In this document: one piece after another, positions 1 through 64,000 of the stretch
Layout of the letters: every line of letters starts with the position of its first letter
How positions within the stretch are numbered: position 1 is the stretch's first letter
Source of the DNA: an uncultured virus (IMG/VR IMGVR_UViG_3300025723_000019)
Taxonomy: Duplodnaviria; Heunggongvirae; Uroviricota; Caudoviricetes
DNA length: 64,000 nt
IMG/VR virus record: IMGVR_UViG_3300025723_000019
Location: 1 to 64,000 of that record
Strand: one strand, 5' to 3'
Notes under the pieces: model-generated
Database searches by the model: none
The model's input: only the letters and a program-made list of their open reading frames with translations
What the model was told of the DNA's origin: nothing
Made by a program: the position numbers and the translations under genes

Positions 1-92
1 CGGTAGTCGCACCAAGTGTGCTGACGCTCAGACGCTGCAAGTGCAGCCGTGAGGCGAGCCACTTCTTTCTTCAGTTGACGCTTCGTGGTCAT
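1..92 (-). CDS. hypothetical protein (runs off window start)
   Basis: ATG at 92 preceded by AAGGAG RBS; MTTKRQLKKEVARL... Confidence 0.6.
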   Translation of the reverse strand, partial: MTTKRQLKKEVARLTAALAASERQHTWCDY

Positions 93-194
93 TGGTTCTC
101 CTTGGTTGGTCGGTGTCACACCGGTATGATACTCTACCGGTGTCTAGTCCACAAGTCACACACTCACACTCGTGGGTGAATGGCTTGCAGGGTA

Positions 195-223
195 AGTATG
201 CCTAAGGGTTGTCACAAAGTCAA
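195..223 (-). promoter_or_regulatory. sigma70/SigA-type promoter
   Basis: TTGACT-17 nt-CATACT; spacer contains TTGTGACAACCC, identical to the spacer at 39339. Confidence 0.65.
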
Positions 224-268
224 GTAACACCCCGGAAAAGATTTCTCAAAAAAATTTGGCTTACCCCC

Positions 269-297
269 TTGACAAGACAAAAAACCTTAGGCAGACT
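269..297 (+). promoter_or_regulatory. sigma70/SigA-type promoter for amidoligase operon
   Basis: TTGACA-17 nt-CAGACT, divergent from 195-223. Confidence 0.65.
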
Positions 298-341
298 TAG
301 GTTCGCAGTACCCGATATCCCACCTACCAAGGAGAGCAGAA

Positions 342-1373
342 ATGCCGACCAACCGACCCACGCAGTACCGTCGGAGCAACATCGTTGCTCGCAACACCAC
401 GGCGACACACAATCGTCAAGACAGGGCGCTTGCCCTCCGTGAGGCTGGCTACTCCTACGCCACCATCGCACAGCGACTTGGCTACCGTGCAGCACAGGGC
501 GCATCGGAAGCCTGCCGTGCAGCCCGCGCCCGACAGGGACAGGTCGTACAGGCCATCGGCACCGTTGCCACCCCTGCTGTTGCCACGAACCGCAATCCTA
601 ACGTCACGTCTCGCACGTTTGGCTTGGAGATTGAGTTCTTCGGCATCACCCCCAGCGACGCTGTGACTGCGCTCGCTGCTGTTGGCATCACGGCTTCCTA
701 CGAGGGGTACACGCACCGTGTCTCCCGCGACTGGAAGATTGTGACCGACGCATCGGTGACCTCAACCGGCACTGGCCGAGGCGCAGGCTTGGAGTTGGTC
801 AGCCCGATTCTCCGGGGCGAGGCTGGCTTGGAGCAGGCAGCCAAGGCAGTCACGGCACTCCGTGATGCCGGTGCGCGGCAGAACACAACGTGTGGTGTTC
901 ACGTTCACGTCGGGATGGATGGCTTGTCCGGGGCGCAGATTATGAACGTCTTCGACCTCTACACCAAGAACCAGTCGAACGTGAACAACCTTGTGTCTCG
1001 CTCACGCCACTCCAACCGCTACTGCCGTACCACGGTGCCGAACTACGAGCGTTCGTACCACGACAACATCCGTATGGCTACCACCAAGTCCGAGATTGAC
1101 CGTCTCGTCAGCCGACTTGACCGGTTCGTCACGGTGAACCTCGCGGCCTACGCCAAGTACGGCACGGTGGAGTTCCGTCAGCACCAAGGCACCCTCAACG
1201 GCGAGAAGTTGACCTCGTGGGTCAAGTTCCTGTTCTCGGTTGTCGAAGCCGGTGCAGCAGGTGACACCACCGAGTACAACTCGCTTGACGAGTTGCTCAC
1301 GGCACTCCCCTTGGCAAATGACACCAAGGGCTTCCTCACCCGGCGAGCGACCCGGCTCGCAGCGAACCGGTAA
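342..1373 (+). CDS. putative amidoligase (COOH-NH2 ligase type) with N-terminal HTH
   Basis: RTFGLEIEF, WKIVTDAS, ELVSPIL, CGVHVHVG, GTVEFRQHQGT motifs; N-terminal GYSYATIAQRLGY HTH; AAGGAG RBS. Confidence 0.85.
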   Translation: MPTNRPTQYRRSNIVARNTTATHNRQDRALALREAGYSYATIAQRLGYRAAQGASEACRAARARQGQVVQAIGTVATPAVATNRNPNVTSRTFGLEIEFFGITPSDAVTALAAVGITASYEGYTHRVSRDWKIVTDASVTSTGTGRGAGLELVSPILRGEAGLEQAAKAVTALRDAGARQNTTCGVHVHVGMDGLSGAQIMNVFDLYTKNQSNVNNLVSRSRHSNRYCRTTVPNYERSYHDNIRMATTKSEIDRLVSRLDRFVTVNLAAYAKYGTVEFRQHQGTLNGEKLTSWVKFLFSVVEAGAAGDTTEYNSLDELLTALPLANDTKGFLTRRATRLAANR

Positions 1374-1380
1374 GCCAGTT

Positions 1381-1429
1381 GCAGGTTCTCAGTCTCAGTT
1401 GCACGATGGGACTGAGAACCTGCTATACT
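1381..1429 (+). promoter_or_regulatory. inverted repeat overlapping extended -10 promoter
   Basis: GCAGGTTCTCAGTC...GACTGAGAACCTGC hairpin followed by TGcTATACT. Confidence 0.5.
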
Positions 1430-1472
1430 GTCCTCTAGCAACACACAACCTACCAACAGAAACGAGAATCGT

Positions 1473-2210
1473 ATGTGCGGAATCGCAGGCTTCTGCCTCA
1501 GTCCCGACGAGCAGGTGAACGCCAAGACCGTGAGCCAGCAACTGCTCAATCAAATCATCCAGCGTGGCTCGGATGCCACCGGTGCAGCGTGGGTGCAGTC
1601 CAACAAGGAAACCAAGAAGGCCACGGTTGCCGTGAGCAAGGCTCCAGTGCCTGCTACAGCGTTTGGCCCCTACTTGGAGATGATGCCCCCGAAGACAAAC
1701 CGTGCCATCCTGCACACTCGCTACGCCACGCAGGGCAGCCCTCAAAACAACTTGAATAACCACCCCATCGTCAGTGGCCGAATCGTCGGCGTACACAACG
1801 GGGTGCTGAACAACGACAAGGCAATCTTCGACCACCTCAGGGGTGCCGAGCGCAGGGGTCAGGTGGACAGCGAAGCAGCGTTCGCCCTCATTGACCAGAC
1901 CAAGTTCCGGCCTACCGAGGTCTTGGAATCTATCAAGGGTCGTGCAGCGTTGGCGTGGTTCGACGCACGAGACAAGCGTGACCTGCACCTCGCTCGCTTG
2001 GAAGGCTCGCCACTCGTCATCGGCCAGACCGAGGCCGGGTCGCTGTTCTTCGCATCCACGATGCCGTTGCTCGTGACCGCTTGCGAGAAGGCTCGTGTCG
2101 GGCTGAAGTGGGTTGAGGAAGTTGACCCTATGACCTATATGCGAATCCGCAAGGGCGAAATCTTGGAACTGGAGAGCATCGGTTCTAGCGTGAAGGCAAT
2201 CGCATCGTGA
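1473..2210 (+). CDS. class II (Ntn) glutamine amidotransferase
   Basis: N-terminal MCGIAG, RGSDATG, HTRYATQG, NNHP, HNGVLNN, VDSE motifs. Confidence 0.9.
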   Translation: MCGIAGFCLSPDEQVNAKTVSQQLLNQIIQRGSDATGAAWVQSNKETKKATVAVSKAPVPATAFGPYLEMMPPKTNRAILHTRYATQGSPQNNLNNHPIVSGRIVGVHNGVLNNDKAIFDHLRGAERRGQVDSEAAFALIDQTKFRPTEVLESIKGRAALAWFDARDKRDLHLARLEGSPLVIGQTEAGSLFFASTMPLLVTACEKARVGLKWVEEVDPMTYMRIRKGEILELESIGSSVKAIAS

Positions 2211-2557
2211 TGACCTACCCGGAAAAACCAGTGTGGACAATCCGTTGGAACAACGAAGTCATTCAGGCTCCATCGGCGTTCGACATTCTCGCCACGATTG
2301 GTGAACGTTCGTTCAACCCGCAAGACCACAAGTACCCCAAGCGAGGAATCGCTTACCGGGTCTTCGTGCAGTACCAAGTGCTGATTGACGATGACCTGCC
2401 CGACGAGATGTTCCTAATGAAGTTGGCCGAGTTCGGCCTGCTGCAACTGAGCGTGAGTGGAGTAGCCCCAGTGGACGTACTCCAAGAATCGCTCCAGTTC
2501 GCTCAGGCTTGGCACGGATACGACTTCCCCGATTCTGCGAAAGGAGGAAAGCAATGA
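2207..2557 (+). CDS. hypothetical protein
   Basis: ORF coupled to both neighbours by overlapping stop/start codons. Confidence 0.7.
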   Translation: MMTYPEKPVWTIRWNNEVIQAPSAFDILATIGERSFNPQDHKYPKRGIAYRVFVQYQVLIDDDLPDEMFLMKLAEFGLLQLSVSGVAPVDVLQESLQFAQAWHGYDFPDSAKGGKQ

Positions 2558-2910
2558 ACAAGGACAAGATTGTTTCGCAGTTGAGCGATGCCATCGTCAA
2601 GGTGCTGTCGAACGACAAGGCCGGAGCGACGAAGACTGTTGCAGGCGTGTTGAGCACACTGACGGCAACCGGCACCGTGAGCGAGCCGAAGGCAACGCAG
2701 CCGAAGGCCACAACGCGTCGTGCTGGGCCGGTTCCGGCTCTGCGCGGTATGCGCTTGGCGAACTTCAACCAGCAAGTGCTGGATGGAACGCCTGTCGCAC
2801 AGTTGGCACGGCAGTTCAGCATCTCGGCACCTACGGCCTACCGCTACGCGGGCTTGGTTCGTAAGGCAACCGTGAACGCACCGGCAACGGAGCCAACGGT
2901 TGTGGCCTAG
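2554..2910 (+). CDS. hypothetical protein with C-terminal HTH
   Basis: AAGGAGG RBS before ATG 2554; VAQLARQFSISAPTAYRY HTH-like. Confidence 0.7.
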   Translation: MNKDKIVSQLSDAIVKVLSNDKAGATKTVAGVLSTLTATGTVSEPKATQPKATTRRAGPVPALRGMRLANFNQQVLDGTPVAQLARQFSISAPTAYRYAGLVRKATVNAPATEPTVVA

Positions 2911-2925
2911 AAGCCACGAGGTGAT

Positions 2926-2962
2926 TGGCACGGTAGGGGAAGGTAGGCCCTTACCGTGCCTT
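2926..2962. terminator. hairpin between convergent genes
   Basis: GGCACGGTAGGG...CCCTTACCGTGCC stem. Confidence 0.6.
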
Positions 2963-2975
2963 TCGCCATTTCTGG

Positions 2976-3608
2976 CTACAGTCGCCAGTCGTTGTTTTGG
3001 AAAAACCCGATTGGCGCAATCCCCCCGGCCATATTTGGAACGATGCGACGGCCCTGAAGGTTCAGTTCCGTCAACGCCCACACGAGCGCATCCACGCGGT
3101 CAGGTGAAGTGGAGCCACGAGTACCCGGTGCCGGTGGCACCCACGTTGTCATCTGTTCCTCTAGGTCGGCAAATTGCTCCGGTGGGCCAACGTGGTGAAT
3201 CCGGCCCTGCTCGTAGAGAGCGACAATGGGTTCGGCTCGTGCTTTCTTGGAGTAGCGAGCATTGGGTCGGTTAATCGGCATCATTGGCCGGATGGTACGC
3301 ATCACGGATTCAAGGAGTTCGTGACCTTGGTTCGATTCGATGACCACGATGTTGGCGTTCCATTCGTCGTAGGCTCGCACCACTCGCTGCGCCCAGCGTT
3401 CGACGGAGTTCTTATTCGCGGCTGGAAGGCTGGCATCTTCCAAAACGTAGCCGTGGACTTCGCAGTGACGCACGACGCAAGTGTCAGGCTGATGCGGGCC
3501 AGCAGCCACTACGACGATGCCTGTCTCGTCGGCGTTCTCCCCGGATGTCACGGCAGGGTCAACCCCCACGACGATTTTGGTGAAGTCGCTCGGATTGACT
3601 TCAATCAC
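2976..3608 (-). CDS. terL: terminase large subunit, nuclease (RNase H-like) domain as separate ORF
   Basis: IVVGVDPAV, DETGIVV, IESNQG, SPDRVDALVWA motifs; GTG start overlapping upstream TGA, with GGAG RBS. Confidence 0.85.
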   Translation of the reverse strand: MIEVNPSDFTKIVVGVDPAVTSGENADETGIVVVAAGPHQPDTCVVRHCEVHGYVLEDASLPAANKNSVERWAQRVVRAYDEWNANIVVIESNQGHELLESVMRTIRPMMPINRPNARYSKKARAEPIVALYEQGRIHHVGPPEQFADLEEQMTTWVPPAPGTRGSTSPDRVDALVWALTELNLQGRRIVPNMAGGIAPIGFFQNNDWRL

Positions 3609-4936
3609 ACTGTCTCCAAGATTTTCCAAATCGCACGGCCCTGTTCAATCATCTCCTGTGTCCACATCGCACCCTCTACGTCTAGGAGCAGGACACCTTT
3701 CAGTTCCTGTTCTCCAATCCGGGTACCCTCATAGGCCGTGAGGACTGATTCACGGAATGACGGAGCAAGGTTTTCAAGGTTGTCGTAGGTGGAGCCGTTG
3801 GTGACCACCGTGGTTCGACGTTCCATTAACTCCCGCACGAGACGCACACGCTTCGGGGTTGTGGTCACGAGGACCTTTGGATTTTCACCAAGGCGCAGAC
3901 CCAGCATCAGGTTGTTCCACGAAGTATCCAACACATCGCCCTTGGGCGCATCTCGCCACGCGGCTAACTCATCGCAGTTATGAACGAGGATTCCACTAGC
4001 AAAAAACTCGTGAGAATCCTCAACCGTCAAGTCGTAGACTGCGCCTCTCTGCCCGTTCCGCAATACGGCGGAGACATATTGCCCGCCGCCTTGGGTTTCC
4101 ACCTCATCGCCACTACGCAGAACTTGCGCCTCCGCCCAATCGCCATTTGCCCAGATGCGGTGATTTGGGGTGCAACGCAAGACGTTCCCTGCCTCGGTGT
4201 GGATTTCCAGCACCTCTGCGTCGGGGTTCGTCATTGTGGCTGCGAGGACTTGCTTCCAGCCATCACGAGTGGCGACAACATCCCCAACAACAACTTCTTC
4301 AATTGGAATTTCACCACGGCGAGTGACAACACATTCGCCCTCTGCCACGCACCACGCAGCGTCGTGCTGTGGGCCACGGAGTTGGCTAGGGGTGTGGGCA
4401 GAGTAGGTGAACGCCTCTGCGCCATTGGGCCAGACGAGCCGCCGTTTGGAAGGCTCGTGCAGTGGGCGAGGGTGAGGCTCCGAGCAGTTGAGGATTCCAC
4501 TGTCCCCGCCAATCATCACGTCTCGTACGTCGGCAGGAGTTCGGCCTACGAGAGCAATGCGCTTGTAGCCGTGGTTCCATACCAAGTCCAAAACCCACTC
4601 GGCACCGGCACGGGTCTTGCCCGTTCCACGGCCCCCACTGAAAAACCACGTCAACCACGGGTCGCCCTCTTTGTCCTTTGGAGGACGCTGTGGAGTACGG
4701 GCGTGTTTACAAAAGGGTGTGTGCTTCCCGTCAATGGGATGTTCGCACCAGTGAAATCCTGCGTGGGGGTTGCCGTTGCACTCGGTTCGTGGGCAGTACC
4801 AGCGACGCTGAGGGGCGTTCTCTAGGAGTTCCAGTTCCTTGAACACCACTGCCAAGTCGGTCTTGTCCAAGCCGAGAAGAATCTGCTTGCGCTGCTCAGG
4901 GGTTGCATCTAGCAACTTTTGGATGATGGGGTTCAC
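3605..4936 (-). CDS. terL: terminase large subunit, ATPase domain, intein-containing
   Basis: Walker A GGRGTGKT, LRGPQ..AAW(C)DE Walker B, VTTTPK motif. Confidence 0.9.
   Translation of the reverse strand: MNPIIQKLLDATPEQRKQILLGLDKTDLAVVFKELELLENAPQRRWYCPRTECNGNPHAGFHWCEHPIDGKHTPFCKHARTPQRPPKDKEGDPWLTWFFSGGRGTGKTRAGAEWVLDLVWNHGYKRIALVGRTPADVRDVMIGGDSGILNCSEPHPRPLHEPSKRRLVWPNGAEAFTYSAHTPSQLRGPQHDAAWCVAEGECVVTRRGEIPIEEVVVGDVVATRDGWKQVLAATMTNPDAEVLEIHTEAGNVLRCTPNHRIWANGDWAEAQVLRSGDEVETQGGGQYVSAVLRNGQRGAVYDLTVEDSHEFFASGILVHNCDELAAWRDAPKGDVLDTSWNNLMLGLRLGENPKVLVTTTPKRVRLVRELMERRTTVVTNGSTYDNLENLAPSFRESVLTAYEGTRIGEQELKGVLLLDVEGAMWTQEMIEQGRAIWKILETV
3977..4351 (-). mobile_element. mini-intein (125 aa, no endonuclease) in terminase Walker B
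   Basis: starts CVAEG, block B CTPNHRIW, ends VYDLTV..HEFFASGILVHN followed by +1 Cys. Confidence 0.9.
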
Positions 4937-5031
4937 GGCTTACGAAAGAACGACACGAGCAACACGAAGACAACTCCGGCTCCAAAACACACGGCGTAGT
5001 TGCCCCATTCGGAGAGATTCCAGTGACCCAT
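4933..5031 (-). CDS. small membrane peptide
   Basis: 32-aa ORF MGHWNLSEW...VVFVLLVSFFRKP; TAGAGT -10 six nt upstream; TGA overlaps terL GTG. Confidence 0.5.
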   Translation of the reverse strand: MGHWNLSEWGNYAVCFGAGVVFVLLVSFFRKP

Positions 5032-5136
5032 AACCCCACTCTACCCCAACACAATCAACTTTTTTGTTTTTTCACTACTACTAGATACTGGTATAGTTGC
5101 CCCGTGTACCTTTTCCAAAGGTTTTTCGTTGTGGCG

Positions 5137-5700
5137 TTATGAAACCCGGCGCAGCCACACCTGCAAGTTCTTCCCCAGCAGTTCGTAATGCTCCATATAC
5201 GGGGATTCTAAGAACGCGTCAATCGCAGGCCGTGGTGTTTGCATCTCATCAAAGTCGCCGGGGTTCCATTCGTAGTCATCAAACGCAAGGAAGCCACCCA
5301 CCTTCAAATGCTCGTGGGCGTTCTTGGCATCTACGGCAACTTGGGCAGCAGTGTGGTCGCCGTCAATGTAGATGAAGTCGTATATTTCACTGCACTCGGC
5401 AAAGAATTCATCCGAAGTCATCTTGTGCTTGCGAAGTCGGCCTTCTTCCAATTCGGAGAATCGTTCGTCGTAAACTGCCTCAACGAGAGAGAAGTCAATG
5501 TCATCGTGTTCAGCACTGCCTGACCAAGTGTCCACGTCATCAAGGGTTGAGCCTTCCCCAGAGAGAACGAAGTAGAGCAGCCAGTCAGAAGCGTCTCCGG
5601 TAAACACGCCGATTTGGAGTGCCTTCAGGTTGTCGTGGCCCATCAGGGGTGCCAAGTGTTGGGCGAAGTTGTTTTGGGCAGAGAAAGCGAACCAGTTCAT
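5137..5700 (-). CDS. class I SAM-dependent methyltransferase (Methyltransf_24-like)
   Basis: LQIGVFTGDAS, VDTW, YDFIYIDGDH, LKVGGFLAFDDY motifs. Confidence 0.85.
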   Translation of the reverse strand: MNWFAFSAQNNFAQHLAPLMGHDNLKALQIGVFTGDASDWLLYFVLSGEGSTLDDVDTWSGSAEHDDIDFSLVEAVYDERFSELEEGRLRKHKMTSDEFFAECSEIYDFIYIDGDHTAAQVAVDAKNAHEHLKVGGFLAFDDYEWNPGDFDEMQTPRPAIDAFLESPYMEHYELLGKNLQVWLRRVS

Positions 5701-5720
5701 AGTGGGTCACTATAGCGATT

Positions 5721-5978
5721 TCACTGGGTCGTGTCTGGGTTGGCTCTACGGGGGTTTAGTTGATGAGGGATTTTCCGTGAGGTTGGTGGGGGTACCGTTT
5801 GCTGCAAATTGACCAAAGTCGCTTGAAATTCTGGGGGGTGGTCGCCGGGGGGCAGTTCCTTTTTTTTTCTTTGCGCCTCAGCGAGATTCCCTTTTGGGTT
5901 CATCGCTTGTGAACGAATGAACAAATAGAAGTCGTTGTCTGCCTGCCGATATCTACGATTGTTGATGTTGCCCATCAT
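5721..5978 (-). CDS. hypothetical protein
   Basis: ORF only. Confidence 0.4.
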   Translation of the reverse strand: MMGNINNRRYRQADNDFYLFIRSQAMNPKGNLAEAQRKKKELPPGDHPPEFQATLVNLQQTVPPPTSRKIPHQLNPRRANPDTTQ

Positions 5979-6499
5979 TATGCGTAGAGATGCCCTGATG
6001 GAGATGTTCTAGGGGGCTGCCATTGGCCTCTATTTTGCCCTAGGAGCCATTCTGGGGGGAATTGTGCCTACAGGGAGCCATTTGTAGGAGTTCCCTTGCA
6101 AAGGGATGTGTAGGATGGGCCTTGTCGTGCATAGGTAGTCGCTCCCTACCGAGTTGACGATGCTGTGGGTATCTCTCGGCCCACACAGTTGTGTCACTGG
6201 TCGCTCCCCGGTGGCACTTCTGTCCCCATAGGCAAAAGCCCCACCCTGTATGGGGGGGGCTATAGGGACTGCCTAGTACGGACTACTCGCTCAGTAGGCG
6301 CATACAACCCACTTTTTATCCCCTATGGACTTGTCCTCAGGGCGTATGTCGCCAAGACTTACGCATACGTTCTGCTTGGCTAGGGCGGTGGGCTGTATGG
6401 GCTACTCAACGAGTAGGCCGTTTGTCAAGGAACTGCCTTACATAAGTAAGTATACATTAGGGCCGTGAGGATGTCAAGGCCCTAATGCAACTTCTTTTC

Positions 6500-6856
6500 C
6501 TAGGCGTACGTCTCCTTGCCAAAGACTGCCAGTTGGAGGATGTAGTCGCTCACGAGGCAGTCGCCAATGTACCCCTCGTCGTACAAGACGGTCTGTCCCC
6601 AGACACGCTTGCCGTAGCAAGAGATAAAGGCATCAACGATGTCCTGCGCCACGAGGGTCTTCGTCGCCCAATCGTCGGTTTCTGGGTCAAGGTACTCGAC
6701 TTCGATTGGCTGGGAAGCCCGGTTCTCGGATTCCCAGTTGTAGTAAATGCGCTTCCACCAATCGCAAGTACTACCGTCAATGTTGCACAATACTGCGTCA
6801 AGAAGTCCTTCGACTTCGATGTCTTTCGGGATTTGGATAGTGCGTGTAGTTGTCAT
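6500..6856 (-). CDS. hypothetical protein
   Basis: leaderless ORF directly after promoter 6863-6891. Confidence 0.7.
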   Translation of the reverse strand: MTTTRTIQIPKDIEVEGLLDAVLCNIDGSTCDWWKRIYYNWESENRASQPIEVEYLDPETDDWATKTLVAQDIVDAFISCYGKRVWGQTVLYDEGYIGDCLVSDYILQLAVFGKETYA

Positions 6857-6862
6857 ACCCTC

Positions 6863-6891
6863 ATCTTAACAAACCCTTAGGGAGAAGTCAA
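6863..6891 (-). promoter_or_regulatory. sigma70-type promoter
   Basis: TTGACT-17-TAAGAT, ATG six nt downstream. Confidence 0.6.
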
Positions 6892-7067
6892 GTCAGAAAA
6901 GGGCCTTTTTCGACACTTTTTTGACAAATTTGACGCATTAGGGCCGTCGTTGTTGCACGATTCAGTGAAATCCGGCATTTGGAGCCGTCGTTGTTGCGCT
7001 TGTCTCCAGCCGGTGGGCAAATGGCACTTTCCCCTTTATTTGCAAGGGTTCGATTTTTTGTCCGTAG

Positions 7068-7724
7068 TCAGATTTCACTGCCGTCGGCAGGCGTTTCGGC
7101 GTTTGGCGTGTCGCCTGCGACGATTTCCGCGTCAATAACTCGTTGCGTCACGGCCTGCAACTTCCGCATTACGCCGTCAACGTCAACTTGAATGGCCCCA
7201 CCGTCGGCACCCGTCAGTTCGGTTTTCACTGTTCTGCCCCAGTTTTGGGCATCTGTGCGTTCCAAGTACCACGCCGCGGCCTGCCATTGGCTCGGCATCG
7301 CGTTTCTGATGACTTCGACGGCCTTGATTTGGGCATAACTCCGGGCTTTTTCTATTTCCTGAGCGAAGATTACGAACGCCTGTTCGTATTCATCCAGTTC
7401 ATACCCAGATTCGGCCAAATCATTGCCCTTTTTCACCCACTGGCTAATCGTCGCCGGGTTCAGTCCCACTGCCTTTGCAGCAGTCGAAATGTAGTTTCCT
7501 CGTTTCAGCAAATCCACCACCGTCTCCATCAACTCTGGGGTCAGCAGTGTTGGCCGACCTGTTCGTTGTGGGGGTCGCTCTGCCTTGGCTTTGGCTTGCT
7601 TTTCACTGAGGGTAGGGGTTCGTTCCTTGATGGTTGCTTTCCATTCTTCGGGAACGTCTGATGTTGGGATTTCAGCAGTGTCGTTGTCTACTGGTTCTTC
7701 ACCGCTTGTTGGGGTTGGGGTCAC
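7068..7724 (-). CDS. terS: terminase small subunit-like protein
   Basis: GRPTLLTPE, HTH (AAKAVGLNPATISQW), WQAAAWYLER and ELTGADGGAI motifs typical of terS; upstream of terL. Confidence 0.7.
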   Translation of the reverse strand: MTPTPTSGEEPVDNDTAEIPTSDVPEEWKATIKERTPTLSEKQAKAKAERPPQRTGRPTLLTPELMETVVDLLKRGNYISTAAKAVGLNPATISQWVKKGNDLAESGYELDEYEQAFVIFAQEIEKARSYAQIKAVEVIRNAMPSQWQAAAWYLERTDAQNWGRTVKTELTGADGGAIQVDVDGVMRKLQAVTQRVIDAEIVAGDTPNAETPADGSEI

Positions 7725-7962
7725 GGGGAGTTCCTTTGTAGCGGTTGCCGAAGAAGGGGTGTTCCTTGGCAGTATTGGCGTGGTTTAAGTATTCCACCGT
7801 TTCTTGGAGGACTGTATCGGTGAGTTCTAGGGAATGGAGAAGGTTGGTGATGCGGGTGTCCATCTTGGAGATGAGTTGGGAGATGTTTTTCACTCGGATG
7901 TCCAAGGCGTGGATTTCTTGCTCTAGGCGGTAGAGGGCTTTCTTGATGTTCTTCTTCTTCAC
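7699..7962 (-). CDS. coiled-coil hypothetical protein
   Basis: ORF in coupled run, heptad pattern. Confidence 0.55.
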   Translation of the reverse strand: MKKKNIKKALYRLEQEIHALDIRVKNISQLISKMDTRITNLLHSLELTDTVLQETVEYLNHANTAKEHPFFGNRYKGTPRDPNPNKR

Positions 7963-8303
7963 TGGTAGTAGTTCTTTCTCTTGTGGGCTGGTTTCTTGGG
8001 GTTCTTGTTTGGCCCCGGCTTTTGACGGGGGTTTTTAGCATCGAAGGCTGCTTCTGCTGCTCGTGCTGCTTCTGGTGTAGGGAATCTTCCCAAGGAGAGG
8101 TAGTTTCCATTCCTGTAGCGACGAGCGAGGTAGGTTTTCACCACTGGGGTGGTTTGTAATGGGCGCGGGGTTTTGCCGATTGCAATTCGGTGGTCGTTCT
8201 CTACTTGTAGGGCTTCTTCGTAAGTAGTGAAATACCCAAGGAACTCACTGATGCCGTCGGTCTTCACTCTGGCTGCGTAGAGGTTTCTGACGAGGCTAGG
8301 CAT
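7959..8303 (-). CDS. AP2-like DNA-binding protein (two repeats)
   Basis: FLGYFTTYEEA and YLSLGRFPTPEAARAA motifs. Confidence 0.6.
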   Translation of the reverse strand: MPSLVRNLYAARVKTDGISEFLGYFTTYEEALQVENDHRIAIGKTPRPLQTTPVVKTYLARRYRNGNYLSLGRFPTPEAARAAEAAFDAKNPRQKPGPNKNPKKPAHKRKNYYQ

Positions 8304-8607
8304 TGTTCTTCGTTCTGCGGATGATTGCGCCGACCTGTCGGTTGGTCAGGCCGACCTTTTCACCAATTTCGGCGTAGGTCATCCCCTTGGCCCTGAGGGT
8401 GAGGATGTGGTCTACTCGCTTCTGCCGTTCTGATTTGGACAGCACTGGTTGGACATCAGCATTGGCCCTGAACTCGTCTTCGACCTGCTTGGCTTCGTCG
8501 TACGTCCCGTAGTAGCCGAGGCTGTAGCGAGAGCCGAAGACGGTTGCTCTGGCGTGCCACGGTTTCGTTTTGAACTTCGGGTGAAGATTGCTTCGGTCAG
8601 TGGGCAT
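8296..8607 (-). CDS. AP2-like plus HTH DNA-binding protein
   Basis: PWHARA..YSLGYYGTYDEA; GMTYAEIGEKVGLTNRQV HTH. Confidence 0.65.
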   Translation of the reverse strand: MPTDRSNLHPKFKTKPWHARATVFGSRYSLGYYGTYDEAKQVEDEFRANADVQPVLSKSERQKRVDHILTLRAKGMTYAEIGEKVGLTNRQVGAIIRRTKNNA

Positions 8608-8788
8608 TGGGGACGTACTTCTTCCGTTGCGTGATGGCCGGGGGGTTTGTCAAGGCAAATTGGCGTTCCACATCAAAGGCTTCTTCCATTGTGGGGTAGT
8701 AGCCGAGGGAGTACTGAACGCCCTGTCTTTTCACTAGAGCGTGCCAAGGTCGTTTGGCCTGCTTGTTGTTCTTCCTGTAGGAGGGCAT
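8597..8788 (-). CDS. AP2-like DNA-binding protein
   Basis: PWHALV..YSLGYYPTMEEA. Confidence 0.6.
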   Translation of the reverse strand: MPSYRKNNKQAKRPWHALVKRQGVQYSLGYYPTMEEAFDVERQFALTNPPAITQRKKYVPNAH

Positions 8789-8790
8789 CG

Positions 8791-9033
8791 TTAGCCCTGC
8801 TGGAATTGGCGCACCTTTACTCCGATTTCTCGGAGCATTGGATTCACAATTTGGTGAACCCGTGCGTCGGTCACTCCAATAAGGCGTGAGATTTCGGCCT
8901 TGGTCGCTCCGGCGATGACTGCATCCCGGATTGCCGTATAGAAGTTTGCCTTGGTTGATTTCACTGCGGCCTTCGCCTCGCGGTGTTGTTCCTTGGCTTC
9001 GTTAAGGAGAGAAAGTGCTTCTTCCTTCGTCAT
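8791..9033 (-). CDS. HTH DNA-binding protein
   Basis: GATKAEISRLIGVTDARVHQIV. Confidence 0.7.
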   Translation of the reverse strand: MTKEEALSLLNEAKEQHREAKAAVKSTKANFYTAIRDAVIAGATKAEISRLIGVTDARVHQIVNPMLREIGVKVRQFQQG

Positions 9034-9081
9034 TGTGTTGCCTTTCGTCGTTGTGTAGGCCTTTTCACCATAACCAACAGG

Positions 9082-9612
9082 TTAGTTAGTGTCAAGATGG
9101 GTTTCTTCGATGATGGTGAACCAATTGTTGGGAAGTTCGACGTGGGGAGCCATATCCTGCCAGTCGCCCCGGTCTTTTCTGCCTGCCCAAATAACCGTAG
9201 GTTGCAGGTCGCTCGTGACTTCCAAAGCGATGGTGACGATGTTGTTGCCCTTTGGATAGGACTGCACGACGTACACCGGCTTGCCCGATTCTTCGCTGAA
9301 CTTCTTACAGGTCAGCCACTTCGACAGTGGGAAAATCCACGGGTCGTAGAACGCCTTACGCTCCTTCACTTCCATCCACGCTTCGATGGTGCGATGGTCT
9401 TTGACGATGACGAAATCAAGTTCGTAGTAGATGGGCAACTTCTCCAGTGAAATCTCACGCCATCCCATCTTGCTCCAGCCGACGTATCGGTTCAGGGCGC
9501 GGGCGAGGTTCTTTTCACCTTCCAAATCTTGTGCTGCTGCGATGGTGTCGTTTCGCTTCGTCACTTCAACTTCTTCAGTAGCCGAGCAAATCGCCAGATT
9601 GCCAAAAACCAA
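9082..9612 (-). CDS. PD-(D/E)xK nuclease-like protein (start uncertain)
   Basis: YELDFVIV...WMEVKER motif. Confidence 0.55.
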   Translation of the reverse strand: MVFGNLAICSATEEVEVTKRNDTIAAAQDLEGEKNLARALNRYVGWSKMGWREISLEKLPIYYELDFVIVKDHRTIEAWMEVKERKAFYDPWIFPLSKWLTCKKFSEESGKPVYVVQSYPKGNNIVTIALEVTSDLQPTVIWAGRKDRGDWQDMAPHVELPNNWFTIIEETHLDTN

Positions 9613-9613
9613 A

Positions 9614-9847
9614 TCATCGTTTCCACCTCTCCATCTCTAGGTCGTTGCTCTCTTGTTGTTGCGCCATAGCGTTGCCAAGGGCTTCCAAACAGTCCCACCA
9701 GCCTTCGCAGTAGCCCTTATAGTGGTCGCTCGGCGGTTCCCCGATGGTGCTTGGTGATTCAGGCTTGTTGGCGAGGACACGCTCGTAGATGAGGTCTAGG
9801 AGCAACTTCTCGTGCCGGTTGATGTTGGCGATGATTTCTCGGCTCAT
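9614..9847 (-). CDS. hypothetical protein
   Basis: ATGA-coupled ORF. Confidence 0.55.
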   Translation of the reverse strand: MSREIIANINRHEKLLLDLIYERVLANKPESPSTIGEPPSDHYKGYCEGWWDCLEALGNAMAQQQESNDLEMERWKR

Positions 9848-10212
9848 AGGTTTCCACCTTCGTTGGACAAAGTTGTGCCTATAGGGGTAAGTTTCTTCCT
9901 GCACAGTGGGCAGTAAATAAAGTCAATCCAACGAAAGTCGGAGTTGCCTTCGCTCGGCGGGATTTCAGTGCCGAAGATGTGCTTGCACGGTGGTGGCGTG
10001 GCAATCAACTCTGCTTCCACCCAAGCGTCATCACGGCCTTTGCTGTCTACAACCGTGTACACGATGTCCACTTGGGTCACGGTGAGGTCGCCCCACTCAG
10101 GGTTCCCGACAATCCGCACACTGTCGCCTACCTTGAACTTCGGCGGCTGGAATGTATGGCTGGCAATAGTATGCGACGGCATAAGTTCCTCAGTTGGCTC
10201 GATGTTGTTCAT
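9844..10212 (-). CDS. SH3/KOW-like plus Zn-ribbon protein
   Basis: PKFKVGDSVRI; CKH...YCPLC. Confidence 0.55.
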   Translation of the reverse strand: MNNIEPTEELMPSHTIASHTFQPPKFKVGDSVRIVGNPEWGDLTVTQVDIVYTVVDSKGRDDAWVEAELIATPPPCKHIFGTEIPPSEGNSDFRWIDFIYCPLCRKKLTPIGTTLSNEGGNL

Positions 10213-10499
10213 AGTTTCTCTCCACACTTAGGGCAGTAGCGATAGCCCATATCAGCGTAGATATCGTCAGAATAGACATTGCTGGTCCAGTCGGCGTGGT
10301 CGCATACTTCACGAATGACGGATACTTCGCTGTCGTGGTGAACTTCTGCCTGCCAAGCGTCAAGCACCTTGATGACATCACAAGGCCACTCATCGGTGCA
10401 ACAGTGGGCGCAGGTTGCGACTTCTTGCCCAGTGATTCTGTCCTCGTATGGTTCCAAAGTGTGCTTCTTTCGCACTTCATCTCGCTCTTGCTGGTTCAT
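10209..10499 (-). CDS. Cys-rich Zn-ribbon protein
   Basis: WPCDVIKVLDA, CDH, YCPKCGEKL; paralog of 10575-10805. Confidence 0.65.
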   Translation of the reverse strand: MNQQERDEVRKKHTLEPYEDRITGQEVATCAHCCTDEWPCDVIKVLDAWQAEVHHDSEVSVIREVCDHADWTSNVYSDDIYADMGYRYCPKCGEKL

Positions 10500-10805
10500 A
10501 GTTTCTCTCCGCACTTAGGGCAGTTAGGTTCACGCCCGGAGCGAGCCCGGAGCGGGTTGGATGCGGGCATAGACCTAACCAAGGAGTTGTTCATTATGGT
10601 CACATACTTCACGAGTAGCGGATACTTCGCTGTCGTCGTGAACTTCGGACGAAGTCGCGTCTGTAGGCGTGACTTCCTCCAACGCATCAAGCACCTTGAT
10701 TGTGTCACAAGGCCAACCGTGCATACAGGAACGACACCACGGGCCAACCTTGCTTTCAAGGCAACGGTGTTTCTCTCGCAGGGCATCTCGTTCTTGCTGG
10801 TTCAT
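10496..10805 (-). pseudogene. paralog of 10209-10499, truncated or frameshifted
   Basis: same N-terminus MNQQERD and WPCDTIKVLDA; stops at 10575 while CPKCGEKL ends at 10496 in another frame. Confidence 0.45.
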
Positions 10806-10929
10806 AGCCTGCCTCCGAACAGTTGGCGCACCCGGCGTTCTGCTTCGGCCATAAGTGGGTCAAACTTCGGTGGTTGGGGGATTGGTTCGCCGGTGTTCTT
10901 GCCCCGGCTGAACAGGTTTTGAAGCCACT

Positions 10930-11118
10930 TCATCGTTCACCTGCCAATTCAGTATCGTTTCCATTACGGTTTTGCCGTCGCTGTTCGATGGCGCGCTCAA
11001 TGCTGCTTGTGAATTCGGGGTCGCCGTTAATGCTGATGGTGCCACCCAACTTGTACCATCTTGCGAACAAGTCGGCCTGAGTGTCGTTGGCAAAAATTTG
11101 GGATTGGTTGTCGCTCAC
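10930..11118 (-). CDS. hypothetical protein
   Basis: GTGA-coupled ORF. Confidence 0.5.
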   Translation of the reverse strand: MSDNQSQIFANDTQADLFARWYKLGGTISINGDPEFTSSIERAIEQRRQNRNGNDTELAGER

Positions 11119-11414
11119 AGTTTCTCCCCACAGTCTGGGCAATAGGTGTAGTAGACATAATCGTCAAAGTTGTTTGGCGTGTAGCCCTTCTTGTGCCGAC
11201 ACTTTCTTTCCACCAGCGTCAGTTCATCTTGGGGCGTGGCGAGTGAATACGGCAGTGGTTTGGTCAAGGGGCGAAGCCGTTAGGCAACTACCACTTCCAT
11301 CACCTCATAGTCCTCATTGGAGAGGTTGCGGACAATATCGCCCACTTCATACTTGTTCGTTAGTATCATTGCGCTCCTTCCTAACGGCAAGTATACATAA
11401 GTGGTGGAGTGGGG

Positions 11415-11561
11415 TCAAGTCAGTGGTTGGTCACCCAGTCTGTCGAACAGGTTCTTGACGGCTCGCTCGCAGAACTCCTGCACCGTTTCACCATTTAGTG
11501 CTGCTGCCTTTTCGATACGGGCGTATTCCTCGTCGGTGAACTCAACCTCAATGTCTGCCAT
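11415..11561 (-). CDS. ribbon-helix-helix-like protein
   Basis: VEFTDEEYARIEKAAALNGETVQEFCERAV. Confidence 0.55.
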   Translation of the reverse strand: MADIEVEFTDEEYARIEKAAALNGETVQEFCERAVKNLFDRLGDQPLT

Positions 11562-12053
11562 CAGAATCTGCCTGCTGGTGAATCCGGGTGGCCAAGGATT
11601 TCCGGCTCCATCGCCGTGCAGCGACAGCCATCCTTCATACAGCGACCCCAACCGTCTTGGTCGTGGTCGTCTAGTCCGTGGTAGCAAGTGCAGCGTTCGT
11701 GGTCTGAGGGGATGGGGGTTGCCATTAGAACTCCTTTTCAGGTCGGCCTTGCTCAAAGACCAACGAATGATGCCCGAGGTCGAGGTAGAAACCCCACTTG
11801 CCGTCGAACTTTTGGATGTTCAGCCCGAACATTGGGTTGTAGTTGCGGAGTGTGTAAACCTTCATTGGTTTCCTGTCTGCTCTGGCTCGGTCAATGGTGA
11901 GCCGAGAAGATAGTGAGAGATTTCAGCATCGGTGTACGGTGGCTTGGTAGCGCACCAACACGGCTTGTGCGTGTGGTAGCGACCTGCTCGGACAATGACG
12001 GTTGTGTGGGCGCAGTGCATTTCACCTCCAAAGCGGTTGGAGTACACAACCTA

Positions 12054-12239
12054 CTACTGGTTTAGGGAATTTAACAAACGGCGTAGAGCCTTGACCTCAA
12101 ACTTGACCATTGCCTTCTGCCTCTTTAGGTAGGCCAACTCAACTTCTTTGTGGCGCAGTTGCTCTCTGATGCGTGTTTCTTCTTCGCTATCCACGGCTTG
12201 CCCCTCCAGTGAAATCGAAATTGGGCGACCCGTGGGCAA
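12054..12239 (-). CDS. coiled-coil hypothetical protein
   Basis: ORF only; start uncertain. Confidence 0.4.
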   Translation of the reverse strand: MPTGRPISISLEGQAVDSEEETRIREQLRHKEVELAYLKRQKAMVKFEVKALRRLLNSLNQ

Positions 12240-12466
12240 AGTATTTCACGCTGGTGATGACGCTAGTTCCCTGTAGTTGATTTAGGATTTTGGTGCAGAA
12301 CTTCTTGGTCTTGCGTGGCAGACGCTTGGTGCCGACGATGGTGTAATGCTTGCCGTTGGGGATAATGGCCCAATTGCCACGGAAGCCCCTCACTGTCGCT
12401 TCATCCAAATGTCGAAGACAGCAATGGCGAGGATTATTCCAGCAAACATCCCAAGAAAGTAGTTGC

Positions 12467-12664
12467 TCATCGGTTTGCCTCGGCTTGGAAGAATTGTGCG
12501 ACTTCCTCTGGGTGCTTGCCTGACCATTCAGGCCGGGTGCTGATATAGCCACACACCCTCAGGAACAACGACTTCCAATACTCGGCTTCGCTGCCGTCAG
12601 ACTTTCTTACCTGTGATTTCCAATACTGCTCAGTGGAGTGGGTTGGCTGGGTCACGGCTTTCAA
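12467..12664 (-). CDS. hypothetical protein
   Basis: coupled to upstream ORF. Confidence 0.5.
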   Translation of the reverse strand: MKAVTQPTHSTEQYWKSQVRKSDGSEAEYWKSLFLRVCGYISTRPEWSGKHPEEVAQFFQAEANR

Positions 12665-12969
12665 CCTAACCGTGTGATTTCTTGGTTGATGTAGAACACG
12701 GCCTTCTTCAAGTCCTCAATGGTCTTTTCACTATTGCCAGCATCCTTCAGTCCGGCTCGCCACAGATACTTGATGGCGTTGCCGACGCAGAAGTTCCGGT
12801 GCTGGGTGATTTGGATGCACTCCACCCCGGATGGGTCGCTCCGGTAGTGAGCAGGCTTGTTTACAGGGTCGTGTTCTTCAAGTGCTGCGGAGCGTACTGT
12901 TTCAGGATTTCCACTGCCCATTTCACCTTGTCCTCCATTTGACTTCCTGCTGGTTGGCTTTTTTTCCAC
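12661..12969 (-). CDS. DUF3310-like protein (start uncertain)
   Basis: DPVNKPAHY, ECI, GNAIKYLWRAGLK, EDLKKAVFY motifs. Confidence 0.8.
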   Translation of the reverse strand: MEKKPTSRKSNGGQGEMGSGNPETVRSAALEEHDPVNKPAHYRSDPSGVECIQITQHRNFCVGNAIKYLWRAGLKDAGNSEKTIEDLKKAVFYINQEITRLG

Positions 12970-13036
12970 CTTTTAGGCTCCATATTCACTCTAATAGTTG
13001 GAATTATAACTACTTCTCCGGGGGAAAGATGTCTTC

Positions 13037-13249
13037 CTAAGTGCATTTTCCATATTGCTGGTGTAGTGCGGTGGGTGGTTGACCATATCTGCTTGCTTGG
13101 GCATTGGATTCCACCTGTTCCCATCTGAGTAGACGCTTTGGGTCGTACTTCTTTGGTGTTTGCACTAATCCGCACTTCGTGCAATTTCGCACGGGGAGTT
13201 CGTTGGTCACAAACTTGTATCTCCACTTGTGGGTTTTGGAACAGGCCAT
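13037..13249 (-). CDS. small Cys/His protein
   Basis: TATAGT -10 six nt before ATG; HKW..CTKC. Confidence 0.5.
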   Translation of the reverse strand: MACSKTHKWRYKFVTNELPVRNCTKCGLVQTPKKYDPKRLLRWEQVESNAQASRYGQPPTALHQQYGKCT

Positions 13250-13266
13250 AACCGCACTATAGGAGT

Positions 13267-13620
13267 TCAGTCATCGGATGTCAAGAACTGCACCGTGGGG
13301 ATTCCAGCATTGGTGGCCTGTCGCTTCATATCTGCTGTTCCTGCCCCACCGTTGAAGATGACGAGCAAGTCAAGGCCGGAGTGAACCATTTCAGTATTGC
13401 GAATTGGGCCAGCCTTACGCCCGTGCGATGACCACTTTGCTGGGTGGGCTTCGGTTTTCACCCCAAGGTACTTGGCGCACTGAGCAGCAATCCTGTCCAC
13501 GCCGTTTCCGTCGCCGTGAACGAGGACATCATCGCTTTTCAGCAACTCACGGAGTACTTGGTCAATGAATTGGTAGTCGTAGTTATCCCGACCACCGGTC
13601 ACGCCTACTCGTCTTGCCAT
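13267..13620 (-). CDS. SLOG superfamily protein (DUF2493-like)
   Basis: VTGGRD, VHGDGNGVD, AGPIRNTEM, GGAGTADM. Confidence 0.85.
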   Translation of the reverse strand: MARRVGVTGGRDNYDYQFIDQVLRELLKSDDVLVHGDGNGVDRIAAQCAKYLGVKTEAHPAKWSSHGRKAGPIRNTEMVHSGLDLLVIFNGGAGTADMKRQATNAGIPTVQFLTSDD

Positions 13621-13856
13621 TATCTCTCGCTGGAACTTGACGAATCGTCTTCGACTGGCGCACTTTCAATGACCCGAACGTCGAACGAGCCAACCCAGCA
13701 CGTCTTCCGGCTGCGCTCCCAGCGAACCTCATACGGGTACGCCGTGACGTAGGTGGAAACGTTGACGATGTGTCCACGGGTTCCTTGGTTAATGAGGTGT
13801 TCTCCCAGTGGCTCCCGGATGTTCTCGTTGGCCTCTACATAGTCACCGATATTCAT
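13620..13856 (-). CDS. SH3-like hypothetical protein
   Basis: GGAGG RBS; IGDYVEA..GTRGHIV..YEVRW. Confidence 0.6.
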   Translation of the reverse strand: MNIGDYVEANENIREPLGEHLINQGTRGHIVNVSTYVTAYPYEVRWERSRKTCWVGSFDVRVIESAPVEDDSSSSSER

Positions 13857-14087
13857 TGGTTTCCTCCATCGTTGGTGATTTCACTACAGGTTTCCTCCCG
13901 CCCATACAGCCAGCGAGTTTGTGCTGACAACAATAAAGCGTGGGGCGTAGGGCGTGGCAGCCCTCAGTATTTGTTGGCAAGTTCCCTCGTCAGTCGCTCG
14001 TTCTCTCGTTCCAAAGCCTCGTTGCGCTGACGCAGGGCGATGTTGTCGCTGACCAGTGCTTCAAGTTGTGCGTCGGTGAAATCGTCT

Positions 14088-14516
14088 TTACTCACGGTTG
14101 CCCTTCAACTGCTCGGTCACGAAGTCGTGCAAGTCGGCTAACACTTCACCAGTTGAGGGGAGTTTGCGACGGTAGCCATCCAGCATCAGTTCCCGGATGC
14201 GCTTTTGGACTGCCTTCAGTCGCTCGTCTTGGTCGTATTCACCACTGAGCAGGCGCATCGTCTCCTTGACGAGGTGCAGGTCTGCGGCAAAATCTTCCGG
14301 CTGCTGGCTCTCGCTGACGATTTCGCTTGATTCCAATGCTGCTCGCAGCACGAATTCTTCGACGCTTTCACCACTAAGTTCGGCTGCCAGTTTGACGGCA
14401 TCTAATTCTTCTGTGGTGAGCAACACGGTCATCTCGGTCTTGGTTGGGTCAACCTGCACGATTTCACTGAGCATCTTGGCTACCGAGAAGTGCCAGTTTT
14501 TGAAGTCCTTAGGCAT
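14088..14516 (-). CDS. hypothetical protein with RHH-like segment
   Basis: AAGGAG RBS; LTTEELDAVKLAAELSGESVEEFVLRAA resembles 11415 ORF. Confidence 0.6.
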   Translation of the reverse strand: MPKDFKNWHFSVAKMLSEIVQVDPTKTEMTVLLTTEELDAVKLAAELSGESVEEFVLRAALESSEIVSESQQPEDFAADLHLVKETMRLLSGEYDQDERLKAVQKRIRELMLDGYRRKLPSTGEVLADLHDFVTEQLKGNRE

Positions 14517-14895
14517 TTTTGTCTCCTTGTAGGTCATCAACGGTGAAACTGATGACGGCGTTGAGTTTTCCTTCTTCCAACTTGTCTTGCACCATTTGCT
14601 TAAACCGGTTGGAGTTGTTGCGATGCGACGCATCTATTTCAGCGTAAGCGTCTAAGTGGACACGCAGGCGTTCGACGCTGCGCTCGGCGTATTCTTCCAG
14701 CGACACTTCGTTCTGCACCATCTGGCGCATTAGTTCTGCTTCTTGGTACGCCAGCGTTTTGCTGATGTGTTCTTTCTCTACCTTGCAGCGAGTTTCCAGC
14801 ATCTGGTCAACTCGTGCCGTGAGGTAGCCAAGGAGTTTGGCTGCTTCCCAAACCTCTTTGAGCAGTGCTTCGCTAGGGATTTCGTATCCATCCAC
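14509..14895 (-). CDS. hypothetical protein
   Basis: ORF after TATGGT -10. Confidence 0.6.
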   Translation of the reverse strand: MDGYEIPSEALLKEVWEAAKLLGYLTARVDQMLETRCKVEKEHISKTLAYQEAELMRQMVQNEVSLEEYAERSVERLRVHLDAYAEIDASHRNNSNRFKQMVQDKLEEGKLNAVISFTVDDLQGDKNA

Positions 14896-14927
14896 GCTTT
14901 ACACCATACTGAAAGGCTAAGCCCCAG

Positions 14928-15146
14928 TCAAGCGTCCTTGCGCCACGCTCGCATATTCTTGTGGTTCAAGGTGGCGTAGACGACGCAGCCGGGCAGGAAG
15001 CCCCATTGCCGAGTGGTGATGGCGTAAGTCACCCAGACGGCGTTGTAGCCCTGATAGACGAGCCAGCCCCACCAGAACTTTCTACCAACGAGATAGGTGC
15101 AAGTCAGGCCGAGTGCGTCTAAGCACCACGACCACCACTGGGTCAT
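14928..15146 (-). CDS. small membrane protein (PnuC/SemiSWEET-like repeat)
   Basis: three hydrophobic segments, GRKFWWGWLV, QWGF. Confidence 0.55.
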   Translation of the reverse strand: MTQWWSWCLDALGLTCTYLVGRKFWWGWLVYQGYNAVWVTYAITTRQWGFLPGCVVYATLNHKNMRAWRKDA

Positions 15147-15622
15147 TACCTATTCGGTAGGTCTGAGTTGCCGTATATTGGAAGTTGAGCCGTAGCCTCA
15201 TCTGCCTTTTGACTTGCTTCCAAAGCGGCATCGCTGGCAGCGTTGGCGGCTTGGCGTTCAGGTGAAACTCCGAGTTCTCGCCCTTGGATGGCAGTGTTGA
15301 TGAGCGACATCGCTTCTTGGTGTGCGCCTGCTGCCTTTATGTGAGCGTTCTTTGCATCGCCTTCTGCAAGAGACTGTCCGGTGATGTTCCTCGCTACTGC
15401 GAGGTGGGCATCCCTAGCCTTGGCGTGGGTGTTGTAAGCCTCGTGCAGGTTGCCAGCGTTTTTCAGCCAACCGTTAGCGTCGGTTGCCAAACTCACTGCG
15501 TTTGCCGAACCGGCTTGATATTGGTTCCCCCGGAAAGGATGACCCTGCGAATCTCCCTTAACTATTTCAGTAGCCACATTCCACGTCGGGGCGAGGTTTT
15601 GGATTGAGAAGGGATTTGTCAA
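15146..15622 (-). CDS. leader-family protein with His/Ala helical cargo
   Basis: NPF..IVKGDSQGHPFRGNQY leader. Confidence 0.75.
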   Translation of the reverse strand: MTNPFSIQNLAPTWNVATEIVKGDSQGHPFRGNQYQAGSANAVSLATDANGWLKNAGNLHEAYNTHAKARDAHLAVARNITGQSLAEGDAKNAHIKAAGAHQEAMSLINTAIQGRELGVSPERQAANAASDAALEASQKADEATAQLPIYGNSDLPNR

Positions 15623-15624
15623 TT

Positions 15625-16602
15625 TTAGAATCCGCCTGCTTCGTCAACAGCAGCGTAATGACTTTCCGCAGCGGCTTGGCTAATGTCGCCTTTAAGGTCG
15701 TTCATTTCGTCGGGCGAGACGGTTCCACCACTTGCCACCCTGTCGGCAAGAGCCGTTGCTTTTTCGGCAACACCACGGTTAGCGTCAACGGCACCTTGAA
15801 CGTAAACTGGCCTGCCGAAATACTCACTGGGGTCGCCTTGGTAAGCCTCGTCGTTGTCTTCGTGGGTGCCAGCAATTTTATTGTGCAGGTCTGCTACGGC
15901 TCGCAAGTGTTCTTCGGTTGGTTGGATTTCACCAGCGTGGTCTTCCGACCACTCGGCTGCTTTGCTGGCTTCGTGATTGTCGCCACTCCAACTTTCCAAG
16001 GCGTGTTCTTTGGCTATGTCGGCAGCAGCCTTGGCGTAATCATCCTTTTTCCCACCCCCGGTGTATTGGTTTCCCAGAAATGGGTGGCCCGGTTGTGCGC
16101 CCGAACCCGGCCCGCCCTTAGAAACGGGGTAGTTCGATGCTGATTTCAGTAGAGCAGCCGTATGAAAATTGTCGCCCTTAGCAACCGGCTTTCCACCAAC
16201 AGTCCAAGTCGTTCCTCCAACGTTGACGGAACTTGCAGGTGTTTGGTTTGGAGAACTTGGCGTTTCTTCTTCAGGCCCTGCGGTGACACCTAAACGTCCA
16301 TTGCTAAGTTCATTCGCAGCCTTGGATGCAGCGATAGCGTCGGCTTCGTTGCCCTTACCGTTTGCAACGTCTTGCCAAGCCCTTGCAGCAGCGTAATGCT
16401 TTTCAGCAATGGAGTAGTTTTCATTCCCGCCCTTATCGGCAGCAAAGTCACCGGTTTGCGTGTGGTCACGAGCAAAATCTGATGCTTCGCCACTCGTGTA
16501 CTGATTCCCGCGAAAAGGGTGTCCTGCTTCATCACCCTTGGACACAGGGTAGTTGCTAACAGATTTCAGCAATTCTTCGGAATGAAAAGGATTGGTAGAC
16601 AC
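15625..16602 (-). CDS. leader-family protein with two leader copies
   Basis: YPVSKGDEAGHPFRGNQY and internal YPVSKGGPGSGAQPGHPFLGNQY. Confidence 0.8.
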   Translation of the reverse strand: MSTNPFHSEELLKSVSNYPVSKGDEAGHPFRGNQYTSGEASDFARDHTQTGDFAADKGGNENYSIAEKHYAAARAWQDVANGKGNEADAIAASKAANELSNGRLGVTAGPEEETPSSPNQTPASSVNVGGTTWTVGGKPVAKGDNFHTAALLKSASNYPVSKGGPGSGAQPGHPFLGNQYTGGGKKDDYAKAAADIAKEHALESWSGDNHEASKAAEWSEDHAGEIQPTEEHLRAVADLHNKIAGTHEDNDEAYQGDPSEYFGRPVYVQGAVDANRGVAEKATALADRVASGGTVSPDEMNDLKGDISQAAAESHYAAVDEAGGF

Positions 16603-16638
16603 AGGGGAACCTCCTGCGGAGATGCTACTACGGGTTGC

Positions 16639-17844
16639 TTAATTTGCCTCTCGTAGCAGTGCTGTTAACGGCAGTCCGAGACGGTGCAGGGCTTCGTCTG
16701 GCACGAGGGTGTCTGATGCCCACGATTGGTAAATGCTCTCCGGGACAGAAAATCCGTAGTCGCCAATCTTGAACTTCGATTTGGATTCCTTTGGGTTGGT
16801 GGAATCCTTGCCTGCACGAAGTTCGGCAACATCTTCTTGGTCGAAGCCGGAACCTTCCAAACTGTCCAACTTCGCCAGCGATTTCACTAGCAGGTCGTTG
16901 TCGTAGGTTGCCTTGTCGGATATTCTGTTGTCAGCCACGACGATTTTGGTTGCTGCAACTTCATTTACGTCCACCCACACCACGGCGATTTCCTTCCAAC
17001 CGAGTGCTGATGCTGCGGCTGCCGTGTGGTTGCCCTTCAGGATTTGGTTGGTGCGCCGGTTCACCACGATGGGCCGGTACTGGCCGAGGACGCGCAAACT
17101 TTCGCTGATGGCCCCGATGTCCCCTTCTCGTGGGTTGCCGGGGAAGCGACGGAGTTCGGACAGTGGCACGAGTTCGGTTTCCACCATCGTGACCTTCTGC
17201 TCATCTTCGACGGCAGAATTCTTCTCTTTCACCACTCGGACTTTTGGAACCTCTGGCAGGTCAAGTCGGTTTTTAAGTTCCCGGTTGATGGATGCTTTCT
17301 TGTCGCCCACCTCATCTTTCACGCTGGCGAGCCAAAGGTCGTGGAGCGTGGGGTCAAGTTGCCCGTAGAAATCACCAAGTTGGATTTTGACTGGTGGGTT
17401 CAGGTTGTCTGTCGGGTCTTCGTCTAGGAGCGTTGGTGAAACACCCCCACCTTCGGAGTTGTGCAGGCCGTCAAGTTCATCCAAATCTGCCAACTCAAAG
17501 CCCGTTCCTTCAAGGTCAGGCAGTGATTTCAGCATATCTAGCAACAAACTATTGTCGTAAGAAGCGATGTCGCTGGTGCGATTGTCGGTGATGAGGATGC
17601 GAAGTGCGTCATCTTCGCTGCCGTCGAAGCGTGTAATGGCGATGGTTTTCCACCCTAACGACTTGGCTGCTTTCCAAGTGTGCGTTCCGGCGATGATGGT
17701 GTCATTCCAAACCACGATTGGTGAATACTGGCCGTTGACCTCCAGTGATTCTGCGATGGCTGCCACATCTCCGAGGCGAGGATTGGCCGGATGAACGCTG
17801 ATGCTGTCAATAGCCACATTTTCGGAACTGACGTTGATGGTCAT
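16639..17844 (-). CDS. protein with two tandem ParB/Sulfiredoxin-like domains
   Basis: HPANPRLGD..GQYSPIVV..IAGTHTWKAA and FPGNPREGD..GQYRPIVV..LKGNHTAAAA; both followed by DNR. Confidence 0.85.
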   Translation of the reverse strand: MTINVSSENVAIDSISVHPANPRLGDVAAIAESLEVNGQYSPIVVWNDTIIAGTHTWKAAKSLGWKTIAITRFDGSEDDALRILITDNRTSDIASYDNSLLLDMLKSLPDLEGTGFELADLDELDGLHNSEGGGVSPTLLDEDPTDNLNPPVKIQLGDFYGQLDPTLHDLWLASVKDEVGDKKASINRELKNRLDLPEVPKVRVVKEKNSAVEDEQKVTMVETELVPLSELRRFPGNPREGDIGAISESLRVLGQYRPIVVNRRTNQILKGNHTAAAASALGWKEIAVVWVDVNEVAATKIVVADNRISDKATYDNDLLVKSLAKLDSLEGSGFDQEDVAELRAGKDSTNPKESKSKFKIGDYGFSVPESIYQSWASDTLVPDEALHRLGLPLTALLREAN

Positions 17845-17891
17845 AGCGTAAGCCTACAAGATTTCACTAAGCCAAGGATAGGATGGGATTT

Positions 17892-18518
17892 ATGGCGAAC
17901 CCGTTCCTCACTTCCGAACTTTTGAAGTGTGCGTCTCGCTACCCAGTGGTGAAGGGCGACCACGAAGGACACCCATTTCACGGCAATCAATGGGTTGAGG
18001 GTTACGGTGGCGTGCTTGACCAAGAAAATGTTGCACGCTTTGGCGCATCGCTCAACCATTTTTACACAAATGGCGGGTCAATCACTGATGCCACACCTAG
18101 CGAAATAGCGCAAGCAACGCAAGAAATCAAAGCCTTTTCGGTTGCTCACGATTATCACGACGGTGCTGGAATGATGCTTGAAGCACTTCAGGTGGGGGGC
18201 GACCACGTTTACATCGCCAGAGATGGTGATGGGAAGCCAGTAGGCGCACTTAGCGCCACTGACGCACAAAAGATTTCTTATTTCCATTTCATTGGCACAA
18301 CAGGTGAAACCCGTGGGGCTGCAACCGCTTTAGCGCACACGGCATTTCAAGTTGCCGCCGAGAAAGGGAACAGCGTTGAACTTGATGCTACTGGCGAAGG
18401 CGCTGACTTCTGGGGTGCGCTTGGGGCGCACGTTGCCGACAACGAACTGACTTACTCGTGGAGTCCTGACGAGGTGAAGAATGTTGTCAAACTTCTAGGC
18501 GAGGCTGCCCGTGCTTGA
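17892..18518 (+). CDS. leader-family protein with GNAT-like domain
   Basis: YPVVKGDHEGHPFHGNQW leader; GKPVGALS..RGAATAL..ADFWGALG. Confidence 0.75.
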   Translation: MANPFLTSELLKCASRYPVVKGDHEGHPFHGNQWVEGYGGVLDQENVARFGASLNHFYTNGGSITDATPSEIAQATQEIKAFSVAHDYHDGAGMMLEALQVGGDHVYIARDGDGKPVGALSATDAQKISYFHFIGTTGETRGAATALAHTAFQVAAEKGNSVELDATGEGADFWGALGAHVADNELTYSWSPDEVKNVVKLLGEAARA

Positions 18519-20103
18519 TTTCACTACAAACGCCTTACTTCAAGGGCTTGCTCGCTACCCAGTGGTGAAAGGCGACGTTCAGGGCCACGTTTTCCACGGG
18601 AATCAGTGGACTGGTGGTCAGGGTGGAGAGATGCCTGCCAACATCGCTGCGTTCCAAAGGAACCTCAAAGAGTTCTACGACGCTGGTGGAAAAATTGAGC
18701 GCGTAGACAACGAAAACAAGATAAGTGACCTTTACCACACATTCCTAGAAATGCGAGAAACGCCAGAATACAAGGCAATGGACGCTCGCCATCAGCAAGG
18801 CATCCGCTTTCTAGGGGAAGCAGCAATGTATGCCCACGCCAACTTCAGGGCTGCAAATAGTGAAATCAACCCCAACCAAATCGTTTCATCGCACTTGTTT
18901 GTTGCTCGCAACAAAAACAACGAAATAGTGGCTGCTGTAAATGTTGCCATTCACTCTCCCGACATACGCTTGGGCGACGGTAGCGGCCCGATACTTCCAT
19001 CAGCCAGCATTGGCTACCTCGGCTCAACCGGGAAGATGCCCGGTGCTGCAACGGCACTAATGGAGCAGGCGATTCAGATGGCAGCCGATAAGGGGTTGAC
19101 GATGACCTACCAAACGACAGCCGACAGCCATCCCTATCACGAAATGTTAGGCATTAAAAGGCTTAATGACCGTGGGTTAGAGGGATTTTCAGCAGAAAGC
19201 GCAGCCAAAATCGCAGCCCTTCCAAATCCCAAGCCAACCATTATCAAGGCTGAGGATTTCACTGTTGAGGCATTACTGCGACCCCTGAGCAACTACCCCG
19301 TTTCCAAAGTTGGCAACAACCCGGCGAGCAACAAGTCTTCGCTGCTGTCAGAAAAGGCAAACTCACTTCGGGTTTCCACCGATGGCGACCTGTCCGGCTC
19401 GGCTGCTGCCCACCGGAAATTGGCTGCTGAACACTCGGCTCTGGCATCACAACTGACTGGTGATGCTGCTCAGAAGCATCGTGACGCTGCAACTGCCCAC
19501 ACCGAGGCTGCTGACGAGATTGACGCTATCCGACCCGTTGAGGGTGGCTCTATTGCTTCCAATGCTCTGACCGGGGATAAGGCTCACGCTTTTGCTGGAA
19601 TGGCTGCACGGGCTTCCAATGCTGCGCTCCAAGCAACCATCAACCAAAAGGCAATGCCTGTGACGAAGATGGTGGAAACCGACTACTACGGCCCTCACGC
19701 TAAAGAGATGCTGGCGAAGTTCGACACCCCACCTGTAGATTTCCGGGCGATGGGTGGATTCCACCTTGGATACGGAATTAGACATCAAGATATGGCCGAC
19801 CAACTCCAATCGTTGGCGTACAAACTGCGTGGTGAAAACGGCAATGTTGACAACGCTGCCACTCGTGCGTGGATGCAGGCTTCCGTTGCACACCGAGATG
19901 CAATGCAAGCGCACTACACGGCTGGTCGAATCAACGATGCTGCTGCGTTTGCCAACACGAAGGTGGAAGGTGCAACCCCATCCACTCACCATTCGATGGG
20001 GAACTGTCGCTACGCCTCTACTGCTGCTGCTGATGCTTCCCAAAAGGCAGACGAAGCAACCGAGGCAGCCCAGAACATCGCTGCTGAGCCACAAGACGAT
20101 TGA
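18511..20103 (+). CDS. leader-family multidomain protein (GNAT-like plus two helical modules)
   Basis: YPVVKGDVQGHVFHGNQW; YLGSTGKMPGAATALM; internal DFTVEALL..YPVSK. Confidence 0.8.
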   Translation: MLDFTTNALLQGLARYPVVKGDVQGHVFHGNQWTGGQGGEMPANIAAFQRNLKEFYDAGGKIERVDNENKISDLYHTFLEMRETPEYKAMDARHQQGIRFLGEAAMYAHANFRAANSEINPNQIVSSHLFVARNKNNEIVAAVNVAIHSPDIRLGDGSGPILPSASIGYLGSTGKMPGAATALMEQAIQMAADKGLTMTYQTTADSHPYHEMLGIKRLNDRGLEGFSAESAAKIAALPNPKPTIIKAEDFTVEALLRPLSNYPVSKVGNNPASNKSSLLSEKANSLRVSTDGDLSGSAAAHRKLAAEHSALASQLTGDAAQKHRDAATAHTEAADEIDAIRPVEGGSIASNALTGDKAHAFAGMAARASNAALQATINQKAMPVTKMVETDYYGPHAKEMLAKFDTPPVDFRAMGGFHLGYGIRHQDMADQLQSLAYKLRGENGNVDNAATRAWMQASVAHRDAMQAHYTAGRINDAAAFANTKVEGATPSTHHSMGNCRYASTAAADASQKADEATEAAQNIAAEPQDD

Positions 20104-20141
20104 CCCTAGACACATTTCACTGACTGAGGTAGAGTGAAGAA

Positions 20142-20288
20142 ATGACTGAACTGCGTTGTCGAAATTGCGGGGCAAGCATTGAGCGCATTGTCCCCGGTTC
20201 CACCACTCCAAACCATTTCCGGCACAAGAACAAGGCCGTTGCCTGCGACTTGGATGATGTCGGCTCCCTTACTGCTGAACCGAAGTAA
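20142..20288 (+). CDS. small Zn-finger-like protein
   Basis: MTELRCRNCG..HFRH..C; GAGGT RBS. Confidence 0.5.
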   Translation: MTELRCRNCGASIERIVPGSTTPNHFRHKNKAVACDLDDVGSLTAEPK

Positions 20289-20320
20289 GGCATTTACAAA
20301 ACTAAAGTAATCTTGGCAGT

Positions 20321-21007
20321 ATGCGTGGCGACGAATTCACAACTGCATCACTGCTGAAATCTCTTTCTGCCTACCCGGTTTCCAAGGGCGATTTCGACGG
20401 CCACCCGTTTCGTGGGAACCAATACCGGACTGGTGAAGGTGGGTTTCCAAACGCCAAAGTGACTAGCCCCAAGGAATTCCTGTCGGCTTTCAGCAGTGCG
20501 TTCAAGGGAAATCCCTACTCTGCGTTCGTGAATCACTACACCCTCGCCCAAATTAAGGCCGAGAAGATGACCCCGCTTCTGTCCCCGGATGGTCGAACCG
20601 GCTGCCTCATCCACGACCACGGTGATGGTCGAATCGAAGCCACGGCTTTGTTCTCCAAGGGCGTGAGTGGCAGTGGTGCTGCAATGCTGCACGATGCCAT
20701 TAAGAACCACGGGGTGAACTACGTTGAGTGTTTCGGTGAGCATCTCCCCCAAGTCTATGGTAAACTGGGGTTTAGAGATACCGAGGTGATGCCGTTCAAC
20801 AAGGAGTACGCTCCCAGCGACTGGGACTACGAAAAGTTTGGCACCCCCGACTACCACATAATGGAGTTGAAGAACGTGACCAAGAGTGCTGATGAAAAGG
20901 CAATTCGTGACGCTGCCAAGGCAAAGATGAAGCCCGACCAGTTGAAGTACGAAGAAGCCCTGTGGCGCGCTGCTCAGGCCGTTCTTGGTAGCGACGAGAA
21001 CAAGTAG
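20321..21007 (+). CDS. leader-family protein with GNAT-like domain
   Basis: YPVSKGDFDGHPFRGNQY; LFSKGVSGSGAAML..ECF..LPQVYGKLGF. Confidence 0.75.
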   Translation: MRGDEFTTASLLKSLSAYPVSKGDFDGHPFRGNQYRTGEGGFPNAKVTSPKEFLSAFSSAFKGNPYSAFVNHYTLAQIKAEKMTPLLSPDGRTGCLIHDHGDGRIEATALFSKGVSGSGAAMLHDAIKNHGVNYVECFGEHLPQVYGKLGFRDTEVMPFNKEYAPSDWDYEKFGTPDYHIMELKNVTKSADEKAIRDAAKAKMKPDQLKYEEALWRAAQAVLGSDENK

Positions 21008-21039
21008 GAATTCCAGCACCCTGCGATACTCTGGTATCT

Positions 21040-21294
21040 ATGGATGCGTCTGATTTCACTAGCGATACCCTGATTCGTTGGGTCGCCAAGGCCGACCGCT
21101 GGAGTGGTCGCGACCTCGCAAGCGAGCGATTCCAAAAGGCTGCTCAGGCTCACATTCAGGCTGGCCAACTCTGGCAACGTGCTGCACACGCCTACGCCAG
21201 TGGTGATGAGGCTAACGCCAAGGTTCTGTACAAGCAGGCCCACGACGCTTCGGCCAAGGCAAAGAACCTGTCTGCTGAAGCAGAAATGATTTAA
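21040..21294 (+). CDS. partial-leader helical protein
   Basis: DFTSDTLI.WVAK leader remnant; Ala/His-rich helix. Confidence 0.6.
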   Translation: MDASDFTSDTLIRWVAKADRWSGRDLASERFQKAAQAHIQAGQLWQRAAHAYASGDEANAKVLYKQAHDASAKAKNLSAEAEMI

Positions 21295-24242
21295 CTAGTC
21301 TGTTGCAACCCACGCTCTGCGAGGCTGACAAGCAAATCACCAACGATTGAGCCTTCCTCGTCTTCATCTTCGTCGGTGCCGTCAATAGCCCTGTCCACGA
21401 TGGAGCGTTTGTGCTGAATCAGGGCTGCGATGTCTTCGTCAATCGTGTCTGCCGTGAGCATTAGCCAAGCGGTCACGCTGTCCTTCTGGCCGATACGGTG
21501 GCAACGGTCTGCGCCCTGCTCCATATCGCTCGGTGTCCACCCCTGTTCGATGAACAGCACGTCGCTCGCTGCCGTGAGGGTCAGTCCCACTCCGGCTGCT
21601 TTGATGTTGCAAGCGATGACTTTTTGTTCGTCGGAGTTTTGGAAAAGGTCAACGGCTTCTTGACGCTTCTCTGACGAGATTCCACCTTGAATCTTGACCC
21701 CATTGGCGAAGTTGACGGCAATGTCATCCACCACAGTGCGATGCCATCCGAACACCACGAGTTTCTTGTCGTTGGCGAGAAAGTCTTCTACCCACTGCTT
21801 GGCGACCTTCATCTTGGCCTTCGCTGCCAGTTGCTTCAGGGTGCTGATTGCGACCAGTTGCTCTGCTGCTCTGGCTCGGAGTGCCTTCATCCACGCCTCT
21901 TTGCGGGCTTCCTCTGAACTTGCCCCGGATTCCAAGGCAAACTGCATTGCAAGTTGTGAAAGGTATTTCACAATATCGGCTTCTGCCTTTTTGTATTCCT
22001 TCATCACGGCTGCGTCGCCTTCCACCACCACGCTGCTCCAACGCTTTGGTGGCAGTTCGGTCAGCACGTCAGCCTTCCTGCGCCGGACATAACACATTGA
22101 GCGCAGTTTGCGATTGAGGGATGCGAGGCTTTTCGCACTGGCTCTGCCGTAGACGTTGCGGAATGACGATGCACCACCAAAGTCATCCAGTCGGTGAACG
22201 ATGCGAAGTTGGGTCATCAGTTCCAACGGCTGGTTGACGATAGGCGTACCGGACAGGCAAACACGAACGCCGTTTTCCACCACTTTGTCGGACAACTTGA
22301 TGGCTGCCTTGGAACGCTGGGCTGCGCCGTTCTTGACGTAGTGGCTCTCGTCTAGCACGATGCCCTTCACTGAGGTGAAACGCTCTACCCAGTGGGTCAG
22401 AATGTCGTAGTTGCAGATTATAATGATGGGATGAGCATTAGATACAGCACTGATGAACTCGCCAACGCCGTCGCCAGACGAGAACGAGGCGACAACATCA
22501 ACGAAATCGTCAAGGACTTCCCCGGATACGTCCACAATGTCGCTGCTTTCCAAAAGCGACTGGACAACTTCGCCAACCCCAAGCCGAGAAATAGGCGATT
22601 TGAGGGTCGCACCCTGAACCTGCCGGACGATATTGCCCAACTCGGATACATCGCTGGAATCGTTGATGGCGAGGGAAGCATTTCCAAATCCGGCAAGGCT
22701 TGGACTATTGTCGTTTACAACACTGACAAGGGTTTGATGGACTGGCTTTCCAGTTTTGGTGGTCGCAGTTATGTTCGCACGTTCGTCAAGGAGCCGCGCT
22801 TCCCTACGAAGCGAACTCAATACGGTTGGGTCGTCGCTCGTCAACTTGATGTCTTGTATCTTTCTGAAAAGTTGGAACCTTACTTGCTCATCAAGAAAGA
22901 CCGAGCGAGGCAGGCTCAGGCGGAGATTAGGCTTCGTGGTTCCTTCAAGGATGACGGTTCCGGCCTCTCCTAACCAGTTGTGGGCTTCACGCTCCCAGTT
23001 GAATTTCAGGCTTGCCGGGCAGATAATGACTGCTGGAAACGATTGGGTGGCTTGCAAAATTCCAAGGCCCTGACAGGTCTTGCCGAGGCCCATTTCATCA
23101 CCAACGATGACCCCACCTTCACCGGTGTTCTTCGTGCGCTCCCACACGCCTTCGCTGGTGTGTTCCCATCCCATTGCTCGCAGTGCATAGGCAACCCCGG
23201 CACGTTGGAACGGAAACAGTTGCAGTGTTTCACTGCCGAATCCCTTGATGGTGATTTGGGCATCTTTGGCAGCCGAGGCTTCAATGATTTCTTGTACGAT
23301 GCTGGCTTCGTCAACGAGGCGCACTGCCTCAGGGGACATTGCAGCGTTAAACTCCTTGGAGAATTTCAGCACTTCGTCTACGGATTCGATGGGGACAACC
23401 CAAGTCCGTAATGCTGGTGACCACGACGAACCCGGCATCTGGCGCACTGCGCTGAGCAGTTGAGCGTCGTAGGTGAACGAGATAGCGAAGTCCCGGCCTT
23501 GAACCGAAATCTTTGGCCCGGTGGTGATTTCTACCTCAGGCAGTTCCAACACGCCCTTGGACAGTTCAATGTTGTAGTCGCTCGCCAGTTTGCGAACGAT
23601 GCTGACCGTCTCCTTGGGGACAACCCACGTCTTGTCTACGCCATTCCACCTACGACCCGGAATTGAGCGCACAGCATCTACGAGCGATGGGTTGTAGTCA
23701 AACGCCATCACGATTTCGCCGTTGCGGAATACTGCCTTACCGATGTAGTCGGGGTGTTCTGGCTTGGGCGCACTTTCCAGCAACGCCTTGGCTCGCTCCG
23801 TGACCGGGACGTTGTTCTGCTTCGCCCAGTCCAGCACCGAGCCGTACTTGCTGACCGAAACCTGCCAACCTCGCAGTTCACGGTTCCACATAGCGTTGAG
23901 CGCACCCTTGGGATACGCCGAATCACCATACGGCAGGAAGACGAGAATCTTGCCAGCCTTTACGTCAACGGCACGGACAAACTTCTGGCCCTTGACCTTT
24001 GACGGCTCAGGAATAGCGTCGTAGTCAATTCCACCACTAGCAAGTTGGCCTCGGTACTTGGAAAGCATCTCCCACGCTTCACGCTGGGAACCTTCGCTCC
24101 ACGCTTCAGGGGAGATTGCTGCGAGTGCCTTACCGAACCGACTGTCGGGGCCATTGAACCCCTTGGCATCTTGCTGAACCGCACCATCGCAGTTGGCAGC
24201 GAGATACTGGACAGCCTTGGCTAGCAACTCACTTGTCGGCAT
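21291..24242 (-). CDS. SNF2/HARP-like DNA helicase with ~165-aa insertion
   Basis: GDEMGLGKT, ICPASLK.NW.RE, DESH, LSGTP, GVGLTLTAA, QGADRCHRIGQ; repeated N-terminal HARP-like W..W.V modules. Confidence 0.9.
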   Translation of the reverse strand: MPTSELLAKAVQYLAANCDGAVQQDAKGFNGPDSRFGKALAAISPEAWSEGSQREAWEMLSKYRGQLASGGIDYDAIPEPSKVKGQKFVRAVDVKAGKILVFLPYGDSAYPKGALNAMWNRELRGWQVSVSKYGSVLDWAKQNNVPVTERAKALLESAPKPEHPDYIGKAVFRNGEIVMAFDYNPSLVDAVRSIPGRRWNGVDKTWVVPKETVSIVRKLASDYNIELSKGVLELPEVEITTGPKISVQGRDFAISFTYDAQLLSAVRQMPGSSWSPALRTWVVPIESVDEVLKFSKEFNAAMSPEAVRLVDEASIVQEIIEASAAKDAQITIKGFGSETLQLFPFQRAGVAYALRAMGWEHTSEGVWERTKNTGEGGVIVGDEMGLGKTCQGLGILQATQSFPAVIICPASLKFNWEREAHNWLGEAGTVILEGTTKPNLRLSLPRSVFLDEQVRFQLFRKIQDIKLTSDDPTVLSSLRREARLLDERANITATTKTGKPVHQTLVSVVNDNSPSLAGFGNASLAINDSSDVSELGNIVRQVQGATLKSPISRLGVGEVVQSLLESSDIVDVSGEVLDDFVDVVASFSSGDGVGEFISAVSNAHPIIIICNYDILTHWVERFTSVKGIVLDESHYVKNGAAQRSKAAIKLSDKVVENGVRVCLSGTPIVNQPLELMTQLRIVHRLDDFGGASSFRNVYGRASAKSLASLNRKLRSMCYVRRRKADVLTELPPKRWSSVVVEGDAAVMKEYKKAEADIVKYLSQLAMQFALESGASSEEARKEAWMKALRARAAEQLVAISTLKQLAAKAKMKVAKQWVEDFLANDKKLVVFGWHRTVVDDIAVNFANGVKIQGGISSEKRQEAVDLFQNSDEQKVIACNIKAAGVGLTLTAASDVLFIEQGWTPSDMEQGADRCHRIGQKDSVTAWLMLTADTIDEDIAALIQHKRSIVDRAIDGTDEDEDEEGSIVGDLLVSLAERGLQQTS
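22431..22973 (+). mobile_element. LAGLIDADG homing endonuclease gene nested antisense in helicase
   Basis: LGYIAGIVDGEGSI, VYNTD..L, FGG, LEPYLLIKKDRA; TATAAT at 22419-22424 six nt before ATG. Confidence 0.85.
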
Positions 24243-24280
24243 AACCCCACTTTAGCATAGGGTTGTGACAACTACAAGTA

Positions 24281-24544
24281 TTACTTAGTTTCCCGGTTGT
24301 GGTGCTTGTACAGGGCTTGGTCAGTCGTGCCTGCCCATTCAGCAATCTTGCGCCACGTCACGCCGTGTTCGCGGAGACGGGTGACGGTCTGGCGACGCTC
24401 TACGCCCAGTGAAATAACTGCCTTCTCGTGTTCACGCATCTGCTTGCAGACATCCTTGATGTGGCTCAGAAGTGCAGCGACCTCTGCTGAAAAGCCTTCA
24501 TCCATCGGCTGGCGTTCGGGGAGTGGGGTCACGGGTTCAGTCAT
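24281..24544 (-). CDS. HTH DNA-binding protein
   Basis: AGGAG RBS; GVTWRKIAEWAGTTDQALYK. Confidence 0.75.
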   Translation of the reverse strand: MTEPVTPLPERQPMDEGFSAEVAALLSHIKDVCKQMREHEKAVISLGVERRQTVTRLREHGVTWRKIAEWAGTTDQALYKHHNRETK

Positions 24545-24770
24545 TGTTCTCCTAGGGGGTAAAGGGATTTCACTGCTGGGGATTGGATGGATGTCGCTTC
24601 TTGGCTTCTTCTATGTGTTGCTGGTGAAACCAAGGGCCGGACAAAAAGAAATGGCGTGGGCCACAGACGGGGCAGTAGCCGTTCTCGTCGGTAGGGTCAT
24701 CAACTTCTTCCACATTTGGAAACCCTACTACACGAATACCGGTTCAGTCACAGGGGTAGTGGATTTCACC

Positions 24771-27098
24771 TCATAGGCCACTGACAATCCAAAACACAGG
24801 CCAGTACACCGTTGGGTCGTTGGTTGAACCCCCCGATGCCCCACAGAACCTCGTGTAGTGAATCACCACGTCATCTTGACCCTGCCCCGGCCACGTCAGT
24901 TCTCTGTGGAAGACCGAACCGTACCGGTAGTTCACTGTGGTGTCAGGGTACATATAGTCGTAGGCGCACATTTTTGCGTTGGAGAACGAAGTCCACGGCC
25001 CCATAAGGCTTGGTGCAGTTGAAATATGGACAATTCTTCCAGCCGACAGCATTGAAATGGCGACGTAAGTTCCATCTTGGGTGCGTTGGGTGAAATACAT
25101 ATCCCCACCACCGTAAAAAGAACCGAATGGCCCAACTGGATACATCAGGGTGAACAGTTGCTGGTCGCCACTCTGAACAACGTCTTGATGCACCCATCCC
25201 GAAGTTTGCGGCTTTGTGGTGGAACCGTTGTTGACGTACACGAACGAGTTGGCTGGTGTTCCAGTCCACGTTCCCGCGTTTGGCCCAAGGTAGTACTCAA
25301 CATTTCCAAAAGGATTTGCAGTGAAAAGGTCTGTATAGGGAATTCGTGTCCAGTACTGGCCGTACAACCCATAGACGTAGCCATCACCACAACACGTTTG
25401 GCCACTGCCGTTCACCCAAGTGTTGTTCGGGTTGCTGTAGAAAGAGAACCCACCAAGGCGTTCCGGGCTGGCAGTAACACTTCCCAATCCTGCTGCAACA
25501 AAAAATTGCATATTGCTCACATCAGGAGCAAGGAGTTGGTTGGTGAAATAGTTCGATGGCTCTTGGAGTGTTGTCCAAATCCAATCTCTTGGATGGTTCA
25601 ACGCTGCCGTGTAGAACGTCAGCGTCGTTGTCGTACTCGTTGTGGCTGGAAGATTCATTTGAAAGGTTCCAGCAGCAGCAATGGGAGATGCAGTGACGTT
25701 GAGAACGTCAACAATGGTTGAGTAGGTGATTCCGGTGCCGTAGATACGGTAGTTCTTTTGGATGGTGCTTCCAAGAAGCGACGGGTTGGAAACTTGAACA
25801 GTCCTGCTCCCGGCAGTCAACGTACAGGTTGCCGTTCCAATTGTGGTGAAACCACTTGTGTTGATGACGTTCGACACCTGCATTAGTTGGCCACGGTTTG
25901 CAGTGGCGCAATCCATAAACTTTGCTCCACCTCCGATGTAGATGTAATCGCCAGCGACAACGTACGGGCCGTCTGGGGTCGTAAACGTTCCTGACAAGTG
26001 TGGTGGAATGTATTCAGAAGGAGCAGAAGTGTCCCGACCCTCACGGGCGTAAAAGCCGAATTGGTAGTTGGAGTTTCCACCAAATTCTTGCGACGCTGCA
26101 TAGTTCGGGTCGTAAGAACCGGTTTGCAATGTCAGCGTTGAGTGAACGTAGTTTGCCTGCTGATTCCTAGATGGGTTGATGTCTGTTGCTGGGTACGAAG
26201 ACCAGTCAGTGTCTTTCCAAAGGTAAATGGTGGCGTTAGGAACTCCCATCGGCCCTAAGTCCATCGTCACTCCACCGTCAGCACCGTACCACCCGGCTCC
26301 GACGTTATGGCTTTGGACATTGAAGTACAGCGTTGGTGTTGATTGCAACGTCCCTTGGTAGTAGCCGTTCCAATTCGTGGTGAAAGTTTGCGCTGCCTGA
26401 TTGACGCTTGTAATAACCGTTGGTGGCGCAGTACTCGTGCTTGCTCCACTGCTTCCATCCGAAAGGAAAGGAATGGCTGTCCCGTTAAGGGCGTTTCCAC
26501 CAAAAACTGGTTGTCCTACAGCAAAACCAAAACCTGATGAGTATTGAGCAGATGCCCCGGCGAGCCTCGTCAGCGAAAACGACGTGCCACTTGCAGAAAT
26601 CCCCGTCAATGTCAAGGCTGCCTTGTTCGTTGACGTATTCGGCAACTTGTACGGGGGCTTTCCAGCAGAGTTGTACCAAATTGGGCTTGCCGTCGAAGCA
26701 TAGGGCGGCCCCGAATTACTGCCGGGGTTCATAGTCCCAGCCATATCCCACAATGGTGCTGAAAGCACGATTTGCACTTGCGTCGTTACTGTTCCAATAC
26801 TTGCGCCTGCTGGCCATTGACCCGTCACTGAAAACGAGTACGCAGAATTGACGCTGGCAAGATTAGCAATGGTGGACGATGCCACAGATTCGTTGCTGGC
26901 GACGGTGCTGATGACTTGGGTGTACGTTGCCCCAGAACCAGAACCGTTTTGGGTAAATCCAAACACCTGAACCAAGGCCATCTGGTCTGCGCTCAGTGGC
27001 GTGGTGGAACCATTGAACACCCACGGGGATAAAGGACTACCGGTAAGCGTAATGGTGCTGTTCGTCGCACCGGTTGTCAAAACGCCAATCATCTGCAT
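24771..27098 (-). CDS. virion/tail-associated protein, C-terminal beta-propeller-like (possible glycosidase) region
   Basis: T/S/G-rich beta protein; TAATG-coupled; follows collagen-like fibre genes. Confidence 0.6.
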   Translation of the reverse strand: MQMIGVLTTGATNSTITLTGSPLSPWVFNGSTTPLSADQMALVQVFGFTQNGSGSGATYTQVISTVASNESVASSTIANLASVNSAYSFSVTGQWPAGASIGTVTTQVQIVLSAPLWDMAGTMNPGSNSGPPYASTASPIWYNSAGKPPYKLPNTSTNKAALTLTGISASGTSFSLTRLAGASAQYSSGFGFAVGQPVFGGNALNGTAIPFLSDGSSGASTSTAPPTVITSVNQAAQTFTTNWNGYYQGTLQSTPTLYFNVQSHNVGAGWYGADGGVTMDLGPMGVPNATIYLWKDTDWSSYPATDINPSRNQQANYVHSTLTLQTGSYDPNYAASQEFGGNSNYQFGFYAREGRDTSAPSEYIPPHLSGTFTTPDGPYVVAGDYIYIGGGAKFMDCATANRGQLMQVSNVINTSGFTTIGTATCTLTAGSRTVQVSNPSLLGSTIQKNYRIYGTGITYSTIVDVLNVTASPIAAAGTFQMNLPATTSTTTTLTFYTAALNHPRDWIWTTLQEPSNYFTNQLLAPDVSNMQFFVAAGLGSVTASPERLGGFSFYSNPNNTWVNGSGQTCCGDGYVYGLYGQYWTRIPYTDLFTANPFGNVEYYLGPNAGTWTGTPANSFVYVNNGSTTKPQTSGWVHQDVVQSGDQQLFTLMYPVGPFGSFYGGGDMYFTQRTQDGTYVAISMLSAGRIVHISTAPSLMGPWTSFSNAKMCAYDYMYPDTTVNYRYGSVFHRELTWPGQGQDDVVIHYTRFCGASGGSTNDPTVYWPVFWIVSGL

Positions 27099-28777
27099 TA
27101 TGAAGACACGTCTTCCATAATCGTCAAGTTGTAGTAACCAGCGTACTGGTCGGTGATGGCCGAAATCGGGCCTTGATAATAGGCACTTGACCAACTCCCC
27201 CCATTTGGAGCCAAGTAAATACCGGAGCCGTAAATTCTGGGCAAATTTCCACCAGCATTAAACCCACCGTTTCCAATTTGAGGTCGGTAGTTGTAGGTGT
27301 TGCCATCATTTCCAATCGCCAGTGAAATCCGAAGGGGATTTGTGTTCCCACTTTCCAAGCCAGCAATTGTGCAGTCGGTGTAGCAGAGGCCCAAGAACAC
27401 GTTGACTGGGCTGTCGTTGACGATGGTGATGTTTCTGCGCTTTGGATTTGCCGGACAAAGTGTCGTTTCCCACGGGTAGGCATACGCACTTTTCGGTGCT
27501 GAAATGTAATTGTTGGAGCCATCAACGATGGCCGGGAAGCGGTATTGAGGGTTGCTGGGGTCGTAGTACAAATCCCCCTGAGTGCCTAAAACGTAGAGGT
27601 GCTGAATGTATGTTTGGTTGAGGCCGGTGGCGTAAGGGGTCTGCGACATTCCCAAACTAACGTGTTGCAAATATCCTGCAAAGATGTTGAAAAGATTGTT
27701 CGTCGGGTTGTTCGTCGGCGCAGTGAAAAGCGACAGGTTTGTTGATTGGTGACCGGCTTCGCTCGCCAACGTGCCAACATATGAATAAATCTGAACTCCG
27801 TTAGCCCAGACCGTCAATTCGGCTTGCCCACTTGGGAAAATCACATTTACGTTGACCGTGACCATATAGGTGTCGTTCTGCGACACCGAATCGTTGAGCG
27901 AAGAAAAGAAATTTGACGGGTCAAGAATTTGCGAAAAAACCTGCACCAAGTAATTCTGAGTGTTGGTGTTTTGGAAAATTACTTCGTACTCGCCGCCCTT
28001 GTTGAGGATTCGACCAAATGAAAGCGAACGGTCTGCGACGGACACGTCCACACTGGAACTTGACACGTTGACAACGTTGGTAAGAGTGAGGTAAGTGGTC
28101 GAACCGGATACGGAGACATTAGAAATGCCAGTTCCGGGTGGGATTCCAGCACCAGTAATTTGAACCCAGTTCGTCGGTTGAGTAGGGGAGTAGTTGTTGA
28201 CGTAGTTGTACAACTTCCCAACTCCAAAACCCGAACCGGTGTTTCCACCACCAAGGTCGGAAGTTGAAACGGCAGCAGTAGTTACGCCCCCAGTGGTGCT
28301 GAACGTCGCATTTTTTCCCTGACAGAAGTACGGCGTTGGCGATGCTGTGACTTGAATCCAAGCGTTGATGGCGAGGTTGCTAGCAGAATAACGACTGAGG
28401 GTCGTTGTGTTGCCGACAACGATTCCACCACCAGCGTTGTAGACCGTCGAACCAGCAGTTACAAAAACCGAGTGGTCGTTTGGCCTGCCCGGAAGAATAC
28501 TGGGTTGGTAGGTTACTGCGTATGTTGAATTGTAAGTTCCGTTGAGAAGCGAACCGTAAGTGCTGGAATTGACTGCCGTTGTCGAAATGTCACCGAGCGA
28601 CCAGTGAGCGATAAGGTCGTTGGTGGAATTGTTGAACCCACCATCCATTGCGTTCGTTAATGCGTTTGGCGACCAGCCCGTGCCGGTTGCCGTAGAGCCA
28701 GTCGGTGCTGAAGTTCCCGTAGACAGGATGGCGTTTTGGTAGTAGTCGTGCGTGAGGCCTGTAAGGGTGACGCTCAT
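27098..28777 (-). CDS. tail-associated protein with LamG-like domain
   Basis: LIAHWSLGD, INAWIQ, ILNKG, TVWANG pattern; C-terminal RRNITIVNDS module. Confidence 0.6.
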   Translation of the reverse strand: MSVTLTGLTHDYYQNAILSTGTSAPTGSTATGTGWSPNALTNAMDGGFNNSTNDLIAHWSLGDISTTAVNSSTYGSLLNGTYNSTYAVTYQPSILPGRPNDHSVFVTAGSTVYNAGGGIVVGNTTTLSRYSASNLAINAWIQVTASPTPYFCQGKNATFSTTGGVTTAAVSTSDLGGGNTGSGFGVGKLYNYVNNYSPTQPTNWVQITGAGIPPGTGISNVSVSGSTTYLTLTNVVNVSSSSVDVSVADRSLSFGRILNKGGEYEVIFQNTNTQNYLVQVFSQILDPSNFFSSLNDSVSQNDTYMVTVNVNVIFPSGQAELTVWANGVQIYSYVGTLASEAGHQSTNLSLFTAPTNNPTNNLFNIFAGYLQHVSLGMSQTPYATGLNQTYIQHLYVLGTQGDLYYDPSNPQYRFPAIVDGSNNYISAPKSAYAYPWETTLCPANPKRRNITIVNDSPVNVFLGLCYTDCTIAGLESGNTNPLRISLAIGNDGNTYNYRPQIGNGGFNAGGNLPRIYGSGIYLAPNGGSWSSAYYQGPISAITDQYAGYYNLTIMEDVSS

Positions 28778-29052
28778 AGTTCCCAACCCACAAGAAGTCC
28801 ATTGCCGGGAGCAGTGGTCGAAACTGCCGTGAACCAACCCGTCGCGGCAGTCACGAAGATTCCACCATTTGGATTAAGGCGCACCCCTTGGCGTAAAGTT
28901 GCAGGAGCAGTCGAACCGCTTGCACCGTAACCCAAGTAAATGACGTTTCCCGTGGTGCTGACGTTTTGCAGAACCAATTGCTTTCGACTGGAGTTTGCAG
29001 GAACGACAAGAACTGATTGGTAGGTCGGGAACAATACTGAAATCGCAGCCAT
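28774..29052 (-). CDS. small virion-associated protein
   Basis: GGAGG RBS; NSSRKQLVLQN..IYLG..GVRLNPNGG module. Confidence 0.65.
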   Translation of the reverse strand: MAAISVLFPTYQSVLVVPANSSRKQLVLQNVSTTGNVIYLGYGASGSTAPATLRQGVRLNPNGGIFVTAATGWFTAVSTTAPGNGLLVGWEL

Positions 29053-29825
29053 TAGACCTCCACGAACGTCAACATCGCAGTTGAACCACTGAGCGTGATG
29101 GCCGAGATAGTTCCACCATAGATGTAGGTGTTCCACGACTGTCCGGGATACAATTGTATTCCGCTTCCTGTGGCTGCCGTAGAACCAAGGGCTAACCAAA
29201 TTGTGTTGGAGGGGTCAATGTTGGTGGCCGTGAATTGCTTCCTATTGACGTTGGTAGATAGCACCGTTACGCCAGAACCAGCGTTGTACGAGACAATGGT
29301 GGAACCTGCCGGAGTTGCTGCCGAAGATGTCGTTGCCGGTGGCCCTGCTGGGCCGGTTGGCCCGATTGGGCCACCAGATGCCCCAGTTGCCCCTTGTGGG
29401 CCTTGCTGAAGCGTGAAGTTGAAGGCGTAAGAACCAGATGTACCAGTGATGCCTACGCTTGGAGTTCCTGTCGGGCCGGTGCTGAAAACTGTTCCAATTG
29501 AAAACGTCGCTGCTGGGCCGACAGAACCCTGAGGGCCGGTGGAACCAGTTGCCCCCTGAGGCCCAGTAGCCCCAGTCGCACCCTGCGCTCCGACAACTGC
29601 TGTGACCCACGTTCCAATCGTTAGCGACAAGCCGTTGGTGATGTTCGACGTACTGCCAACCGTGATGGTGCCAGTTCCAATGCTGGAAATTGTCGTGTTG
29701 ACCCCAGAAGCAATGACCGACATCGAAATAGCAAGACCTGATGTGCTGCTGACCGGCACGACAAGTCCTGTCGGGTTGCCTGTCGTCACGGTTGCTGCTA
29801 GTGAAAAGTAAGCGAGTTGGGTCAT
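29052..29825 (-). CDS. collagen-like tail fibre protein
   Basis: G-X-Y repeats [10 protein letters not shown]. Confidence 0.75.
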
Positions 29826-29832
29826 TCTGGGC

Positions 29833-31077
29833 CTAGATGTTTGCGCTCAGGTATTCAAACAATATTTGCGAACCGTTGATAAACGCGACACCACCAGCAG
29901 TAGACAATTTCAGTGCCGTGTTGCCGACAACGTAAGTGACGGAAAAGGTGTTTCCAGCAGTCAACTTCTGCGTGTAGGAATCTGATTGCGTTGTCGTGTA
30001 GCCAGAGTTGGTAACGAGGGTAGAAGCGAGGTTTGGGCCATTACTCCCAATAACTTTGGCGTTGAAGTTGGTATTGACCTGTCCAGTTGCAACCCAATAG
30101 GTGGAAATTCTGTAGATGCCAGTTGTATTCACGGTGAAGACCGTTCCAGTCCCATCAACAGAAATGGTTCCCGTGTAGTTGTATGCAGTGGTGGAACCAG
30201 TGAGCCAAGAAAGCGTCGTGCCATTCAAACCGGCAGTTTGCGTTGCGCCAGCAGTTGCGCCACTTACTGAAAACACTGCACCCATCCACGTCGGGCTAGT
30301 TCCGCTTGCTCCTGTCGGGCCAGTCGCTCCCGTTGGGCCGGTTGCTCCAGTTGCTCCGGTTGAGCCTGTGGCTCCTTGCTGAAGTACAAAACTCAGCGCA
30401 AACGTGTTGCCGGTCTGGGAGACGGAGACTGACGGACTTCCCGTTGGGCCAGTACCGGTGACGGTTCCAATTGTTGCAGTCGGAGCCGGGCCTGTTGGCC
30501 CCTGAGTTCCGTTTCCAGCAGCAGCCGTGTTGAGCCAGAGCATCAACGTGTTGCCCGGTGGCAGCGTTCCAGTAAAGATGTCGGTCTGCCCGGTCACGGC
30601 GAGGCTGACAATAACTCGCTTATCCAAAATCTCGTTGGTGGTGATGCTTGTCGTGGGCGTGGCGTTCGTGCCTTCGACGTAGATTTCAGCGAGCAGCACT
30701 GCGTTGGCAGGCAGGTTCGGCTTAATCGGGGCTGCCGAATCGTTCGTGAACTGCCAATTCGCCGTGGTTGAGGCGTTTCCAGCAAGATAGTTGTAGACAA
30801 CTGCCGAGCCACTCCAAGTGGCGTACACGATGTCTCGTCGGTCACCGGTACTGGCTGCTGAAACCACTACCGTGCCGGAGTTGGCCGAGTAGGAAGAACC
30901 TGCGATGGCGATTACACCACTCGCAATCCCGACGGTCATCCCTGAACTTGGGGTCACGGCGCACCCGGAGATGACACCGGTAAGTGCTGAACCTGCCGTA
31001 ATCGCTGCGAAATCAGTCGAATCTACAACCGACTGCGCTGGGTAGTTCGTCGGATTCTCGTAGGTCGGGAAGTTCAT
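29833..31077 (-). CDS. collagen-like tail fibre protein, possible C1q/TNF-like C-terminus
   Basis: GGGAGG RBS; GATGPTG repeats; [12 protein letters not shown]. Confidence 0.75.
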
Positions 31078-31084
31078 AGCCTCC

Positions 31085-31444
31085 CTATGATACTTCGGAA
31101 ATTGTTATTTCTAAAGCATCCTTGCCGAACTTCGGCACCAGAAACGTCAATTTCAGTACCACGTTTGCGTTGTCATCCAGCAAAACTCCGGCATCAACGA
31201 GGCCGTCAACGGCTGCCTTCACTGCTGGAAAACAGTTGCCAACATCCTGCCGGTACCGAGCGTTCAAAACGTAGGGCTGGGCCACCACTTCTATTTGTTC
31301 CAAATGTGGAACCATAAATTCTTGGGCCAGTTCGCAAAAGGCCTGTCGCCACTCTTTCACCAACTTGGCTCGCTGCATATGGTGGAGCGTTCGTTCCTTG
31401 TTGAGCGTCCAAGGGCGTTCAGGGTATTCCAGCGTCCAACTCAT
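31085..31444 (-). CDS. rusA: RusA-like Holliday junction resolvase
   Basis: QDVGN..KAAVDGLVDAGVLLDDN motif. Confidence 0.8.
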   Translation of the reverse strand: MSWTLEYPERPWTLNKERTLHHMQRAKLVKEWRQAFCELAQEFMVPHLEQIEVVAQPYVLNARYRQDVGNCFPAVKAAVDGLVDAGVLLDDNANVVLKLTFLVPKFGKDALEITISEVS

Positions 31445-31938
31445 AATGCAATGACCTTAAACGGTTTGCGAACGTAGGTGGTGTGGTACATCGCTGCCGA
31501 CAGGGACAACTTTATGCGGCTCTGTGGTGATAGGTCATCCATTGTTTCCAAAACGTGCAGGGCTGCGAGAGCAGCAAGACCGCCGGAACCGATGGCGTTG
31601 TAGCGTTCCGAGGATTTCACTAAAGAGAAGTCCGAGCCGATTTCCCAGACCCCTTCCAATCCAACGACGAGTACGCCCCAGTCTGGTGATATTGGGAAGC
31701 CCGACTTCTCGCTTTGAGTGATGAGGTAGTCCCGGAGTTGCCGAGGTTCGCCCAGACCGCTTTGGTGAACGAGTTCCATAATGCGAAACGAGCCGGACAC
31801 TCCGACGAGCGTGTGGTGTTCTACTGACTTCCAAACCTTCTGGTTAGTCGTAGTGATTGCCGAGCCTTCGTCAAAGGCTCCTGAATCGCCGCCGATGACT
31901 GCGTTTTCACCATCACTCCAACCGCAGATTACCGTCAT
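31441..31938 (-). CDS. HslV/proteasome-beta-like Ntn peptidase
   Basis: N-terminal Thr (MTVICG), GGDSG, KVW, GVSGS, AIGSGG. Confidence 0.75.
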   Translation of the reverse strand: MTVICGWSDGENAVIGGDSGAFDEGSAITTTNQKVWKSVEHHTLVGVSGSFRIMELVHQSGLGEPRQLRDYLITQSEKSGFPISPDWGVLVVGLEGVWEIGSDFSLVKSSERYNAIGSGGLAALAALHVLETMDDLSPQSRIKLSLSAAMYHTTYVRKPFKVIAL

Positions 31939-32057
31939 AGGACAAGCCTACTTCCGGTTGCGATGGAAGACCGCGAGGCCGAGGATGGTGTTGATGATGG
32001 CACAAATCGTAGTAATGGTCATACCTACTACGGTGTCCGTCGTTTTCGACGGCGCAC

Positions 32058-32249
32058 TCAGTTCTGTTCGGCTGTGTGCTTTCCACCTGCCACAAACGCT
32101 TGCCCGTAACTTCCCCACTTCGGGGTTGTCCAGCCACAAGTGCAGAACGGCTGGAACAACTCACGGTTCATCATCTGGCTCTTGGTGGCTTCGATGGTGA
32201 TTGCGTGATTTCCAACCGGGGTTGGGGTGGCCTTCTTGCGCCCAGCCAT
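32058..32249 (-). CDS. small Zn-binding protein
   Basis: H..CTCGW..H. Confidence 0.45.
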   Translation of the reverse strand: MAGRKKATPTPVGNHAITIEATKSQMMNRELFQPFCTCGWTTPKWGSYGQAFVAGGKHTAEQN

Positions 32250-32260
32250 TACTTCGATAC

Positions 32261-32884
32261 TCAGTCGCCGTAGTAGGACCAGTCGGGCTCTTGATGACCG
32301 TTCGCAATGTCGGCATCAAGGTCCGAGCCAGTGCCGTTGGCGGCGAAAAGATTAGCGACAGCATCCTTGTAGGTTCCTACCTGCTTGCCGGTTCCCAACT
32401 CGTAGATAGGGTCACTCAAGGAGTGTGGCGTTCCATCTGCTTCTTCTTTGCCAGTGGTGGAGAAACTCAGACCGGGAAAATCCCTTCTGTCCGTACTCAA
32501 GTCATCGGTGTACGTCAACACCTTTTGGGGCGACGCACGCAGCGTGGTGTCAATGTGGTTGCCATCGTCCGAGCCTTGAGCGTGAAAACTTATCTCTCCG
32601 TTGTGTTCAACTTCGATTTCACCGTTGCTAATCCAGAAGGGAAGGCCATCTTCTGCTCCCCCTCGCCTCACGAGGAAGGTGGAACCGTTTCTCCCCGGCT
32701 CTACGTGAAAGTCGGGAAGATTGGGGAAATAGGGGTTGAGTGGCTTAGGGGCTGTACCGCCCGTCTCTTCCTTTGTCCACTGGTTTCCGTGAAATTCGTG
32801 GCCGGGCAGGTCGCCCTTCTTGATAGCGGTAAACGCCTTACCAATGGGGTCAAGGTTGTCGGGATGGAATGGGTTGGTGTTCAT
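32261..32884 (-). CDS. leader-family protein with unknown acidic cargo
   Basis: NPFHP..IKKGDLPGHEFHGNQW leader; TAGGAT -10 six nt before ATG. Confidence 0.75.
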   Translation of the reverse strand: MNTNPFHPDNLDPIGKAFTAIKKGDLPGHEFHGNQWTKEETGGTAPKPLNPYFPNLPDFHVEPGRNGSTFLVRRGGAEDGLPFWISNGEIEVEHNGEISFHAQGSDDGNHIDTTLRASPQKVLTYTDDLSTDRRDFPGLSFSTTGKEEADGTPHSLSDPIYELGTGKQVGTYKDAVANLFAANGTGSDLDADIANGHQEPDWSYYGD

Positions 32885-32893
32885 AATCTAATC

Positions 32894-33454
32894 CTACCTT
32901 AGGGGTGTGACATTTTCAAGTGCTGCTGAATGGGCATCGAACAACTGTTGTGGCGTGACGGTGTAGATATCTCCCAAGTCAATGTAGAAGCCACCGAAGC
33001 GCAGTGCCTCGCCACCGAGTGCTGAACAAATCCACGAGCCGGGGCGACGGAACGCCACAAACCACTCAGGGGTCAGCACGTCAATCGCAATGCAAGCGAT
33101 GGTGAGCAAGCCATAGGGGTCACCCAGTTGGTCGTTGGCAAACTCGGCCACCTTGGTCGGGTCGCAGTTGACAGGTGGGTGCAGCACCGTGACCAGTTCG
33201 GCAGCATCGGAGATTTCACTGAACCGGGACAGGATGATGCCGTGGACTGGAGTGGCTTGGACAACGAGGATGCTGTCGTAGGTGTCGCCAGCCTTGACCA
33301 CCGTAAAGACGTGGTTGTAGGTGGTGTGGTGGAACTTGATGCGCTCGCCAATGCGGATGAGCCGACCTACTTGCCCGTTGGTCTTGGCGTAGCCCGTGTC
33401 CCCCACTCGGATTTCACTGGGATGCAGGTTGATGGAGCAGGGAATGGAAGTCAC
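32894..33454 (-). CDS. permuted papain-like (NlpC/P60, YiiX-like) amidase
   Basis: VGD..YNHVF before GDPYG and WICSAL; VTPQQL. Confidence 0.75.
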   Translation of the reverse strand: MTSIPCSINLHPSEIRVGDTGYAKTNGQVGRLIRIGERIKFHHTTYNHVFTVVKAGDTYDSILVVQATPVHGIILSRFSEISDAAELVTVLHPPVNCDPTKVAEFANDQLGDPYGLLTIACIAIDVLTPEWFVAFRRPGSWICSALGGEALRFGGFYIDLGDIYTVTPQQLFDAHSAALENVTPLR

Positions 33455-33482
33455 ACCAAAATGCTACAGCCGAGTTTGGAAA

Positions 33483-33974
33483 ATGGCGAAAGCCCCACCC
33501 AAAGGTGAGGCTCGTCGCTTTACTGCTCTCACTACCCAGCCCCGAAGGTTTAGTCTGCCTGCTTAGTTCTCCCCGATGTTGCTGGTTCGCCCCGTATGAC
33601 AGCACCGGATAATGGCACCGCAGTTCTCGGTTTCATTCGATAAGTCTGGCAGAACCACCCTGCTCGCCCACACGCGTCCAAGTGGAAGGGTAAGCCCAGC
33701 CTGCCAGCCTGCTCGCGCTCGTCACTCTTTGGCGTAGAACTCAAATTGGGATTTCCCGTTCTAAGCGGTAGCCCCACCTCACAACGGTGCCTTAGAAGCC
33801 CGTTGCCCAAAGTGGTTCTCCACACCCATCGAATGGTGACTTGTAATCTCTAGGCGAGGTGCGAGTAAGCAAACGTTGGGTTTGTGCTAGCCGAAGCAAC
33901 AAGGCCTACCGCACACCCCCTAGAAACTACAAATCGGTTTTCAAGGAACTCCGTAGAACCAACTTCGCCCTACA
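33483..33974 (-). ncRNA. candidate large structured ncRNA, family unassigned
   Basis: own promoter; long stems with G-U pairs (33919-33932/33841-33854; 33811-33835/33634-33659); terminal hairpin; no credible ORF. Confidence 0.65.
33490..33512 (-). terminator. terminator-like hairpin
   Basis: AGCCTCACC-TTTG-GGTGGGGCT followed by TTCGCCATTT. Confidence 0.55.
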
Positions 33975-33980
33975 TAAACC

Positions 33981-34009
33981 AGTGTACAGTACCGGTGTCA
34001 CAAAGTCAA
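33981..34009 (-). promoter_or_regulatory. sigma70-type promoter
   Basis: TTGACT-17-TACACT; spacer TTGTGACACCGG. Confidence 0.7.
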
Positions 34010-34045
34010 GTCATTTCCAAAACTTTTTTTGGTGATGTTGGAAGC

Positions 34046-34546
34046 CTAAAGTTTTAGGCCGTACTGCTTGGCGAGCAAGGGGTTGTCTTCGACCCATCCG
34101 TTGTGGAAGTCACACAAGGTGATGACGTTCTCCATATTCAAGATGTTCTCGTCGGTGCGCCCTGCCTTGGCCCGGCTCAGAAGTTCGTGGCCGTGGATTT
34201 CACCGAAGCATTTTGGAAGTCCAGCGTTCGGTGGAGCGTACTCAAAGAACCGACACTCCCAAGTCCGGGGGTCGCCAAACTTTTCCACCATTCGCTTCTT
34301 GCGTTCGACGTTGACCTCACGGCGATGGTCGCTCACTGGCTTCAGTGGTGTGCGCTTCATCACTTTGGAAGCCTTGACTGCTGATTCTCGCTGGGTTGCC
34401 TGCCACCGATTTGCTTGGCTGCGCTTCTTGGCTCCGTCGCAGGCTCTACAGGCTGGTGAATAGGCTCCCGGCCTGTCTCTGCGCTCCGTGAAGTCGCTCA
34501 GGGGCTTCCACTCGTTGCACTTACGGCAACGCTTCTTGTCGCTCAC
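34046..34546 (-). CDS. HNH-like endonuclease with N-terminal Zn finger
   Basis: CRKC..CRAC; HGHELLSR..NVITLCDFHNGWV. Confidence 0.7.
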   Translation of the reverse strand: MSDKKRCRKCNEWKPLSDFTERRDRPGAYSPACRACDGAKKRSQANRWQATQRESAVKASKVMKRTPLKPVSDHRREVNVERKKRMVEKFGDPRTWECRFFEYAPPNAGLPKCFGEIHGHELLSRAKAGRTDENILNMENVITLCDFHNGWVEDNPLLAKQYGLKL

Positions 34547-34737
34547 TTCTTGGGGCGCAGGTGGCTCGTGCGCAAGGTGACGAGCGCAGGGTCAACGCTC
34601 CGGGTGCGGAAAATGTTGTTTCCACCAGTGATTCGCAGTCGGCCATCCTTTTCGACGGCACGGAAGAAGAACTTGCCCTTGGTTTCACCTTCAATCCAAA
34701 CTGGGTGGTCGGTTTCTACTTGCGTCCAATCAGTCAT
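34543..34737 (-). CDS. small SH3-like protein
   Basis: GAGGA RBS; distant similarity to 38636 and 60557 ORFs. Confidence 0.55.
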   Translation of the reverse strand: MTDWTQVETDHPVWIEGETKGKFFFRAVEKDGRLRITGGNNIFRTRSVDPALVTLRTSHLRPKK

Positions 34738-34846
34738 TGTTGTCCTCTATGGTGAAAGGGAGCGTCAGGGCGAGGGGGAGACGGCGAAGTGACCACCTCG
34801 CCCCGACTATTCCTACCCATTTGGGTAGGCGTTCTAGTTGAACACG

Positions 34847-35437
34847 TCAAGCGAGCGAACTGTTGTCGGTGGTGATTTGGTTCGCCACCGTCGCTTCGTC
34901 AGCCTTGAAGGTCGTGCAGTCGTTCCCGAAGGTATTGAAGTCGGAACTGCTGTTGCTGCTCAGGGCAGTCTCGCCATCGGCTGCAACCGTCTGGAGGTCG
35001 TCCGACAAGGTCTGAATGTCGGCATTCAGCACGGGGTCGGGCGAGTTCTCGTATTGAGCGATTTGGGCTGCATCCTGACCGAGGCTAGCAAATCCGTTGG
35101 AAGCGGTGGTCTGGTCGTTGTTGCCGAGGGCAGTTGAGGTGCTGTTCCAGTCGGCCTGCACTTGGCTCCACACCGGGGAGAAGCCAGCCTTCCACGACGA
35201 GTAGGACTGCGTGTTGCTGGTCGCTCCACTGTTGGAGTTAGAACTGCTGCTCCCACCGTTGTTGGACTTTCCACCACCGGATGCTGCGCCGATGATGGCG
35301 AGAATCACGATGACTGCTGCCACGATGCCGACAATCTTGATGGTGTTGTTCGACTTCTTCGCAGGGGGCGCAGGGATGTAGGTGAACGCTCCGGTTGGGG
35401 ATTCGTTCGGGGATGGGTTTTGGTCTTGGCTGGTCAT
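34847..35437 (-). CDS. membrane-anchored secreted protein
   Basis: AAGGAG RBS; single TM IVGIVAAVIVILAIIGAA then Ser-rich linker. Confidence 0.75.
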   Translation of the reverse strand: MTSQDQNPSPNESPTGAFTYIPAPPAKKSNNTIKIVGIVAAVIVILAIIGAASGGGKSNNGGSSSSNSNSGATSNTQSYSSWKAGFSPVWSQVQADWNSTSTALGNNDQTTASNGFASLGQDAAQIAQYENSPDPVLNADIQTLSDDLQTVAADGETALSSNSSSDFNTFGNDCTTFKADEATVANQITTDNSSLA

Positions 35438-35502
35438 TGCTGCTCCTTGGTTTGGCCGTTAGGCGTTGCAAAAGGACACGATACAAGGGTTGAGCATCAG
35501 TG

Positions 35503-36000
35503 TCAAGTGCCAGTTGCTAGTTCTGCTCGCTCGTTAGTGGAAAGTTGTGCGATGCCGGAAGACAAGCCTGTGGAGAGTACCACTTTCTTGTCGCCCTGCT
35601 GCTGATACTCGCCGTAAATCTTGAAGAACTGCGCTCGTGTCGCTGTCACGTTCTCGTTGTGGCAGATGTCCCACCACCCAACGGTTTTCACTGCGCTCGC
35701 AATGGCCGGGTGCGACCAGTTGCAATTTTTTGTCCGAATCGCATCTGCGACTTCAGCCCACGCCATCTCCGGGCTTGGGGCCAGCATCCCGCAGATTTCA
35801 GCGCACGTCGAACGGAGTTCGGCAATGGTCGGGGGCCACTTCTCGGTCATCGCCCACTGCTTCGTGGCTCGCTGCACGATTTCACCGTCAATGTCCCCAA
35901 GGAGTTCGTAGTACACCTTTGGGAGTTCTTCTGTGATTTGCCACTTTGGGTACGCTGCTGAAAGCACGGCCAGCACTTGGGCGAGTTCTAGTTTCGTCAA
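35503..36000 (-). CDS. replicative helicase loader/inhibitor-like (G39P-type) protein
   Basis: LSAAYP, LLGDI, KWPPTIAELR, AWAEV; TTG coupled to initiator. Confidence 0.7.
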   Translation of the reverse strand: MTKLELAQVLAVLSAAYPKWQITEELPKVYYELLGDIDGEIVQRATKQWAMTEKWPPTIAELRSTCAEICGMLAPSPEMAWAEVADAIRTKNCNWSHPAIASAVKTVGWWDICHNENVTATRAQFFKIYGEYQQQGDKKVVLSTGLSSGIAQLSTNERAELATGT

Positions 36001-36779
36001 TGGTCTTCTCCGTCCAAGAATCGTTGCAGGATGTTGATGGTTCCACCACTGCCGGGTCGCCCCTCGGCCAATCCCGCGCCACCCGGAAGGTAATCCCGCC
36101 AACGCTCGTTCGGCCCAAGGAAGGTGGAAAGCATCATCGTAAACTGCGGGTCAGCGTTGCGGCGAAGGAGCGCGTAGTTTTCGGCTGCGGTCAAGAGTTC
36201 GCTCGGTGAAATCCCCTCGCGAATTCGTGCTTCGTACTGCTTGCCAGCAGTGGTTTTGTTTGTTTTTCGCGGGTAGACGAGCCAGATTGCTAAAAACTCT
36301 GGGCTGTAGGGGTGCCGTTCCCGCTTTTTCCTTGATTTTTCAAGGATTTCACTGGAATGAACAATATCTTTTTCTATCTTCAGTTCTTTCTCTCTATATA
36401 TCCTTTCTTCTTGTCGGAAATACCGGTTACCGGTTTCTCCGTATCCGGTAAACCCGGAACCGGTCAAGTCATTTTCCCAACCAAAGGGGATGTCGTAGAC
36501 CTCGTAGTCGAATTCACCAAGGGTGCCATCCTCTTGGCGCACCTGCGTTGTCTTGACGTACCCAGCAGATTTCAGTTCGGCAAGCAGGTTGTAAATCTTG
36601 TCCCTCTTGGCGTTGGGACTTTCTTTCGCCAGTTGGCGAGCGTGGACTGACCAGTGCGCTGGCTTGGAGAGCAGGTAGATGAGCAGGCCGCGGGCTGACC
36701 AACTCAGGTCGGCATCACAGATAGCCGCGTTGGTCACGATGGTGAAGTTCTCGGTGGGGTTGGCTGTCCGACGAATCAT
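35997..36779 (-). CDS. phage replication initiator (N-terminal wHTH)
   Basis: NFTIVTN..LSWSARGLLIYLLS, ELKSAGY; C-terminal FLAIWLVYPRK..STFLG. Confidence 0.75.
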   Translation of the reverse strand: MIRRTANPTENFTIVTNAAICDADLSWSARGLLIYLLSKPAHWSVHARQLAKESPNAKRDKIYNLLAELKSAGYVKTTQVRQEDGTLGEFDYEVYDIPFGWENDLTGSGFTGYGETGNRYFRQEERIYREKELKIEKDIVHSSEILEKSRKKRERHPYSPEFLAIWLVYPRKTNKTTAGKQYEARIREGISPSELLTAAENYALLRRNADPQFTMMLSTFLGPNERWRDYLPGGAGLAEGRPGSGGTINILQRFLDGEDH

Positions 36780-36947
36780 TTGGTTCTCCAATCGGGTGGG
36801 GCGAAGAACATACCGTCTTTTTGCGCTCTGTGCAGAGAAGCCCCGTGAGCGTTCTCGGTGCCGGGGACAGGAATTCCTACCCCCCGACACTTTGAACGCC
36901 ACACGGGGCAAATTAGCCGGGTCTGGTGAAGCCCTACAGGGCTACGG

Positions 36948-37880
36948 CTAGCCCTCGTCTTCCTCGGAAGACGCTTCGCTCGTCAGCGCGGCCAGTTCGA
37001 TTGCTGCCTCGGCCACGTCGTTCACCAAGTCCATCGCCTCATCGAAGCGGGACTTGGGCATCGCTGCCACCTTGGGCAGTCCCTTGTCTGACCACACGGC
37101 CTTCAGGGTGCGACGGCTTTCCGGGGAGAGCGCACGGATGCGCCCATCCAGCAGGTCACGCTCGTTGCTGTCCACGATGGGGTCACCGGCTCGGAGCCAC
37201 GACAGGAACGTCTCGGCACCCTCCTTGGCCTTGCCAGCGTTGAACACTTGGTCGGCCAGCACCTCGCATCGGGTCTTGCCCACGATGGTTCGGTGGTCGG
37301 TGTCCATTTCCAGCACCAGCGTGTACTCGTATTCGATTCCGTCACGCTGCTGCGGAGCGAGGCCAACCTTCTTCGGGCTGATTTTGCCGTACTCGTTCTT
37401 CTCCAGTGAGTACTCGGTCTTGGAGCGCATCGTGGTGATGATGTGTCCGTCGAACGCGAGGATGGCATCCACCATCCGTTGCTGGATAGGGGTCGCTACC
37501 TTCCAACCGGCGAAGTTGTTGCCCTTGGCTGCTGCACCGGCTTGGTCAACGATTTCCAAGATTCCACCTTGGCCGTTCCAAAAGTGCGTGAGGCTGTCAA
37601 TCACGACAACCGCGTAGCCTTCGTTCTCGGCAACCTTCAACGCCTCAATGAGACGGTCTGGGTGGTAGGGCGCGCTCATCGAAAGAGCGTCGAAGTCGAA
37701 GCGGTCAGCGTACAACTTTGCTGAATCACGCTCGGTGTCAATGACGGCAATCTTCCCACCGTCTGCAAGAACCTCTGCCCAAAGAAGCGACGAGTAGGTC
37801 TTGCCCGAACCCGATGGCCCGGTAACTGCGATGCGAGCCTTAGCCTCAGCCTTGGTCGCTTTGGTGAACAGTGAACTCAC
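36948..37880 (-). CDS. AAA ATPase (Sak4-like recombinase family)
   Basis: GPSGSGKT, VIDTE, VVIDSLTHFW, QRDGIEYEY. Confidence 0.85.
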   Translation of the reverse strand: MSSLFTKATKAEAKARIAVTGPSGSGKTYSSLLWAEVLADGGKIAVIDTERDSAKLYADRFDFDALSMSAPYHPDRLIEALKVAENEGYAVVVIDSLTHFWNGQGGILEIVDQAGAAAKGNNFAGWKVATPIQQRMVDAILAFDGHIITTMRSKTEYSLEKNEYGKISPKKVGLAPQQRDGIEYEYTLVLEMDTDHRTIVGKTRCEVLADQVFNAGKAKEGAETFLSWLRAGDPIVDSNERDLLDGRIRALSPESRRTLKAVWSDKGLPKVAAMPKSRFDEAMDLVNDVAEAAIELAALTSEASSEEDEG

Positions 37881-37984
37881 GGTTCCCTGCCTTTCTGTAG
37901 TCAATGCACGCGGCACTGGTATTGGTATCGGTGCGTTGATTCTACCACAGATTTACTCAACCCGTGTCAAGTAGCGATGGGCTA

Positions 37985-38012
37985 CTACCCCACCCTGCTG
38001 GGGGTGGGGTAG
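37985..38012 (-). terminator. hairpin
   Basis: CTACCCCACCC...GGGGTGGGGTAG. Confidence 0.5.
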
Positions 38013-38032
38013 CGTTGCCCTGCTTCGCCCGT

Positions 38033-38401
38033 CTACTCAGGCTGCCGGGGGAAGCGACGCTCAACATCGTCTTGGTACATCAAGACGTGGGCATCGCTCA
38101 CACCGTTGGCCATCAGCATCTCAAACGTCTCTCCGGCCTGTCGCTCCAAGCCTTCGGGGACATCGAGCCAGAACGCCTCTCGGTATCGGATGGCATCTGT
38201 CTCCACCAACATCTTCCCGGCATCTATGCCGTTCAAGGTGACGGTGAACGTTCCATCGAAGTTGTCCGATTCGCTGACTGGGTACTCCAGCAGCCCGGCT
38301 CCCTTGTAGAACGCCCAGATTTCCTCTGGCAACACGAACTCTGCCGTGTCGTACGGTGCTGCCGTAGCAGCCTGACGGGTACTGCGAATGGCGTTGGCCA
38401 T
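38033..38401 (-). CDS. hypothetical protein
   Basis: AAGGGAG RBS, downstream of promoter 38466-38493. Confidence 0.7.
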   Translation of the reverse strand: MANAIRSTRQAATAAPYDTAEFVLPEEIWAFYKGAGLLEYPVSESDNFDGTFTVTLNGIDAGKMLVETDAIRYREAFWLDVPEGLERQAGETFEMLMANGVSDAHVLMYQDDVERRFPRQPE

Positions 38402-38465
38402 TTGCTTGCTCCCTTGGGTAGGTTGTCAATGAACGTGCTGGCGAGCCAGCGTGTACTGCACCTTT

Positions 38466-38565
38466 AGTATGCCTGAGGTTTTGGAAAAGTCAAGACCCAA
38501 TTTGAAAATATTTTTTGGTGACTGGAGAAATTGCCCCTTGACTTTAGTTAGGATTAGTGTATACT
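38466..38565. promoter_or_regulatory. divergent promoter pair
   Basis: minus: TTGACT-16-CATACT (38493-38466); plus: TTGACT-16-TATACT (38538-38565). Confidence 0.65.
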
Positions 38566-38635
38566 TCAGGTAGGCCCTTGCCGGGTGGGGCGCAAACCCG
38601 GCACAGTTCATTGACAACCGAAACAGGGAGCGAAG

Positions 38636-38923
38636 ATGATTCGACGCAATTCTTCTGACGCACCGGTGCAGTATGACCGGCAGTGGACAGAGGTGACGGA
38701 ATGGAACGGCTTTGAGAAAGGCGAACTCGTTCACGTCACTGGTACTCACGGTTGTGAGTTTCGCTTTATGTACGCTCACGAGCGTGACGGTGAAGTTGTC
38801 GAAGTGACCGTTCACGGTGGTGACCGAGGCCACGCCTCGTACCGCACGTTCGCAGCAGGCCGCGTGGTGAAGCCAACGGCAGCGAAGCGTCGCAGGACGC
38901 GGAGCGAGATGGTTCGGGCGTAA
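38636..38923 (+). CDS. SH3-like hypothetical protein, paralog of 60557-60829
   Basis: shared W.G..KG.LV.V.G..FRF..DGEV.EVTVHGG..GH.S.RTF. Confidence 0.75.
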   Translation: MIRRNSSDAPVQYDRQWTEVTEWNGFEKGELVHVTGTHGCEFRFMYAHERDGEVVEVTVHGGDRGHASYRTFAAGRVVKPTAAKRRRTRSEMVRA

Positions 38924-39336
38924 TGCTGGTGCCATTCATCAAGTGCGCTTGCCGGGGTAAGCGGTGTGGACTGAGTGTGTTCTCACCCTTACACGGCAAG
39001 CGTTCCGGGTACACGGTCAACGGCTGTCGCTGTGAGCCGTGCTTGGAAGCCAACCGGCTTTACCTCCGCGACTACAACGCTCGCCGTGACGCACACGGGG
39101 GCGACCCCTTGAAGCACGAGCGCAGTGGTGAACGATGCAAGTGTGGCAACACACGATGCAGGCTCACCGTCAACGACGAGCGACACGGCACGACCACGGG
39201 ACACAAAGCCAAGTGCATTTGCGCTCCGTGCCGTCGGGCTGGTGCTGATAGCAAGAACGCCAAGCGCGGCGTTGTTCTAGACCCGGCTCGCCCAGAGCGT
39301 TGGAACAAGTTTAAAAAAATTCCGATTAGGTCTTGA
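38923..39336 (+). CDS. Cys-rich protein with HG..GY..GCRC..C repeats
   Basis: two HGxxxG(Y/H)xxxC(R/I)CxPC repeats. Confidence 0.65.
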   Translation: MLVPFIKCACRGKRCGLSVFSPLHGKRSGYTVNGCRCEPCLEANRLYLRDYNARRDAHGGDPLKHERSGERCKCGNTRCRLTVNDERHGTTTGHKAKCICAPCRRAGADSKNAKRGVVLDPARPERWNKFKKIPIRS

Positions 39337-39361
39337 CTTTGTGACAACCCTCAGGCAGACT
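39333..39361 (+). promoter_or_regulatory. sigma70-type promoter
   Basis: TTGACT-TTGTGACAACCCTCAGG-CAGACT, ATG six nt downstream. Confidence 0.7.
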
Positions 39362-39367
39362 TAGGTT

Positions 39368-39526
39368 ATGGAACAACTCACAGCAGCAGAGATGCAGGAA
39401 ATCAAGGAGCAGGTCGAAGCGGAATTCGCAGCCGAAGCAGCATTGTTCGCAGCGATGACCGACGAAGACGCAGAGTGGTTGGCTGAGGAAATGGCAGTCA
39501 ACGCTTGGGAAGAAAGGAACATCTGA
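39368..39526 (+). CDS. acidic hypothetical protein
   Basis: 52-aa leaderless ORF MEQLTAAEMQ... Confidence 0.6.
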   Translation: MEQLTAAEMQEIKEQVEAEFAAEAALFAAMTDEDAEWLAEEMAVNAWEERNI

Positions 39527-39735
39527 TGACGGAACTTCAGGTAATCGAAGCAGCACACAACATCCGTGAGGCAATCGCCAAGGGTGACCTCATCAAGGCT
39601 GACATTATCGCAGCCGGAATCGTGGCCTCGTTTGAGCAGGCCAACGAACACCACTTCCAAGTGTGGAGTGACAAGGAAGCAATGGCCGAACTTGCCTTTC
39701 AAGGCATTGAGACAGAAACTGAGGTAGCACGATGA
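39526..39735 (+). CDS. hypothetical protein
   Basis: TGATG coupling. Confidence 0.6.
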   Translation: MTELQVIEAAHNIREAIAKGDLIKADIIAAGIVASFEQANEHHFQVWSDKEAMAELAFQGIETETEVAR

Positions 39736-40031
39736 ACACCACCACCAAGCCACAGCGCACCACCAACATCTTCTTCAACAGTTGGGGTGACCCAGTGCCT
39801 GTTGCAAAGGTTGCGTTCGCAGCGTTCGCAGCGTTCGATGATGTCGAATGGGAAGGCACCCTTGACGAGTTCTACTGCAACTTCACAGACTTGCGAGCGA
39901 TGGCCAAGGACAACTTCTGGTCGCTGAACGATGACGAGGACACGTTGGAGAACGACTGGATGGAGTTCGCCAGCGAGATGAACCGAGCGTTCCCGATTCT
40001 CCGAGCAGCGATGAACAAGATTGAGAATTGA
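39732..40031 (+). CDS. hypothetical protein
   Basis: GAGGT RBS, ATGA coupling. Confidence 0.65.
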   Translation: MNTTTKPQRTTNIFFNSWGDPVPVAKVAFAAFAAFDDVEWEGTLDEFYCNFTDLRAMAKDNFWSLNDDEDTLENDWMEFASEMNRAFPILRAAMNKIEN

Positions 40032-40056
40032 CAGTGTGACACCCATCTGCTAAACT
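40028..40056 (+). promoter_or_regulatory. sigma70-type promoter
   Basis: TTGACA-17-TAAACT; spacer GTGTGACACCC. Confidence 0.6.
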
Positions 40057-40094
40057 CCAGTTTAGTAGTTCAGACCAGTAGAAAGAAGGAAGCA

Positions 40095-40664
40095 ATGGAA
40101 GCAGCAGTGCAAGACCTGTCCGAGTTTCTCGCTAGCGAGGGACAGCCAGAGCGATTCGTGGACACCACGACTGAGTTCACCATCAACAATGAAGACGAGG
40201 CACTGTGGGCGATGCGTCGCCTCGCTCAGGCGCAGCGTCGCATTGACGAGGTGAAGCGTCAGGCGCAAGTTGAGATTGACCGCATTGAGCGTTGGGTCGA
40301 AACCAACGTTGCCACCCACAAGCCAACGGTGGAGTTCTTTGAGTTGGCGTTGTCGGACTTCCTCATCCGTGTCCGCGAGGACAGTGCTGATGGTCGCAAG
40401 TCCTTGGACTTCCCCGACGGTGCCGTGACCTCTCGTGTCACTCCCCCGAAGGTGGCCGTGACCGATGCCGATGCGTTCCTCGCTTGGGCTGAGGTGAACC
40501 ACCCTGAGTGGATTCGCACGAAGCGTGAGGCCGATGTTGCGACGCTGAAGAAGGTCGTGGACTTCGCTGGTGACAGCGTGGTTGACCCTCTCACCGGCGC
40601 AGTGGTGGATGGCCTCCAACACACCGAGGGTGGCATCTCAGTCAGCGTGAAGGTGGCTGGCTGA
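40095..40664 (+). CDS. gam: Mu Gam-like host-nuclease inhibitor
   Basis: EALWAMRRL coiled coil, KSLDFPDGAVTSR, IRTKRE.D...LKK. Confidence 0.75.
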   Translation: MEAAVQDLSEFLASEGQPERFVDTTTEFTINNEDEALWAMRRLAQAQRRIDEVKRQAQVEIDRIERWVETNVATHKPTVEFFELALSDFLIRVREDSADGRKSLDFPDGAVTSRVTPPKVAVTDADAFLAWAEVNHPEWIRTKREADVATLKKVVDFAGDSVVDPLTGAVVDGLQHTEGGISVSVKVAG

Positions 40665-40665
40665 G

Positions 40666-41013
40666 GTGACCATCAACATCTACGACCACGCCAGTCCGTT
40701 CAACCCGAACGGCTACTACATCGTGACCGGTGGTGACGTTATCGGCGTAGCGCAATGTCGCGACTGCGCCGATAACGGTGACCGGGCTGGGGCAGCACTT
40801 GTTGGTGATGACTGGGAGCCAATCTCCTACCACAACGAAACCGACACTCCGGTTCACTGCGATTCGTGCGATGCGCTCATCTTCACGGCGTTGACCCCCG
40901 ATGGCCGGGAGTACGTAAGGGATGCAATCGCCAGTGGTGATGGCTCGGAAGCAGTGTTGCAGGCTTGGGCTACGGCGTGGCCTGCACTTGTCGAACCGAA
41001 GGAGAGCAACTGA
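40666..41013 (+). CDS. hypothetical Zn-binding protein
   Basis: CRDC..HCDSC; LTPDGREYV. Confidence 0.65.
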   Translation: MTINIYDHASPFNPNGYYIVTGGDVIGVAQCRDCADNGDRAGAALVGDDWEPISYHNETDTPVHCDSCDALIFTALTPDGREYVRDAIASGDGSEAVLQAWATAWPALVEPKESN

Positions 41014-41450
41014 TGGGACTTGACCAATACGCCTACGCTGTTCGCCCCCACAGCGACAACATCGAATTCGGGTGGGCGTGGGAAGCGCACGACCAAGACT
41101 ACGACAGCAAGGTGTTCAAAATCGCCCAGTGGCGAAAGCACAGCGACTTGCAGGGCTGGATGGAGAACCTTTGGGTGACGAAGCGCACCCTCGCTGGTGA
41201 CCCACCTCAGCCATCCGAGGATGGGATGTTCGCTGGGGACTTGGGATTCAACTGCGAGCCGGTGCGACTAAGCCTCACCGACTTGGAGCAACTGGAGACC
41301 GCGGTGAACCGTGATGAACTTCCCGAAACGTCGGGGTTCTTCTTTGGCAGGTCAACGCCTGAGCGCAAAGACAACGACTTGGTGTTCATCCGTACGGCAC
41401 GAGACTACATTGCCGACGGCTACGACATCTACTACACGAGTTGGTGGTGA
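41013..41450 (+). CDS. conserved phage hypothetical protein
   Basis: MGLDQYAY..WRKH..LQGWM..FNC..GFFFG..YYTSWW pattern; AAGGAG RBS. Confidence 0.75.
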   Translation: MGLDQYAYAVRPHSDNIEFGWAWEAHDQDYDSKVFKIAQWRKHSDLQGWMENLWVTKRTLAGDPPQPSEDGMFAGDLGFNCEPVRLSLTDLEQLETAVNRDELPETSGFFFGRSTPERKDNDLVFIRTARDYIADGYDIYYTSWW

Positions 41451-41452
41451 CA

Positions 41453-41674
41453 ATGGGTGGCAAGCAAGACGCAGTAAAGGTTGTCTGGTTCGATAACATC
41501 TTCGGTGCTGTTCTGCCCGACACAACCGAGCCGGTCAGTTGGCTCATCCGCAACGACTATGTGCTGATGGGCGAAGTGAGTTTCAACCCCGGTTTGACGA
41601 AGGTGCCGGTGCGCCACTTGCCGAGTGGCCACACGAGCCTCGCCAAGATTGTCACGGTGCCAGTAGAGCAGTAA
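41453..41674 (+). CDS. hypothetical protein
   Basis: last ORF before hairpin. Confidence 0.5.
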   Translation: MGGKQDAVKVVWFDNIFGAVLPDTTEPVSWLIRNDYVLMGEVSFNPGLTKVPVRHLPSGHTSLAKIVTVPVEQ

Positions 41675-41680
41675 GCACGA

Positions 41681-41717
41681 GCCGGTGGGCGTGGGAAATT
41701 CCCACAGACCCACCGGC
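41681..41717. terminator. hairpin between convergent operons
   Basis: GCCGGTGGG.GTGGGAAATTCCCAC..CCCACCGGC. Confidence 0.65.
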
Positions 41718-41729
41718 CTGAGTGCTTGG

Positions 41730-42017
41730 CTACTTGGTGATGCTGGCCGGACGCTTTGCGCCCATAAGGATGCCGAGTGCCGGAACCTTGGCCTCAGCGA
41801 AGTGGATGGCCGTGCTGTAGGCCGTAGCGACTGCCGGGGCAACGTAGGCGTAGGCCTGCGTCGGGGTCAACTTGAAGCCGACCTTGGCAGCGAGCGAAAT
41901 CAGCACACCGACGATGGCCGGGACAACGTAGCGGATGACCGTGGCTCCGAGAGCCTTGGGGTCAACGGCTGGCTTAGTCGCGGCTGGTGATGCTGTGTTG
42001 GTTGGTTGGGTGGTCAT
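41730..42017 (-). CDS. holin-like membrane protein
   Basis: AAGGAG RBS; two TM segments, IRYVVPAIVG, EAKVPALG.LMG. Confidence 0.6.
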   Translation of the reverse strand: MTTQPTNTASPAATKPAVDPKALGATVIRYVVPAIVGVLISLAAKVGFKLTPTQAYAYVAPAVATAYSTAIHFAEAKVPALGILMGAKRPASITK

Positions 42018-42360
42018 TTTTACTCTCCTTTGAGAGGGCTTGGGTGAGGTCGCCCTCGGCTTCGGCACGATGCCAACCGAGGTGACGCTCCACCTTATCC
42101 TCAATGCCGTCAAAGCGAATGTCCATACGCTGAAATCCGAGTTCAATCTTTTCAAATTTGGTGTCCATCCGGGCGATGTGTTCAGCCACGGTTCCAAATT
42201 GGGTGTTCACTCCGTCGAATTGGTCGGCTAGCCCTTGGTTGTCGGTGTGGTTCTCCTTACGGCCACGGTGGGCCGAATACCACGCAGAACTGGCTGCCAA
42301 AGTCGCTGGAATCGCTGAGATAATGGCTGCCAAGACATAGGGTTGAGACGTGGCTGCCAT
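41974..42360 (-). CDS. membrane/coiled-coil protein (lysis-cassette type)
   Basis: N-terminal TM then coiled coil ending HLGWH. Confidence 0.6.
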   Translation of the reverse strand: MAATSQPYVLAAIISAIPATLAASSAWYSAHRGRKENHTDNQGLADQFDGVNTQFGTVAEHIARMDTKFEKIELGFQRMDIRFDGIEDKVERHLGWHRAEAEGDLTQALSKESKNDHPTNQHSITSRD

Positions 42361-42395
42361 AGCGCAAGTTTAGAACAAGATTTGGAAATACCGTG

Positions 42396-43991
42396 CTAGG
42401 CAATTGACCCCGGTGGAGCGTCGTTTACACCACAGTCGTAGACCACAAACTTTTGGATGGTCACGCTATCGAAAGCGATGGTTGCTGAATTGGAACCAAT
42501 TTGCTTCATCCCTAGGTACCAATCGTAAGTCGGTTGCCACTGGCCAGTCTTAATGGCTTGGGTTGGTGAATCCCAGAACGTCGTAGAGCAGTGAACGGTG
42601 TAGACCTTATTCGACACTCCGGTGACGTTGATGACTTCCATCTCTTGGTAGTTCGCTGGTGATTGCGAGCCGGTTGTTCCGGCCCACGGCGACGGGGCAA
42701 TAACGCCCAGTGAAATCAGGGTAGGCGTTGATGAATCCGTGATGCTCGTAGAAAGGTTTGGAAGGGTGACAGTGACAGAAGGGCTTGGTGGCGTGACGGA
42801 CACGGCACCGTAGTTCACGAAGGTGAATTGCAGGTTATGAATCAGGTTTTCGTTGTTATTGTTGCTGCTGTCGGTAGTCCAATAGACATCGGAAGTTGAA
42901 CCATTGACAACCGTTGTGAGGTTGGTGGTAGAACCAGTGCCTCGTGCCGTGCCAGAGAATGGGCTACCGGCGAAGGCAGCCTCTCCTGCGATGCTGCCTC
43001 GTGTGGTGATTGGATACTCCGTGGCTCCTGAGGCGTTATTGCCGACGAACGCACTACTGGAATTCAAAATCACGAATGGTGGGTTGGGCGTGAGGCCACC
43101 ACCAGAGAAGTTGAAGTAGTAGGTGTTTCCACCAACGGTCTGCGTCGTTGCCGTTGATTGAAAAACAGTGTCGTACAAAAGGTCAGCGTTTGCTGGAAGT
43201 CCAAAGCCCGTGACGTACGAGTTGCCCGATTGGGAGAGCAGGGTGTTAAGACCGGTCACGTCACCCGTCAAGTTTTGGAGCAACTGACCAGTGTTGACGG
43301 TGTAAGTTGTCCCACTTCCCTGTCGAACGGTCATCGTCGGGCTTCCACCAGTTGTGCCTCGGATGTAGCCAATCATTGTGGCTAATGCCCAAGCGTTTCC
43401 ACCACTGAGCGACGCATAGGCCGAGTACGTTCCGGTGTTGGAAACTGTCGCAGAACCCGTGTAAGTGCTGCTGGCCGTTCCACTGAAATATGGCGTAGTA
43501 CCCGTGACTTCAAAGGTCACTGTGGCTTCGGCTCGGTAGATGCGGTTTGGAAGATACGAAGTCGTAATCTTGGTCGCTGAAATCGGTTGTGGCGTGGTCG
43601 TAGTCGTGATGGTTTGCCCCGACGTTGCCCCGGTATGGCCAAGAAGCGACATTGGTGAACGGACAGTTCCAATCGTGGACTTGTTGCTTCCAGCAAGGGA
43701 ACCCACAACCCACTCGTCGTGGCCAGTAGCCATAATCCACACGGTGTCACCAATATTTGGAACGTAGGATTCCAAGAACCGAATTCCGTGCGTGGGGTGG
43801 TCATCGCCAGCCAACTGCACACTGACTACAGGGAACGAGTAAAACGCTGCGCCAGTTGCCGGTTCAGGTGGTGTAAAACCGGGGTCGTAGCCAACGACAA
43901 TGCCCATACGGATGGTGTCCGTTGGGGGCAAGTGAAATTGGTTGTTGGCAATAAGGGCGTTGACCAGTGGTCGAAAGTCGAATTCAGCCAT
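42396..43991 (-). CDS. minor tail protein
   Basis: OB-fold-like N-terminus (YVPNIGDTVWI) and T/S-rich body; position. Confidence 0.7.
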   Translation of the reverse strand: MAEFDFRPLVNALIANNQFHLPPTDTIRMGIVVGYDPGFTPPEPATGAAFYSFPVVSVQLAGDDHPTHGIRFLESYVPNIGDTVWIMATGHDEWVVGSLAGSNKSTIGTVRSPMSLLGHTGATSGQTITTTTTPQPISATKITTSYLPNRIYRAEATVTFEVTGTTPYFSGTASSTYTGSATVSNTGTYSAYASLSGGNAWALATMIGYIRGTTGGSPTMTVRQGSGTTYTVNTGQLLQNLTGDVTGLNTLLSQSGNSYVTGFGLPANADLLYDTVFQSTATTQTVGGNTYYFNFSGGGLTPNPPFVILNSSSAFVGNNASGATEYPITTRGSIAGEAAFAGSPFSGTARGTGSTTNLTTVVNGSTSDVYWTTDSSNNNNENLIHNLQFTFVNYGAVSVTPPSPSVTVTLPNLSTSITDSSTPTLISLGVIAPSPWAGTTGSQSPANYQEMEVINVTGVSNKVYTVHCSTTFWDSPTQAIKTGQWQPTYDWYLGMKQIGSNSATIAFDSVTIQKFVVYDCGVNDAPPGSIA

Positions 43992-45697
43992 TAGTACCCC
44001 ATCGTGAATTCTGCAATACGAGCAGCGTCTTCCTTGGTTCCAACCCTGCGCTCACGAGCGACCAGTTCGGCAGCATCGGTGATGTTCAGTGGGATGGTGA
44101 TTTGGTCAATGAAGTAGTTCACGGCTCCACCGTTTTCCGTGAACGCCGGGTCAAGAATCATCGTACCCTTCAAGTATTGGATGTCGGGGTGAAAACTTTC
44201 CACGGGGATAATTGTTGACCCAACCGGGCAGTGTTCAGTGACTTTGACGATATTGGTCGCCACGTTGGTGTAAATGATGATTTCTTGGCCCTTAGCGAGA
44301 GCCACATAGGTGGGATTGACTTTTAATTCCGAGATGGTGTAAACCCCAGTCTTCGCCGGGGGCTGCACGTCTGCGTAGTTGCCGTAGTCAGTGGTGATTG
44401 GCACAACGGTTGATGGAGTGAGGTCTGAGCCAGCAGGAAAGTCCGTGGTTAAGTCCGTGATGATTCCACCATCTTGATAAATGCCGACATTCTTGCGTCG
44501 CACCAGCACTACATCGCCAGTATCCAAAGCAGGATTGCAAATTCCTTCAATGGTGGTCGTTTCATCGCCACCGACAAACCAGTTGAGGTAGAGGTTGGCT
44601 GCTGCCTGCGTCTGCTTCTGTGAAATCAGTCGTTTACGGCCCGGTTCACGGCCAACCACCCGACCAAAGGGGCCGAGGTAATAGGTAGGTGAATTGGGGT
44701 CGGAATCGTATGCCAGCGCACGGTACGGCATACCGACAATGGAGTTTTCACCAGTGGCAATGACGTAGTTCACGGCTTTGGAACTGTCCAACTTCCGAGT
44801 GACCTTTGTTAACATTCCACCATCGCCATCAACATAACTCCACACCGGGGGTATTGACGCAGGGTCAGGCTGGGGCTGAACGCAGAAGCGACCTTCAACG
44901 TCAATGTAGAGAAGTCCGTTCACTCCGGCTGCGATTCCGGTGATATCTGTCCACGGTGAGCCAGCGCCAGTGACCGACATAGACACTGAACCCATAATCA
45001 AGGGTTGGTTCAACTCGGCATCTACGATTCCAGCAAACTCAAAGACCGGTGGGCCGAACACTCCGTAGGCGTAGGCAGGCCAACGGTTGTTGATGAGCAG
45101 TTTCACGGCTTCCAAATAGGTGTTGGCCACCAAGTTCTGCTCTTGGGTCGTGTATGGGGTGAAACCGGCAGCGTTCGTGTCCACAACAGGGGGCGTGTAT
45201 GGCGTTTTCCAAACCGTGACTGGTGATGTCCACGAGTTCTGCTTAATGTTCAGGGCCATATCGGAGCCGTTGACCGTGATGGTCACGTTGCCGTCGTTGT
45301 CTTCTTCAATGCTGGTATCCGTAATGCGGAACACGCCAATTGGAACCAACTCGTAAGCCTTGTTCTCGGGGCGCAGCAAGTCTGGGCCGAGGGGCGGCTT
45401 TGCGTCAATGATTTCAGTACCAACGTTGGCCAAGTCCCATACAACGCCTCGGTATGCGTAGAGGTGATTCCCGTAGATGGAGAGTGCGTCGGTTGACTTC
45501 TTTGGAACGTACAACGGGTCGTTGATGGTCAAGTTGATGGTGCGTCGAACGTCGGCACTGGTCTGGTCAATTTTCACCGAACCGTCTACAACGGGCAGCG
45601 TGTACCAAGTCCCGTCAATGGACAGGGCTTTTACGATAATCATTACCCGATGAGGGCTTTTGATGGCCTCAAAGAATTCAGGGCTGGCTGGGTACAT
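43991..45697 (-). CDS. minor tail (baseplate hub-like) protein
   Basis: GSVKID..VRRT, LVPIGVF.I, DPNSPTYY.GPFG, NPALDTGD. Confidence 0.75.
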   Translation of the reverse strand: MYPASPEFFEAIKSPHRVMIIVKALSIDGTWYTLPVVDGSVKIDQTSADVRRTINLTINDPLYVPKKSTDALSIYGNHLYAYRGVVWDLANVGTEIIDAKPPLGPDLLRPENKAYELVPIGVFRITDTSIEEDNDGNVTITVNGSDMALNIKQNSWTSPVTVWKTPYTPPVVDTNAAGFTPYTTQEQNLVANTYLEAVKLLINNRWPAYAYGVFGPPVFEFAGIVDAELNQPLIMGSVSMSVTGAGSPWTDITGIAAGVNGLLYIDVEGRFCVQPQPDPASIPPVWSYVDGDGGMLTKVTRKLDSSKAVNYVIATGENSIVGMPYRALAYDSDPNSPTYYLGPFGRVVGREPGRKRLISQKQTQAAANLYLNWFVGGDETTTIEGICNPALDTGDVVLVRRKNVGIYQDGGIITDLTTDFPAGSDLTPSTVVPITTDYGNYADVQPPAKTGVYTISELKVNPTYVALAKGQEIIIYTNVATNIVKVTEHCPVGSTIIPVESFHPDIQYLKGTMILDPAFTENGGAVNYFIDQITIPLNITDAAELVARERRVGTKEDAARIAEFTMGY

Positions 45698-45699
45698 AA

Positions 45700-48600
45700 C
45701 TAACTCAGATTACTGCCGTAGGTGAAACCGTATCCGGGGGGAGCAGCCTCAACGTAGTTGATTTCCACCTCAAACCACGGGCTTTGAGCAGCGTTATAGG
45801 TCGTTTGCACATCATCGCTGATGAAGATGTAAGTGCGACTACTCTCCACCGGATTGGTCAGGATGAGGATGTTTCCTGAGTTGAGCAACTTCAAGAAGTT
45901 AGGCCAGTTGTCCAAATCTTCCCAGATGACCTTGATGTCAGCGTCTCGCCCTTGGGTCACGCCAGAGATGGTGAAAGGCCGTGCAGAGCCGAGAGGATAG
46001 AAGATACCTGAGGGGTGTTTCGTTTTGTCCGTGTACTGGTTTTGCACCAAGATGGGGAATCGGTTGGTCGGGTTGGAACTGTCGGCAATCCACCACGTCG
46101 AAGTAGTCATCGTGTTCTCAGGGGCGATTGGTGCTGATTTCGGCCCACGCTTCGTGACTGTGCCAGCCTTGCTGACGAACTTTGGAATGGCTTGGTACAG
46201 CGTCGCTTGTCCGGGGACTGCCTCGTAGTCGGTGATGGTTGCCCAACCGGTTCCAGTTGCCTTGACGTTGTTTCCGTTGCGAATCGGTGTCCACGTCGCT
46301 CCGCCGTCAACGGACTTTTGAACAAGGTACTCGTAAGTGTCGTTGGGCTGATTGACGAATCCGTCACTGTTCCAGTTGAAGATGGCCACGCCTTGGCTGG
46401 CAGTGGCTCCTGCAACGTGGGTGTAGTTAACCGTTCCAGCAAGTCCAATCGTCACGACGTACACTCGTGCGCCGAGGGAGTGGTTTCTAGCAAAACCGTT
46501 TGCCGTGCTGTAGCCATTGCCCGTGTTGGTTTGTACGGCCACGTTGGTGGAACCATCCCAACTGGGGTCAACAATGACATTTTCGTAGGTGTTGGCGTTT
46601 CCGTAGTCAACGTAGAGCGTGGTGCCGACTGCAATACCCTTTGTACTGGCGAGAGGCAAGTAGGTGATTCCACCAACGGGAACTCCAACGGTCACTGCTG
46701 CCGTAAGGGTCGTGAACAACTCGTTGTCCGAGCCACCCTGCTGAATTTCGTACACGCCGGAAGTGTTGTAGGGGTCGAAGACGTACAGGCTGTCGTACCC
46801 ACCAAGAGATGCGTAGGATTCGGAAGAAGATTGGGGCAGTGAAATCGCGTTGGCAACCTGCGTGTTGTCGTTGCTGCTCGTTCCCTGTGGGTAAAGGCTC
46901 GTCTCCAAGCGCATCAGTTGGCTGGAAGTGCCAATCTGCGAGGTGATATTCACGATGTTGTGGTTGAGGTCGAACGCCGGAAGGTTGATTGCCTTGAACA
47001 TCAAGCCGGAAAGACCGTAGGCATCCACCGAAGATACGTTCTTCCATTGGAAGCGAGGCACTGCGTAGGCTGCGTTGGTGGGGGCGACGAATGAATAGGC
47101 GACTGGAACCCATCCCGAACCCCATTGACCAGTGCTGCTGGAAAGGACGGCTTGGTAGGCAGGGTTGCTGCTGTTCTCCGTTCCAATCCAGTTCCCACTG
47201 GCATCGTAGATGTCAACGAACACGCTCATCGTGGGGATTCCACCACTCGTGCGTGGAGTGGTCATCAGGCGAGTGAAGCCAACGATTCCATAGGTGAGGC
47301 CAGCGATGATTGGAATGGAATTGGTTGGGGTGAACTTACCGGTGTAGTTTGACCCAGATGTGTGGAGCAGGCCGATTTCAGCAATGTCCGTTCCAGTCCC
47401 AGACCCACCGTTTGGAACGATAGTGAAGGTGTGGTCAGAGTACAGAGCCGGGTAGTTAATCTTGACTGCTGTTCCGAAGGGAAACGAAGAATGAGCAACA
47501 AACGGCTTGGTTTTGATGACCGTGGAGCCTGCTGGAATCTTGAAGTTGGCAGCCCCGTTAAACGTCACTGGGATTTGCACCACAGGTTTAATTGGGTTGT
47601 ACGGAGCCGTTGCGCTGACGCTTTGGAACTGTACGACACCGGTTGCCGAAAGACCCACCACTGAGTAGGTGGAACCGACTGCATTAACAACCGTTGCCGG
47701 GGAGATACCGGCACCGGTGACTGCATCGCCAACCGGCGAGGTGGAACCGAACGGGTTGGTGGACAATTGGATGGCGTTGAATGTCGGATACGCCAACAAC
47801 CCGATGCTGGAACCGGTAGCAACGTTGGTTGGGTTGGAAAGCGTGACACTGCTGCCACTGATGTTGGTGATGTACGAGTTGGACTGGATGCCGTAGCCGG
47901 ATACGAGTTGTCCAACTGCGAGGCCAGCAGTACTGGCTGCTGTAATCGTGTTGCCGTAGATACTCCACGTCGCCGTGAGGTTTGCGACGCTCGCTCCGGT
48001 TGTTAGTGGTGTAAACGTCGTTCCGACGAGCGTTCCAACCGTTCCTGTAGCCGAGAATGACGGAACAGTGAAATCCGAAATGACCTTTTGCTCCAACGGT
48101 ACGAGTTTGGTGTGTCCGGGGCCACCGACTTTGTTGGTGTACTTGTAGCCGTAGACGTTTACAGCACTGGTTCCTGCGTAGTACGTCGTGACCGAAAGGT
48201 CAAGAGTGTCGCCAATCGAAACGCCGATACCGGTATAGGGAGCCTGCTTGCCGTAAGGCTTGGTGAATGTCACAACCTTTTCGGTGTAGAGGCTCGGAGC
48301 GACATAGGTGATGACTGCTCCCCTTGGTAGGAACCCAAGGGTTATATCCTTAGCCTTGACGTTGCTTCCAAAACCGTTGGTGATTCCAGCAACGTGCATC
48401 CCACTGTCGCCAATTCGATACGGCGCGGTGAGGGTCACGGTGTTGATGGCGTTGTAGTGTGTCCAGTCTATCTTCCCACCTTGAAAGACATTGACACCAA
48501 TAATTTGTCCATTACTAATGTTGAGAACTGTCCCTGCCGGAAGCGAAAGAAGCGGGTACCCACCCTTGGGGGTCACTGGGATGTATAGACCGTTGCCCTT

Positions 48601-51600
48601 GGGGAATTGGGTATCAGTGCTGACAACTGCAAGGGTCGTGGTTCGTGATGGGATGGTGGAAACAGCCTTGACCGACTGAATGACTGCTGGCTCCAGTTTG
48701 GAAACGTTGTAGTTGATTGCGTTGCCGATGAGGGAGCCGAGAACTCTCTTGACCGTCTGCGACGCTTGCGCTGTTGTCCAACCCATACTTTCTTTGTGGT
48801 TGATGTAGACGGTTCTACCTGCCCACCCGTTAGAGAGAACGTTGCCGGGGTCAACGACGTGGACTTGGTTGCCTTGACCGTTGCTGATGATTTGGAATCC
48901 GGTGGTGTTCGTGCTTGACCATCCGGGCGTTCCGGGGATGGTGCGAACGAGAATTTTTTGCTTGTCCACCCACTTCTGTTCAATAACTTCAGTGAAATGC
49001 AGTTGCAGTTCGGAATCAACGAAGATTGGCTCCTGCAATCCAAAAGTCACCGTTGCGCCTGCTGCGTGTGCGCTTTGAGTGCTTGGAACCCCAGCGACGG
49101 TGTAGTTGCGCTGCTGGATGACAAAAGTGTCGCCGGAGTTGTTGCCGTCAACCTTGTTGGTCACGAGGATGTTTTCACCACCGATAGTGACCCAAAACTC
49201 ACCGGAAACTGGGAAGCCCAGTGCGTCAGTGTTCTTTGGATAAGTGCTGGAAACCTTGAACGTACCCTTGCCAGACGAAGCAATAGTTGAGCCGGAAGCG
49301 ATATAGCCAATTGCTCCGACGTTCAGTGAGGTGTAAACCGTTCCTGCCGTTAGTGGGGTGCGAAGGGCGATACCGGTAGATGCGACTTCCAGCGAAGTGC
49401 CAACGGTGTCGTTTTGTCCTCGTGTCCAGCCACCGAGCGAGTTGGTGAAACTGCCGTTGTCTGGGCCAAGCAGGTTGTCCGTGCTTTGAATGGTGATGGT
49501 GTTGACAGCGTTGTCATCGTCGGCGTACACGGCAACCATCGGTGCCTGCGGAGCGTTGATAATGACCGTAAATGGGCAAGAGTTCCACGCACCCCACCAG
49601 TCCTTTTGGTGGAATGTCTTGGAAACCTTGACATAAGCGTAGTACTTCTGGCCGTTGACGAAGCCACTGTCGGTGTCGAACGTCACAGAGGTGGAAGCGT
49701 TGTAAGCCGACTTCTGCCAGACAGGGGTTGTCGTGTCGGGGCTGAAGTTTGGCAGATAGACGGAAGCCTGACTGAAGATTTTCACTGACCAACCGGTTTG
49801 TTGGTCGTTGTCAAGGTCGCTGTATGTCCAGTTGACCGAGGTGACAGCATCCTCGTTGATGACGCAGTTGTCCGATGGTGAAATGTAGATGCTCTCGGCC
49901 AGTGGCTCCGACTTGTACTGGGCGATGAGGCCGAGGCTTCGGTAGGCCACCGTTTGGTTTTGGGGAACTTGAACAGAGATGTTCAGCAGAATGTTGTTAA
50001 GGGCATCGCCAGTCCACTCGTCGCCGTTCGGGTCTTTGGAACGGTTTCCACCAAAGTAGGCAGTGAAGGCCGTCGAAAGCGTGTTGGCGAATACGTCAGG
50101 TGGCGTGTTTGCCCCAGTGTTTGGGTCAATGAGCGTGACGTTGGTTGTGTCTTTTCCACCAAAGGAGCCAAGAATGGACAGAAGGACCTGAACTGCGTTC
50201 ACCCTCGTCGTGCGCCACTGGCTGCCATCCCACGTTTGGAAGATGCCCAAGTCTGGCCGGTAGGTCACATCATTGACGTGGAAGTTGGTCGGGTAAGCGT
50301 AGTAAAAGACTTCAGCACCAAAGTCGTGGTCGTAGGCCAGAGACAGAGCCAAGTTGACATCCCAAGCGTTTGGGTTGATGGCGTTCGGGACTGGCACTGA
50401 AATTGGGTACACGACCTCTTGCAACGGGTCGGCATCCAGCGTCACGGGCGATGGTGACAAGAACTGCGTCGGGTAGACGTTGAAGTACTGGCTCGTCGCC
50501 CCGGTTGCTGCCGTGACTGAAGGAGTGGTCAGGTAGACCGTAGAGCCACTGATTTCAGCAATGAACGCAGGCTGGGTCGTAGAAAGCCCGTCTTGGCTGG
50601 TGAAGACTTGTTGGCCTACCGAAAGCCCTGCCGTGCTGCTTACCGAGGTGATGGCGTTGGAGCCGTTGGTCACCGAACCCGTGAAGTCCACTTCGGTAGT
50701 CGTGGTATCGAAGGCGTAAGGTGAGATGAATGGCAGAACCGGGATGGTGAAAGCGTTCTGAGGCGTGTATTCCTTAACCGTGATTCCAAAAGATGGGTTG
50801 CCAAGGCTACCAATGGCACCGGGGCAGTTGAGGAAGATGGTTTGGTTCGGCTGCAAGGGAGATGCAAGGCCAACGGACACAATCGAACCGTAAGTGGTGA
50901 AAACTCCACTGCTCCCCGACGAAGCCGGAAAAGGAAAGTGTGGCGTGTACGAGTTGATGGAAACACCAGTCGCACCGGCATTTGCCGTTGCTGAAGTGAC
51001 GAACGAATCGTAAAAGATGCCGTTGTTGATGTAGAGCGTCGTGCCGGAAGGCACGGTCACAGGCAACGGGGTGGTGGAAAGTGACGTGACCGTTGCACCG
51101 AGGTTCAGGGCCGTAGTCAGGTAGAACGATGGTACTTCAAGGGTGTGATACTGAGTGTCTGTCGGGAAACTGTCCAGCAGAACAGGCGTGAGGTCGGCGT
51201 AGGAGAGCGTCGTTGACGAGGTGTAAAACTGCAAGTTCTCCGTTGCACCGTTGGTGGCAGGATTGGAAATCGTGATGCTGGTCGTAGAAACACTGACAAC
51301 CGTGGTTCCAGCAGGGATGTAGCCAAGCGTGTCCGTAATGACCTGTCCGGGTGCAACGTTGGTGATTGCTGCTGCGCCAAGCCAGACCGAGGTGCTGCCA
51401 GTAGCGACCATTCCTTGGACTTGGAAGTTGGAGAGTTGCAGAGTGGCGAGGTTCAGTGCGCTGTTGTAGTACACCGAGCCAATTTCAAGGGTTTCAGTAC
51501 CCGAAAGCCCAGAGATGTTGATGAAGAACGGCGTGGTCTGAGGGACTTCGGCTTTTGGAATGATGGTGAGGGATGTTGCATTGGCAGCGAGACTGCCCAC

Positions 51601-54600
51601 CAGAGTTCCAACAGTCGAGGGCTGGATGGTGATTCCGTTTTGGAAAACCGTCTGCACGGTTTGTGGAAATCCAGCGTTGTCGGCCACCGTGATGGTGGTG
51701 TCTCCAGCCGAGGCCGTCGCAGCGAGGCTCGTGCTGATGTTGGGGAAGCCACCAACGCCAGAATCCAACCACGGGTTTGTCAGGTTGAAGTTCGCAGCAG
51801 CGTTGATGATGAGTTCGCTCGTCGGGTTCGTGGCGATGAGAGCGTTCGTCTGGGCGTAATCGGTTCCACCACTAATGGAGTAGACCGTTCCAACGTTGGG
51901 GTCACCTAAGAACGGAGTTTGCTGAGCGTGGGAAATCGTGCTTCCACCAACCGAGTAGACCACGTTCGGCGTGACAACGATGTCACCAGCGTCGTGGTCA
52001 AATTGGAACGTCTGACCGTCTGCCAGTGTCCAAAGCATTGGGCTGTTGATGTTGCCGGAGCCGTCAAGGGTTTCACCGGGCGTAAAGGGAAGGCCAATTG
52101 GGTTCGACCCAGTGGAGCCGAGAGAAGTTGAGTTGCTTGGTGAAATAACTGCCACCATTTCCTGCGTGGAGCCTTGACCCACGACGAGGGTGTAGATGGC
52201 ATTGGAAGTCGCAGTGAGGCTTGTCGCGCTTGCTGATGTTGTCGCAGCATTGGAAACCGTGACAGTCCCCTTACCGACGGTTACGATTTCAGTACCACTT
52301 GGGAAGTGGGCCGTGCTTGCAATGTCAACAGTTTGTCCAACCGAAAGTCCAAATGAGTACTGGGAAGCAACGCCAGTGATGACCGTACTTCCGGTGGTGA
52401 TGTTGCCAACGAAGTTGTTGGTCACACCGTTGTTGATGAGGGGGACAAACCCACCGTAGGTATAGTTCTGGTACTGGTTGATTCCAAATGTCGTGGTGCC
52501 GGGAACGGTGTTTGGGTTTGGATTCACGGCGAATGTCGTGGAGCCAGCAGCGACTGGTTGGTAAAGGGTTCCACCAACCGTTGAGCCAATCGTTGTTGGA
52601 ACAATCTGCTCCAAGTCTCCAACTGATGATGAGCCGATGTACCGAGGCCCATCTTGGTACGCCAAGACGTAAGTGCCGGTCTGGTGGAATCCAGTAATGA
52701 ATGTGCCGTCGAAGCCAATGGCACCGGTACCAGAAGTGGTACCAGTCACCGTGTCAAACACAGCCCCGGAGAGCAAGTAATCGTCGTAGTTCCAAATGTC
52801 GTTTGGTGAAGACCCGTTGGAGTAGTTGACCGTGTTGTAGGTCGCAGCCCCAGCAGCCGTGCCACTAACGATGATTTCAGTGGATGACGGAACAGACGTG
52901 ATTGTCAAGTTTCCAAAACTGCCGAATGTGATTTTTTGTCCGACGTAGAAGTTGGTGGTGGTATCTACATAGATTGCGCTACTAGACCCAGTGACTGCTG
53001 CGCTTTGGAAGTTGGCCAACGGGGTGCCAATGATGTTGGTCAGCGTGACCGGCAGGTAGAAATCGCAGCCGTAGTGCGAGCCACCGACACCGGCAGTTGG
53101 TGTCTCGCCGGGCGGGATTGAACCTCCACCAGTGTTCGTCAAGTACGGAGCGAAGTAAGGAACGCCGAAATCAAAGACGTAAGTGTTGTCGTTGTTGTTG
53201 AGGACGATGGTGTTTCCAGCAGGGAACGAAGTGCCGTAAATCATTCCCGAACACGATGTCGTGGCAATGCTTGTGGTGCCGTTCAGGTTTGCAGTCAAGT
53301 TTGCTGAAATCGTCAGCGTGTTGCCAGAGATGGCCGTGATGTACGAATTGCTGGGGATGCCAGTGCCACTAATGGACTGACCAACAGCCAACATTCCATT
53401 GCCGAGGATGTAGAGAGAACTTGTGATGGTGATTGTGTTGGTGCCGGAAGTGCCGGAAGCGATGAACGACACGACATTGCTCGGAGCAGAGACGTAGCCG
53501 AGGGTCGCAGTTGTGCCAGCCGAAGTGGAACCGTAGTGAGTGGCAATAGGAATCGTGCTGCCCACGGCGATGGAGAATGGGCCACTGTTAGAGAACAATC
53601 CAGTTGAAACGCCAGATGCGTAGGTGGAACCCCCGGCAAGAACCGTTCCGTATCCGTAGCCAGCAGTGGAGCCAGACGAAGTAGCAATTGCTGAAATCGT
53701 CAAAGTTGTACTGCTGATGGCAGAAGTTGTCAAAATCAGTTGGTTCCAAGTTCCGGGGATGGGCTGCCCGTAGTTGGTGCTGCGGTCACAGACGAGGAAG
53801 TACGAGTTGGTGGCACCTTTGGAAATTGTCAAAGTCACGCCAGTCGTAGCAATCGTTGCCCCTGCTGAAATCGTGAACGAACTGGCCCCCACGGAAACAA
53901 CCGTCGCACCGGAAGGAATCCCTGTTCCAGCAACAATCATTCCGGGGAGAACGCCGGTGTGGTCTTCTGTGGTTGGGTTGAAAGTGACCGTTGCACTAGA
54001 GCCACCAGTGGTAGTCGTAGCGAGAATGGTGAATGAGTTCATCCCCGTGACTTGGCCAACGTACCAACCGGTGGTGCTTTGGTTCTGGTACGACGCTGGC
54101 GAAAGGATGGTGTTCGTTCCAATGTCAACGAACGAAAGGTACTGACCGGTAGTAAATCCGTTTACCGAGGGGTCAACGACGCAGTTGACGATGCTCCGGC
54201 TAGAGCCGACCAGAATTGAGTTGATGGCCGTACCCGTTGCAGTGAAATCCGAGGCAAACTCGCTAATGAAGTTTGCCATCGCCTGAGGGTCAGAAGATGC
54301 TGAGATGAAGAAGTACGGGGATGTCGCTGCTGCTGAAGCCGGGGTCAGCCAGTACGAAGTCGCACCACTGAACCTCGTGCTGAACGAACTAATCGGGGTG
54401 AGGAATCCGGCTGCACCGAACGCATTGCCGTTGGTCATCAAGTAGGCGCAGTAGGAAGAAGTCAGGCTCCCACTTTGGAACGATTGGTAGTTCTGGTTGT
54501 TCGCAACTGCTGGAATCTGTCCAACTGCACGAGCCGTCATCCACTCGCTCGTAAAGGCATCGGTGGACATTGAGCCAGCCGTGTATGGTGAAGCGTCGGT

Positions 54601-54945
54601 CTGCAAACCTTCCAAAATTGCTATACGCAGGCCAGTGCTGATTCCTGCCACGCTGTTGACGTAAGCGAACGAATCGCCCCTGTCGAAGAACGGTGACGGG
54701 TTCGTGTTCCCATATTGCCCGCCGGTTGTGACAGACAGCGAAGTTCCAGCAACTCCCAACTTAGAGACGTCTTGGACTTGGGCAGCACGGTAGTAGCCGT
54801 TATCCATCACGGTACCAACGGCGAGTTGGGTAATGTCGGCTACGGCCTCATCGGGTGAAAGCGTCTGCGCCCCCGGAACCACAACAGTCCAGTAGGGCGA
54901 GCCAGCAGCGTCTGAGTAGTTTGGGTTGGCAACGTAGTTATTCAT
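45700..54945 (-). CDS. giant tail/adhesin-like virion protein (3081 aa)
   Basis: uninterrupted ORF after tape measure; repeated beta modules; C-terminal DYEAVPG distal-tail-like region; GGGAGGG RBS. Confidence 0.85.
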   Translation of the reverse strand: MNNYVANPNYSDAAGSPYWTVVVPGAQTLSPDEAVADITQLAVGTVMDNGYYRAAQVQDVSKLGVAGTSLSVTTGGQYGNTNPSPFFDRGDSFAYVNSVAGISTGLRIAILEGLQTDASPYTAGSMSTDAFTSEWMTARAVGQIPAVANNQNYQSFQSGSLTSSYCAYLMTNGNAFGAAGFLTPISSFSTRFSGATSYWLTPASAAATSPYFFISASSDPQAMANFISEFASDFTATGTAINSILVGSSRSIVNCVVDPSVNGFTTGQYLSFVDIGTNTILSPASYQNQSTTGWYVGQVTGMNSFTILATTTTGGSSATVTFNPTTEDHTGVLPGMIVAGTGIPSGATVVSVGASSFTISAGATIATTGVTLTISKGATNSYFLVCDRSTNYGQPIPGTWNQLILTTSAISSTTLTISAIATSSGSTAGYGYGTVLAGGSTYASGVSTGLFSNSGPFSIAVGSTIPIATHYGSTSAGTTATLGYVSAPSNVVSFIASGTSGTNTITITSSLYILGNGMLAVGQSISGTGIPSNSYITAISGNTLTISANLTANLNGTTSIATTSCSGMIYGTSFPAGNTIVLNNNDNTYVFDFGVPYFAPYLTNTGGGSIPPGETPTAGVGGSHYGCDFYLPVTLTNIIGTPLANFQSAAVTGSSSAIYVDTTTNFYVGQKITFGSFGNLTITSVPSSTEIIVSGTAAGAATYNTVNYSNGSSPNDIWNYDDYLLSGAVFDTVTGTTSGTGAIGFDGTFITGFHQTGTYVLAYQDGPRYIGSSSVGDLEQIVPTTIGSTVGGTLYQPVAAGSTTFAVNPNPNTVPGTTTFGINQYQNYTYGGFVPLINNGVTNNFVGNITTGSTVITGVASQYSFGLSVGQTVDIASTAHFPSGTEIVTVGKGTVTVSNAATTSASATSLTATSNAIYTLVVGQGSTQEMVAVISPSNSTSLGSTGSNPIGLPFTPGETLDGSGNINSPMLWTLADGQTFQFDHDAGDIVVTPNVVYSVGGSTISHAQQTPFLGDPNVGTVYSISGGTDYAQTNALIATNPTSELIINAAANFNLTNPWLDSGVGGFPNISTSLAATASAGDTTITVADNAGFPQTVQTVFQNGITIQPSTVGTLVGSLAANATSLTIIPKAEVPQTTPFFINISGLSGTETLEIGSVYYNSALNLATLQLSNFQVQGMVATGSTSVWLGAAAITNVAPGQVITDTLGYIPAGTTVVSVSTTSITISNPATNGATENLQFYTSSTTLSYADLTPVLLDSFPTDTQYHTLEVPSFYLTTALNLGATVTSLSTTPLPVTVPSGTTLYINNGIFYDSFVTSATANAGATGVSINSYTPHFPFPASSGSSGVFTTYGSIVSVGLASPLQPNQTIFLNCPGAIGSLGNPSFGITVKEYTPQNAFTIPVLPFISPYAFDTTTTEVDFTGSVTNGSNAITSVSSTAGLSVGQQVFTSQDGLSTTQPAFIAEISGSTVYLTTPSVTAATGATSQYFNVYPTQFLSPSPVTLDADPLQEVVYPISVPVPNAINPNAWDVNLALSLAYDHDFGAEVFYYAYPTNFHVNDVTYRPDLGIFQTWDGSQWRTTRVNAVQVLLSILGSFGGKDTTNVTLIDPNTGANTPPDVFANTLSTAFTAYFGGNRSKDPNGDEWTGDALNNILLNISVQVPQNQTVAYRSLGLIAQYKSEPLAESIYISPSDNCVINEDAVTSVNWTYSDLDNDQQTGWSVKIFSQASVYLPNFSPDTTTPVWQKSAYNASTSVTFDTDSGFVNGQKYYAYVKVSKTFHQKDWWGAWNSCPFTVIINAPQAPMVAVYADDDNAVNTITIQSTDNLLGPDNGSFTNSLGGWTRGQNDTVGTSLEVASTGIALRTPLTAGTVYTSLNVGAIGYIASGSTIASSGKGTFKVSSTYPKNTDALGFPVSGEFWVTIGGENILVTNKVDGNNSGDTFVIQQRNYTVAGVPSTQSAHAAGATVTFGLQEPIFVDSELQLHFTEVIEQKWVDKQKILVRTIPGTPGWSSTNTTGFQIISNGQGNQVHVVDPGNVLSNGWAGRTVYINHKESMGWTTAQASQTVKRVLGSLIGNAINYNVSKLEPAVIQSVKAVSTIPSRTTTLAVVSTDTQFPKGNGLYIPVTPKGGYPLLSLPAGTVLNISNGQIIGVNVFQGGKIDWTHYNAINTVTLTAPYRIGDSGMHVAGITNGFGSNVKAKDITLGFLPRGAVITYVAPSLYTEKVVTFTKPYGKQAPYTGIGVSIGDTLDLSVTTYYAGTSAVNVYGYKYTNKVGGPGHTKLVPLEQKVISDFTVPSFSATGTVGTLVGTTFTPLTTGASVANLTATWSIYGNTITAASTAGLAVGQLVSGYGIQSNSYITNISGSSVTLSNPTNVATGSSIGLLAYPTFNAIQLSTNPFGSTSPVGDAVTGAGISPATVVNAVGSTYSVVGLSATGVVQFQSVSATAPYNPIKPVVQIPVTFNGAANFKIPAGSTVIKTKPFVAHSSFPFGTAVKINYPALYSDHTFTIVPNGGSGTGTDIAEIGLLHTSGSNYTGKFTPTNSIPIIAGLTYGIVGFTRLMTTPRTSGGIPTMSVFVDIYDASGNWIGTENSSNPAYQAVLSSSTGQWGSGWVPVAYSFVAPTNAAYAVPRFQWKNVSSVDAYGLSGLMFKAINLPAFDLNHNIVNITSQIGTSSQLMRLETSLYPQGTSSNDNTQVANAISLPQSSSESYASLGGYDSLYVFDPYNTSGVYEIQQGGSDNELFTTLTAAVTVGVPVGGITYLPLASTKGIAVGTTLYVDYGNANTYENVIVDPSWDGSTNVAVQTNTGNGYSTANGFARNHSLGARVYVVTIGLAGTVNYTHVAGATASQGVAIFNWNSDGFVNQPNDTYEYLVQKSVDGGATWTPIRNGNNVKATGTGWATITDYEAVPGQATLYQAIPKFVSKAGTVTKRGPKSAPIAPENTMTTSTWWIADSSNPTNRFPILVQNQYTDKTKHPSGIFYPLGSARPFTISGVTQGRDADIKVIWEDLDNWPNFLKLLNSGNILILTNPVESSRTYIFISDDVQTTYNAAQSPWFEVEINYVEAAPPGYGFTYGSNLS

Positions 54946-54983
54946 AGCCCTCCCGAATACTCTACCCTATTTCACTGAATATG

Positions 54984-57905
54984 CTATGCCCTCATTGCGT
55001 TGGTAGTTCGGAGCATTTCCTTGAAGTGCTTTTGGATTGCCGCTTCGACTTGCTTGGCAACCTTGGGGTCTGCCCCACCGGTCACGTTCACGACAAAGGC
55101 GTTTGGTGAAATAGTGACGTTGTGCGTTGGCCCGGATGTGCGAGTTGACCCAGCCAGTGCCTTTCCAGCATTTGCTGGACTTCCGTTGCTGAACAGTGAC
55201 CCAACCAACGAGCCAGCACCGAACATCTTGGCTATTGCTTGGCTCATCATTTCGTGGGAGTGGGCAGCAACCATCTTCTTCATCGCAGGGTGCTTCATCA
55301 TTCGGGCGATTTCCTGAGGCTTGCCACCCTTGTCCAGCAGAATGGCCGTGGCTGAGGTGTTGTGGGCAATCCTGATGAGCCAGCCAATCATCGCATTGCT
55401 ACTTCCAGTGGTGGTGGAAGAAGAACTGGAACTTCCACCACCACCGAACAGGCCACCAAAGAAGCCTCCAATGGCCGAACCGATTCCGTGAGCAATGGTT
55501 CCAGCAGCGTGAAGCCCACCAGTCACCACACCCATAGCAGCGTGTCCGACGTGACCGACAAACTTGGCGACGTTTTTCACTCCGTTTTCGACGTGTCCAA
55601 ACTCCTTGGAACCCCATTTTGCTACATCTTGTGCGCCGTGGTACAGGAACTTTGCCGTCTTGCTAATGGCGTGACCAATCTGCTTGTGAAAAGCGACTAC
55701 GCCAGCAGCAACTGCGGCAACGGCCAAACCAACACCAAGGGTTTCTGGCGCACTGGCAAGACCGGCAGCCAAGATTCCACCTTCGGCTGCACCGGTGCCA
55801 GCAGCAGCAACACCAGCACCGGCAAGTGCTTCACCACCAGTGGCAGCAGCAGCCTCTGCTCCACCACTAGCAAGGGCAGCCTCGCCAGTGGATGCTGCAT
55901 CACCAGCAGCAGCCTCGCCAGTGGATGCTGCTTCACCAGCAGCAGCCTCGCCAGTGGATGCTGCATCACCAGCAGCAGTTTTTCCAGCACCACGACCAAA
56001 CAAGTTCTTCAACTTGCCCAGTGCGCCTCCGGCCATCTCCTTGAAAGTTTTCACTGGGTTCTTGGCGAACTTCATAAACTTCTTGAAGAATCCTTCGGCT
56101 TCCTTTGCGTCTTTGCCTGCGCCACCGCCACCGCCAACTTCGTTGCTTAATGCGTTGCCACCAAGGGCAGCCGTGTTTTCACCGAGGGCAACCGTGTTCG
56201 CTTCTACAGCAACAACTTGTGCGTCTTTTTCAGCAGCCCCACCAAGGCCGAGGATTTGCCTCAGGCCCTTACCAAAGCCACCTCCCTTCAAGTCCTTGAA
56301 GCCCTTCTGGGCCAACTTGATGCTGTCCCGCATCTTGTCAATAGTGCCGATGATGAGTTTCAACGGAGCGAGGAACATCCCTCTGGTGAACCAGACTGCG
56401 ACCAAGCCAAGGATGATGTCCTTCAGAACGCCAGTGTGGTGCGACAGTTGCTTGATGATGGGAAGCCCGTCTGCCCACTTTAGGATTTTTTCGACAACTT
56501 GTGCTACGGCAGGGACAACCTTGATGCACCACGCAAGAAAATCAGCACCCCACTGCATAAATTGAATGAGGATGGGGAAGAACTGGAGAAACAGGGGGAA
56601 CAACGCTTCCACCAGTGTGATGGCGAACTGGATGAGTTGGGGAAGAATCGGCAGCAGTGTGGCGAACACGTTGGCAAGATTTTTGAACAACTTGTCCAAT
56701 TGACCGTTTTTGGACATTTTGTCAAATGTCTTTTGCAAATTGGTGAATAACGGAAGAAGCAATTTGAGAAGTTTCAAAGACAAGTTGTCAAACAACTTTC
56801 CTATGATGGTCAAGAAGTCTTTTAGAGCAGCAGAATTTGCAAAAGCGTTTGCCATTTTACCAAATGCGTCAATAATTGGTTGAAGAACCATCATAAGGTC
56901 TGGCAATATTCTTGTGGTAATGGTGTTCAAGATTGGTTCAACAATCGTAAAAACATCACCGATTGCAGTTCCAATAGCCATCATTGTTGGCTTAATAACG
57001 TTTGCCAATTGCTGCATCATCGGAGCAATTGAACCAACCAAATTAGCAATTACATCAGAAAATGCGTTAATTAACGGGAGAAAAACCTCACCAAGTTCGA
57101 TGGTGAGGTTTTGGAAGTCGTTCTGCAACTTCTCCATCGGGTTGGCCACTGCCTGAGCAGCACCACCGAGTTCTGAGTTCACCAATTGCAAAGTGGCGTA
57201 TCGGGCAGCGATTTTGCCCTGTGAAGCCTCAATCTGCTTAATGGAGTTGATTTGGTCGGTACTCAACTGCAACGAAGAACGGCGAAGTGCTGTCACACGC
57301 TTTGCCGGGTCTTCCAATACTCGGTTCAGCAGACGAGACGCGGCGTAGACGTTGCCACCCATCGTTCCTGCCAAGTTTGCAGCAGCGTTCATTGCGTTTT
57401 CCAACTGAACGTTCATACCGGTCAGTGGCCCAGAAGTAATCTTCTGACCGGTGGCAAACATATTGGCCAGTTCCTTGTTGGTAAGGAACATCGTCTGGGC
57501 CTGCGTTATCTGGGTGACGCTCATACCGGTTGAAGTTGACTGAATCATCGCAGCATTGGCAAGAATCTTGGAGTAATTACCCTCGATTCCCTTAGTGATG
57601 CCGAACTGCTTCACCAGTTCTGGGGACAACTGGTTCTTCAGAATCGTTGCCTGAAGATTTTGTTGACCGGTCAGTTTGGAAGCGGCTTCTGCTGATTTGT
57701 CAACCATCGCAGCGACACCGAAGAAGCCAACTGCCTTGGAAAGGAACCCACCTACGTCGGCAAAAGCACCTTTGATGCCGTCTGCTGCGGCCTTTGCTGA
57801 TTCAACGCTGTCACCGACAACGCTCTTGAATTGCTTGTTGTCACCAAGGATAGCGATACGGATGGCATTGGCGATTAGGTTGTCGCCACCGGTGTCCATC
57901 GTCAT
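54984..57905 (-). CDS. tape measure protein
   Basis: long helical Ala/Leu-rich ORF downstream of tail chaperone. Confidence 0.85.
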   Translation of the reverse strand: MTMDTGGDNLIANAIRIAILGDNKQFKSVVGDSVESAKAAADGIKGAFADVGGFLSKAVGFFGVAAMVDKSAEAASKLTGQQNLQATILKNQLSPELVKQFGITKGIEGNYSKILANAAMIQSTSTGMSVTQITQAQTMFLTNKELANMFATGQKITSGPLTGMNVQLENAMNAAANLAGTMGGNVYAASRLLNRVLEDPAKRVTALRRSSLQLSTDQINSIKQIEASQGKIAARYATLQLVNSELGGAAQAVANPMEKLQNDFQNLTIELGEVFLPLINAFSDVIANLVGSIAPMMQQLANVIKPTMMAIGTAIGDVFTIVEPILNTITTRILPDLMMVLQPIIDAFGKMANAFANSAALKDFLTIIGKLFDNLSLKLLKLLLPLFTNLQKTFDKMSKNGQLDKLFKNLANVFATLLPILPQLIQFAITLVEALFPLFLQFFPILIQFMQWGADFLAWCIKVVPAVAQVVEKILKWADGLPIIKQLSHHTGVLKDIILGLVAVWFTRGMFLAPLKLIIGTIDKMRDSIKLAQKGFKDLKGGGFGKGLRQILGLGGAAEKDAQVVAVEANTVALGENTAALGGNALSNEVGGGGGAGKDAKEAEGFFKKFMKFAKNPVKTFKEMAGGALGKLKNLFGRGAGKTAAGDAASTGEAAAGEAASTGEAAAGDAASTGEAALASGGAEAAAATGGEALAGAGVAAAGTGAAEGGILAAGLASAPETLGVGLAVAAVAAGVVAFHKQIGHAISKTAKFLYHGAQDVAKWGSKEFGHVENGVKNVAKFVGHVGHAAMGVVTGGLHAAGTIAHGIGSAIGGFFGGLFGGGGSSSSSSTTTGSSNAMIGWLIRIAHNTSATAILLDKGGKPQEIARMMKHPAMKKMVAAHSHEMMSQAIAKMFGAGSLVGSLFSNGSPANAGKALAGSTRTSGPTHNVTISPNAFVVNVTGGADPKVAKQVEAAIQKHFKEMLRTTNAMRA
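55868..55977 (-). repeat. 33-bp tandem repeat x3 (GDAASTGEAAA) in tape measure
   Basis: GCAGCCTCGCCAGTGGATGCTGC repeated three times at 33-nt spacing. Confidence 0.85.
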
Positions 57906-57923
57906 TTCACTACCCCCTTTCCG

Positions 57924-58453
57924 CTAGTAGCCCTTTGTGGCCTGTTCGTGTTCGTAGTTCCTCAGTCGCCACAATGCGTGCCACTCAGTCACTTCGTAAG
58001 CGGAAATTGGTTTGTGTGACGGTGACCCGTCAAGAAGTTCCTCTACGGTTCGGCCTAACTTTTCAGCCAACTCAAAGAGAAATCTCCTTTCCGGGTCATC
58101 TACAAGCCTTTTCCCGCCCTCTCAATTGCATCCTCGTCCATACCGGACAAGCGCATTGCAACCGTGGCGATGAGTTCGATGGCCGAGGCAGCCTTGGACA
58201 TCAGCATCTCGCGGTCGGCTGGCGTGAACACACGCTCGCCCGTCTCTGGGTCGAAAGTGCAGTGAATCACCAAGTCGGGCAGGACTTCTTCCAAGTCGAA
58301 GTTGCCGTTGGCCTGAACCGAGCGACCAATCATCCGGGCGCGGTCCTTGGCCGTCATTGACTTGACCAGCACGGTGACATTCCACTGCGCGATTTCCAAA
58401 AGTTCGCTTTCGATATCGTCTACGGCAAAAATTTGCTGTGCGAGATTTGACAT
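57924..58453 (-). CDS. tail assembly chaperone with -1 programmed frameshift (short form 58100-58453)
   Basis: slippery G GGA AAA at 58115-58109; -1 frame continues RLVDDPERRFLFELAEKLGRTV..to TAG 57924. Confidence 0.85.
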
Positions 58454-58475
58454 TCCTGCTCCTTACTAGGGTTAC

Positions 58476-59246
58476 CTAGAGGATAGTCCGATACACGGGG
58501 CCTGTCACTTGGATTTCACCGTCGAACGTCACAACGCCGTTGACCGATGACTTCAGGTCGTACTTGGTGAAAACGCCTTGGCCGAAGTACTTGATGGATG
58601 GCACACCAGCCGAACCAAGAACGAACTGGCCGGGGTCAGACGGGCCGTACACGAACTGAACGAAGTTTCCAGCAATGTTCTGCCAGTTCTCCATACAGTA
58701 AACGATGTAGTCAATTCCACCAGCAACGCCATCGGCAGCCGAGGTTGCACCAGCAGCAGTCTGGTCGTACATACCAGCAAACGTAAGCGAGTAGCCCTTC
58801 AGACCCTGAATGTAGGTCTTCACACCGGCTTGGCTGAACGTCGTGGTTTCGCTTGCGTCAATGGCAACCGGAAGTCCAGCGTCGTTGATAAATGGCGAGA
58901 TGTTCACCATCGGCAGAAGCGGAACGCCAGCCGTACCAACGGCAGGCAGGACACCGGTTCCACCAATTGCCGATTCAGCCAGCGTGACGCTCGTGCTGCT
59001 GCTCGTGATTTGGGTGGTCGTGTAGCCGGGGATTCCACCAGCGAACACACCATAGGTGGCCGTCGAACCAGCGAGCATTGACGGGCTGCCGTAAGCACCG
59101 GCACCACCAGCGAGCAGGGTGCCAGCAGGCACTAAAACGCTGGAGAGCGACGAGGAACTGGTCAGGGTGCAGGTTGCGTAGGTGGAACCGGACAACTCGT
59201 ATCCGAGGGCCAGAAACGCGTTCTTACCGTGATTGAAAATGGGCAT
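58476..59246 (-). CDS. major tail (tube) protein paralog 2
   Basis: MPIFNHGKN, ETTTF..KTYIQGLK, TKYDLKS.V.GVV. Confidence 0.75.
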   Translation of the reverse strand: MPIFNHGKNAFLALGYELSGSTYATCTLTSSSSLSSVLVPAGTLLAGGAGAYGSPSMLAGSTATYGVFAGGIPGYTTTQITSSSTSVTLAESAIGGTGVLPAVGTAGVPLLPMVNISPFINDAGLPVAIDASETTTFSQAGVKTYIQGLKGYSLTFAGMYDQTAAGATSAADGVAGGIDYIVYCMENWQNIAGNFVQFVYGPSDPGQFVLGSAGVPSIKYFGQGVFTKYDLKSSVNGVVTFDGEIQVTGPVYRTIL

Positions 59247-59258
59247 TGCTATCTCCTT

Positions 59259-60260
59259 CTAGAAGCGGGCGAACCCGTAGTAGATGTTGGCTGTCACTCC
59301 GCTTCCGACGGAGTAGTACAGGCGGGTGTACTGCGGGATGGTTCCAACGAGGTTGATGGCGACTGCACCAATCCCGTAAGAGGTTGAAGCGTCAACAGTC
59401 AGCGTTTCCACCGTTGTCCACACTGAGCCGGTTGGCGAGGTTTGGAATTCCAGCAACGAAGAACCGGAGTTGCCGTTGGCCGACGAAACGCCCATAATCA
59501 ACAGCCCACCCTTTGAGGTGGAAAAGTTGTTGTTGACCGTGGCTGCTGCAATGAGGCTGGTGGTTCCCGAAGTGATGTACTGGCCGTATCCACGCCACAC
59601 GCCACCATCGGCCTGAAGTTCCATATCAGCACTAACAACACCGGCAACTGGCGACTTCAAGTCGTACTTAGTTTGGACACCGTTGGCCATATAGCAAACT
59701 GCCGGGGTAGCGTTGTTTCCACCATCAAGGAAGATAAGAACGGACTTGTTGGCTGCGAGGTTGGCAGTCCTGTACATAATTGGGTCAATACCGGCTGGTG
59801 TTCCGTCATAGAAGCCGGACAGACTGACGGTGCCTTCCTTCAACCCTTGAATGTAGGACTTACTGCCACCGGTTTGGAACGTGGTGGTTTCAGTAGCGTC
59901 AATCATCTGGCTGATGCTGGCATCGTTCAGAAATTGGGAGAGGTCGTAGCCAATTCCGGTCACTCCAGCCGAAACTTGGGGCAGAAGCACAGTGAAAACC
60001 TGTGGGGCCGTTGCGCTGTAGACACCCGAACTCGGCGTGGCGTTAAGCATTACGGAGTTGGAACCGATTGAGGTGATGACTGCCGACCACGACAGGTCTG
60101 AGGGAGACGTGATGACCATTCCAACCGTCAAGCCGAACGAGGTGACTACGCCAGTCAAGTAATAACTGCTGTTGGTGGCCGTGCCAGTGAACGTGCCTGC
60201 CGTCGAATTTGGAACCGTGAGGATGGTGCGAGTATTCTTACCGTGCTGGAAAATCGGCAT
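59259..60260 (-). CDS. major tail (tube) protein paralog 1 with extra domains
   Basis: MPIFQHGKN, ETTTF..KSYIQGLK, TKYDLKSPVAGVV. Confidence 0.75.
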   Translation of the reverse strand: MPIFQHGKNTRTILTVPNSTAGTFTGTATNSSYYLTGVVTSFGLTVGMVITSPSDLSWSAVITSIGSNSVMLNATPSSGVYSATAPQVFTVLLPQVSAGVTGIGYDLSQFLNDASISQMIDATETTTFQTGGSKSYIQGLKEGTVSLSGFYDGTPAGIDPIMYRTANLAANKSVLIFLDGGNNATPAVCYMANGVQTKYDLKSPVAGVVSADMELQADGGVWRGYGQYITSGTTSLIAAATVNNNFSTSKGGLLIMGVSSANGNSGSSLLEFQTSPTGSVWTTVETLTVDASTSYGIGAVAINLVGTIPQYTRLYYSVGSGVTANIYYGFARF

Positions 60261-60475
60261 TAGTTGGCCTCGGTAGTCGCAGGGGCAGGCTCGCTAGCAT
60301 CCACGTCTGGCTCAGGTGCTGATTCGACAGGAACGATGTAGCCACCTTCAAGAAGCCACGAAATGTCCTCGCCGGGGATATCCGTCACCACGTCACTGGG
60401 CATAGCCCGCTTACCGTTGTAGGTAAGGGGCGACTTGTCGGTGACTTGGTAGGACTTCGGTGCAGCCTTAGCCAT
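60260..60475 (-). CDS. small virion-associated protein
   Basis: TAATG coupling; WLLEGGYIVP. Confidence 0.65.
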   Translation of the reverse strand: MAKAAPKSYQVTDKSPLTYNGKRAMPSDVVTDIPGEDISWLLEGGYIVPVESAPEPDVDASEPAPATTEAN

Positions 60476-60556
60476 CTGGCCCTTCCGGTGAGCGAGGGTA
60501 CTTACCCCGCAAGATTACCACCGAAAGTCCGAAATGGATTTGACTACAACACCGTA

Positions 60557-60829
60557 CTACGCCTTGGCAGGCCTGCGATTCCTGACCTTTGGCTTGCTGA
60601 CCCGGTTCGGTAAGAACGTTCGGAACGAGCCGTGACCATTGGGGCCACCGTGGACAGTCACCTCAGTGACTTCGCCATCTTTGACCTTGGCCCATTGGAA
60701 ACGCCAATCACCACGCTCGCCCTTGACGAGTACGAGGTCACCCTTGACGAGGCCATCCCATTCCTCAACGTTCTCCCATTCGTAGGTGAGAGCGAGGTCT
60801 GCCACGCCTTGCGTTTTCCGCGCTGCCAT
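60557..60829 (-). CDS. SH3-like hypothetical protein, paralog of 38636-38923
   Basis: see paralog; AGGAG RBS. Confidence 0.75.
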   Translation of the reverse strand: MAARKTQGVADLALTYEWENVEEWDGLVKGDLVLVKGERGDWRFQWAKVKDGEVTEVTVHGGPNGHGSFRTFLPNRVSKPKVRNRRPAKA

Positions 60830-60882
60830 TTTGTCTCCTGTGTATTTCCCTAGGGGATTCTACACAACCTTGGATTGGCTGC

Positions 60883-61176
60883 TTAGTAGTCCTCAGGGAG
60901 CAAAATGGTGGTGATGCTCCGGTCATACTCGGTGATGACCCACACCTTGATGCCTTCGATTTCGTAGGCCGACAGGATACGGCTTCCGTTCTTCACGGCA
61001 TCGTCGTTGGAACTCTTGTCCTCGTTGTCAACGATTCCCCAGTCGCCAGACTGGTGACGGCCAAGGATTTTGACCATCTCGTAGGAAGCCTCAGGGTTGG
61101 CCTCGGTGAGGGTGTTCAGGGCGTTGGTCGTGATGACCACGTTCCCAAGGGGGAACAGAGGGGTGATGGTGTTCAT
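60883..61176 (-). CDS. conserved mobile-element hypothetical protein
   Basis: FPLGNVVIT, RHQSGDWG, RILSAY, WVITEYDRSITTILLPEDY. Confidence 0.8.
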   Translation of the reverse strand: MNTITPLFPLGNVVITTNALNTLTEANPEASYEMVKILGRHQSGDWGIVDNEDKSSNDDAVKNGSRILSAYEIEGIKVWVITEYDRSITTILLPEDY

Positions 61177-61319
61177 TGCTCTCCTATCGTCTGGGCTTCG
61201 GTGGCTCCGTTGCTCAGGTCTTGCTCGTACTTCCTACGCACAATGGGAAAAAGCACTGCTGCAAAGTCCTGAGCGAATCTGTTCATCGCTGCTTGCTGTT
61301 CTTCTGTGAGGTTGCTCAT
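61173..61319 (-). CDS. small hypothetical protein
   Basis: 48-aa leaderless ORF after promoter; TGA overlaps next ATG. Confidence 0.55.
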   Translation of the reverse strand: MSNLTEEQQAAMNRFAQDFAAVLFPIVRRKYEQDLSNGATEAQTIGEQ

Positions 61320-61325
61320 ACCCTA

Positions 61326-61354
61326 AGTTTACATTAGGGTTAGAACAAAGTCAA
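61326..61354 (-). promoter_or_regulatory. sigma70-type promoter inside structural region
   Basis: TTGACT-17-TAAACT. Confidence 0.65.
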
Positions 61355-61363
61355 GTCAGGATT

Positions 61364-61600
61364 TTAGATTTCTTGCTGATGCCCGCAGGGGCAGACGAGG
61401 AACGAGCCGTTGACCGTAGGAACCTTCACGGCATCGGTGTGTTGGCATCCCTCAGGCTGCTGTTCCGGCTCCGTCTCTGGCTCAGGCTCAGGGGCAGAAC
61501 CACCCAACATCTGTTCGACGGCTTCCAAAGCACGGATGGCTGCGAGGTTGGCTGCCTTGGCAGCCTCAATGGATTTCAGTACAAGGTTGAGTTCGCTCAC
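61364..61600 (-). CDS. hypothetical protein
   Basis: GTGA coupling; CQH..CPCG. Confidence 0.6.
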   Translation of the reverse strand: MSELNLVLKSIEAAKAANLAAIRALEAVEQMLGGSAPEPEPETEPEQQPEGCQHTDAVKVPTVNGSFLVCPCGHQQEI

Positions 61601-62031
61601 GACGAGGGCGTAGCGACCATCGCTGTGAAGTTGATGGTGAACTTAGGTCGGTCAGTATCGTCGTAGCCGATGTAGTTCGGCATCCCCATAGGAGCGATAC
61701 GGAGAATGTTGGTGCCGTCAATAGTGACGTTTGTGACCACTGAGGACAAAATTGTCCAAAGGATGTAGGCCAACTGGTAGGCATCCGGGTAGTCCTCTCG
61801 CTCACCACGAACGAGCAACTGGAGTTTTGGATTCTCAATGACCGCCGGTGCTGAACCCATCGTCATCGTCGGAGTTCCACCACCGTATTGTTGGATGAGG
61901 ACGGCAGCGTTCGGGGCTTCTGCCGGGAAGCGACCAAGGAACAGGTTCCCACCGAGGGTCAACTGCTGATTGCTAGGGAGACTGGCTGTCTGGTCTTGGA
62001 GATACTGGCCCATCGAATCAAGGAGTGCCAT
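61597..62031 (-). CDS. tail terminator-like protein
   Basis: LFLGRFP..P, P.LQLLVRG, YIGYDDTDRP.F..NF; position. Confidence 0.7.
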   Translation of the reverse strand: MALLDSMGQYLQDQTASLPSNQQLTLGGNLFLGRFPAEAPNAAVLIQQYGGGTPTMTMGSAPAVIENPKLQLLVRGEREDYPDAYQLAYILWTILSSVVTNVTIDGTNILRIAPMGMPNYIGYDDTDRPKFTINFTAMVATPSS

Positions 62032-62420
62032 TATTCTTTCAACGCCTTTCGGATTCTACGCTTTACGTCTTCTACGAGGTCGGGGAAATTGTCGGTAAAC
62101 GGTTGTTCAAGGTACTTCGCCTGCGTTGGATACTCGTGGTAAGCATCCAAATCTTCGTGGACAATCACTGCGTAATCCACCAAATTGTCGCCGTAGGTGA
62201 TTGACCCACCAACCGTGTTTTCGTCACGGAGCACGGCATCGTCAACTTGGCCACTCATCATCAAATCACCAGTGTCCACTGGGACTAACTCTTGGCTCAG
62301 TTGAAAAACGAAGTGCAGATATTCGTTATAGGCATCAACCATTTCCTCCAAAACACGCTTTGGAGCGTTCATCATATTGAACAGGTGGAGCGAGACTTCG
62401 GCAGTAAGTTCTTCGGCCAT
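62031..62420 (-). CDS. HK97 gp10-like neck protein
   Basis: VPVDTGDL..SG, YAVIVHE, QAKYLEQP. Confidence 0.75.
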   Translation of the reverse strand: MAEELTAEVSLHLFNMMNAPKRVLEEMVDAYNEYLHFVFQLSQELVPVDTGDLMMSGQVDDAVLRDENTVGGSITYGDNLVDYAVIVHEDLDAYHEYPTQAKYLEQPFTDNFPDLVEDVKRRIRKALKE

Positions 62421-62431
62421 TTCACTGCCCC

Positions 62432-62842
62432 CTATTCAAAGTGCAGAACGGTGTTGTACCCCGTCAGGCCAGTCTCATCGAAGTTGTTCTCTACATACAT
62501 CACCACTGGGTACTTCAAGGATTCCTGCGTCTGGTTTGGGACAACGACCAGACACTCAGTAGTGAGGTTGGGGTAGAAACCGTTGAGGTAGGCACGGCCA
62601 GAACTCATCCGGTCACGGCCATTTTCAGTGGCCAGCACCTTCATTTTGTACTCCAAGCGACACTTGTAGGTCACTGGTGGGCCGTATTCCACCGTCGAAC
62701 CACTTTGCCCACTGCTGTTGACGTAGTGTCTCCCGTAGCCATCCAAAACCGGTGGGCCACCACCGGGGCTTTTTGCTGCAATCGGGTTTTGGACGATAAT
62801 GGTCTGGGTCATTATCGCCAGAAGTTCTGGGTCAATACTCAC
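62432..62842 (-). CDS. head-to-tail stopper-like protein
   Basis: MTQTIIV, DGYG, CRLE; position. Confidence 0.65.
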   Translation of the reverse strand: MSIDPELLAIMTQTIIVQNPIAAKSPGGGPPVLDGYGRHYVNSSGQSGSTVEYGPPVTYKCRLEYKMKVLATENGRDRMSSGRAYLNGFYPNLTTECLVVVPNQTQESLKYPVVMYVENNFDETGLTGYNTVLHFE

Positions 62843-63357
62843 GGTACATCGTTGCCGTTGTATTCATCGCCGTTGGCATCGGAGTTGTTTTCACCACCAC
62901 CGGGGTTGTAGCCCATCCCGTAGGAAGTCGTTGTGCCGAGTTCTGAGTTCGTCGGCCAAGTGTTTTCAGTGAGGATGTACGGGTCAAGGCCACCAACTTT
63001 GAGTTCTGCCCAGAGTGCGTGGGGGTCAACGTTGGCAATCGGGGGATTGACACGACGGCTGCGAATCAGCAAGTCCTTGGCCAGACGCTCAAAACGCTGC
63101 GCTCGGTCACCGTAGCCTTGGCTCAGGGAGAGGCCACCGACGCTCTTGGAGACGTTGGTTGCCTGCTGGGTGAACTTGGCAGCCAAGTTGTAGCAACTGT
63201 TCGATGCAGCACGGTAGACATCCATATTCACCTCAGAGAGGTTGAAGTAGATTTCCTCGTCTTGGAGAAGCGGGTCACCTTCGTTGGTGTCTCCGATGAG
63301 GAAGCGCACGGCATCCTTGACGGAACTGGTTGGGTCTTGCGTGTATGTCCACGTCAT
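62839..63357 (-). CDS. head-to-tail adaptor-like protein
   Basis: WTY..DP..DAVRFLIGDT..LLQDEEI; KSVGGLSLS. Confidence 0.7.
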   Translation of the reverse strand: MTWTYTQDPTSSVKDAVRFLIGDTNEGDPLLQDEEIYFNLSEVNMDVYRAASNSCYNLAAKFTQQATNVSKSVGGLSLSQGYGDRAQRFERLAKDLLIRSRRVNPPIANVDPHALWAELKVGGLDPYILTENTWPTNSELGTTTSYGMGYNPGGGENNSDANGDEYNGNDVP

Positions 63358-63365
63358 CTTTTCAC

Positions 63366-63698
63366 CTACGACATCACTGGTTGGTCAATACGGATAGAGC
63401 CGGTCAACACACGCTGCTGCGCCGTTGGGCCGTAGGTTGCTGTCACTTGCAAGTACCACACACCGGGGGTCAACTTGTTGAGGTCACCGGGGTTCCAATT
63501 GACAATGAGATTTGGGGCGACGGCAAAGCCTTGAATCCCACTGGTCTTGGTCAAAACGGCTGGACTGGGGAAACGTCCAATCTTCAATTGGAACGACCAG
63601 TCCGGGATGCTGAAATCTATGACGTTCCCCACGGCATCTTCCCAAGTAAATTCCAGTTCTGGGAGACTGGCTGCTGGAGTTGGGTAGTTAATCGTCAT
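63366..63698 (-). CDS. BppU-like Ig-fold virion protein
   Basis: W.PGDL..PGVWYLQVT..G.IRI. Confidence 0.55.
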   Translation of the reverse strand: MTINYPTPAASLPELEFTWEDAVGNVIDFSIPDWSFQLKIGRFPSPAVLTKTSGIQGFAVAPNLIVNWNPGDLNKLTPGVWYLQVTATYGPTAQQRVLTGSIRIDQPVMS

Positions 63699-63700
63699 TT

Positions 63701-64000
63701 TTATGGGCCGTCCTTGTAAGAGCCTACTCCACCGTCTTCAAAAAGAATTTGGGACATTTCACCATACACCCCAGCAGCCGTTTTTTCGATATACGTTTCG
63801 GGCAGGGGGTTGGTGATGATGCGAGCAAAACTGAAGCACGAAGCGACCTGAACGAGGATTCCAGCACCGTTAACAATTGCTTGCAACGAACGGCTACTAG
63901 ATACGGCTTGCACCAGAGATGCTGCTGAATTGGTCAGGTAGGAAGTCTTCTTGGCTTCGGTCTTGGCCTCTACGAGTTTTGCTGCTCCAGTTTCCCTGTG
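63701..64000 (-). CDS. hypothetical virion protein (starts beyond window)
   Basis: ORF ends at TAA 63701 and appears open toward the window edge. Confidence 0.45.
   Translation of the reverse strand, partial: HRETGAAKLVEAKTEAKKTSYLTNSAASLVQAVSSSRSLQAIVNGAGILVQVASCFSFARIITNPLPETYIEKTAAGVYGEMSQILFEDGGVGSYKDGP

What the first reader, a model, noticed from the sequence alone, without database searches (positions are those of the whole stretch)
15146..32884. Family of proteins sharing one N-terminal leader fused to interchangeable cargo domains: candidate virion-packaged effector system
Seen: six ORFs on both strands (15146-15622, 15625-16602, 17892-18518, 18511-20103, 20321-21007, 32261-32884) begin with a ~35-aa leader, (NP/D/E)F-x4-L(L)..YPV[SV]K-GD-xx-GH[PVE]F[RH]GNQ[YW]. 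The YPV part is degenerate in 15146 and 32261. ORF 21040-21294 has a partial copy. The leader recurs internally at domain junctions (15625 ORF: NFHTAALL..YPVSKGGPGSGAQPGHPFLGNQY; 18511 ORF: DFTVEALL..YPVSK). Hydrophobic-x-Lys sites (PVAK, IIK, PVTK, NVTK) fall at other junctions. The cargos are unrelated: GNAT-like, His/Ala helical, acidic. Established: T4 internal proteins use a short capsid-targeting leader removed by the prohead protease. Inference: this is a portable targeting/cleavage tag (cut after V-x-K) that loads a variable set of anti-host or anti-defence proteins, some as polyproteins, into the head for injection.
Basis: partly seen in the sequence, partly recalled or inferred. Interest (0 to 1): 0.88.

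Follow-up and report, generated by a model that had tools for sequence, protein, structure and literature searches.

The report
Portable tag on phage head cargo
This uncultured phage puts the same 13-residue peptide at the start of 26 protein modules, right after the likely cut site of its head-maturation protease; many unrelated phages use the same peptide behind their own, different cut sites, so it probably marks proteins carried inside the head and delivered to the host, though no cutting, packaging or delivery has been measured.

Summary
The window is half of a complete 121-kb phage genome, probably infecting actinobacteria. GH-x-F-x-GN occurs 26 times in 16 ORFs. 19 copies lie outside the window, between the portal/XkdF-type protease and the scaffold/capsid genes. 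The 'leader' has three parts: a lineage-specific F-x4-LL stretch, a hydrophobic-x-Lys site (25 of 26 copies), and a tag, GD-xx-GH-x-F-x-GNQ[W/Y], that lies after the site and would stay on the mature protein. The tag's profile hits 2,376 protein clusters. The residue before it switches with each phage's head protease: Lys with XkdF (27 of 37 records versus 2 of 43), Asp or R-x-L/A with DUF2213, Leu, Asn or Ala with Mu-type. The same site precedes most of those protease domains. Tags head nearly every module of polyproteins and also follow portal, protease, MuF and DarA domains. Cargos are GNATs, kinases, ADP-ribosyltransferases, TopIB, Nudix and 2H. Best reading: protease-released head cargo whose retained tag acts after the cut (retention or co-ejection). 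This differs from T4's removed targeting peptide. The scan noted hydrophobic-x-Lys codes, and one different retained tag, on other DNA; this tag is in no note or paper I found. Nothing is tested experimentally.

The parts
15146..15622 (-). Tagged ORF, 158 aa: leader, IVK site, tag (15518-15556), Ala/His-rich cargo of unknown family
   Evidence: no Pfam, PHROG or NCBIfam hit; homologue in a relative's tagged ORF
15625..16602 (-). Two-module ORF, 325 aa: leader-YPVSK-tag (16498-16536) with cargo 1; internal leader-YPVSK-GGPGSG-type tag (16063-16116) with acidic cargo 2
   Evidence: module 1 weakly homologous to the head-block ORF at G000:C1 97061
17883..18518 (+). Tagged ORF (start probably 17892): leader-YPVVK-tag (17955-17993), GNAT-like cargo
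18511..20103 (+). 530-aa polyprotein: leader-YPVVK-tag (18571-18609), GNAT-like module homologous to 17883; internal leader-YPVSK without tag (19255-19308); His/Ala helical modules
   Evidence: the first module occurs inside multi-tag polyproteins of relatives, e.g. L105 ORF aa 913-1141, 59% identical
20321..21007 (+). Tagged ORF, 228 aa: leader-YPVSK-tag (20387-20425), GNAT-fold cargo; leader and tag region unstructured in the model
   Evidence: homologues carry other short tags or MuF
21040..21294 (+). 84-aa ORF with a leader-like start and a VAK site but no tag; membership uncertain
32261..32884 (-). Tagged ORF, 207 aa: NPF leader, IKK site, tag (32777-32815), acidic cargo of unknown family. 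(The larger part of the system lies beyond the window; see Noticed in passing and the Full report section.)
   Evidence: leader shared with the head-block ORF at G000:C1 97061

Best explanation
Each unit is a cassette: [optional leader] - [prohead-protease site] - [retained tag GD-xx-GH-x-F-x-GNQ(W/Y)] - [Gly-rich linker] - [one cargo domain]. Step 1 (inferred): precursors enter the prohead through the short leader or through fusion to a head protein. Step 2 (inferred, with strong comparative support): the XkdF-type protease, which also digests the scaffold, cuts after hydrophobic-x-Lys and frees each module with the tag as its new N-terminus. Step 3 (inferred, weakest): the tag acts on the mature piece. 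It keeps the piece in the head while scaffold fragments leave, and brings it out with the genome. The most economical partner is one shared by all these phages, i.e. the packaged DNA or the exit channel, rather than a family-specific capsid protein. Step 4 (inferred from domain families): GNATs, kinases, ADP-ribosyltransferases, Nudix, 2H and TopIB modules modify the host or blunt defence at entry. Shown here: the cassette, its repetition, its head-gene context and its covariation with protease family.
For: (a) 19 of 26 copies lie between portal/protease and scaffold/capsid; 25 of 26 follow [VILF]-x-K. (b) The site is enriched in the protease (14 of 28 Lys, p 2e-4) and scaffold (8 of 13, p 3e-3), not in the portal (2 of 20) or non-structural proteins (60 of 261). 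(c) In 80 hand-picked IMG/VR records, XkdF is found in 27 of 37 Lys-type and 2 of 43 other records; Mu-like_Pro in 0 of 37 and 9 of 43; DUF2213 in 0 of 37 and 13 of 43 (Fisher p 8e-11 and 6e-8). At 40% identity, 48 of these proteases form 19 lineages, 18 of them with a single site class. (d) By eye, the same site directly precedes the protease domain in most records: Lys in XkdF phages, I-Q-N in the one XkdF-like phage with an Asn tag, Asp in DUF2213 phages, Phe in an S78 phage. (e) In the 150 best profile hits (546 tags), tags within a protein share their preceding residue 0.89 of the time versus 0.65 shuffled (maximum 0.68 in 2000); median spacing is 211 aa, about one domain. (f) 31 of 137 scanned tag ORFs contain a head domain: 6 portals of three families, tag always C-terminal; 13 proteases; 12 MuF. 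Tags also sit in DarA-family polyproteins, whose P1 prototype is a head protein (PMC9024508 passages). (g) Cultured XkdF phages with related capsids have Lys-site-rich scaffolds but no tag in their head regions, so the tag is not needed for cutting. (h) Homologues of the 20321 GNAT carry this tag, other short tags, or MuF in the same slot. 757 modules fall into 405 cargo clusters; 26 clusters mix Lys and non-Lys sites. (i) One module is 43% identical to phage E3 gp205, annotated 'structural protein'.
Against: No cleavage, packaging, ejection or binding has been observed, and no binding partner was tested. The six window genes lie far from the head block, and three are on the strand opposite to the late genes; promoter-like sites there are at chance level (4 found, 2.9 expected). 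Hydrophobic-x-Lys is a weak pattern: tail proteins are also mildly enriched (62 of 197, p 0.007), the capsid protein is not (5 of 13), and non-tag sites in cargo ORFs are borderline. Site density in protease frames favoured the matching class for K, N and F, only narrowly for R-x-L/A, and not for the D, hxL and xA classes. Three Lys-type records have S78 (HK97-type) proteases, not counting a marginal second hit in one XkdF record, and many records had no protease call; most are fragments. 8 of the 13 protease fusions came from loci fetched around proteases. Tags were found by their sequence, so decayed tags are under-counted. MuF co-occurs in 47 of 80 records, so the tag does not simply replace MuF. 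The tag is near neutral in charge, which does not favour plain DNA binding.
Confidence: 0.58

Rival explanations
1. The tag is itself the loading signal. It binds the inner shell or scaffold during prohead assembly, as encapsulin targeting peptides do, and stays on the cargo only because cassettes are shuffled whole. Several tags per polyprotein add avidity.
For: It is a short, unstructured peptide (pLDDT below 50) followed by a Gly-rich linker, as described for encapsulin targeting peptides (PMC10402063 passages). Many stand-alone tagged genes have leaders of only 5-15 residues with little in common. It occupies the slot of MuF, a known packaging domain, and this genome has no PF04233 match.
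Against: It is kept on cargo already fused to portal or protease and on nearly every internal module. This phage's capsid protein is detectable in only 24 of 80 tag-bearing records (many are fragments), and the portals belong to three families, so the receptor would have to be very conserved in structure.
Confidence: 0.27
2. The tag only helps processing or stability: an extended prime-side recognition motif for the protease, or a protective N-terminus for the released piece.
For: It lies at a fixed distance from the site: 5 residues from Lys to GH in 20 of 26 copies, 10 in the GGPGSG variant.
Against: The protease's and scaffold's own sites lack it, related cultured phages lack it altogether in their head regions, and it is unchanged behind four protease families with different specificities.
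Confidence: 0.08
3. The proteins are not virion cargo. The motif is a docking peptide for a host or phage factor in the cytoplasm, and the head-gene context reflects shared late expression.
For: 7 of 26 copies lie away from the head block, three genes on the opposite strand; no virion data exist.
Against: Fusion to portal, protease, MuF and DarA, and covariation of the preceding site with the head protease.
Confidence: 0.07

Closest known systems
Phage T4 internal proteins IPI-III and Alt with the capsid targeting sequence (CTS), cut by gp21 (PMC9026906, passages read)
   Same: Short N-terminal leader, then a prohead-protease site also used on the scaffold; variable cargo; ADP-ribosyltransferase among the cargos.
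   Different: In T4 the conserved 10-residue CTS is the part removed and the cut is after Glu. Here the conserved peptide follows the site, recurs inside polyproteins, and the protease is XkdF-type with a Lys site.
Phage-type polyvalent proteins (Iyer et al. 2017, PMC5512222, passages read)
   Same: Multi-domain proteins in virion-gene context with ART, kinase, GNAT, Nudix, 2H, InPase, PBECR, zeta-toxin-like kinase and DarA domains.
   Different: Those are proposed to be processed mainly by their own zincin (MPTase) domains. Here each joint carries the phage's prohead-protease site plus a fixed tag. 'GNQ' and 'linker' do not occur in that paper's main text; its FTP supplements were not seen.
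MuF polymorphic toxins / SPP1 gp7 (Jamet et al. 2017, PMC5576092, passages read)
   Same: Variable effector domains encoded next to the portal and presumed to be head-packaged; the same cargo family is fused to MuF elsewhere.
   Different: No PF04233 MuF in this genome; a 13-residue tag stands where a ~110-residue domain stands; many cargos per genome.
Phage P1 Dar system (DarA, Hdf, DarB) (PMC9024508, passages read)
   Same: Head-packaged anti-restriction cargo with a short packaging signal; DarA-family polyproteins in other elements carry this tag behind Asp sites.
   Different: No DarA or DarB domain among this phage's tagged proteins; the DarB signal lies in its first 30 residues and is not a repeated internal tag.
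Encapsulin targeting peptides (PMC10402063, passages read)
   Same: A short retained peptide and a flexible linker on interchangeable cargo for an HK97-fold shell.
   Different: This is a tailed phage; the tag sits behind a protease site; binding to the shell is untested.

Membership tests
T4 CTS / internal-protein system | Short N-terminal leader ending at a prohead-protease site | tested here: met
   At sequence level: six window ORFs and several head-block ORFs
T4 CTS / internal-protein system | The conserved signal is in the removed propeptide | tested here: not met
   Invariant columns lie after the site; the upstream part varies with lineage
T4 CTS / internal-protein system | gp21-type protease cutting after Glu | tested here: not met
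   The head-block protease is PF14550 and the sites end in Lys; PF03420 itself was not searched genome-wide
T4 CTS / internal-protein system | Cargo present in mature heads and ejected | not testable with these tools
   No virion data; uncultured phage
Phage-type polyvalent proteins | Two or more effector domains in one polypeptide, encoded among virion genes | tested here: met
   2070-aa, 791-aa and 539-aa ORFs between protease and scaffold
Phage-type polyvalent proteins | Characteristic domain repertoire (ART, kinase, GNAT, InPase, PBECR, 2H, LPD) | tested here: met
   Kinase, DRAT-like and GNAT here; ART-PolyVal, InPase, PBECR, LPD3 and 2H in tagged relatives
Phage-type polyvalent proteins | Zincin MPTase as processing domain (common, not universal) | tested here: not met
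   No zincin hit in this phage's tagged ORFs; zincin-like hits in 1 of 137 tagged ORFs elsewhere
MuF polymorphic toxins | MuF domain at the N-terminus of the effector | tested here: not met
   0 matches to PF04233 in G000; MuF2-4 profiles not searched
MuF polymorphic toxins | Downstream immunity gene | not tested
   -
P1 Dar system | DarA_N/Hdf and DarB-type methylase-helicase among head cargo | tested here: not met
   None among the tagged ORFs of this phage; present in tagged elements elsewhere
Encapsulin targeting peptides | Peptide binds the inner face of an HK97-fold shell | not testable with these tools
   No complex prediction was available for this window

The most novel reading that the evidence does not exclude
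Tailed phages from several host phyla share a universal, 13-residue 'ejection/retention' tag that is unmasked by whichever prohead protease the phage has. It is one of a small alphabet of interchangeable tags. It decides which released fragments stay in the head and travel with the genome, and it marks thousands of uncharacterised injected effectors while reading out the cleavage specificity of unstudied proteases (XkdF, DUF2213, Mu gpI).
Probability: 0.4. Interest if true: 0.9.

Novelty: new variant of a known kind. Interest (0 to 1): 0.77.

Why it matters
How long-tailed phages choose which proteins stay in the head after maturation and get injected is an open question. A short conserved peptide on the mature side of the cut is a direct handle on it and can be tested with reporter fusions. 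The tag also works as a search key: its profile reaches 2,376 protein clusters, and most tagged ORFs scanned have no known cargo family, so it lists candidate day-zero host-takeover and anti-defence proteins. The residues before the tag give a testable specificity for several prohead protease families, and support reading DUF2213 as a head protease.

Tried and rejected
DNA repeat or recombination site: rejected; synonymous positions vary, and the main repeats found are just the leaders and tags. Folded shared domain: rejected; the tag region has pLDDT below 50, has no PDB relative and no Pfam, PHROG or NCBIfam model. A single-sequence fold of the 18511 protein was uninformative (pLDDT 39), and a region search for its first module among shorter proteins found only a near-copy. 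Search for a cultured phage with the tag: a 26-aa tblastn found nothing, but is too insensitive to show absence. Three tagged ORFs used as queries gave cargo-domain or chance hits only; four cultured head or cargo regions had no tag. MuF replacement as a general rule: rejected (47 of 80 records have MuF). Orthologue test of tag versus flank conservation (0.78 versus about 0.3 over 36 alignments): not used as support, because the database was built from tagged proteins. Promoter scan: chance level. Prokaryotic genomes: 60 stretches on 58 contigs, of which about 23 look like true tags by eye and the rest chance. Literature: ten search slots used; the top rows for motif strings were unrelated papers. 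Subscription journals and the FTP supplements of PMC5512222 were not visible. Binding partner and expression remain open.
Full report
Setting. The window is bases 1-64,000 of a 121,340-base virus record with direct terminal repeats, called 100% complete. A WhiB-like gene points to an actinobacterial host, and tape-measure and major-tail hits to a long-tailed phage. The nearest cultured capsid proteins are those of Arthrobacter and Microbacterium phages, at 47% identity.

Observation. Across the whole genome, GH-x-F-x-GN occurs 26 times in 16 ORFs. The stricter GH.F.GNQ occurs 24 times against 0.01 in 200 shuffles. Nineteen copies lie outside the window, in ten ORFs at G000:C1 82,447-100,869. 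These sit between a Mu-type portal (102,871-104,529; PF06074) plus XkdF-type protease (100,877-102,703; PF14550) and the probable scaffold (75,471-76,274) and capsid genes (73,606-74,685). Codons at invariant residues vary freely, so this is a peptide under selection.

Anatomy. The 'leader' has three parts. (1) An upstream F-x4-LL...YP stretch: a profile of it scores strongly at six places, all in the 15-21 kb cluster; looser versions head other tagged genes here and in relatives. (2) A hydrophobic-x-Lys site before 25 of 26 copies. (3) The tag GD-xx-GH-x-F-x-GNQ(W/Y), then a Gly-rich linker. Hydrophobic-x-Lys is enriched in the protease (14 of 28 Lys) and scaffold (8 of 13), mildly in tail proteins (62 of 197), and not in the portal (2 of 20), capsid (5 of 13) or non-structural proteins (60 of 261). 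Lysines in tagged ORFs that are not linked to a tag are borderline (99 of 456, p = 0.05).

The site follows the protease; the tag does not change. The residues before the tag were uniform within a contig but differed between contigs. I picked 80 longer records by hand: 37 Lys-type and 43 others. XkdF was found in 27 of 37 and 2 of 43 (both weak); Mu-like_Pro in 0 and 9; DUF2213 in 0 and 13; S78 in 4 and 3. Strong DUF2213 hits go with Asp sites, weak ones with R-x-L/A sites; Mu-type goes with Leu, Asn or Ala; S78 with Lys or Phe. By eye, the same site precedes most of the protease domains themselves, including an XkdF-like protease that starts after I-Q-N in a phage whose tag follows I-Q-N. A cruder density count favoured the matching class for K, N and F, narrowly for R-x-L/A, and not for D, hxL or xA. 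The records are not independent; at 40% identity 48 proteases form 19 lineages, 18 with one site class. In a second data set, a 92-sequence tag profile hit 2,376 of 1.84 billion cluster representatives at E <= 0.001. In the best 150 (546 tags), tags within one protein share the preceding residue 0.89 of the time versus 0.65 shuffled, and are spaced a median 211 residues apart.

Link to the head. Of 145 non-redundant tagged ORFs from the fetched loci, I scanned 137 (eight, mostly short, cut-off or chance-looking, were left out). Six contain a portal of three different families, with the tag always C-terminal to it; 13 contain a protease (8 from loci fetched around proteases); 12 contain MuF. 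In bacterial assemblies about 23 of 58 matching contigs look like true tags. These include Mu-like portals in Verrucomicrobiota and DarA-family polyproteins beside DarB-like genes in Betaproteobacteria. DarA and DarB are head proteins in P1 (PMC9024508, passages). One module of the 2070-aa protein is 43% identical to phage E3 gp205, annotated 'structural protein' (the underlying proteomics was not read).

Cargo. The 20321 protein has a GNAT fold. 17883 and the first module of 18511 are homologous and GNAT-like, and that module recurs inside multi-tag polyproteins of relatives, which ties the window cluster to the main array. The head block adds PI3/4-kinase/HipA-like, DRAT-like and pentapeptide modules. 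Residues 955-1145 of the 2070-aa protein match PHROG 7625 and the end of the XopAD model below cut-off; I read this as RelA/SpoT-like from memory. Relatives add TopIB, zeta-type kinase, VIP2 and PolyVal ARTs, Nudix, InPase, 2H/Acb1-like and PBECR. 757 modules form 405 clusters, 303 of them singletons; 26 mix Lys and non-Lys sites. Homologues of the 20321 GNAT carry this tag behind Lys or Leu, other short motifs (HPRD-xx-G-K/R-F-like, GH-x-GRPG-like), or MuF in the same slot.

Mechanism. Cutting after hydrophobic-x-Lys by the prohead protease is the best-supported step, though still inferred. It would leave the tag as the N-terminus of each piece. Three facts point to a role after the cut: the tag is repeated on nearly every internal module; it is kept on cargo already carried in by portal or protease; and related cultured phages with the same protease type and Lys-rich scaffolds lack it in their head regions. 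Its indifference to portal, capsid and protease family suggests a universal partner such as DNA or the exit channel. SPP1 gp7, the studied MuF, binds portal (PMC5576092 passages) and is called DNA-binding in a reference title there. A loading role like that of encapsulin targeting peptides (PMC10402063 passages) remains a serious rival. Against any simple reading: the window genes are far from the head block, three run on the opposite strand, no promoter signal stands out, MuF co-occurs in 47 of 80 records, and tags were ascertained by sequence.

Comparison with what is known. It works like the T4 CTS/internal-protein system (PMC9026906 passages; SPN3US processing, PMC10052503 passages) but fails membership: the conserved part is not the removed part, and the protease differs. 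It fits phage-type polyvalent proteins in architecture and repertoire (PMC5512222 passages; PMC9503650 passages), with a different processing logic. Searches for the motif strings listed only unrelated papers; topic searches found no description of the tag. Subscription journals and that paper's FTP supplements were not visible. Earlier scan notes describe hydrophobic-x-Lys codes with XkdF on other genomes, and one different retained tag. None holds this motif.

Verdict. Real, well beyond chance, and wider than the window. It is a new variant of a known kind: protease-released head cargo carrying a retained tag that is portable across head systems. Interest 0.77.

Noticed in passing
G000:C1 82447-100869 (-), loci L002/L003, beyond the window: Main part of the system: 10 tagged ORFs with 19 tag copies, including a 2070-aa polyprotein with five tags (83815-90027); PI3/4-kinase/HipA-like, DRAT-like, pentapeptide and DUF5872 modules.
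   Followed up: yes
G000:C1 102871-104529, 100877-102703, 75471-76274, 73606-74685 (all -), beyond the window: Head genes flanking the array: Mu-type portal (PF06074), XkdF-type protease (PF14550; domain starts after an I-Q-K site), probable scaffold rich in hydrophobic-x-Lys, and major capsid protein (PHROG 1005).
   Followed up: yes
window 22392-22973 (+) inside 21291-24242 (-): A 193-aa homing-endonuclease-like ORF (PHROG 5046, E 9e-12; the LAGLIDADG look is my reading of the motif) lies antisense within the still-open SNF2 helicase frame, spanning helicase residues 424-617 between conserved helicase motifs.
   Followed up: partly
window 3605-4936 (-): Terminase large subunit with a mini-intein (HINT/intein hits).
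   Followed up: no
G000:C1 98143-98601 (-), L003:12144-12602: Dps/ferritin-like gene inside the tagged array, with an N-terminal VEK site but no tag.
   Followed up: no
P0009-P0033: A small set of other short motifs sits between a protease-type site and the same GNAT cargo in other phages, suggesting a family of interchangeable tags.
   Followed up: partly
L427:5422-6636, L461:5398-6246, L436, L468, L428: Asp-site tags in or beside DarA-family polyproteins (DarA_N, InPase, ddrB-ParB, DarA_C), next to DarB-like methylase-helicases in L427, L436 and L468; two are in cultured strains.
   Followed up: partly
G000:C1 100877-102703: The protease precursor carries a long Ser/Asp run and two Cys-rich stretches ahead of the catalytic domain.
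   Followed up: no
window 342-2210 (+): Amidoligase plus class II glutamine amidotransferase gene pair.
   Followed up: no
window 16639-17844 (-): A double ParB-domain gene sits between the minus- and plus-strand tagged genes.
   Followed up: no

What the first reader, a model, noticed from the sequence alone, without database searches (positions are those of the whole stretch)
21291..24242. LAGLIDADG endonuclease gene hidden antisense, in codon register, inside an unbroken helicase ORF
Seen: the helicase has ~165 extra residues between motif Ia (REAHNWL..EGTTKP) and IICNYDIL. That segment is the reverse complement of a complete HTH+LAGLIDADG gene (22431-22973). The two frames are codon-aligned, and the helicase frame has no stop. 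The endonuclease -10 box (TATAAT 22419-22424, leaderless ATG) is made from helicase Ile codons, and its stop lies in native helicase sequence. There are no intein signatures (no Cys/Ser..HN) and no room for a group I intron core. Established: homing endonucleases normally avoid damaging their host gene via an intron, an intein or a free-standing position. Inference: this is either a splicing-free strategy where the helicase tolerates an antisense-encoded loop, or an unrecognised RNA- or protein-level removal mechanism. Caveat: codon-aligned antisense frames are often open in GC-rich genes.
Basis: partly seen in the sequence, partly recalled or inferred. Interest (0 to 1): 0.85.

Follow-up and report, generated by a model that had tools for sequence, protein, structure and literature searches.

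The report
Backwards homing-endonuclease cassette in phage helicase
A selfish DNA-cutting gene sits backwards, codon for codon, inside a phage helicase gene without breaking it and with no intron or intein to remove it; near-identical phages lack it, and other, distantly related phage helicases carry similar genes at the same spot.

Summary
Confirmed, with corrected junctions. A 180-aa HTH plus I-CreI-like LAGLIDADG gene (22431-22973, +) lies codon-aligned and antisense inside an unbroken 983-aa SNF2 helicase of a 121-kb phage. Six other assemblies carry it. Empty 821-aa alleles, identical in the C-terminal core, exist. It is a swap: 558 foreign nt (22413-22970) replace 72 nt and supply the helicase's two local beta-strands, the endonuclease tail and a TATAAT box. 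Targeted scans found five more divergent elements at the same site, all in codon register with no stop across the insert. Our helicase nests among empty alleles, far from the other five hosts, so the gain is recent and horizontal. No intron, intein or junction pairing was found; the model shows a low-confidence loop on an intact core. Best reading (0.7): a splicing-free homing element, translated through as a loop. Against present activity: one occupied haplotype, start codon lost in 5 of 25 contigs, no expression or cleavage data. Closest known: ShiLan domain (same strand, HNH, methylase). This scan noted the same layout twice before on other genomes. New variant of a known kind.

The parts
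21291..24242 (-). SNF2-family helicase/translocase gene, 983 aa, unbroken (HARP-like repeat, SNF2 and Helicase_C domains)
   Evidence: fold matches to SNF2 ATPases
22431..22973 (+). Antisense, codon-aligned HTH + single-motif LAGLIDADG endonuclease gene, 180 aa
22413..22970 (-). Foreign cassette, 558 nt (helicase codons 425-610), replacing 72 nt (24 codons) of the empty allele
   Evidence: alignment with 821-aa alleles P0005-P0007; spacing in relatives
22923..22970 (-). Dual-use flank: helicase residues 425-440 (replacement beta-strand after motif Ia) and, on the other strand, the endonuclease C-terminal tail
   Evidence: strand E428-433 in the model
22413..22430 (-). Dual-use flank: helicase residues 605-610 (replacement beta-strand before NYD) and, on the other strand, the endonuclease upstream region
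   Evidence: strand E606-611 in the model
22419..22424 (+). TATAAT hexamer ending 6 nt before the ATG: candidate -10 box for a leaderless transcript (inferred, untested)
   Evidence: the only 1 of 3 TATAAT in the genome lying 5-7 nt before an ATG; not listed
22431..22433 (+). Start codon; reads ATA in a natural variant (L009, L012; protein P0274 on 5 contigs)
22449..22574 (+). Three-helix N-terminal (HTH-like) domain, endonuclease residues 7-48
   Evidence: weak Pfam HTH hits in sister elements
22647..22676 (+). LAGLIDADG motif (Y73-G82); D79 and G82 invariant, E81 nearly invariant in 61 relatives
22971..22973 (+). Endonuclease stop TAA = reverse of helicase Leu424 (TTA), at the junction
22479..22799 (-). 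Low-confidence (pLDDT<50) part of the loop in the helicase model, residues 482-588
23076..23090 (-). Walker A (GLGKT, 385-389), intact
22341..22352 (-). Walker B (DESH, 631-634), intact

Best explanation
A mobile homing-endonuclease cassette that protects its host gene without splicing. It occupies a length-variable surface loop of SNF2 lobe 1, between the motif Ia helix and the I-I-N-Y-D strand. Shown: it lies backwards in codon register, avoids TTA/CTA/TCA so that the helicase frame has no stop, and brings replacement versions of the two beta-strands that border the loop. Inferred: the helicase is made as one 983-aa chain with a mostly disordered loop and still works; the endonuclease is made from its own opposite-strand transcript (here probably leaderless, from TATAAT), acts as a homodimer (recalled for single-motif LAGLIDADGs), cuts empty helicase alleles at or near the replaced stretch, and is copied in by repair that crosses over at the conserved anchors on both sides. 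This phage lineage gained it recently from a distant helicase; part of the population already carries a start-less, probably decaying copy.
For: Empty alleles of 821 aa differ from the occupied protein by only 3-6 residues outside the cassette and P0006 is identical over 336 core columns; occupied proteins stand on 25 contigs, empty near-identical ones on 82. Six distinct elements at the same site (ours, L456, L505, L522/L552, L535, L551), endonucleases 31-53% and helicase C-halves 33-54% identical. Every helicase locus that the pattern scans returned had the endonuclease in codon register with no stop in the insert: 7 of 7 among 119 loci, 10 of 10 among 97, 7 of 7 among 16, although the patterns demanded neither register nor an open frame. 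2.5-7.3 antisense stops expected per element, 0 seen; TCA 0 of 43, CTA 0 of 83, TTA 0, against 23 of 275 A-ending codons in the V/A/T/P boxes (about 2e-5 by my arithmetic). The endonuclease frame is the conserved one: 31% vs 19% identity over 2581 codon pairs. Helicase tree: ours among empties (99*), the other five in a separate clade (100*), at least 2 changes forced. Model: core mostly pLDDT above 85, strands 428-433 and 606-611 formed, loop low. Among occupied alleles all 4 changes outside the cassette are silent in the helicase. No same-strand gene follows the helicase, so the open frame is not there to protect downstream genes. L535/L538 tolerates a second hidden endonuclease in its C-terminal domain.
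Against: All occupied alleles share G334, F414 and T982, where the full-length empties have E, L and A: one haplotype, so no sign of repeated homing inside this population. Start codon lost in P0274 (5 of 25 contigs); 4 of 5 changes inside the cassette alter the endonuclease. The L522/L552 helicase has a stop at Walker A, outside the insert, so at least one host is broken or mis-assembled. The endonuclease tree is poorly resolved and does not show one clade: four elements in a group with support 80, two elsewhere, mixed with proteins of unknown context. A clear -10 box is seen only here; L456, L522 and L551 have Shine-Dalgarno-like motifs instead. No target site could be identified. No donor was found, and empty alleles of the other clade were barely sampled (only L247). 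A low-confidence loop is also what AlphaFold gives when one row of 83 has the insert.
Confidence: 0.7

Rival explanations
1. The cassette is real and mobile, but the occupied helicase is crippled or dispensable; the open frame is kept only to avoid a truncated product or transcription polarity.
For: One of six hosts has a stop at Walker A. The same stop avoidance occurs where no host protein runs through: 28 of 34 LAGLIDADG genes antisense to a capsid-like gene have an open antisense frame, against 0 of 6 in sense orientation, which looks like a polarity guard. The loop is a fifth of the protein.
Against: Five of six hosts keep full frames and motifs at 33-54% mutual identity; 4 of 4 outside changes are silent; the next gene here is convergent; the cassette supplies proper strand replacements.
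Confidence: 0.12
2. An unrecognised RNA- or protein-level step removes the insert (non-canonical splicing, ribosome bypass or proteolysis with re-association of the halves).
For: Nothing positive; only that expression data are missing. A sister endonuclease splits a related helicase into two genes (L247), so the halves can probably work as separate chains.
Against: The endonuclease coding region fills the cassette; no intron family at E<=5 in the window or E<=1 in five sister loci; no Hint domain in four hosts, while Pfam did see Hint/intein signal in true intein controls L218 and L237; no His-Asn plus nucleophile at any junction; no shared terminal repeat or pairing; fold z -1.35. Strict stop avoidance would be needless if the RNA were spliced.
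Confidence: 0.1
3. A one-off accident: a free-standing endonuclease landed in frame by chance and is a neutral, decaying passenger.
For: 11% of windows in this genome have an open antisense frame; single haplotype and start loss here.
Against: Six divergent elements at one site, all in register; endonuclease frame conserved more than helicase frame; horizontal jump between helicase clades. Decay of this copy is compatible with the best explanation.
Confidence: 0.08

Closest known systems
ShiLan domain and Pacc40 gp60 insertion (Arsenault, Gosselin, Gogarten 2025, PMC11855218; read parts 1, 3, 4 of 6 and passages)
   Same: Stop-free, non-splicing insertion in a phage gene; endonuclease hidden in another frame; host-frame product unstructured and thought to be tolerated; patchy distribution; leaderless start proposed.
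   Different: ShiLan is HNH, same strand (frame 3), in a non-essential methylase, inserted between two codons. Here: LAGLIDADG, opposite strand, needs its own transcript, in an SNF2 ATPase lobe, and replaces 24 host codons including two beta-strands. 'antisense', 'opposite strand' and 'reverse' do not occur in that paper's main text.
Inteins with antisense or out-of-frame LAGLIDADG (Gosselin et al., bioRxiv 10.1101/2025.01.02.630785, passages; dnaX intein, bioRxiv 10.64898/2026.09.14.751524, abstract and section 17)
   Same: LAGLIDADG gene (I-CreI-like) in another frame or on the antisense strand while the host frame stays open; selection acts on the endonuclease frame.
   Different: Those sit inside a splicing intein that removes the nonsense peptide; here no splicing domain exists.
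Gene-splitting free-standing endonucleases: mobE in Aeh1 nrdA, mobA in T4 gene 60 (review PMC2988022, passages)
   Same: Endonuclease gene inside a host coding region without intron or intein; co-conversion of flanks. L247 shows this strategy for the same endonuclease family in an SNF2 helicase.
   Different: They are co-oriented and split the host into two polypeptides; here the host stays one open frame.
I-CreI / I-MsoI single-motif LAGLIDADG endonucleases
   Same: Motif and fold.
   Different: About 20-23% identity, extra N-terminal helical domain, not intron-encoded.

Membership tests
Single-motif LAGLIDADG endonuclease (I-CreI type) | One LAGLIDADG helix with acidic residues, followed by the alpha/beta saddle | tested here: met
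   Pfam score below cut-off
Single-motif LAGLIDADG endonuclease (I-CreI type) | Homodimer that cuts a long pseudo-palindromic site | tested here: inconclusive
   No outstanding palindrome at the I|NYD junction in 10 empty relatives; dimer and cleavage not tested
Homing endonuclease element | Occupied and empty alleles of the same gene; distribution at odds with host tree | tested here: met
Homing endonuclease element | Cleavage of the empty allele and biased inheritance | not testable with these tools
   needs assay; single occupied haplotype here gives no sign of repeated homing
ShiLan-type non-splicing dual-frame insertion | No stop in host frame, endonuclease in another frame, no splicing domain | tested here: met
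ShiLan-type non-splicing dual-frame insertion | HNH nuclease on the host's own strand, in a methylase | tested here: not met
   LAGLIDADG, antisense, SNF2 helicase; works like it, is not a member
Intein | Hint domain, N-terminal Cys/Ser, C-terminal His-Asn followed by Cys/Ser/Thr | tested here: not met
Group I / group II intron | Catalytic RNA core outside the ORF; host frame interrupted | tested here: not met
   caveat: Rfam at gathering score also found no intron in 20 other endonuclease loci, most of them capsid-interrupting, so its silence is weak; the stronger point is that coding sequence fills the cassette
Gene-splitting free-standing endonuclease (mobE/nrdA type) | Host gene divided into two ORFs | tested here: not met
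   983-aa open frame; met for L247
SNF2 helicase | Motifs I, II, III, VI and two RecA-like lobes | tested here: met

The most novel reading that the evidence does not exclude
A widespread, annotation-invisible class of ambigrammatic homing elements: endonuclease genes written so that their reverse strand is a harmless in-frame loop, carrying their own replacement structural strands, promoter and stop in dual-use codons, and able to jump between ATPases only about 35-39% identical. This would be a distinct way, beside introns, inteins and gene splitting, for homing endonucleases to live inside a working enzyme, with the same stop avoidance reused in capsid introns.
Probability: 0.45. Interest if true: 0.85.

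Novelty: new variant of a known kind. Interest (0 to 1): 0.7.

Why it matters
Homing endonucleases inside genes are thought to need an intron, an intein or a split host. The published exception (ShiLan) is in a dispensable methylase and untested. Here the same logic appears on the opposite strand, at one conserved site in six divergent phage ATPases. This genome gives a clean test pair: occupied and empty alleles nearly identical outside 558 nt, plus a natural start-less variant. Gene callers miss the endonuclease (its sequence is absent from a 15-billion-protein collection while the helicase is present), so such elements are probably under-counted and are an unmined source of meganucleases. 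They also show how antisense-derived peptide and foreign strands can enter an enzyme.

Tried and rejected
Misassembly: rejected. Intein and intron: no support. End-pairing or repeat at the junctions for excision or ribosome bypass: none shared among six. Palindromic target at the I|NYD junction: unremarkable in 10 of 10 empty relatives, and scores were as high or higher in occupied alleles. DNA of the 99% empty allele: not found in viral or metagenome collections, so the junctions rest on protein alignment and on 86% relatives. Protein search with the helicase-frame insert found no other carrier; the sister elements are too divergent in that frame. INPHARED phages: only 3 weak Streptomyces phage endonuclease hits; the 25 listed of 833 helicase hits showed 39-44% relatives, not inspected further. 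The one-clade test on the helicase tree was void because the identical empty row was left free; I rely on starred branches. In one search two long spacings (L113, L137) were pattern artefacts and L147 is another copy of this allele. No second copy of the endonuclease family in this genome. Literature searches found no paper on an antisense LAGLIDADG in an unspliced helicase; the library lacks most subscription journals, and no supplements were read (the ShiLan paper's hit tables could list similar cases).
Full report
Observation. The window is the first 64 kb of a 121,340-base virus record with direct terminal repeats. The ORF 21291-24242 (-) is an unbroken 983-aa SNF2 helicase. On the opposite strand, in codon register, 22431-22973 encodes 180 aa: three N-terminal helices and a single-motif LAGLIDADG domain (model pLDDT 89.9; best fold matches I-CreI; profile hits to I-MsoI and I-CreI). 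It belongs to a large family (1404 representatives at E<=0.001) but its own sequence is not in the protein collection. Six other IMG/VR contigs carry the same allele, so it is no assembly error.

Junctions. Proteins P0005-P0007 (821 aa) are the empty allele; outside the cassette they differ from ours at 3 to 6 residues. The event is a replacement: after Leu424 the 24 native residues up to Asn611 are exchanged for 186 foreign ones (558 nt, 22413-22970, for 72 nt). The first 16 and last 6 foreign residues resemble the lost ones and form the expected beta-strands in the model (428-433, 606-611), while 482-588 has pLDDT under 50 and most of the core is above 85 (only 1 of 83 alignment rows has the insert, so low confidence is expected either way). 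On the other strand the same flanks encode the endonuclease tail with its stop (reverse of Leu424) and the TATAAT hexamer 6 nt before the ATG. The site is a length-variable loop: 166 of 169 non-element helicases have 31-36 residues between the NW and NYD motifs; the three exceptions were two pattern artefacts and another copy of this allele. DNA of the near-identical empty allele was not found.

Population. Exact-sequence look-up gives 25 contigs for the five occupied proteins and 82 for four near-identical empty ones (contigs are not independent samples). All occupied full-length variants share G334, F414 and T982 against E, L and A in the full-length empties, so they look like one haplotype. 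Among occupied alleles, 4 of 4 changes outside the cassette are silent in the helicase; of 5 inside, 4 change the endonuclease, one of them ATG to ATA (P0274, 5 contigs), and 4 change the helicase loop. This fits a working helicase, a free-drifting loop and beginning decay of the endonuclease; it gives no evidence of repeated homing within this population.

Chance, and a family. For one gene an open antisense frame is not striking: 93 of 862 windows of 162 codons in this genome have one, and codon use gives P 0.04-0.10. Every locus that held a helicase also held an antisense HTH-LAGLIDADG in codon register with no stop across the insert: 7 of 119 loci, 10 of 97, 7 of the 16 screened. They collapse to six elements: ours, L456, L505, L522/L552 (two helical repeats), L535/L538 and L551. 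Endonucleases are 31-53% and helicase C-halves 33-54% identical; stops fall 8-12 codons after the Trp, starts 5-14 codons from the Asn. Expected antisense stops were 2.5-7.3 per element, observed none (L551 counted from an internal ATG only). A-ending codons are scarce in these genes anyway (23 of 275 in the V/A/T/P boxes, 33 of 85 for Gly), which tempers this, but TCA 0 of 43 and CTA 0 of 83 remain unlikely (about 2e-5 by my arithmetic). Identity is 31% in the endonuclease frame and 19% in the helicase frame. Five hosts are full open frames; L522/L552 has a stop at Walker A outside the insert. The patterns see only one site and one distance range, so six is a minimum.

Horizontal gain. In a tree of 35 helicase cores (reduced from 175 by identity), ours is identical to empty P0006 and nested in empties (99*), while the other five hosts form a separate clade (100*); starred branches force at least two changes. 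Empties were sampled mainly around our gene, so patchiness in the other clade is not shown, apart from L247, whose loop is empty. The endonuclease tree (87 rows, 114 columns; 6 rows dropped for lack of the motif) is weak: four elements in a group with support 80, two in another, with relatives of unknown context between them. One origin or several is open.

No removal machinery. Coding sequence fills the cassette. Rfam finds no intron in the window region or in five sister loci, though it also found none in 20 other endonuclease loci, most of them capsid-interrupting. No Hint domain in four hosts, whereas two true intein controls gave weak Hint hits; no His-Asn-nucleophile junction; no shared terminal repeats or pairing; folding z -1.35. 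The gene after the helicase is convergent, so polarity on downstream genes does not explain the open frame here.

Mechanism. Shown: anatomy, occupied/empty polymorphism, recurrence, stop avoidance, conservation in the endonuclease frame, horizontal gain. Inferred: read-through into a tolerated loop; opposite-strand transcription (TATAAT with leaderless ATG here, the only 1 of 3 TATAAT in the genome so placed, no control; Shine-Dalgarno-like motifs in L456, L522, L551); cleavage of empty alleles; repair crossing over at the conserved anchors, which would explain why the flanks are swapped. The target is unknown; a palindrome test failed. The host is unknown; one homologue at 51% is named from an Actinomycetota genome. 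That single-motif LAGLIDADGs are homodimers is recalled.

Relation to known systems. It works like the ShiLan domain (PMC11855218; parts 1, 3, 4 of 6 and passages read) but differs in nuclease family, strand, host and the swap of structural strands. Antisense or out-of-frame LAGLIDADGs are known inside inteins (10.1101/2025.01.02.630785, passages; 10.64898/2026.09.14.751524, abstract and section 17), where splicing removes the nonsense peptide. Gene-splitting insertions (PMC2988022, passages) are the third neighbour, and L247 shows this family doing that to an SNF2 gene. Seven literature searches found no description of this layout; supplements were not read. Two earlier notes of this scan (e1-5973119, e1-6037639) report the same layout in other genomes with no shared sequence words; they prompted my targeted scans, and I cannot tell whether they are among my six.

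Verdict. Real, recurrent, most likely a splicing-free homing element (0.7); new variant of a known kind; interest 0.7, chiefly because the occupied/empty pair makes tolerance and homing directly testable.

Noticed in passing
L170, L172-L175, L182-L184, L187-L193, L195, L202, L203, L206, L209, L216, L217, L222, L225, L228, L243, L267, L287 (match near 3001-3350 in most): LAGLIDADG genes inside interruptions of a capsid-like gene in genomes of 35-47% GC: 28 of 34 lying antisense to the capsid gene keep the codon-aligned antisense frame open, against 0 of 6 in sense orientation. The interruptions look like introns but Rfam gave no hit at gathering score. Suggests selection to keep the host-strand RNA translatable.
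   Followed up: partly
L535:2573-3094 (+), also L538: [quoted passage not shown]
   Followed up: partly
L247:2151-4949 (+): A same-family HTH-LAGLIDADG gene, co-oriented, splits an SNF2 helicase into two ORFs after motif II, with a new promoter-like repeat and ribosome site before the second half.
   Followed up: partly
L218:1725-3611 and L237:2364-4418 (+): Inteins in a glycosyltransferase and a vWA/metallopeptidase gene with a LAGLIDADG gene in another frame of the same strand, like the dnaX intein.
   Followed up: partly
P0031, P0036, P0046, P0049: Close relatives of this helicase (about 1160 aa) carry LAGLIDADG_3; in P0031 it is a canonical-looking intein right after the Walker A lysine, so the gene is invaded at a second site by the usual route.
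   Followed up: no
L552 helicase, Walker A: A short extra stretch with an in-frame TAA inside the Walker A region of one occupied helicase; pseudogene or assembly error.
   Followed up: no
window 22710: Two different substitutions at the same base in different alleles (endonuclease V94F and V94I), a variable strand position in relatives.
   Followed up: no
window 15146-21007: Several unrelated-looking ORFs share an N-terminal motif of the form PVxKGD.xGHPFxGNQ, resembling a common targeting or processing signal; next to a double ParB-domain gene at 16639-17844.
   Followed up: no

Follow-up and report, generated by a model that had tools for sequence, protein, structure and literature searches.

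The locus described here is most likely an optional cassette in which a phage promoter, a 5' hairpin and an rRNA-type boxA precede three RNA modules and a terminator-like hairpin. It lies in the window, by which we mean the whole stretch of DNA that was analysed (64,000 nucleotides), the first 64 kb of a 121,340-base complete phage record with terminal repeats. That the locus specifies a real structured RNA is close to certain, and that it does so as a cassette of independent units is highly probable. The preliminary description had proposed a single RNA of about 490 nt; the stems it listed close separate modules, which occur apart in relatives, and the cassette RNAs are uncatalogued and built differently from that proposal. 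The features, with the two flanking genes, are as follows.

34046..34546, minus strand: upstream flank, HNH/endonuclease VII-like gene (PHROGs matches)
33981..34009, minus strand: sigma-70/SigA-type promoter TTGACT-17-TACACT, belonging to a phage promoter family found across the genome
33953..33973, minus strand: 5' leader hairpin (by folding), which would hold the same place as boxB in rRNA leaders
33937..33949, minus strand: boxA antitermination site GTTCCTTGAAAAC, 25 nt after the predicted start
33840..33933, minus strand: module A, a long irregular hairpin (z -6.4)
33634..33835, minus strand: module B (z -4.2; six homologs)
33791..33797, minus strand: B loop 1, UUCUAAG, invariant in 6/6, putative kissing partner
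33759..33765, minus strand: B loop 2, CUUAGAA, putative kissing partner
33522..33624, minus strand: module C, two closing stems (z +0.6, a weak fold)
33479..33518, minus strand: terminator-like GC-rich hairpin (z -5.9), common to the cassettes of this phage group
32894..33454, minus strand: downstream flank, permuted papain-like amidase (PF05708 in homologs)

The earlier observation that no credible ORF occupies this part of a gene-dense genome holds up: ORFs of at least 100 aa span 91% of the genome, the locus sits in one of 16 uncovered gaps of at least 250 nt, and coding was rejected for the small ORFs that overlap it. A 63-aa ORF over C (33605-33414) meets an in-frame stop in 99%-identical relatives, the core of C shows no synonymous change, and one-base gaps run throughout the B alignment. 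For the minus strand the folding energy is -202.2 kcal/mol (z -3.45; 0/100 shuffles as good), and the plus strand gives z -1.27 (10/100 shuffles as good). Modules A (94 nt), B (202 nt) and C (103 nt) fold independently, with linkers of about 5-10 nt, and both long stems proposed earlier are found where they had been placed, one closing A (33932-33919 with 33854-33841) and the other B (33835-33811 with 33659-33634). Other intergenic stretches of low z (12 shuffles each) were seen at G000 82186 (+, -5.8), window 8882 (-, -5.0) and window 101 (+, -4.1).

The genome carries terminase, tail, tape-measure, RusA-like and HslV-like genes. At default settings, no tRNA gene was found in its 121 kb, nor any tRNA or tmRNA at the locus; a relaxed ARAGORN run, with 189 implausible calls, was discarded. 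An actinobacterial host is likely but weakly supported, on the strength of a single relative of the downstream gene in the prokaryote collection (34% identity, in an Actinomycetes assembly) and of a boxA matching the rRNA leaders of that phylum. The downstream papain-like protein itself has no Pfam match. The HNH-like gene is not an obligate partner: a copy 88% identical stands in L161 with no cassette behind it. Elsewhere in the window, the terminase large-subunit gene (3605-4936, minus strand) carries an intein/HINT domain. A GH(E/P)F(H/R)GNQ motif is common to small flanking proteins (window 32261-32884, minus strand; L018 3359-3850) whose C-terminal parts are unrelated to each other; the window protein matches no Pfam or PHROGs family.

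The promoter had been recognised earlier at 34009-33981, and it is there; its family is represented 9 times in the genome, where shuffles give 0.1, and the L387 cassette is preceded by a near-identical one. The leader position likewise holds a hairpin, of other sequence, in L015, L016, G026 and L387. The boxA-like site noted at 33949-33937 proves to be the same as host rRNA-leader boxA in sequence and lies near the 5' end. Among 61 genomes from the likely host phylum, 12 match its pattern, and 20 loci were examined: a 16S start lies within 262 nt in 12, five are cut by contig ends but have the same leader sequence, and three are not rRNA. The exact phage 13-mer stands 105-262 nt upstream of the 16S start in 7/7 of the actinobacterial loci that carry it. 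Promoter plus boxA occurs in three places in 52 phage records, all at cassettes, with no control match. Because boxA is missing at six related loci (G010, G014, G018, G019, L018 and L056), antitermination would not be universal. The arrangement resembles the rRNA operon leader (boxB-boxA; PMC10250234, as far as its available text describes it) in having a hairpin, then a host-identical boxA, then long terminal helices; it differs in that the products are neither rRNA nor tRNA and in the six loci that do without boxA.

At the 3' end, the terminal hairpin of the preliminary description is present, and its pattern was found in 6/53 records, each time at a cassette end, with no control match. Its standing as a terminator is less complete: the terminator scan did not call it, owing to a short U-tract, although two relatives have a U-run behind it.

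Similar boxA sites were met at other viral loci. A variant, GTTCTTTGAAAAC, lies at L262, an AT-rich locus with a strong promoter, where about 500 nt of purine-rich, GC-richer non-coding sequence run from the boxA match, with no Rfam match. From position 1201 of L217 and L250, two related viral loci, the same boxA precedes some 330 nt of non-coding sequence that both have in common and that looks structured; no Rfam match was found in it. At L227, L261, L290 and similar viral loci, the boxA word plus ATA stands, by eye, just before frames that we take to be integrase-like.

The strongest evidence for separate units comes from relatives. Loci were gathered via the two flanking proteins, DNA patterns and whole-record searches, and they show twelve arrangements, the empty site included.

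A+B+C: window; L010-L014, L019
A'197+B+C: L009 (A allele of 197 nt)
A'230+B+C: L016 (A allele of 230 nt)
C alone: L015, L017 (leader joined directly to C)
C+D: L018 (no boxA; D between C and hairpin; next gene differs)
part of C: L056
empty site: L161 (HNH-like gene straight to downstream flank)
B+E behind boxA leader: G026; L387 (elsewhere in genome)
B+D: G014 (B elsewhere in genome)
X+B+G+E: G018 (B elsewhere in genome)
E alone: G010
X+unnamed segments+E: G019

It is this distribution that argues for module independence. With four different sets of neighbours, and at three genomic sites, B remains intact and still covaries, and D is 89% identical between G014 and L018 despite different neighbours. 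In three relatives (G010, G014, G018) the first gene listed downstream of the cassette lies on the opposite strand, which points to action in trans and not to cis control; patchy presence points to an accessory role. In L018 (2958-3128) and L056 a zinc-finger-like short frame enters module C where promoter and leader would otherwise stand, as if the 5' end of the cassette had undergone an insertion or rearrangement.

Model searches placed B in 4/52 records, with G001 and G055 bringing it to six; model R3 (for C) scored only three known carriers among 53 records, and model R2 added no record among 52 and gave 0/151 in genomes of the likely host phylum, a weak search that scored only 16 candidates per genome. 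Because most records are fragments, these absences are soft. DNA pattern scans of viral contigs, with matches mostly due to chance, yielded no new carrier from 36 loci; later scans yielded L056 from 99 loci, none from 9, none from 93, and L387 from 80. A strict B pattern had no match in the prokaryote genome collection, and BLAST searches of 50,697 phage records and 72,556 plasmid records returned only matches of 34 nt or less, mostly to the end hairpin.

Covariation shows the secondary structure of B as a stalk and four-way junction. The stalk, of about 25 bp with an invariant G.G mismatch, leads to the junction, from which two short hairpins and a long third arm emerge. The six B sequences are 48-98% identical and amount to about four independent lineages (pairs at 93% and 98%). 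On a MAFFT alignment, 92.3% of 431 cells are paired in the consensus, and 26/72 pairs (46 cells) change on both sides; shuffles (n=500) give 11.9±2.3 pairs and 15.1±3.2 cells, none reaching the observed values, a margin inflated by relatedness, and slid registers give at most 10 pairs changed on both sides, a control inflated by deriving the structure from the same alignment. Covariation among homologs, which the preliminary description had looked to as a check, thus exceeds shuffles in this module. The stalk is not in doubt, with double changes in 11/25 pairs and 96% pairing. The long arm is less certain in G014 and G018, the two most distant sequences, where it aligns poorly and where forcing the consensus gives about -63 to -64 kcal/mol vs about -101 to -103 free. 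Three nested stems had also been proposed. CAACGG/CCGUUG is in the six-sequence consensus; UAGAAC/GUUCUA (29/36 cells pair) and CUUUGG/CCAAAG (31/36) lie outside it, their bases being used there by other helices; these two stems came from a single-sequence fold. CUUUGG/CCAAAG could be an alternative state.

Module A is present in the window as its short allele, the module measuring 197 nt in L009 and 230 nt in L016. In its outer 15 bp, comparison with L016 gives three double changes, two single changes, one broken pair and nine unchanged. The long allele (A') shares a stalk motif with B (G-U, G.G, then UGG/CCA), from which the window allele has lost the mismatch. Conservation marks module C as real, with a fold that is provisional: an A-rich core of 54 nt (33591-33538) is identical in all carriers compared, and the stems are paired in 115/115 cells, with seven variable pairs all kept and one double change, a covariation not above shuffles (91/500). 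Module D was found in two records and E in five, with double changes in 12/32 predicted E pairs across four sequences; neither occurs anywhere in the window genome. Further uncatalogued D, E, G and X sequences were seen in L454 1420-2030 (G018), L455 1475-1850 (G014), L349, L387, L350 and L483.

The two short loops of B yield the sharpest prediction. They are complementary at all seven positions in six sequences (42/42 cells, with no both-side change), loop 2 having one A-to-G change that keeps a U-G pair, and 13/14 loop columns are invariant vs 13/73 other unpaired columns, a conservation partly ascertained, in that L387 was found by a pattern with both loops and G014 and G018 by a loop-rewarding model. 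Two given 7-mers would match by chance at about 5e-5, or 2e-3 with G-U allowed. Pairing of loop with loop in B is therefore probable as read from the complementarity itself; covariation does not prove it, since the loops are near-invariant and three of the six sequences came from loop-rewarding searches. In the window, the loop-1 bases can alternatively close a short hairpin.

The partners may belong to one molecule or to two. In kissing-loop geometry, stiff arms from one junction would struggle to meet, and the loop-2 arm of G018 is an unbroken 10-bp helix; together with the precedent of pRNA and manA, this leads us tentatively to favour pairing between B molecules. An internal loop contact is nearly as likely, and with it a doubtful but possible reading in which B is a compact monomer with bent arms and internally kissing loops, serving as a ligand- or protein-binding fold or a ribozyme. 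The two B arms, about equally long, come off one junction, internal loops interrupt both in 4/6 sequences, and raiA offers a loop pseudoknot with a sharply bent P3 (PMC12968392, in its available text), but the continuous G018 arm speaks against such bending and no raiA match was obtained in either direction.

The same two loop words recur in a family that precedes a capsid-like gene of other phages, but there they pair with each other as a plain stem; the family has no R1 score, and the sharing is treated as convergence. Separately, L367, L374, L379, L406, L431 and about 20 similar loci, from a group of other phages, have a conserved structured element that lies between two genes, of which the second looks capsid-like by eye; its only score is a weak one for beta-tmRNA (18.4 bits).

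The tests that were applied place the cassette RNAs in no known RNA family. Rfam gave no match in the window at gathering score; E-value searches of the locus and of the relatives' cassettes returned only low-scoring hairpin matches. ROOL and GOLLD models gave nothing at gathering score in the window and nothing up to E 10 over 33300-34100 or in relatives' cassettes. The absence of tmRNA ends and of an RNase P motif, noted at the outset, was borne out for the tRNA-end and RNase P motifs tried: its P4 motifs are absent, and Rfam has no RNase P match. The c-di-GMP-I model (RF01051), tried for module C, had no match in G000 or G002 up to E 10. Likenesses to group I intron P4/P7, the RNase P S-domain (D), c-di-GMP-I (C, E), raiA, manA and the tmRNA 5' end (A) all failed where they could be scored. 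As far as paper listings go, no description of these RNAs was found in the literature. The catalogue of 10,006 viral candidate RNAs in PMC10690425 has, in the available text, models of at most 151 nt; five short module motifs are absent from three of its supplements, and module fragments may be in the catalogue.

What stands of the preliminary description is a promoter-driven, boxA-bearing structured non-coding transcript, supported by covariation, by the boxA comparison and by the empty Rfam searches. Membership in a ROOL/GOLLD-like class or a new one had also been suggested; the uncatalogued structured transcript survives, and the single large RNA of that class does not. ROOL and GOLLD are phage and prophage RNAs that form RNA-only assemblies, each folding as one unit of about 580 to more than 800 nt and often lying close to tRNA islands (PMC12286853; PMC5737381; available portions); the present RNA shares with them its phage-borne structure and differs in its interchangeable 100-230-nt units, lack of tRNAs and lack of model score. 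Closer analogues, on present comparison, would be the short kissing-loop phage RNAs pRNA and manA, with the locus a member of neither. According to the accessible text of PMC4201828, pRNA of the phi29 family is essential, has a three-way junction and multimerises by intermolecular kissing; B likewise has a long stalk, a junction and two complementary loops, and differs in its four-way junction, 7-bp complement, patchy distribution and absence of Rfam match. The manA RNA lies in 5' regions of genes in cyanophages and Photobacterium (PMC2864571; bioRxiv 10.64898/2026.07.01.735769) and forms closed 8- to 60-mers through intermolecular kissing loops (the same preprint, both sources in their available parts). 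B, at about 200 nt, phage-borne and multi-helix, resembles it in those respects, its assembly being only predicted; unlike manA it sits in a stand-alone cassette, and RF01745 did not score in 5/5 records up to E 10. The raiA RNA is again about 200 nt, with a long P1 with conserved defects, and is present in the likely host phylum, but in the available text of PMC12968392 the loop pseudoknot pairs a hairpin loop with a downstream segment, the linker, whereas that of B would pair it with a second hairpin loop. The raiA model RF03072 scored in 0/4 phage records (control genome 153 bits), and reciprocally model R1 gives the raiA stretch fragment scores of only about 3 bits.

It could also be asked whether the arrangements are stages in the loss of one large ROOL/GOLLD-type RNA decaying by deletion in some lineages. 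The cassette has one promoter and one end hairpin, a short repeat at the L015 junction fits deletion, L009 and L056 look like deletion products, and A' and B have a stalk motif in common. This account is nevertheless unlikely and largely refuted by the intactness of B with four neighbour sets at three sites, as well as by the want of D and E in the window genome, of an Rfam match and of a tRNA island. It is equally improbable that C and the hairpin form a riboswitch or attenuator for the downstream papain-like gene. C does have an invariant A-rich core just before the hairpin and a same-strand gene, and L015 is exactly promoter, C, hairpin and gene; yet L018 has D between C and hairpin with a different next gene, the same hairpin follows E elsewhere, L161 is without a cassette altogether, and no riboswitch model scores.

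Anticodon loops follow the pattern Y-U-NNN-R-N, and both B loops, near-invariant in a phage without tRNA genes, fit it (CU-UAG-AA, UU-CUA-AG), so that they might be read as mimics acting as decoys for host tRNA-cleaving defence nucleases. We think this quite improbable: any pair of complementary loops would show the pattern provided that U stands at position 2, the stems differ from the 5-bp stem of an anticodon arm, and ARAGORN at default settings makes no call. A role for B as a packaging RNA ringing the portal would accord with the pRNA-like plan of stalk, junction and two complementary loops and with the position of the G026 and L387 cassettes near a gene that we take, from its translated sequence, to be terminase-like. 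Its likelihood is lower still, as pRNA is essential (PMC4201828, in the part available) but the L015 and L161 loci have no B, none was found in the 91%-complete G010, and in the window B lies in a cassette 28 kb from the terminase gene. Least credible of all is that the cassette is what remains of an intron or of a HEARO/OMEGA-like mobile RNA linked to HNH, a view for which an upstream HNH-like gene in the window, L015, L018 and L056 and a clean presence/absence site would speak, but which is belied by the HNH gene without RNA in L161, by B, D and E without an HNH gene, and by the lack of an intron or HEARO score or of an interrupted gene.

With moderate confidence, then, the whole is read as an operon of accessory phage non-coding RNAs whose units can be exchanged. 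Transcription by host RNA polymerase would begin at the phage promoter, and boxA, judging from its identity with host rRNA boxA, would load the host rRNA antitermination (Nus) complex. An untranslated transcript of about 495 nt could thereby escape premature termination and fold while being made, with A, B and C each closing on its own terminal helix. The modules would act in trans, either tethered or trimmed apart by a presumed processing step. The two 7-nt loops of B would form a 7-bp kissing helix; between molecules, this might build rings or cages, as in phi29 pRNA and manA, and such assemblies might serve during infection as a scaffold or decoy for host factors, the most plausible accessory role though rather doubtful. 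In its working the cassette would be akin to a phage stable-RNA operon, with B perhaps behaving as pRNA or manA does. In T4, the stable RNAs rnaC and rnaD are small structured RNAs cut from a polycistronic non-coding precursor in a tRNA cluster; they are likened to the cassette RNAs by description only, and the T4 set, unlike the present one, lies in a tRNA cluster. A bolder extension, speculative and on the unlikely side, would make the rRNA-style operon a plug-in rack for at least six uncatalogued RNA folds, with B self-assembling free of protein and the G.G stalk motif of A' and B serving both modules as a handle, either for processing or for a protein that binds there.

The locus bears on the role of phage-encoded structured RNAs such as ROOL, GOLLD and manA, and it offers several new folds at one place along with natural gain and loss alleles, including an empty site. 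For B, the prediction is compact and host-independent: 200 nt, two loops and seven pairs. Should B assemble, it would be another natural RNA nanostructure. Should units be shuffled under one antiterminated promoter, RNA genes would be exchangeable cargo to phages, and a scan that looks for one large RNA would get the size of such loci wrong.

A second cassette was noticed on the minus strand of the window at 6477-6225 (z -5.65), with a promoter, a boxA variant GTTCCTTGACAA, an RNA of about 160 nt and a related end hairpin. This RNA has no Rfam match and was not found in 52 related records; the B model gives it a weak, stalk-only score of 12.5 bits. It has a long stalk and, by eye, a likely H-type pseudoknot, GCCAAG/CUUGGC with CGUAUG/CAUACG.
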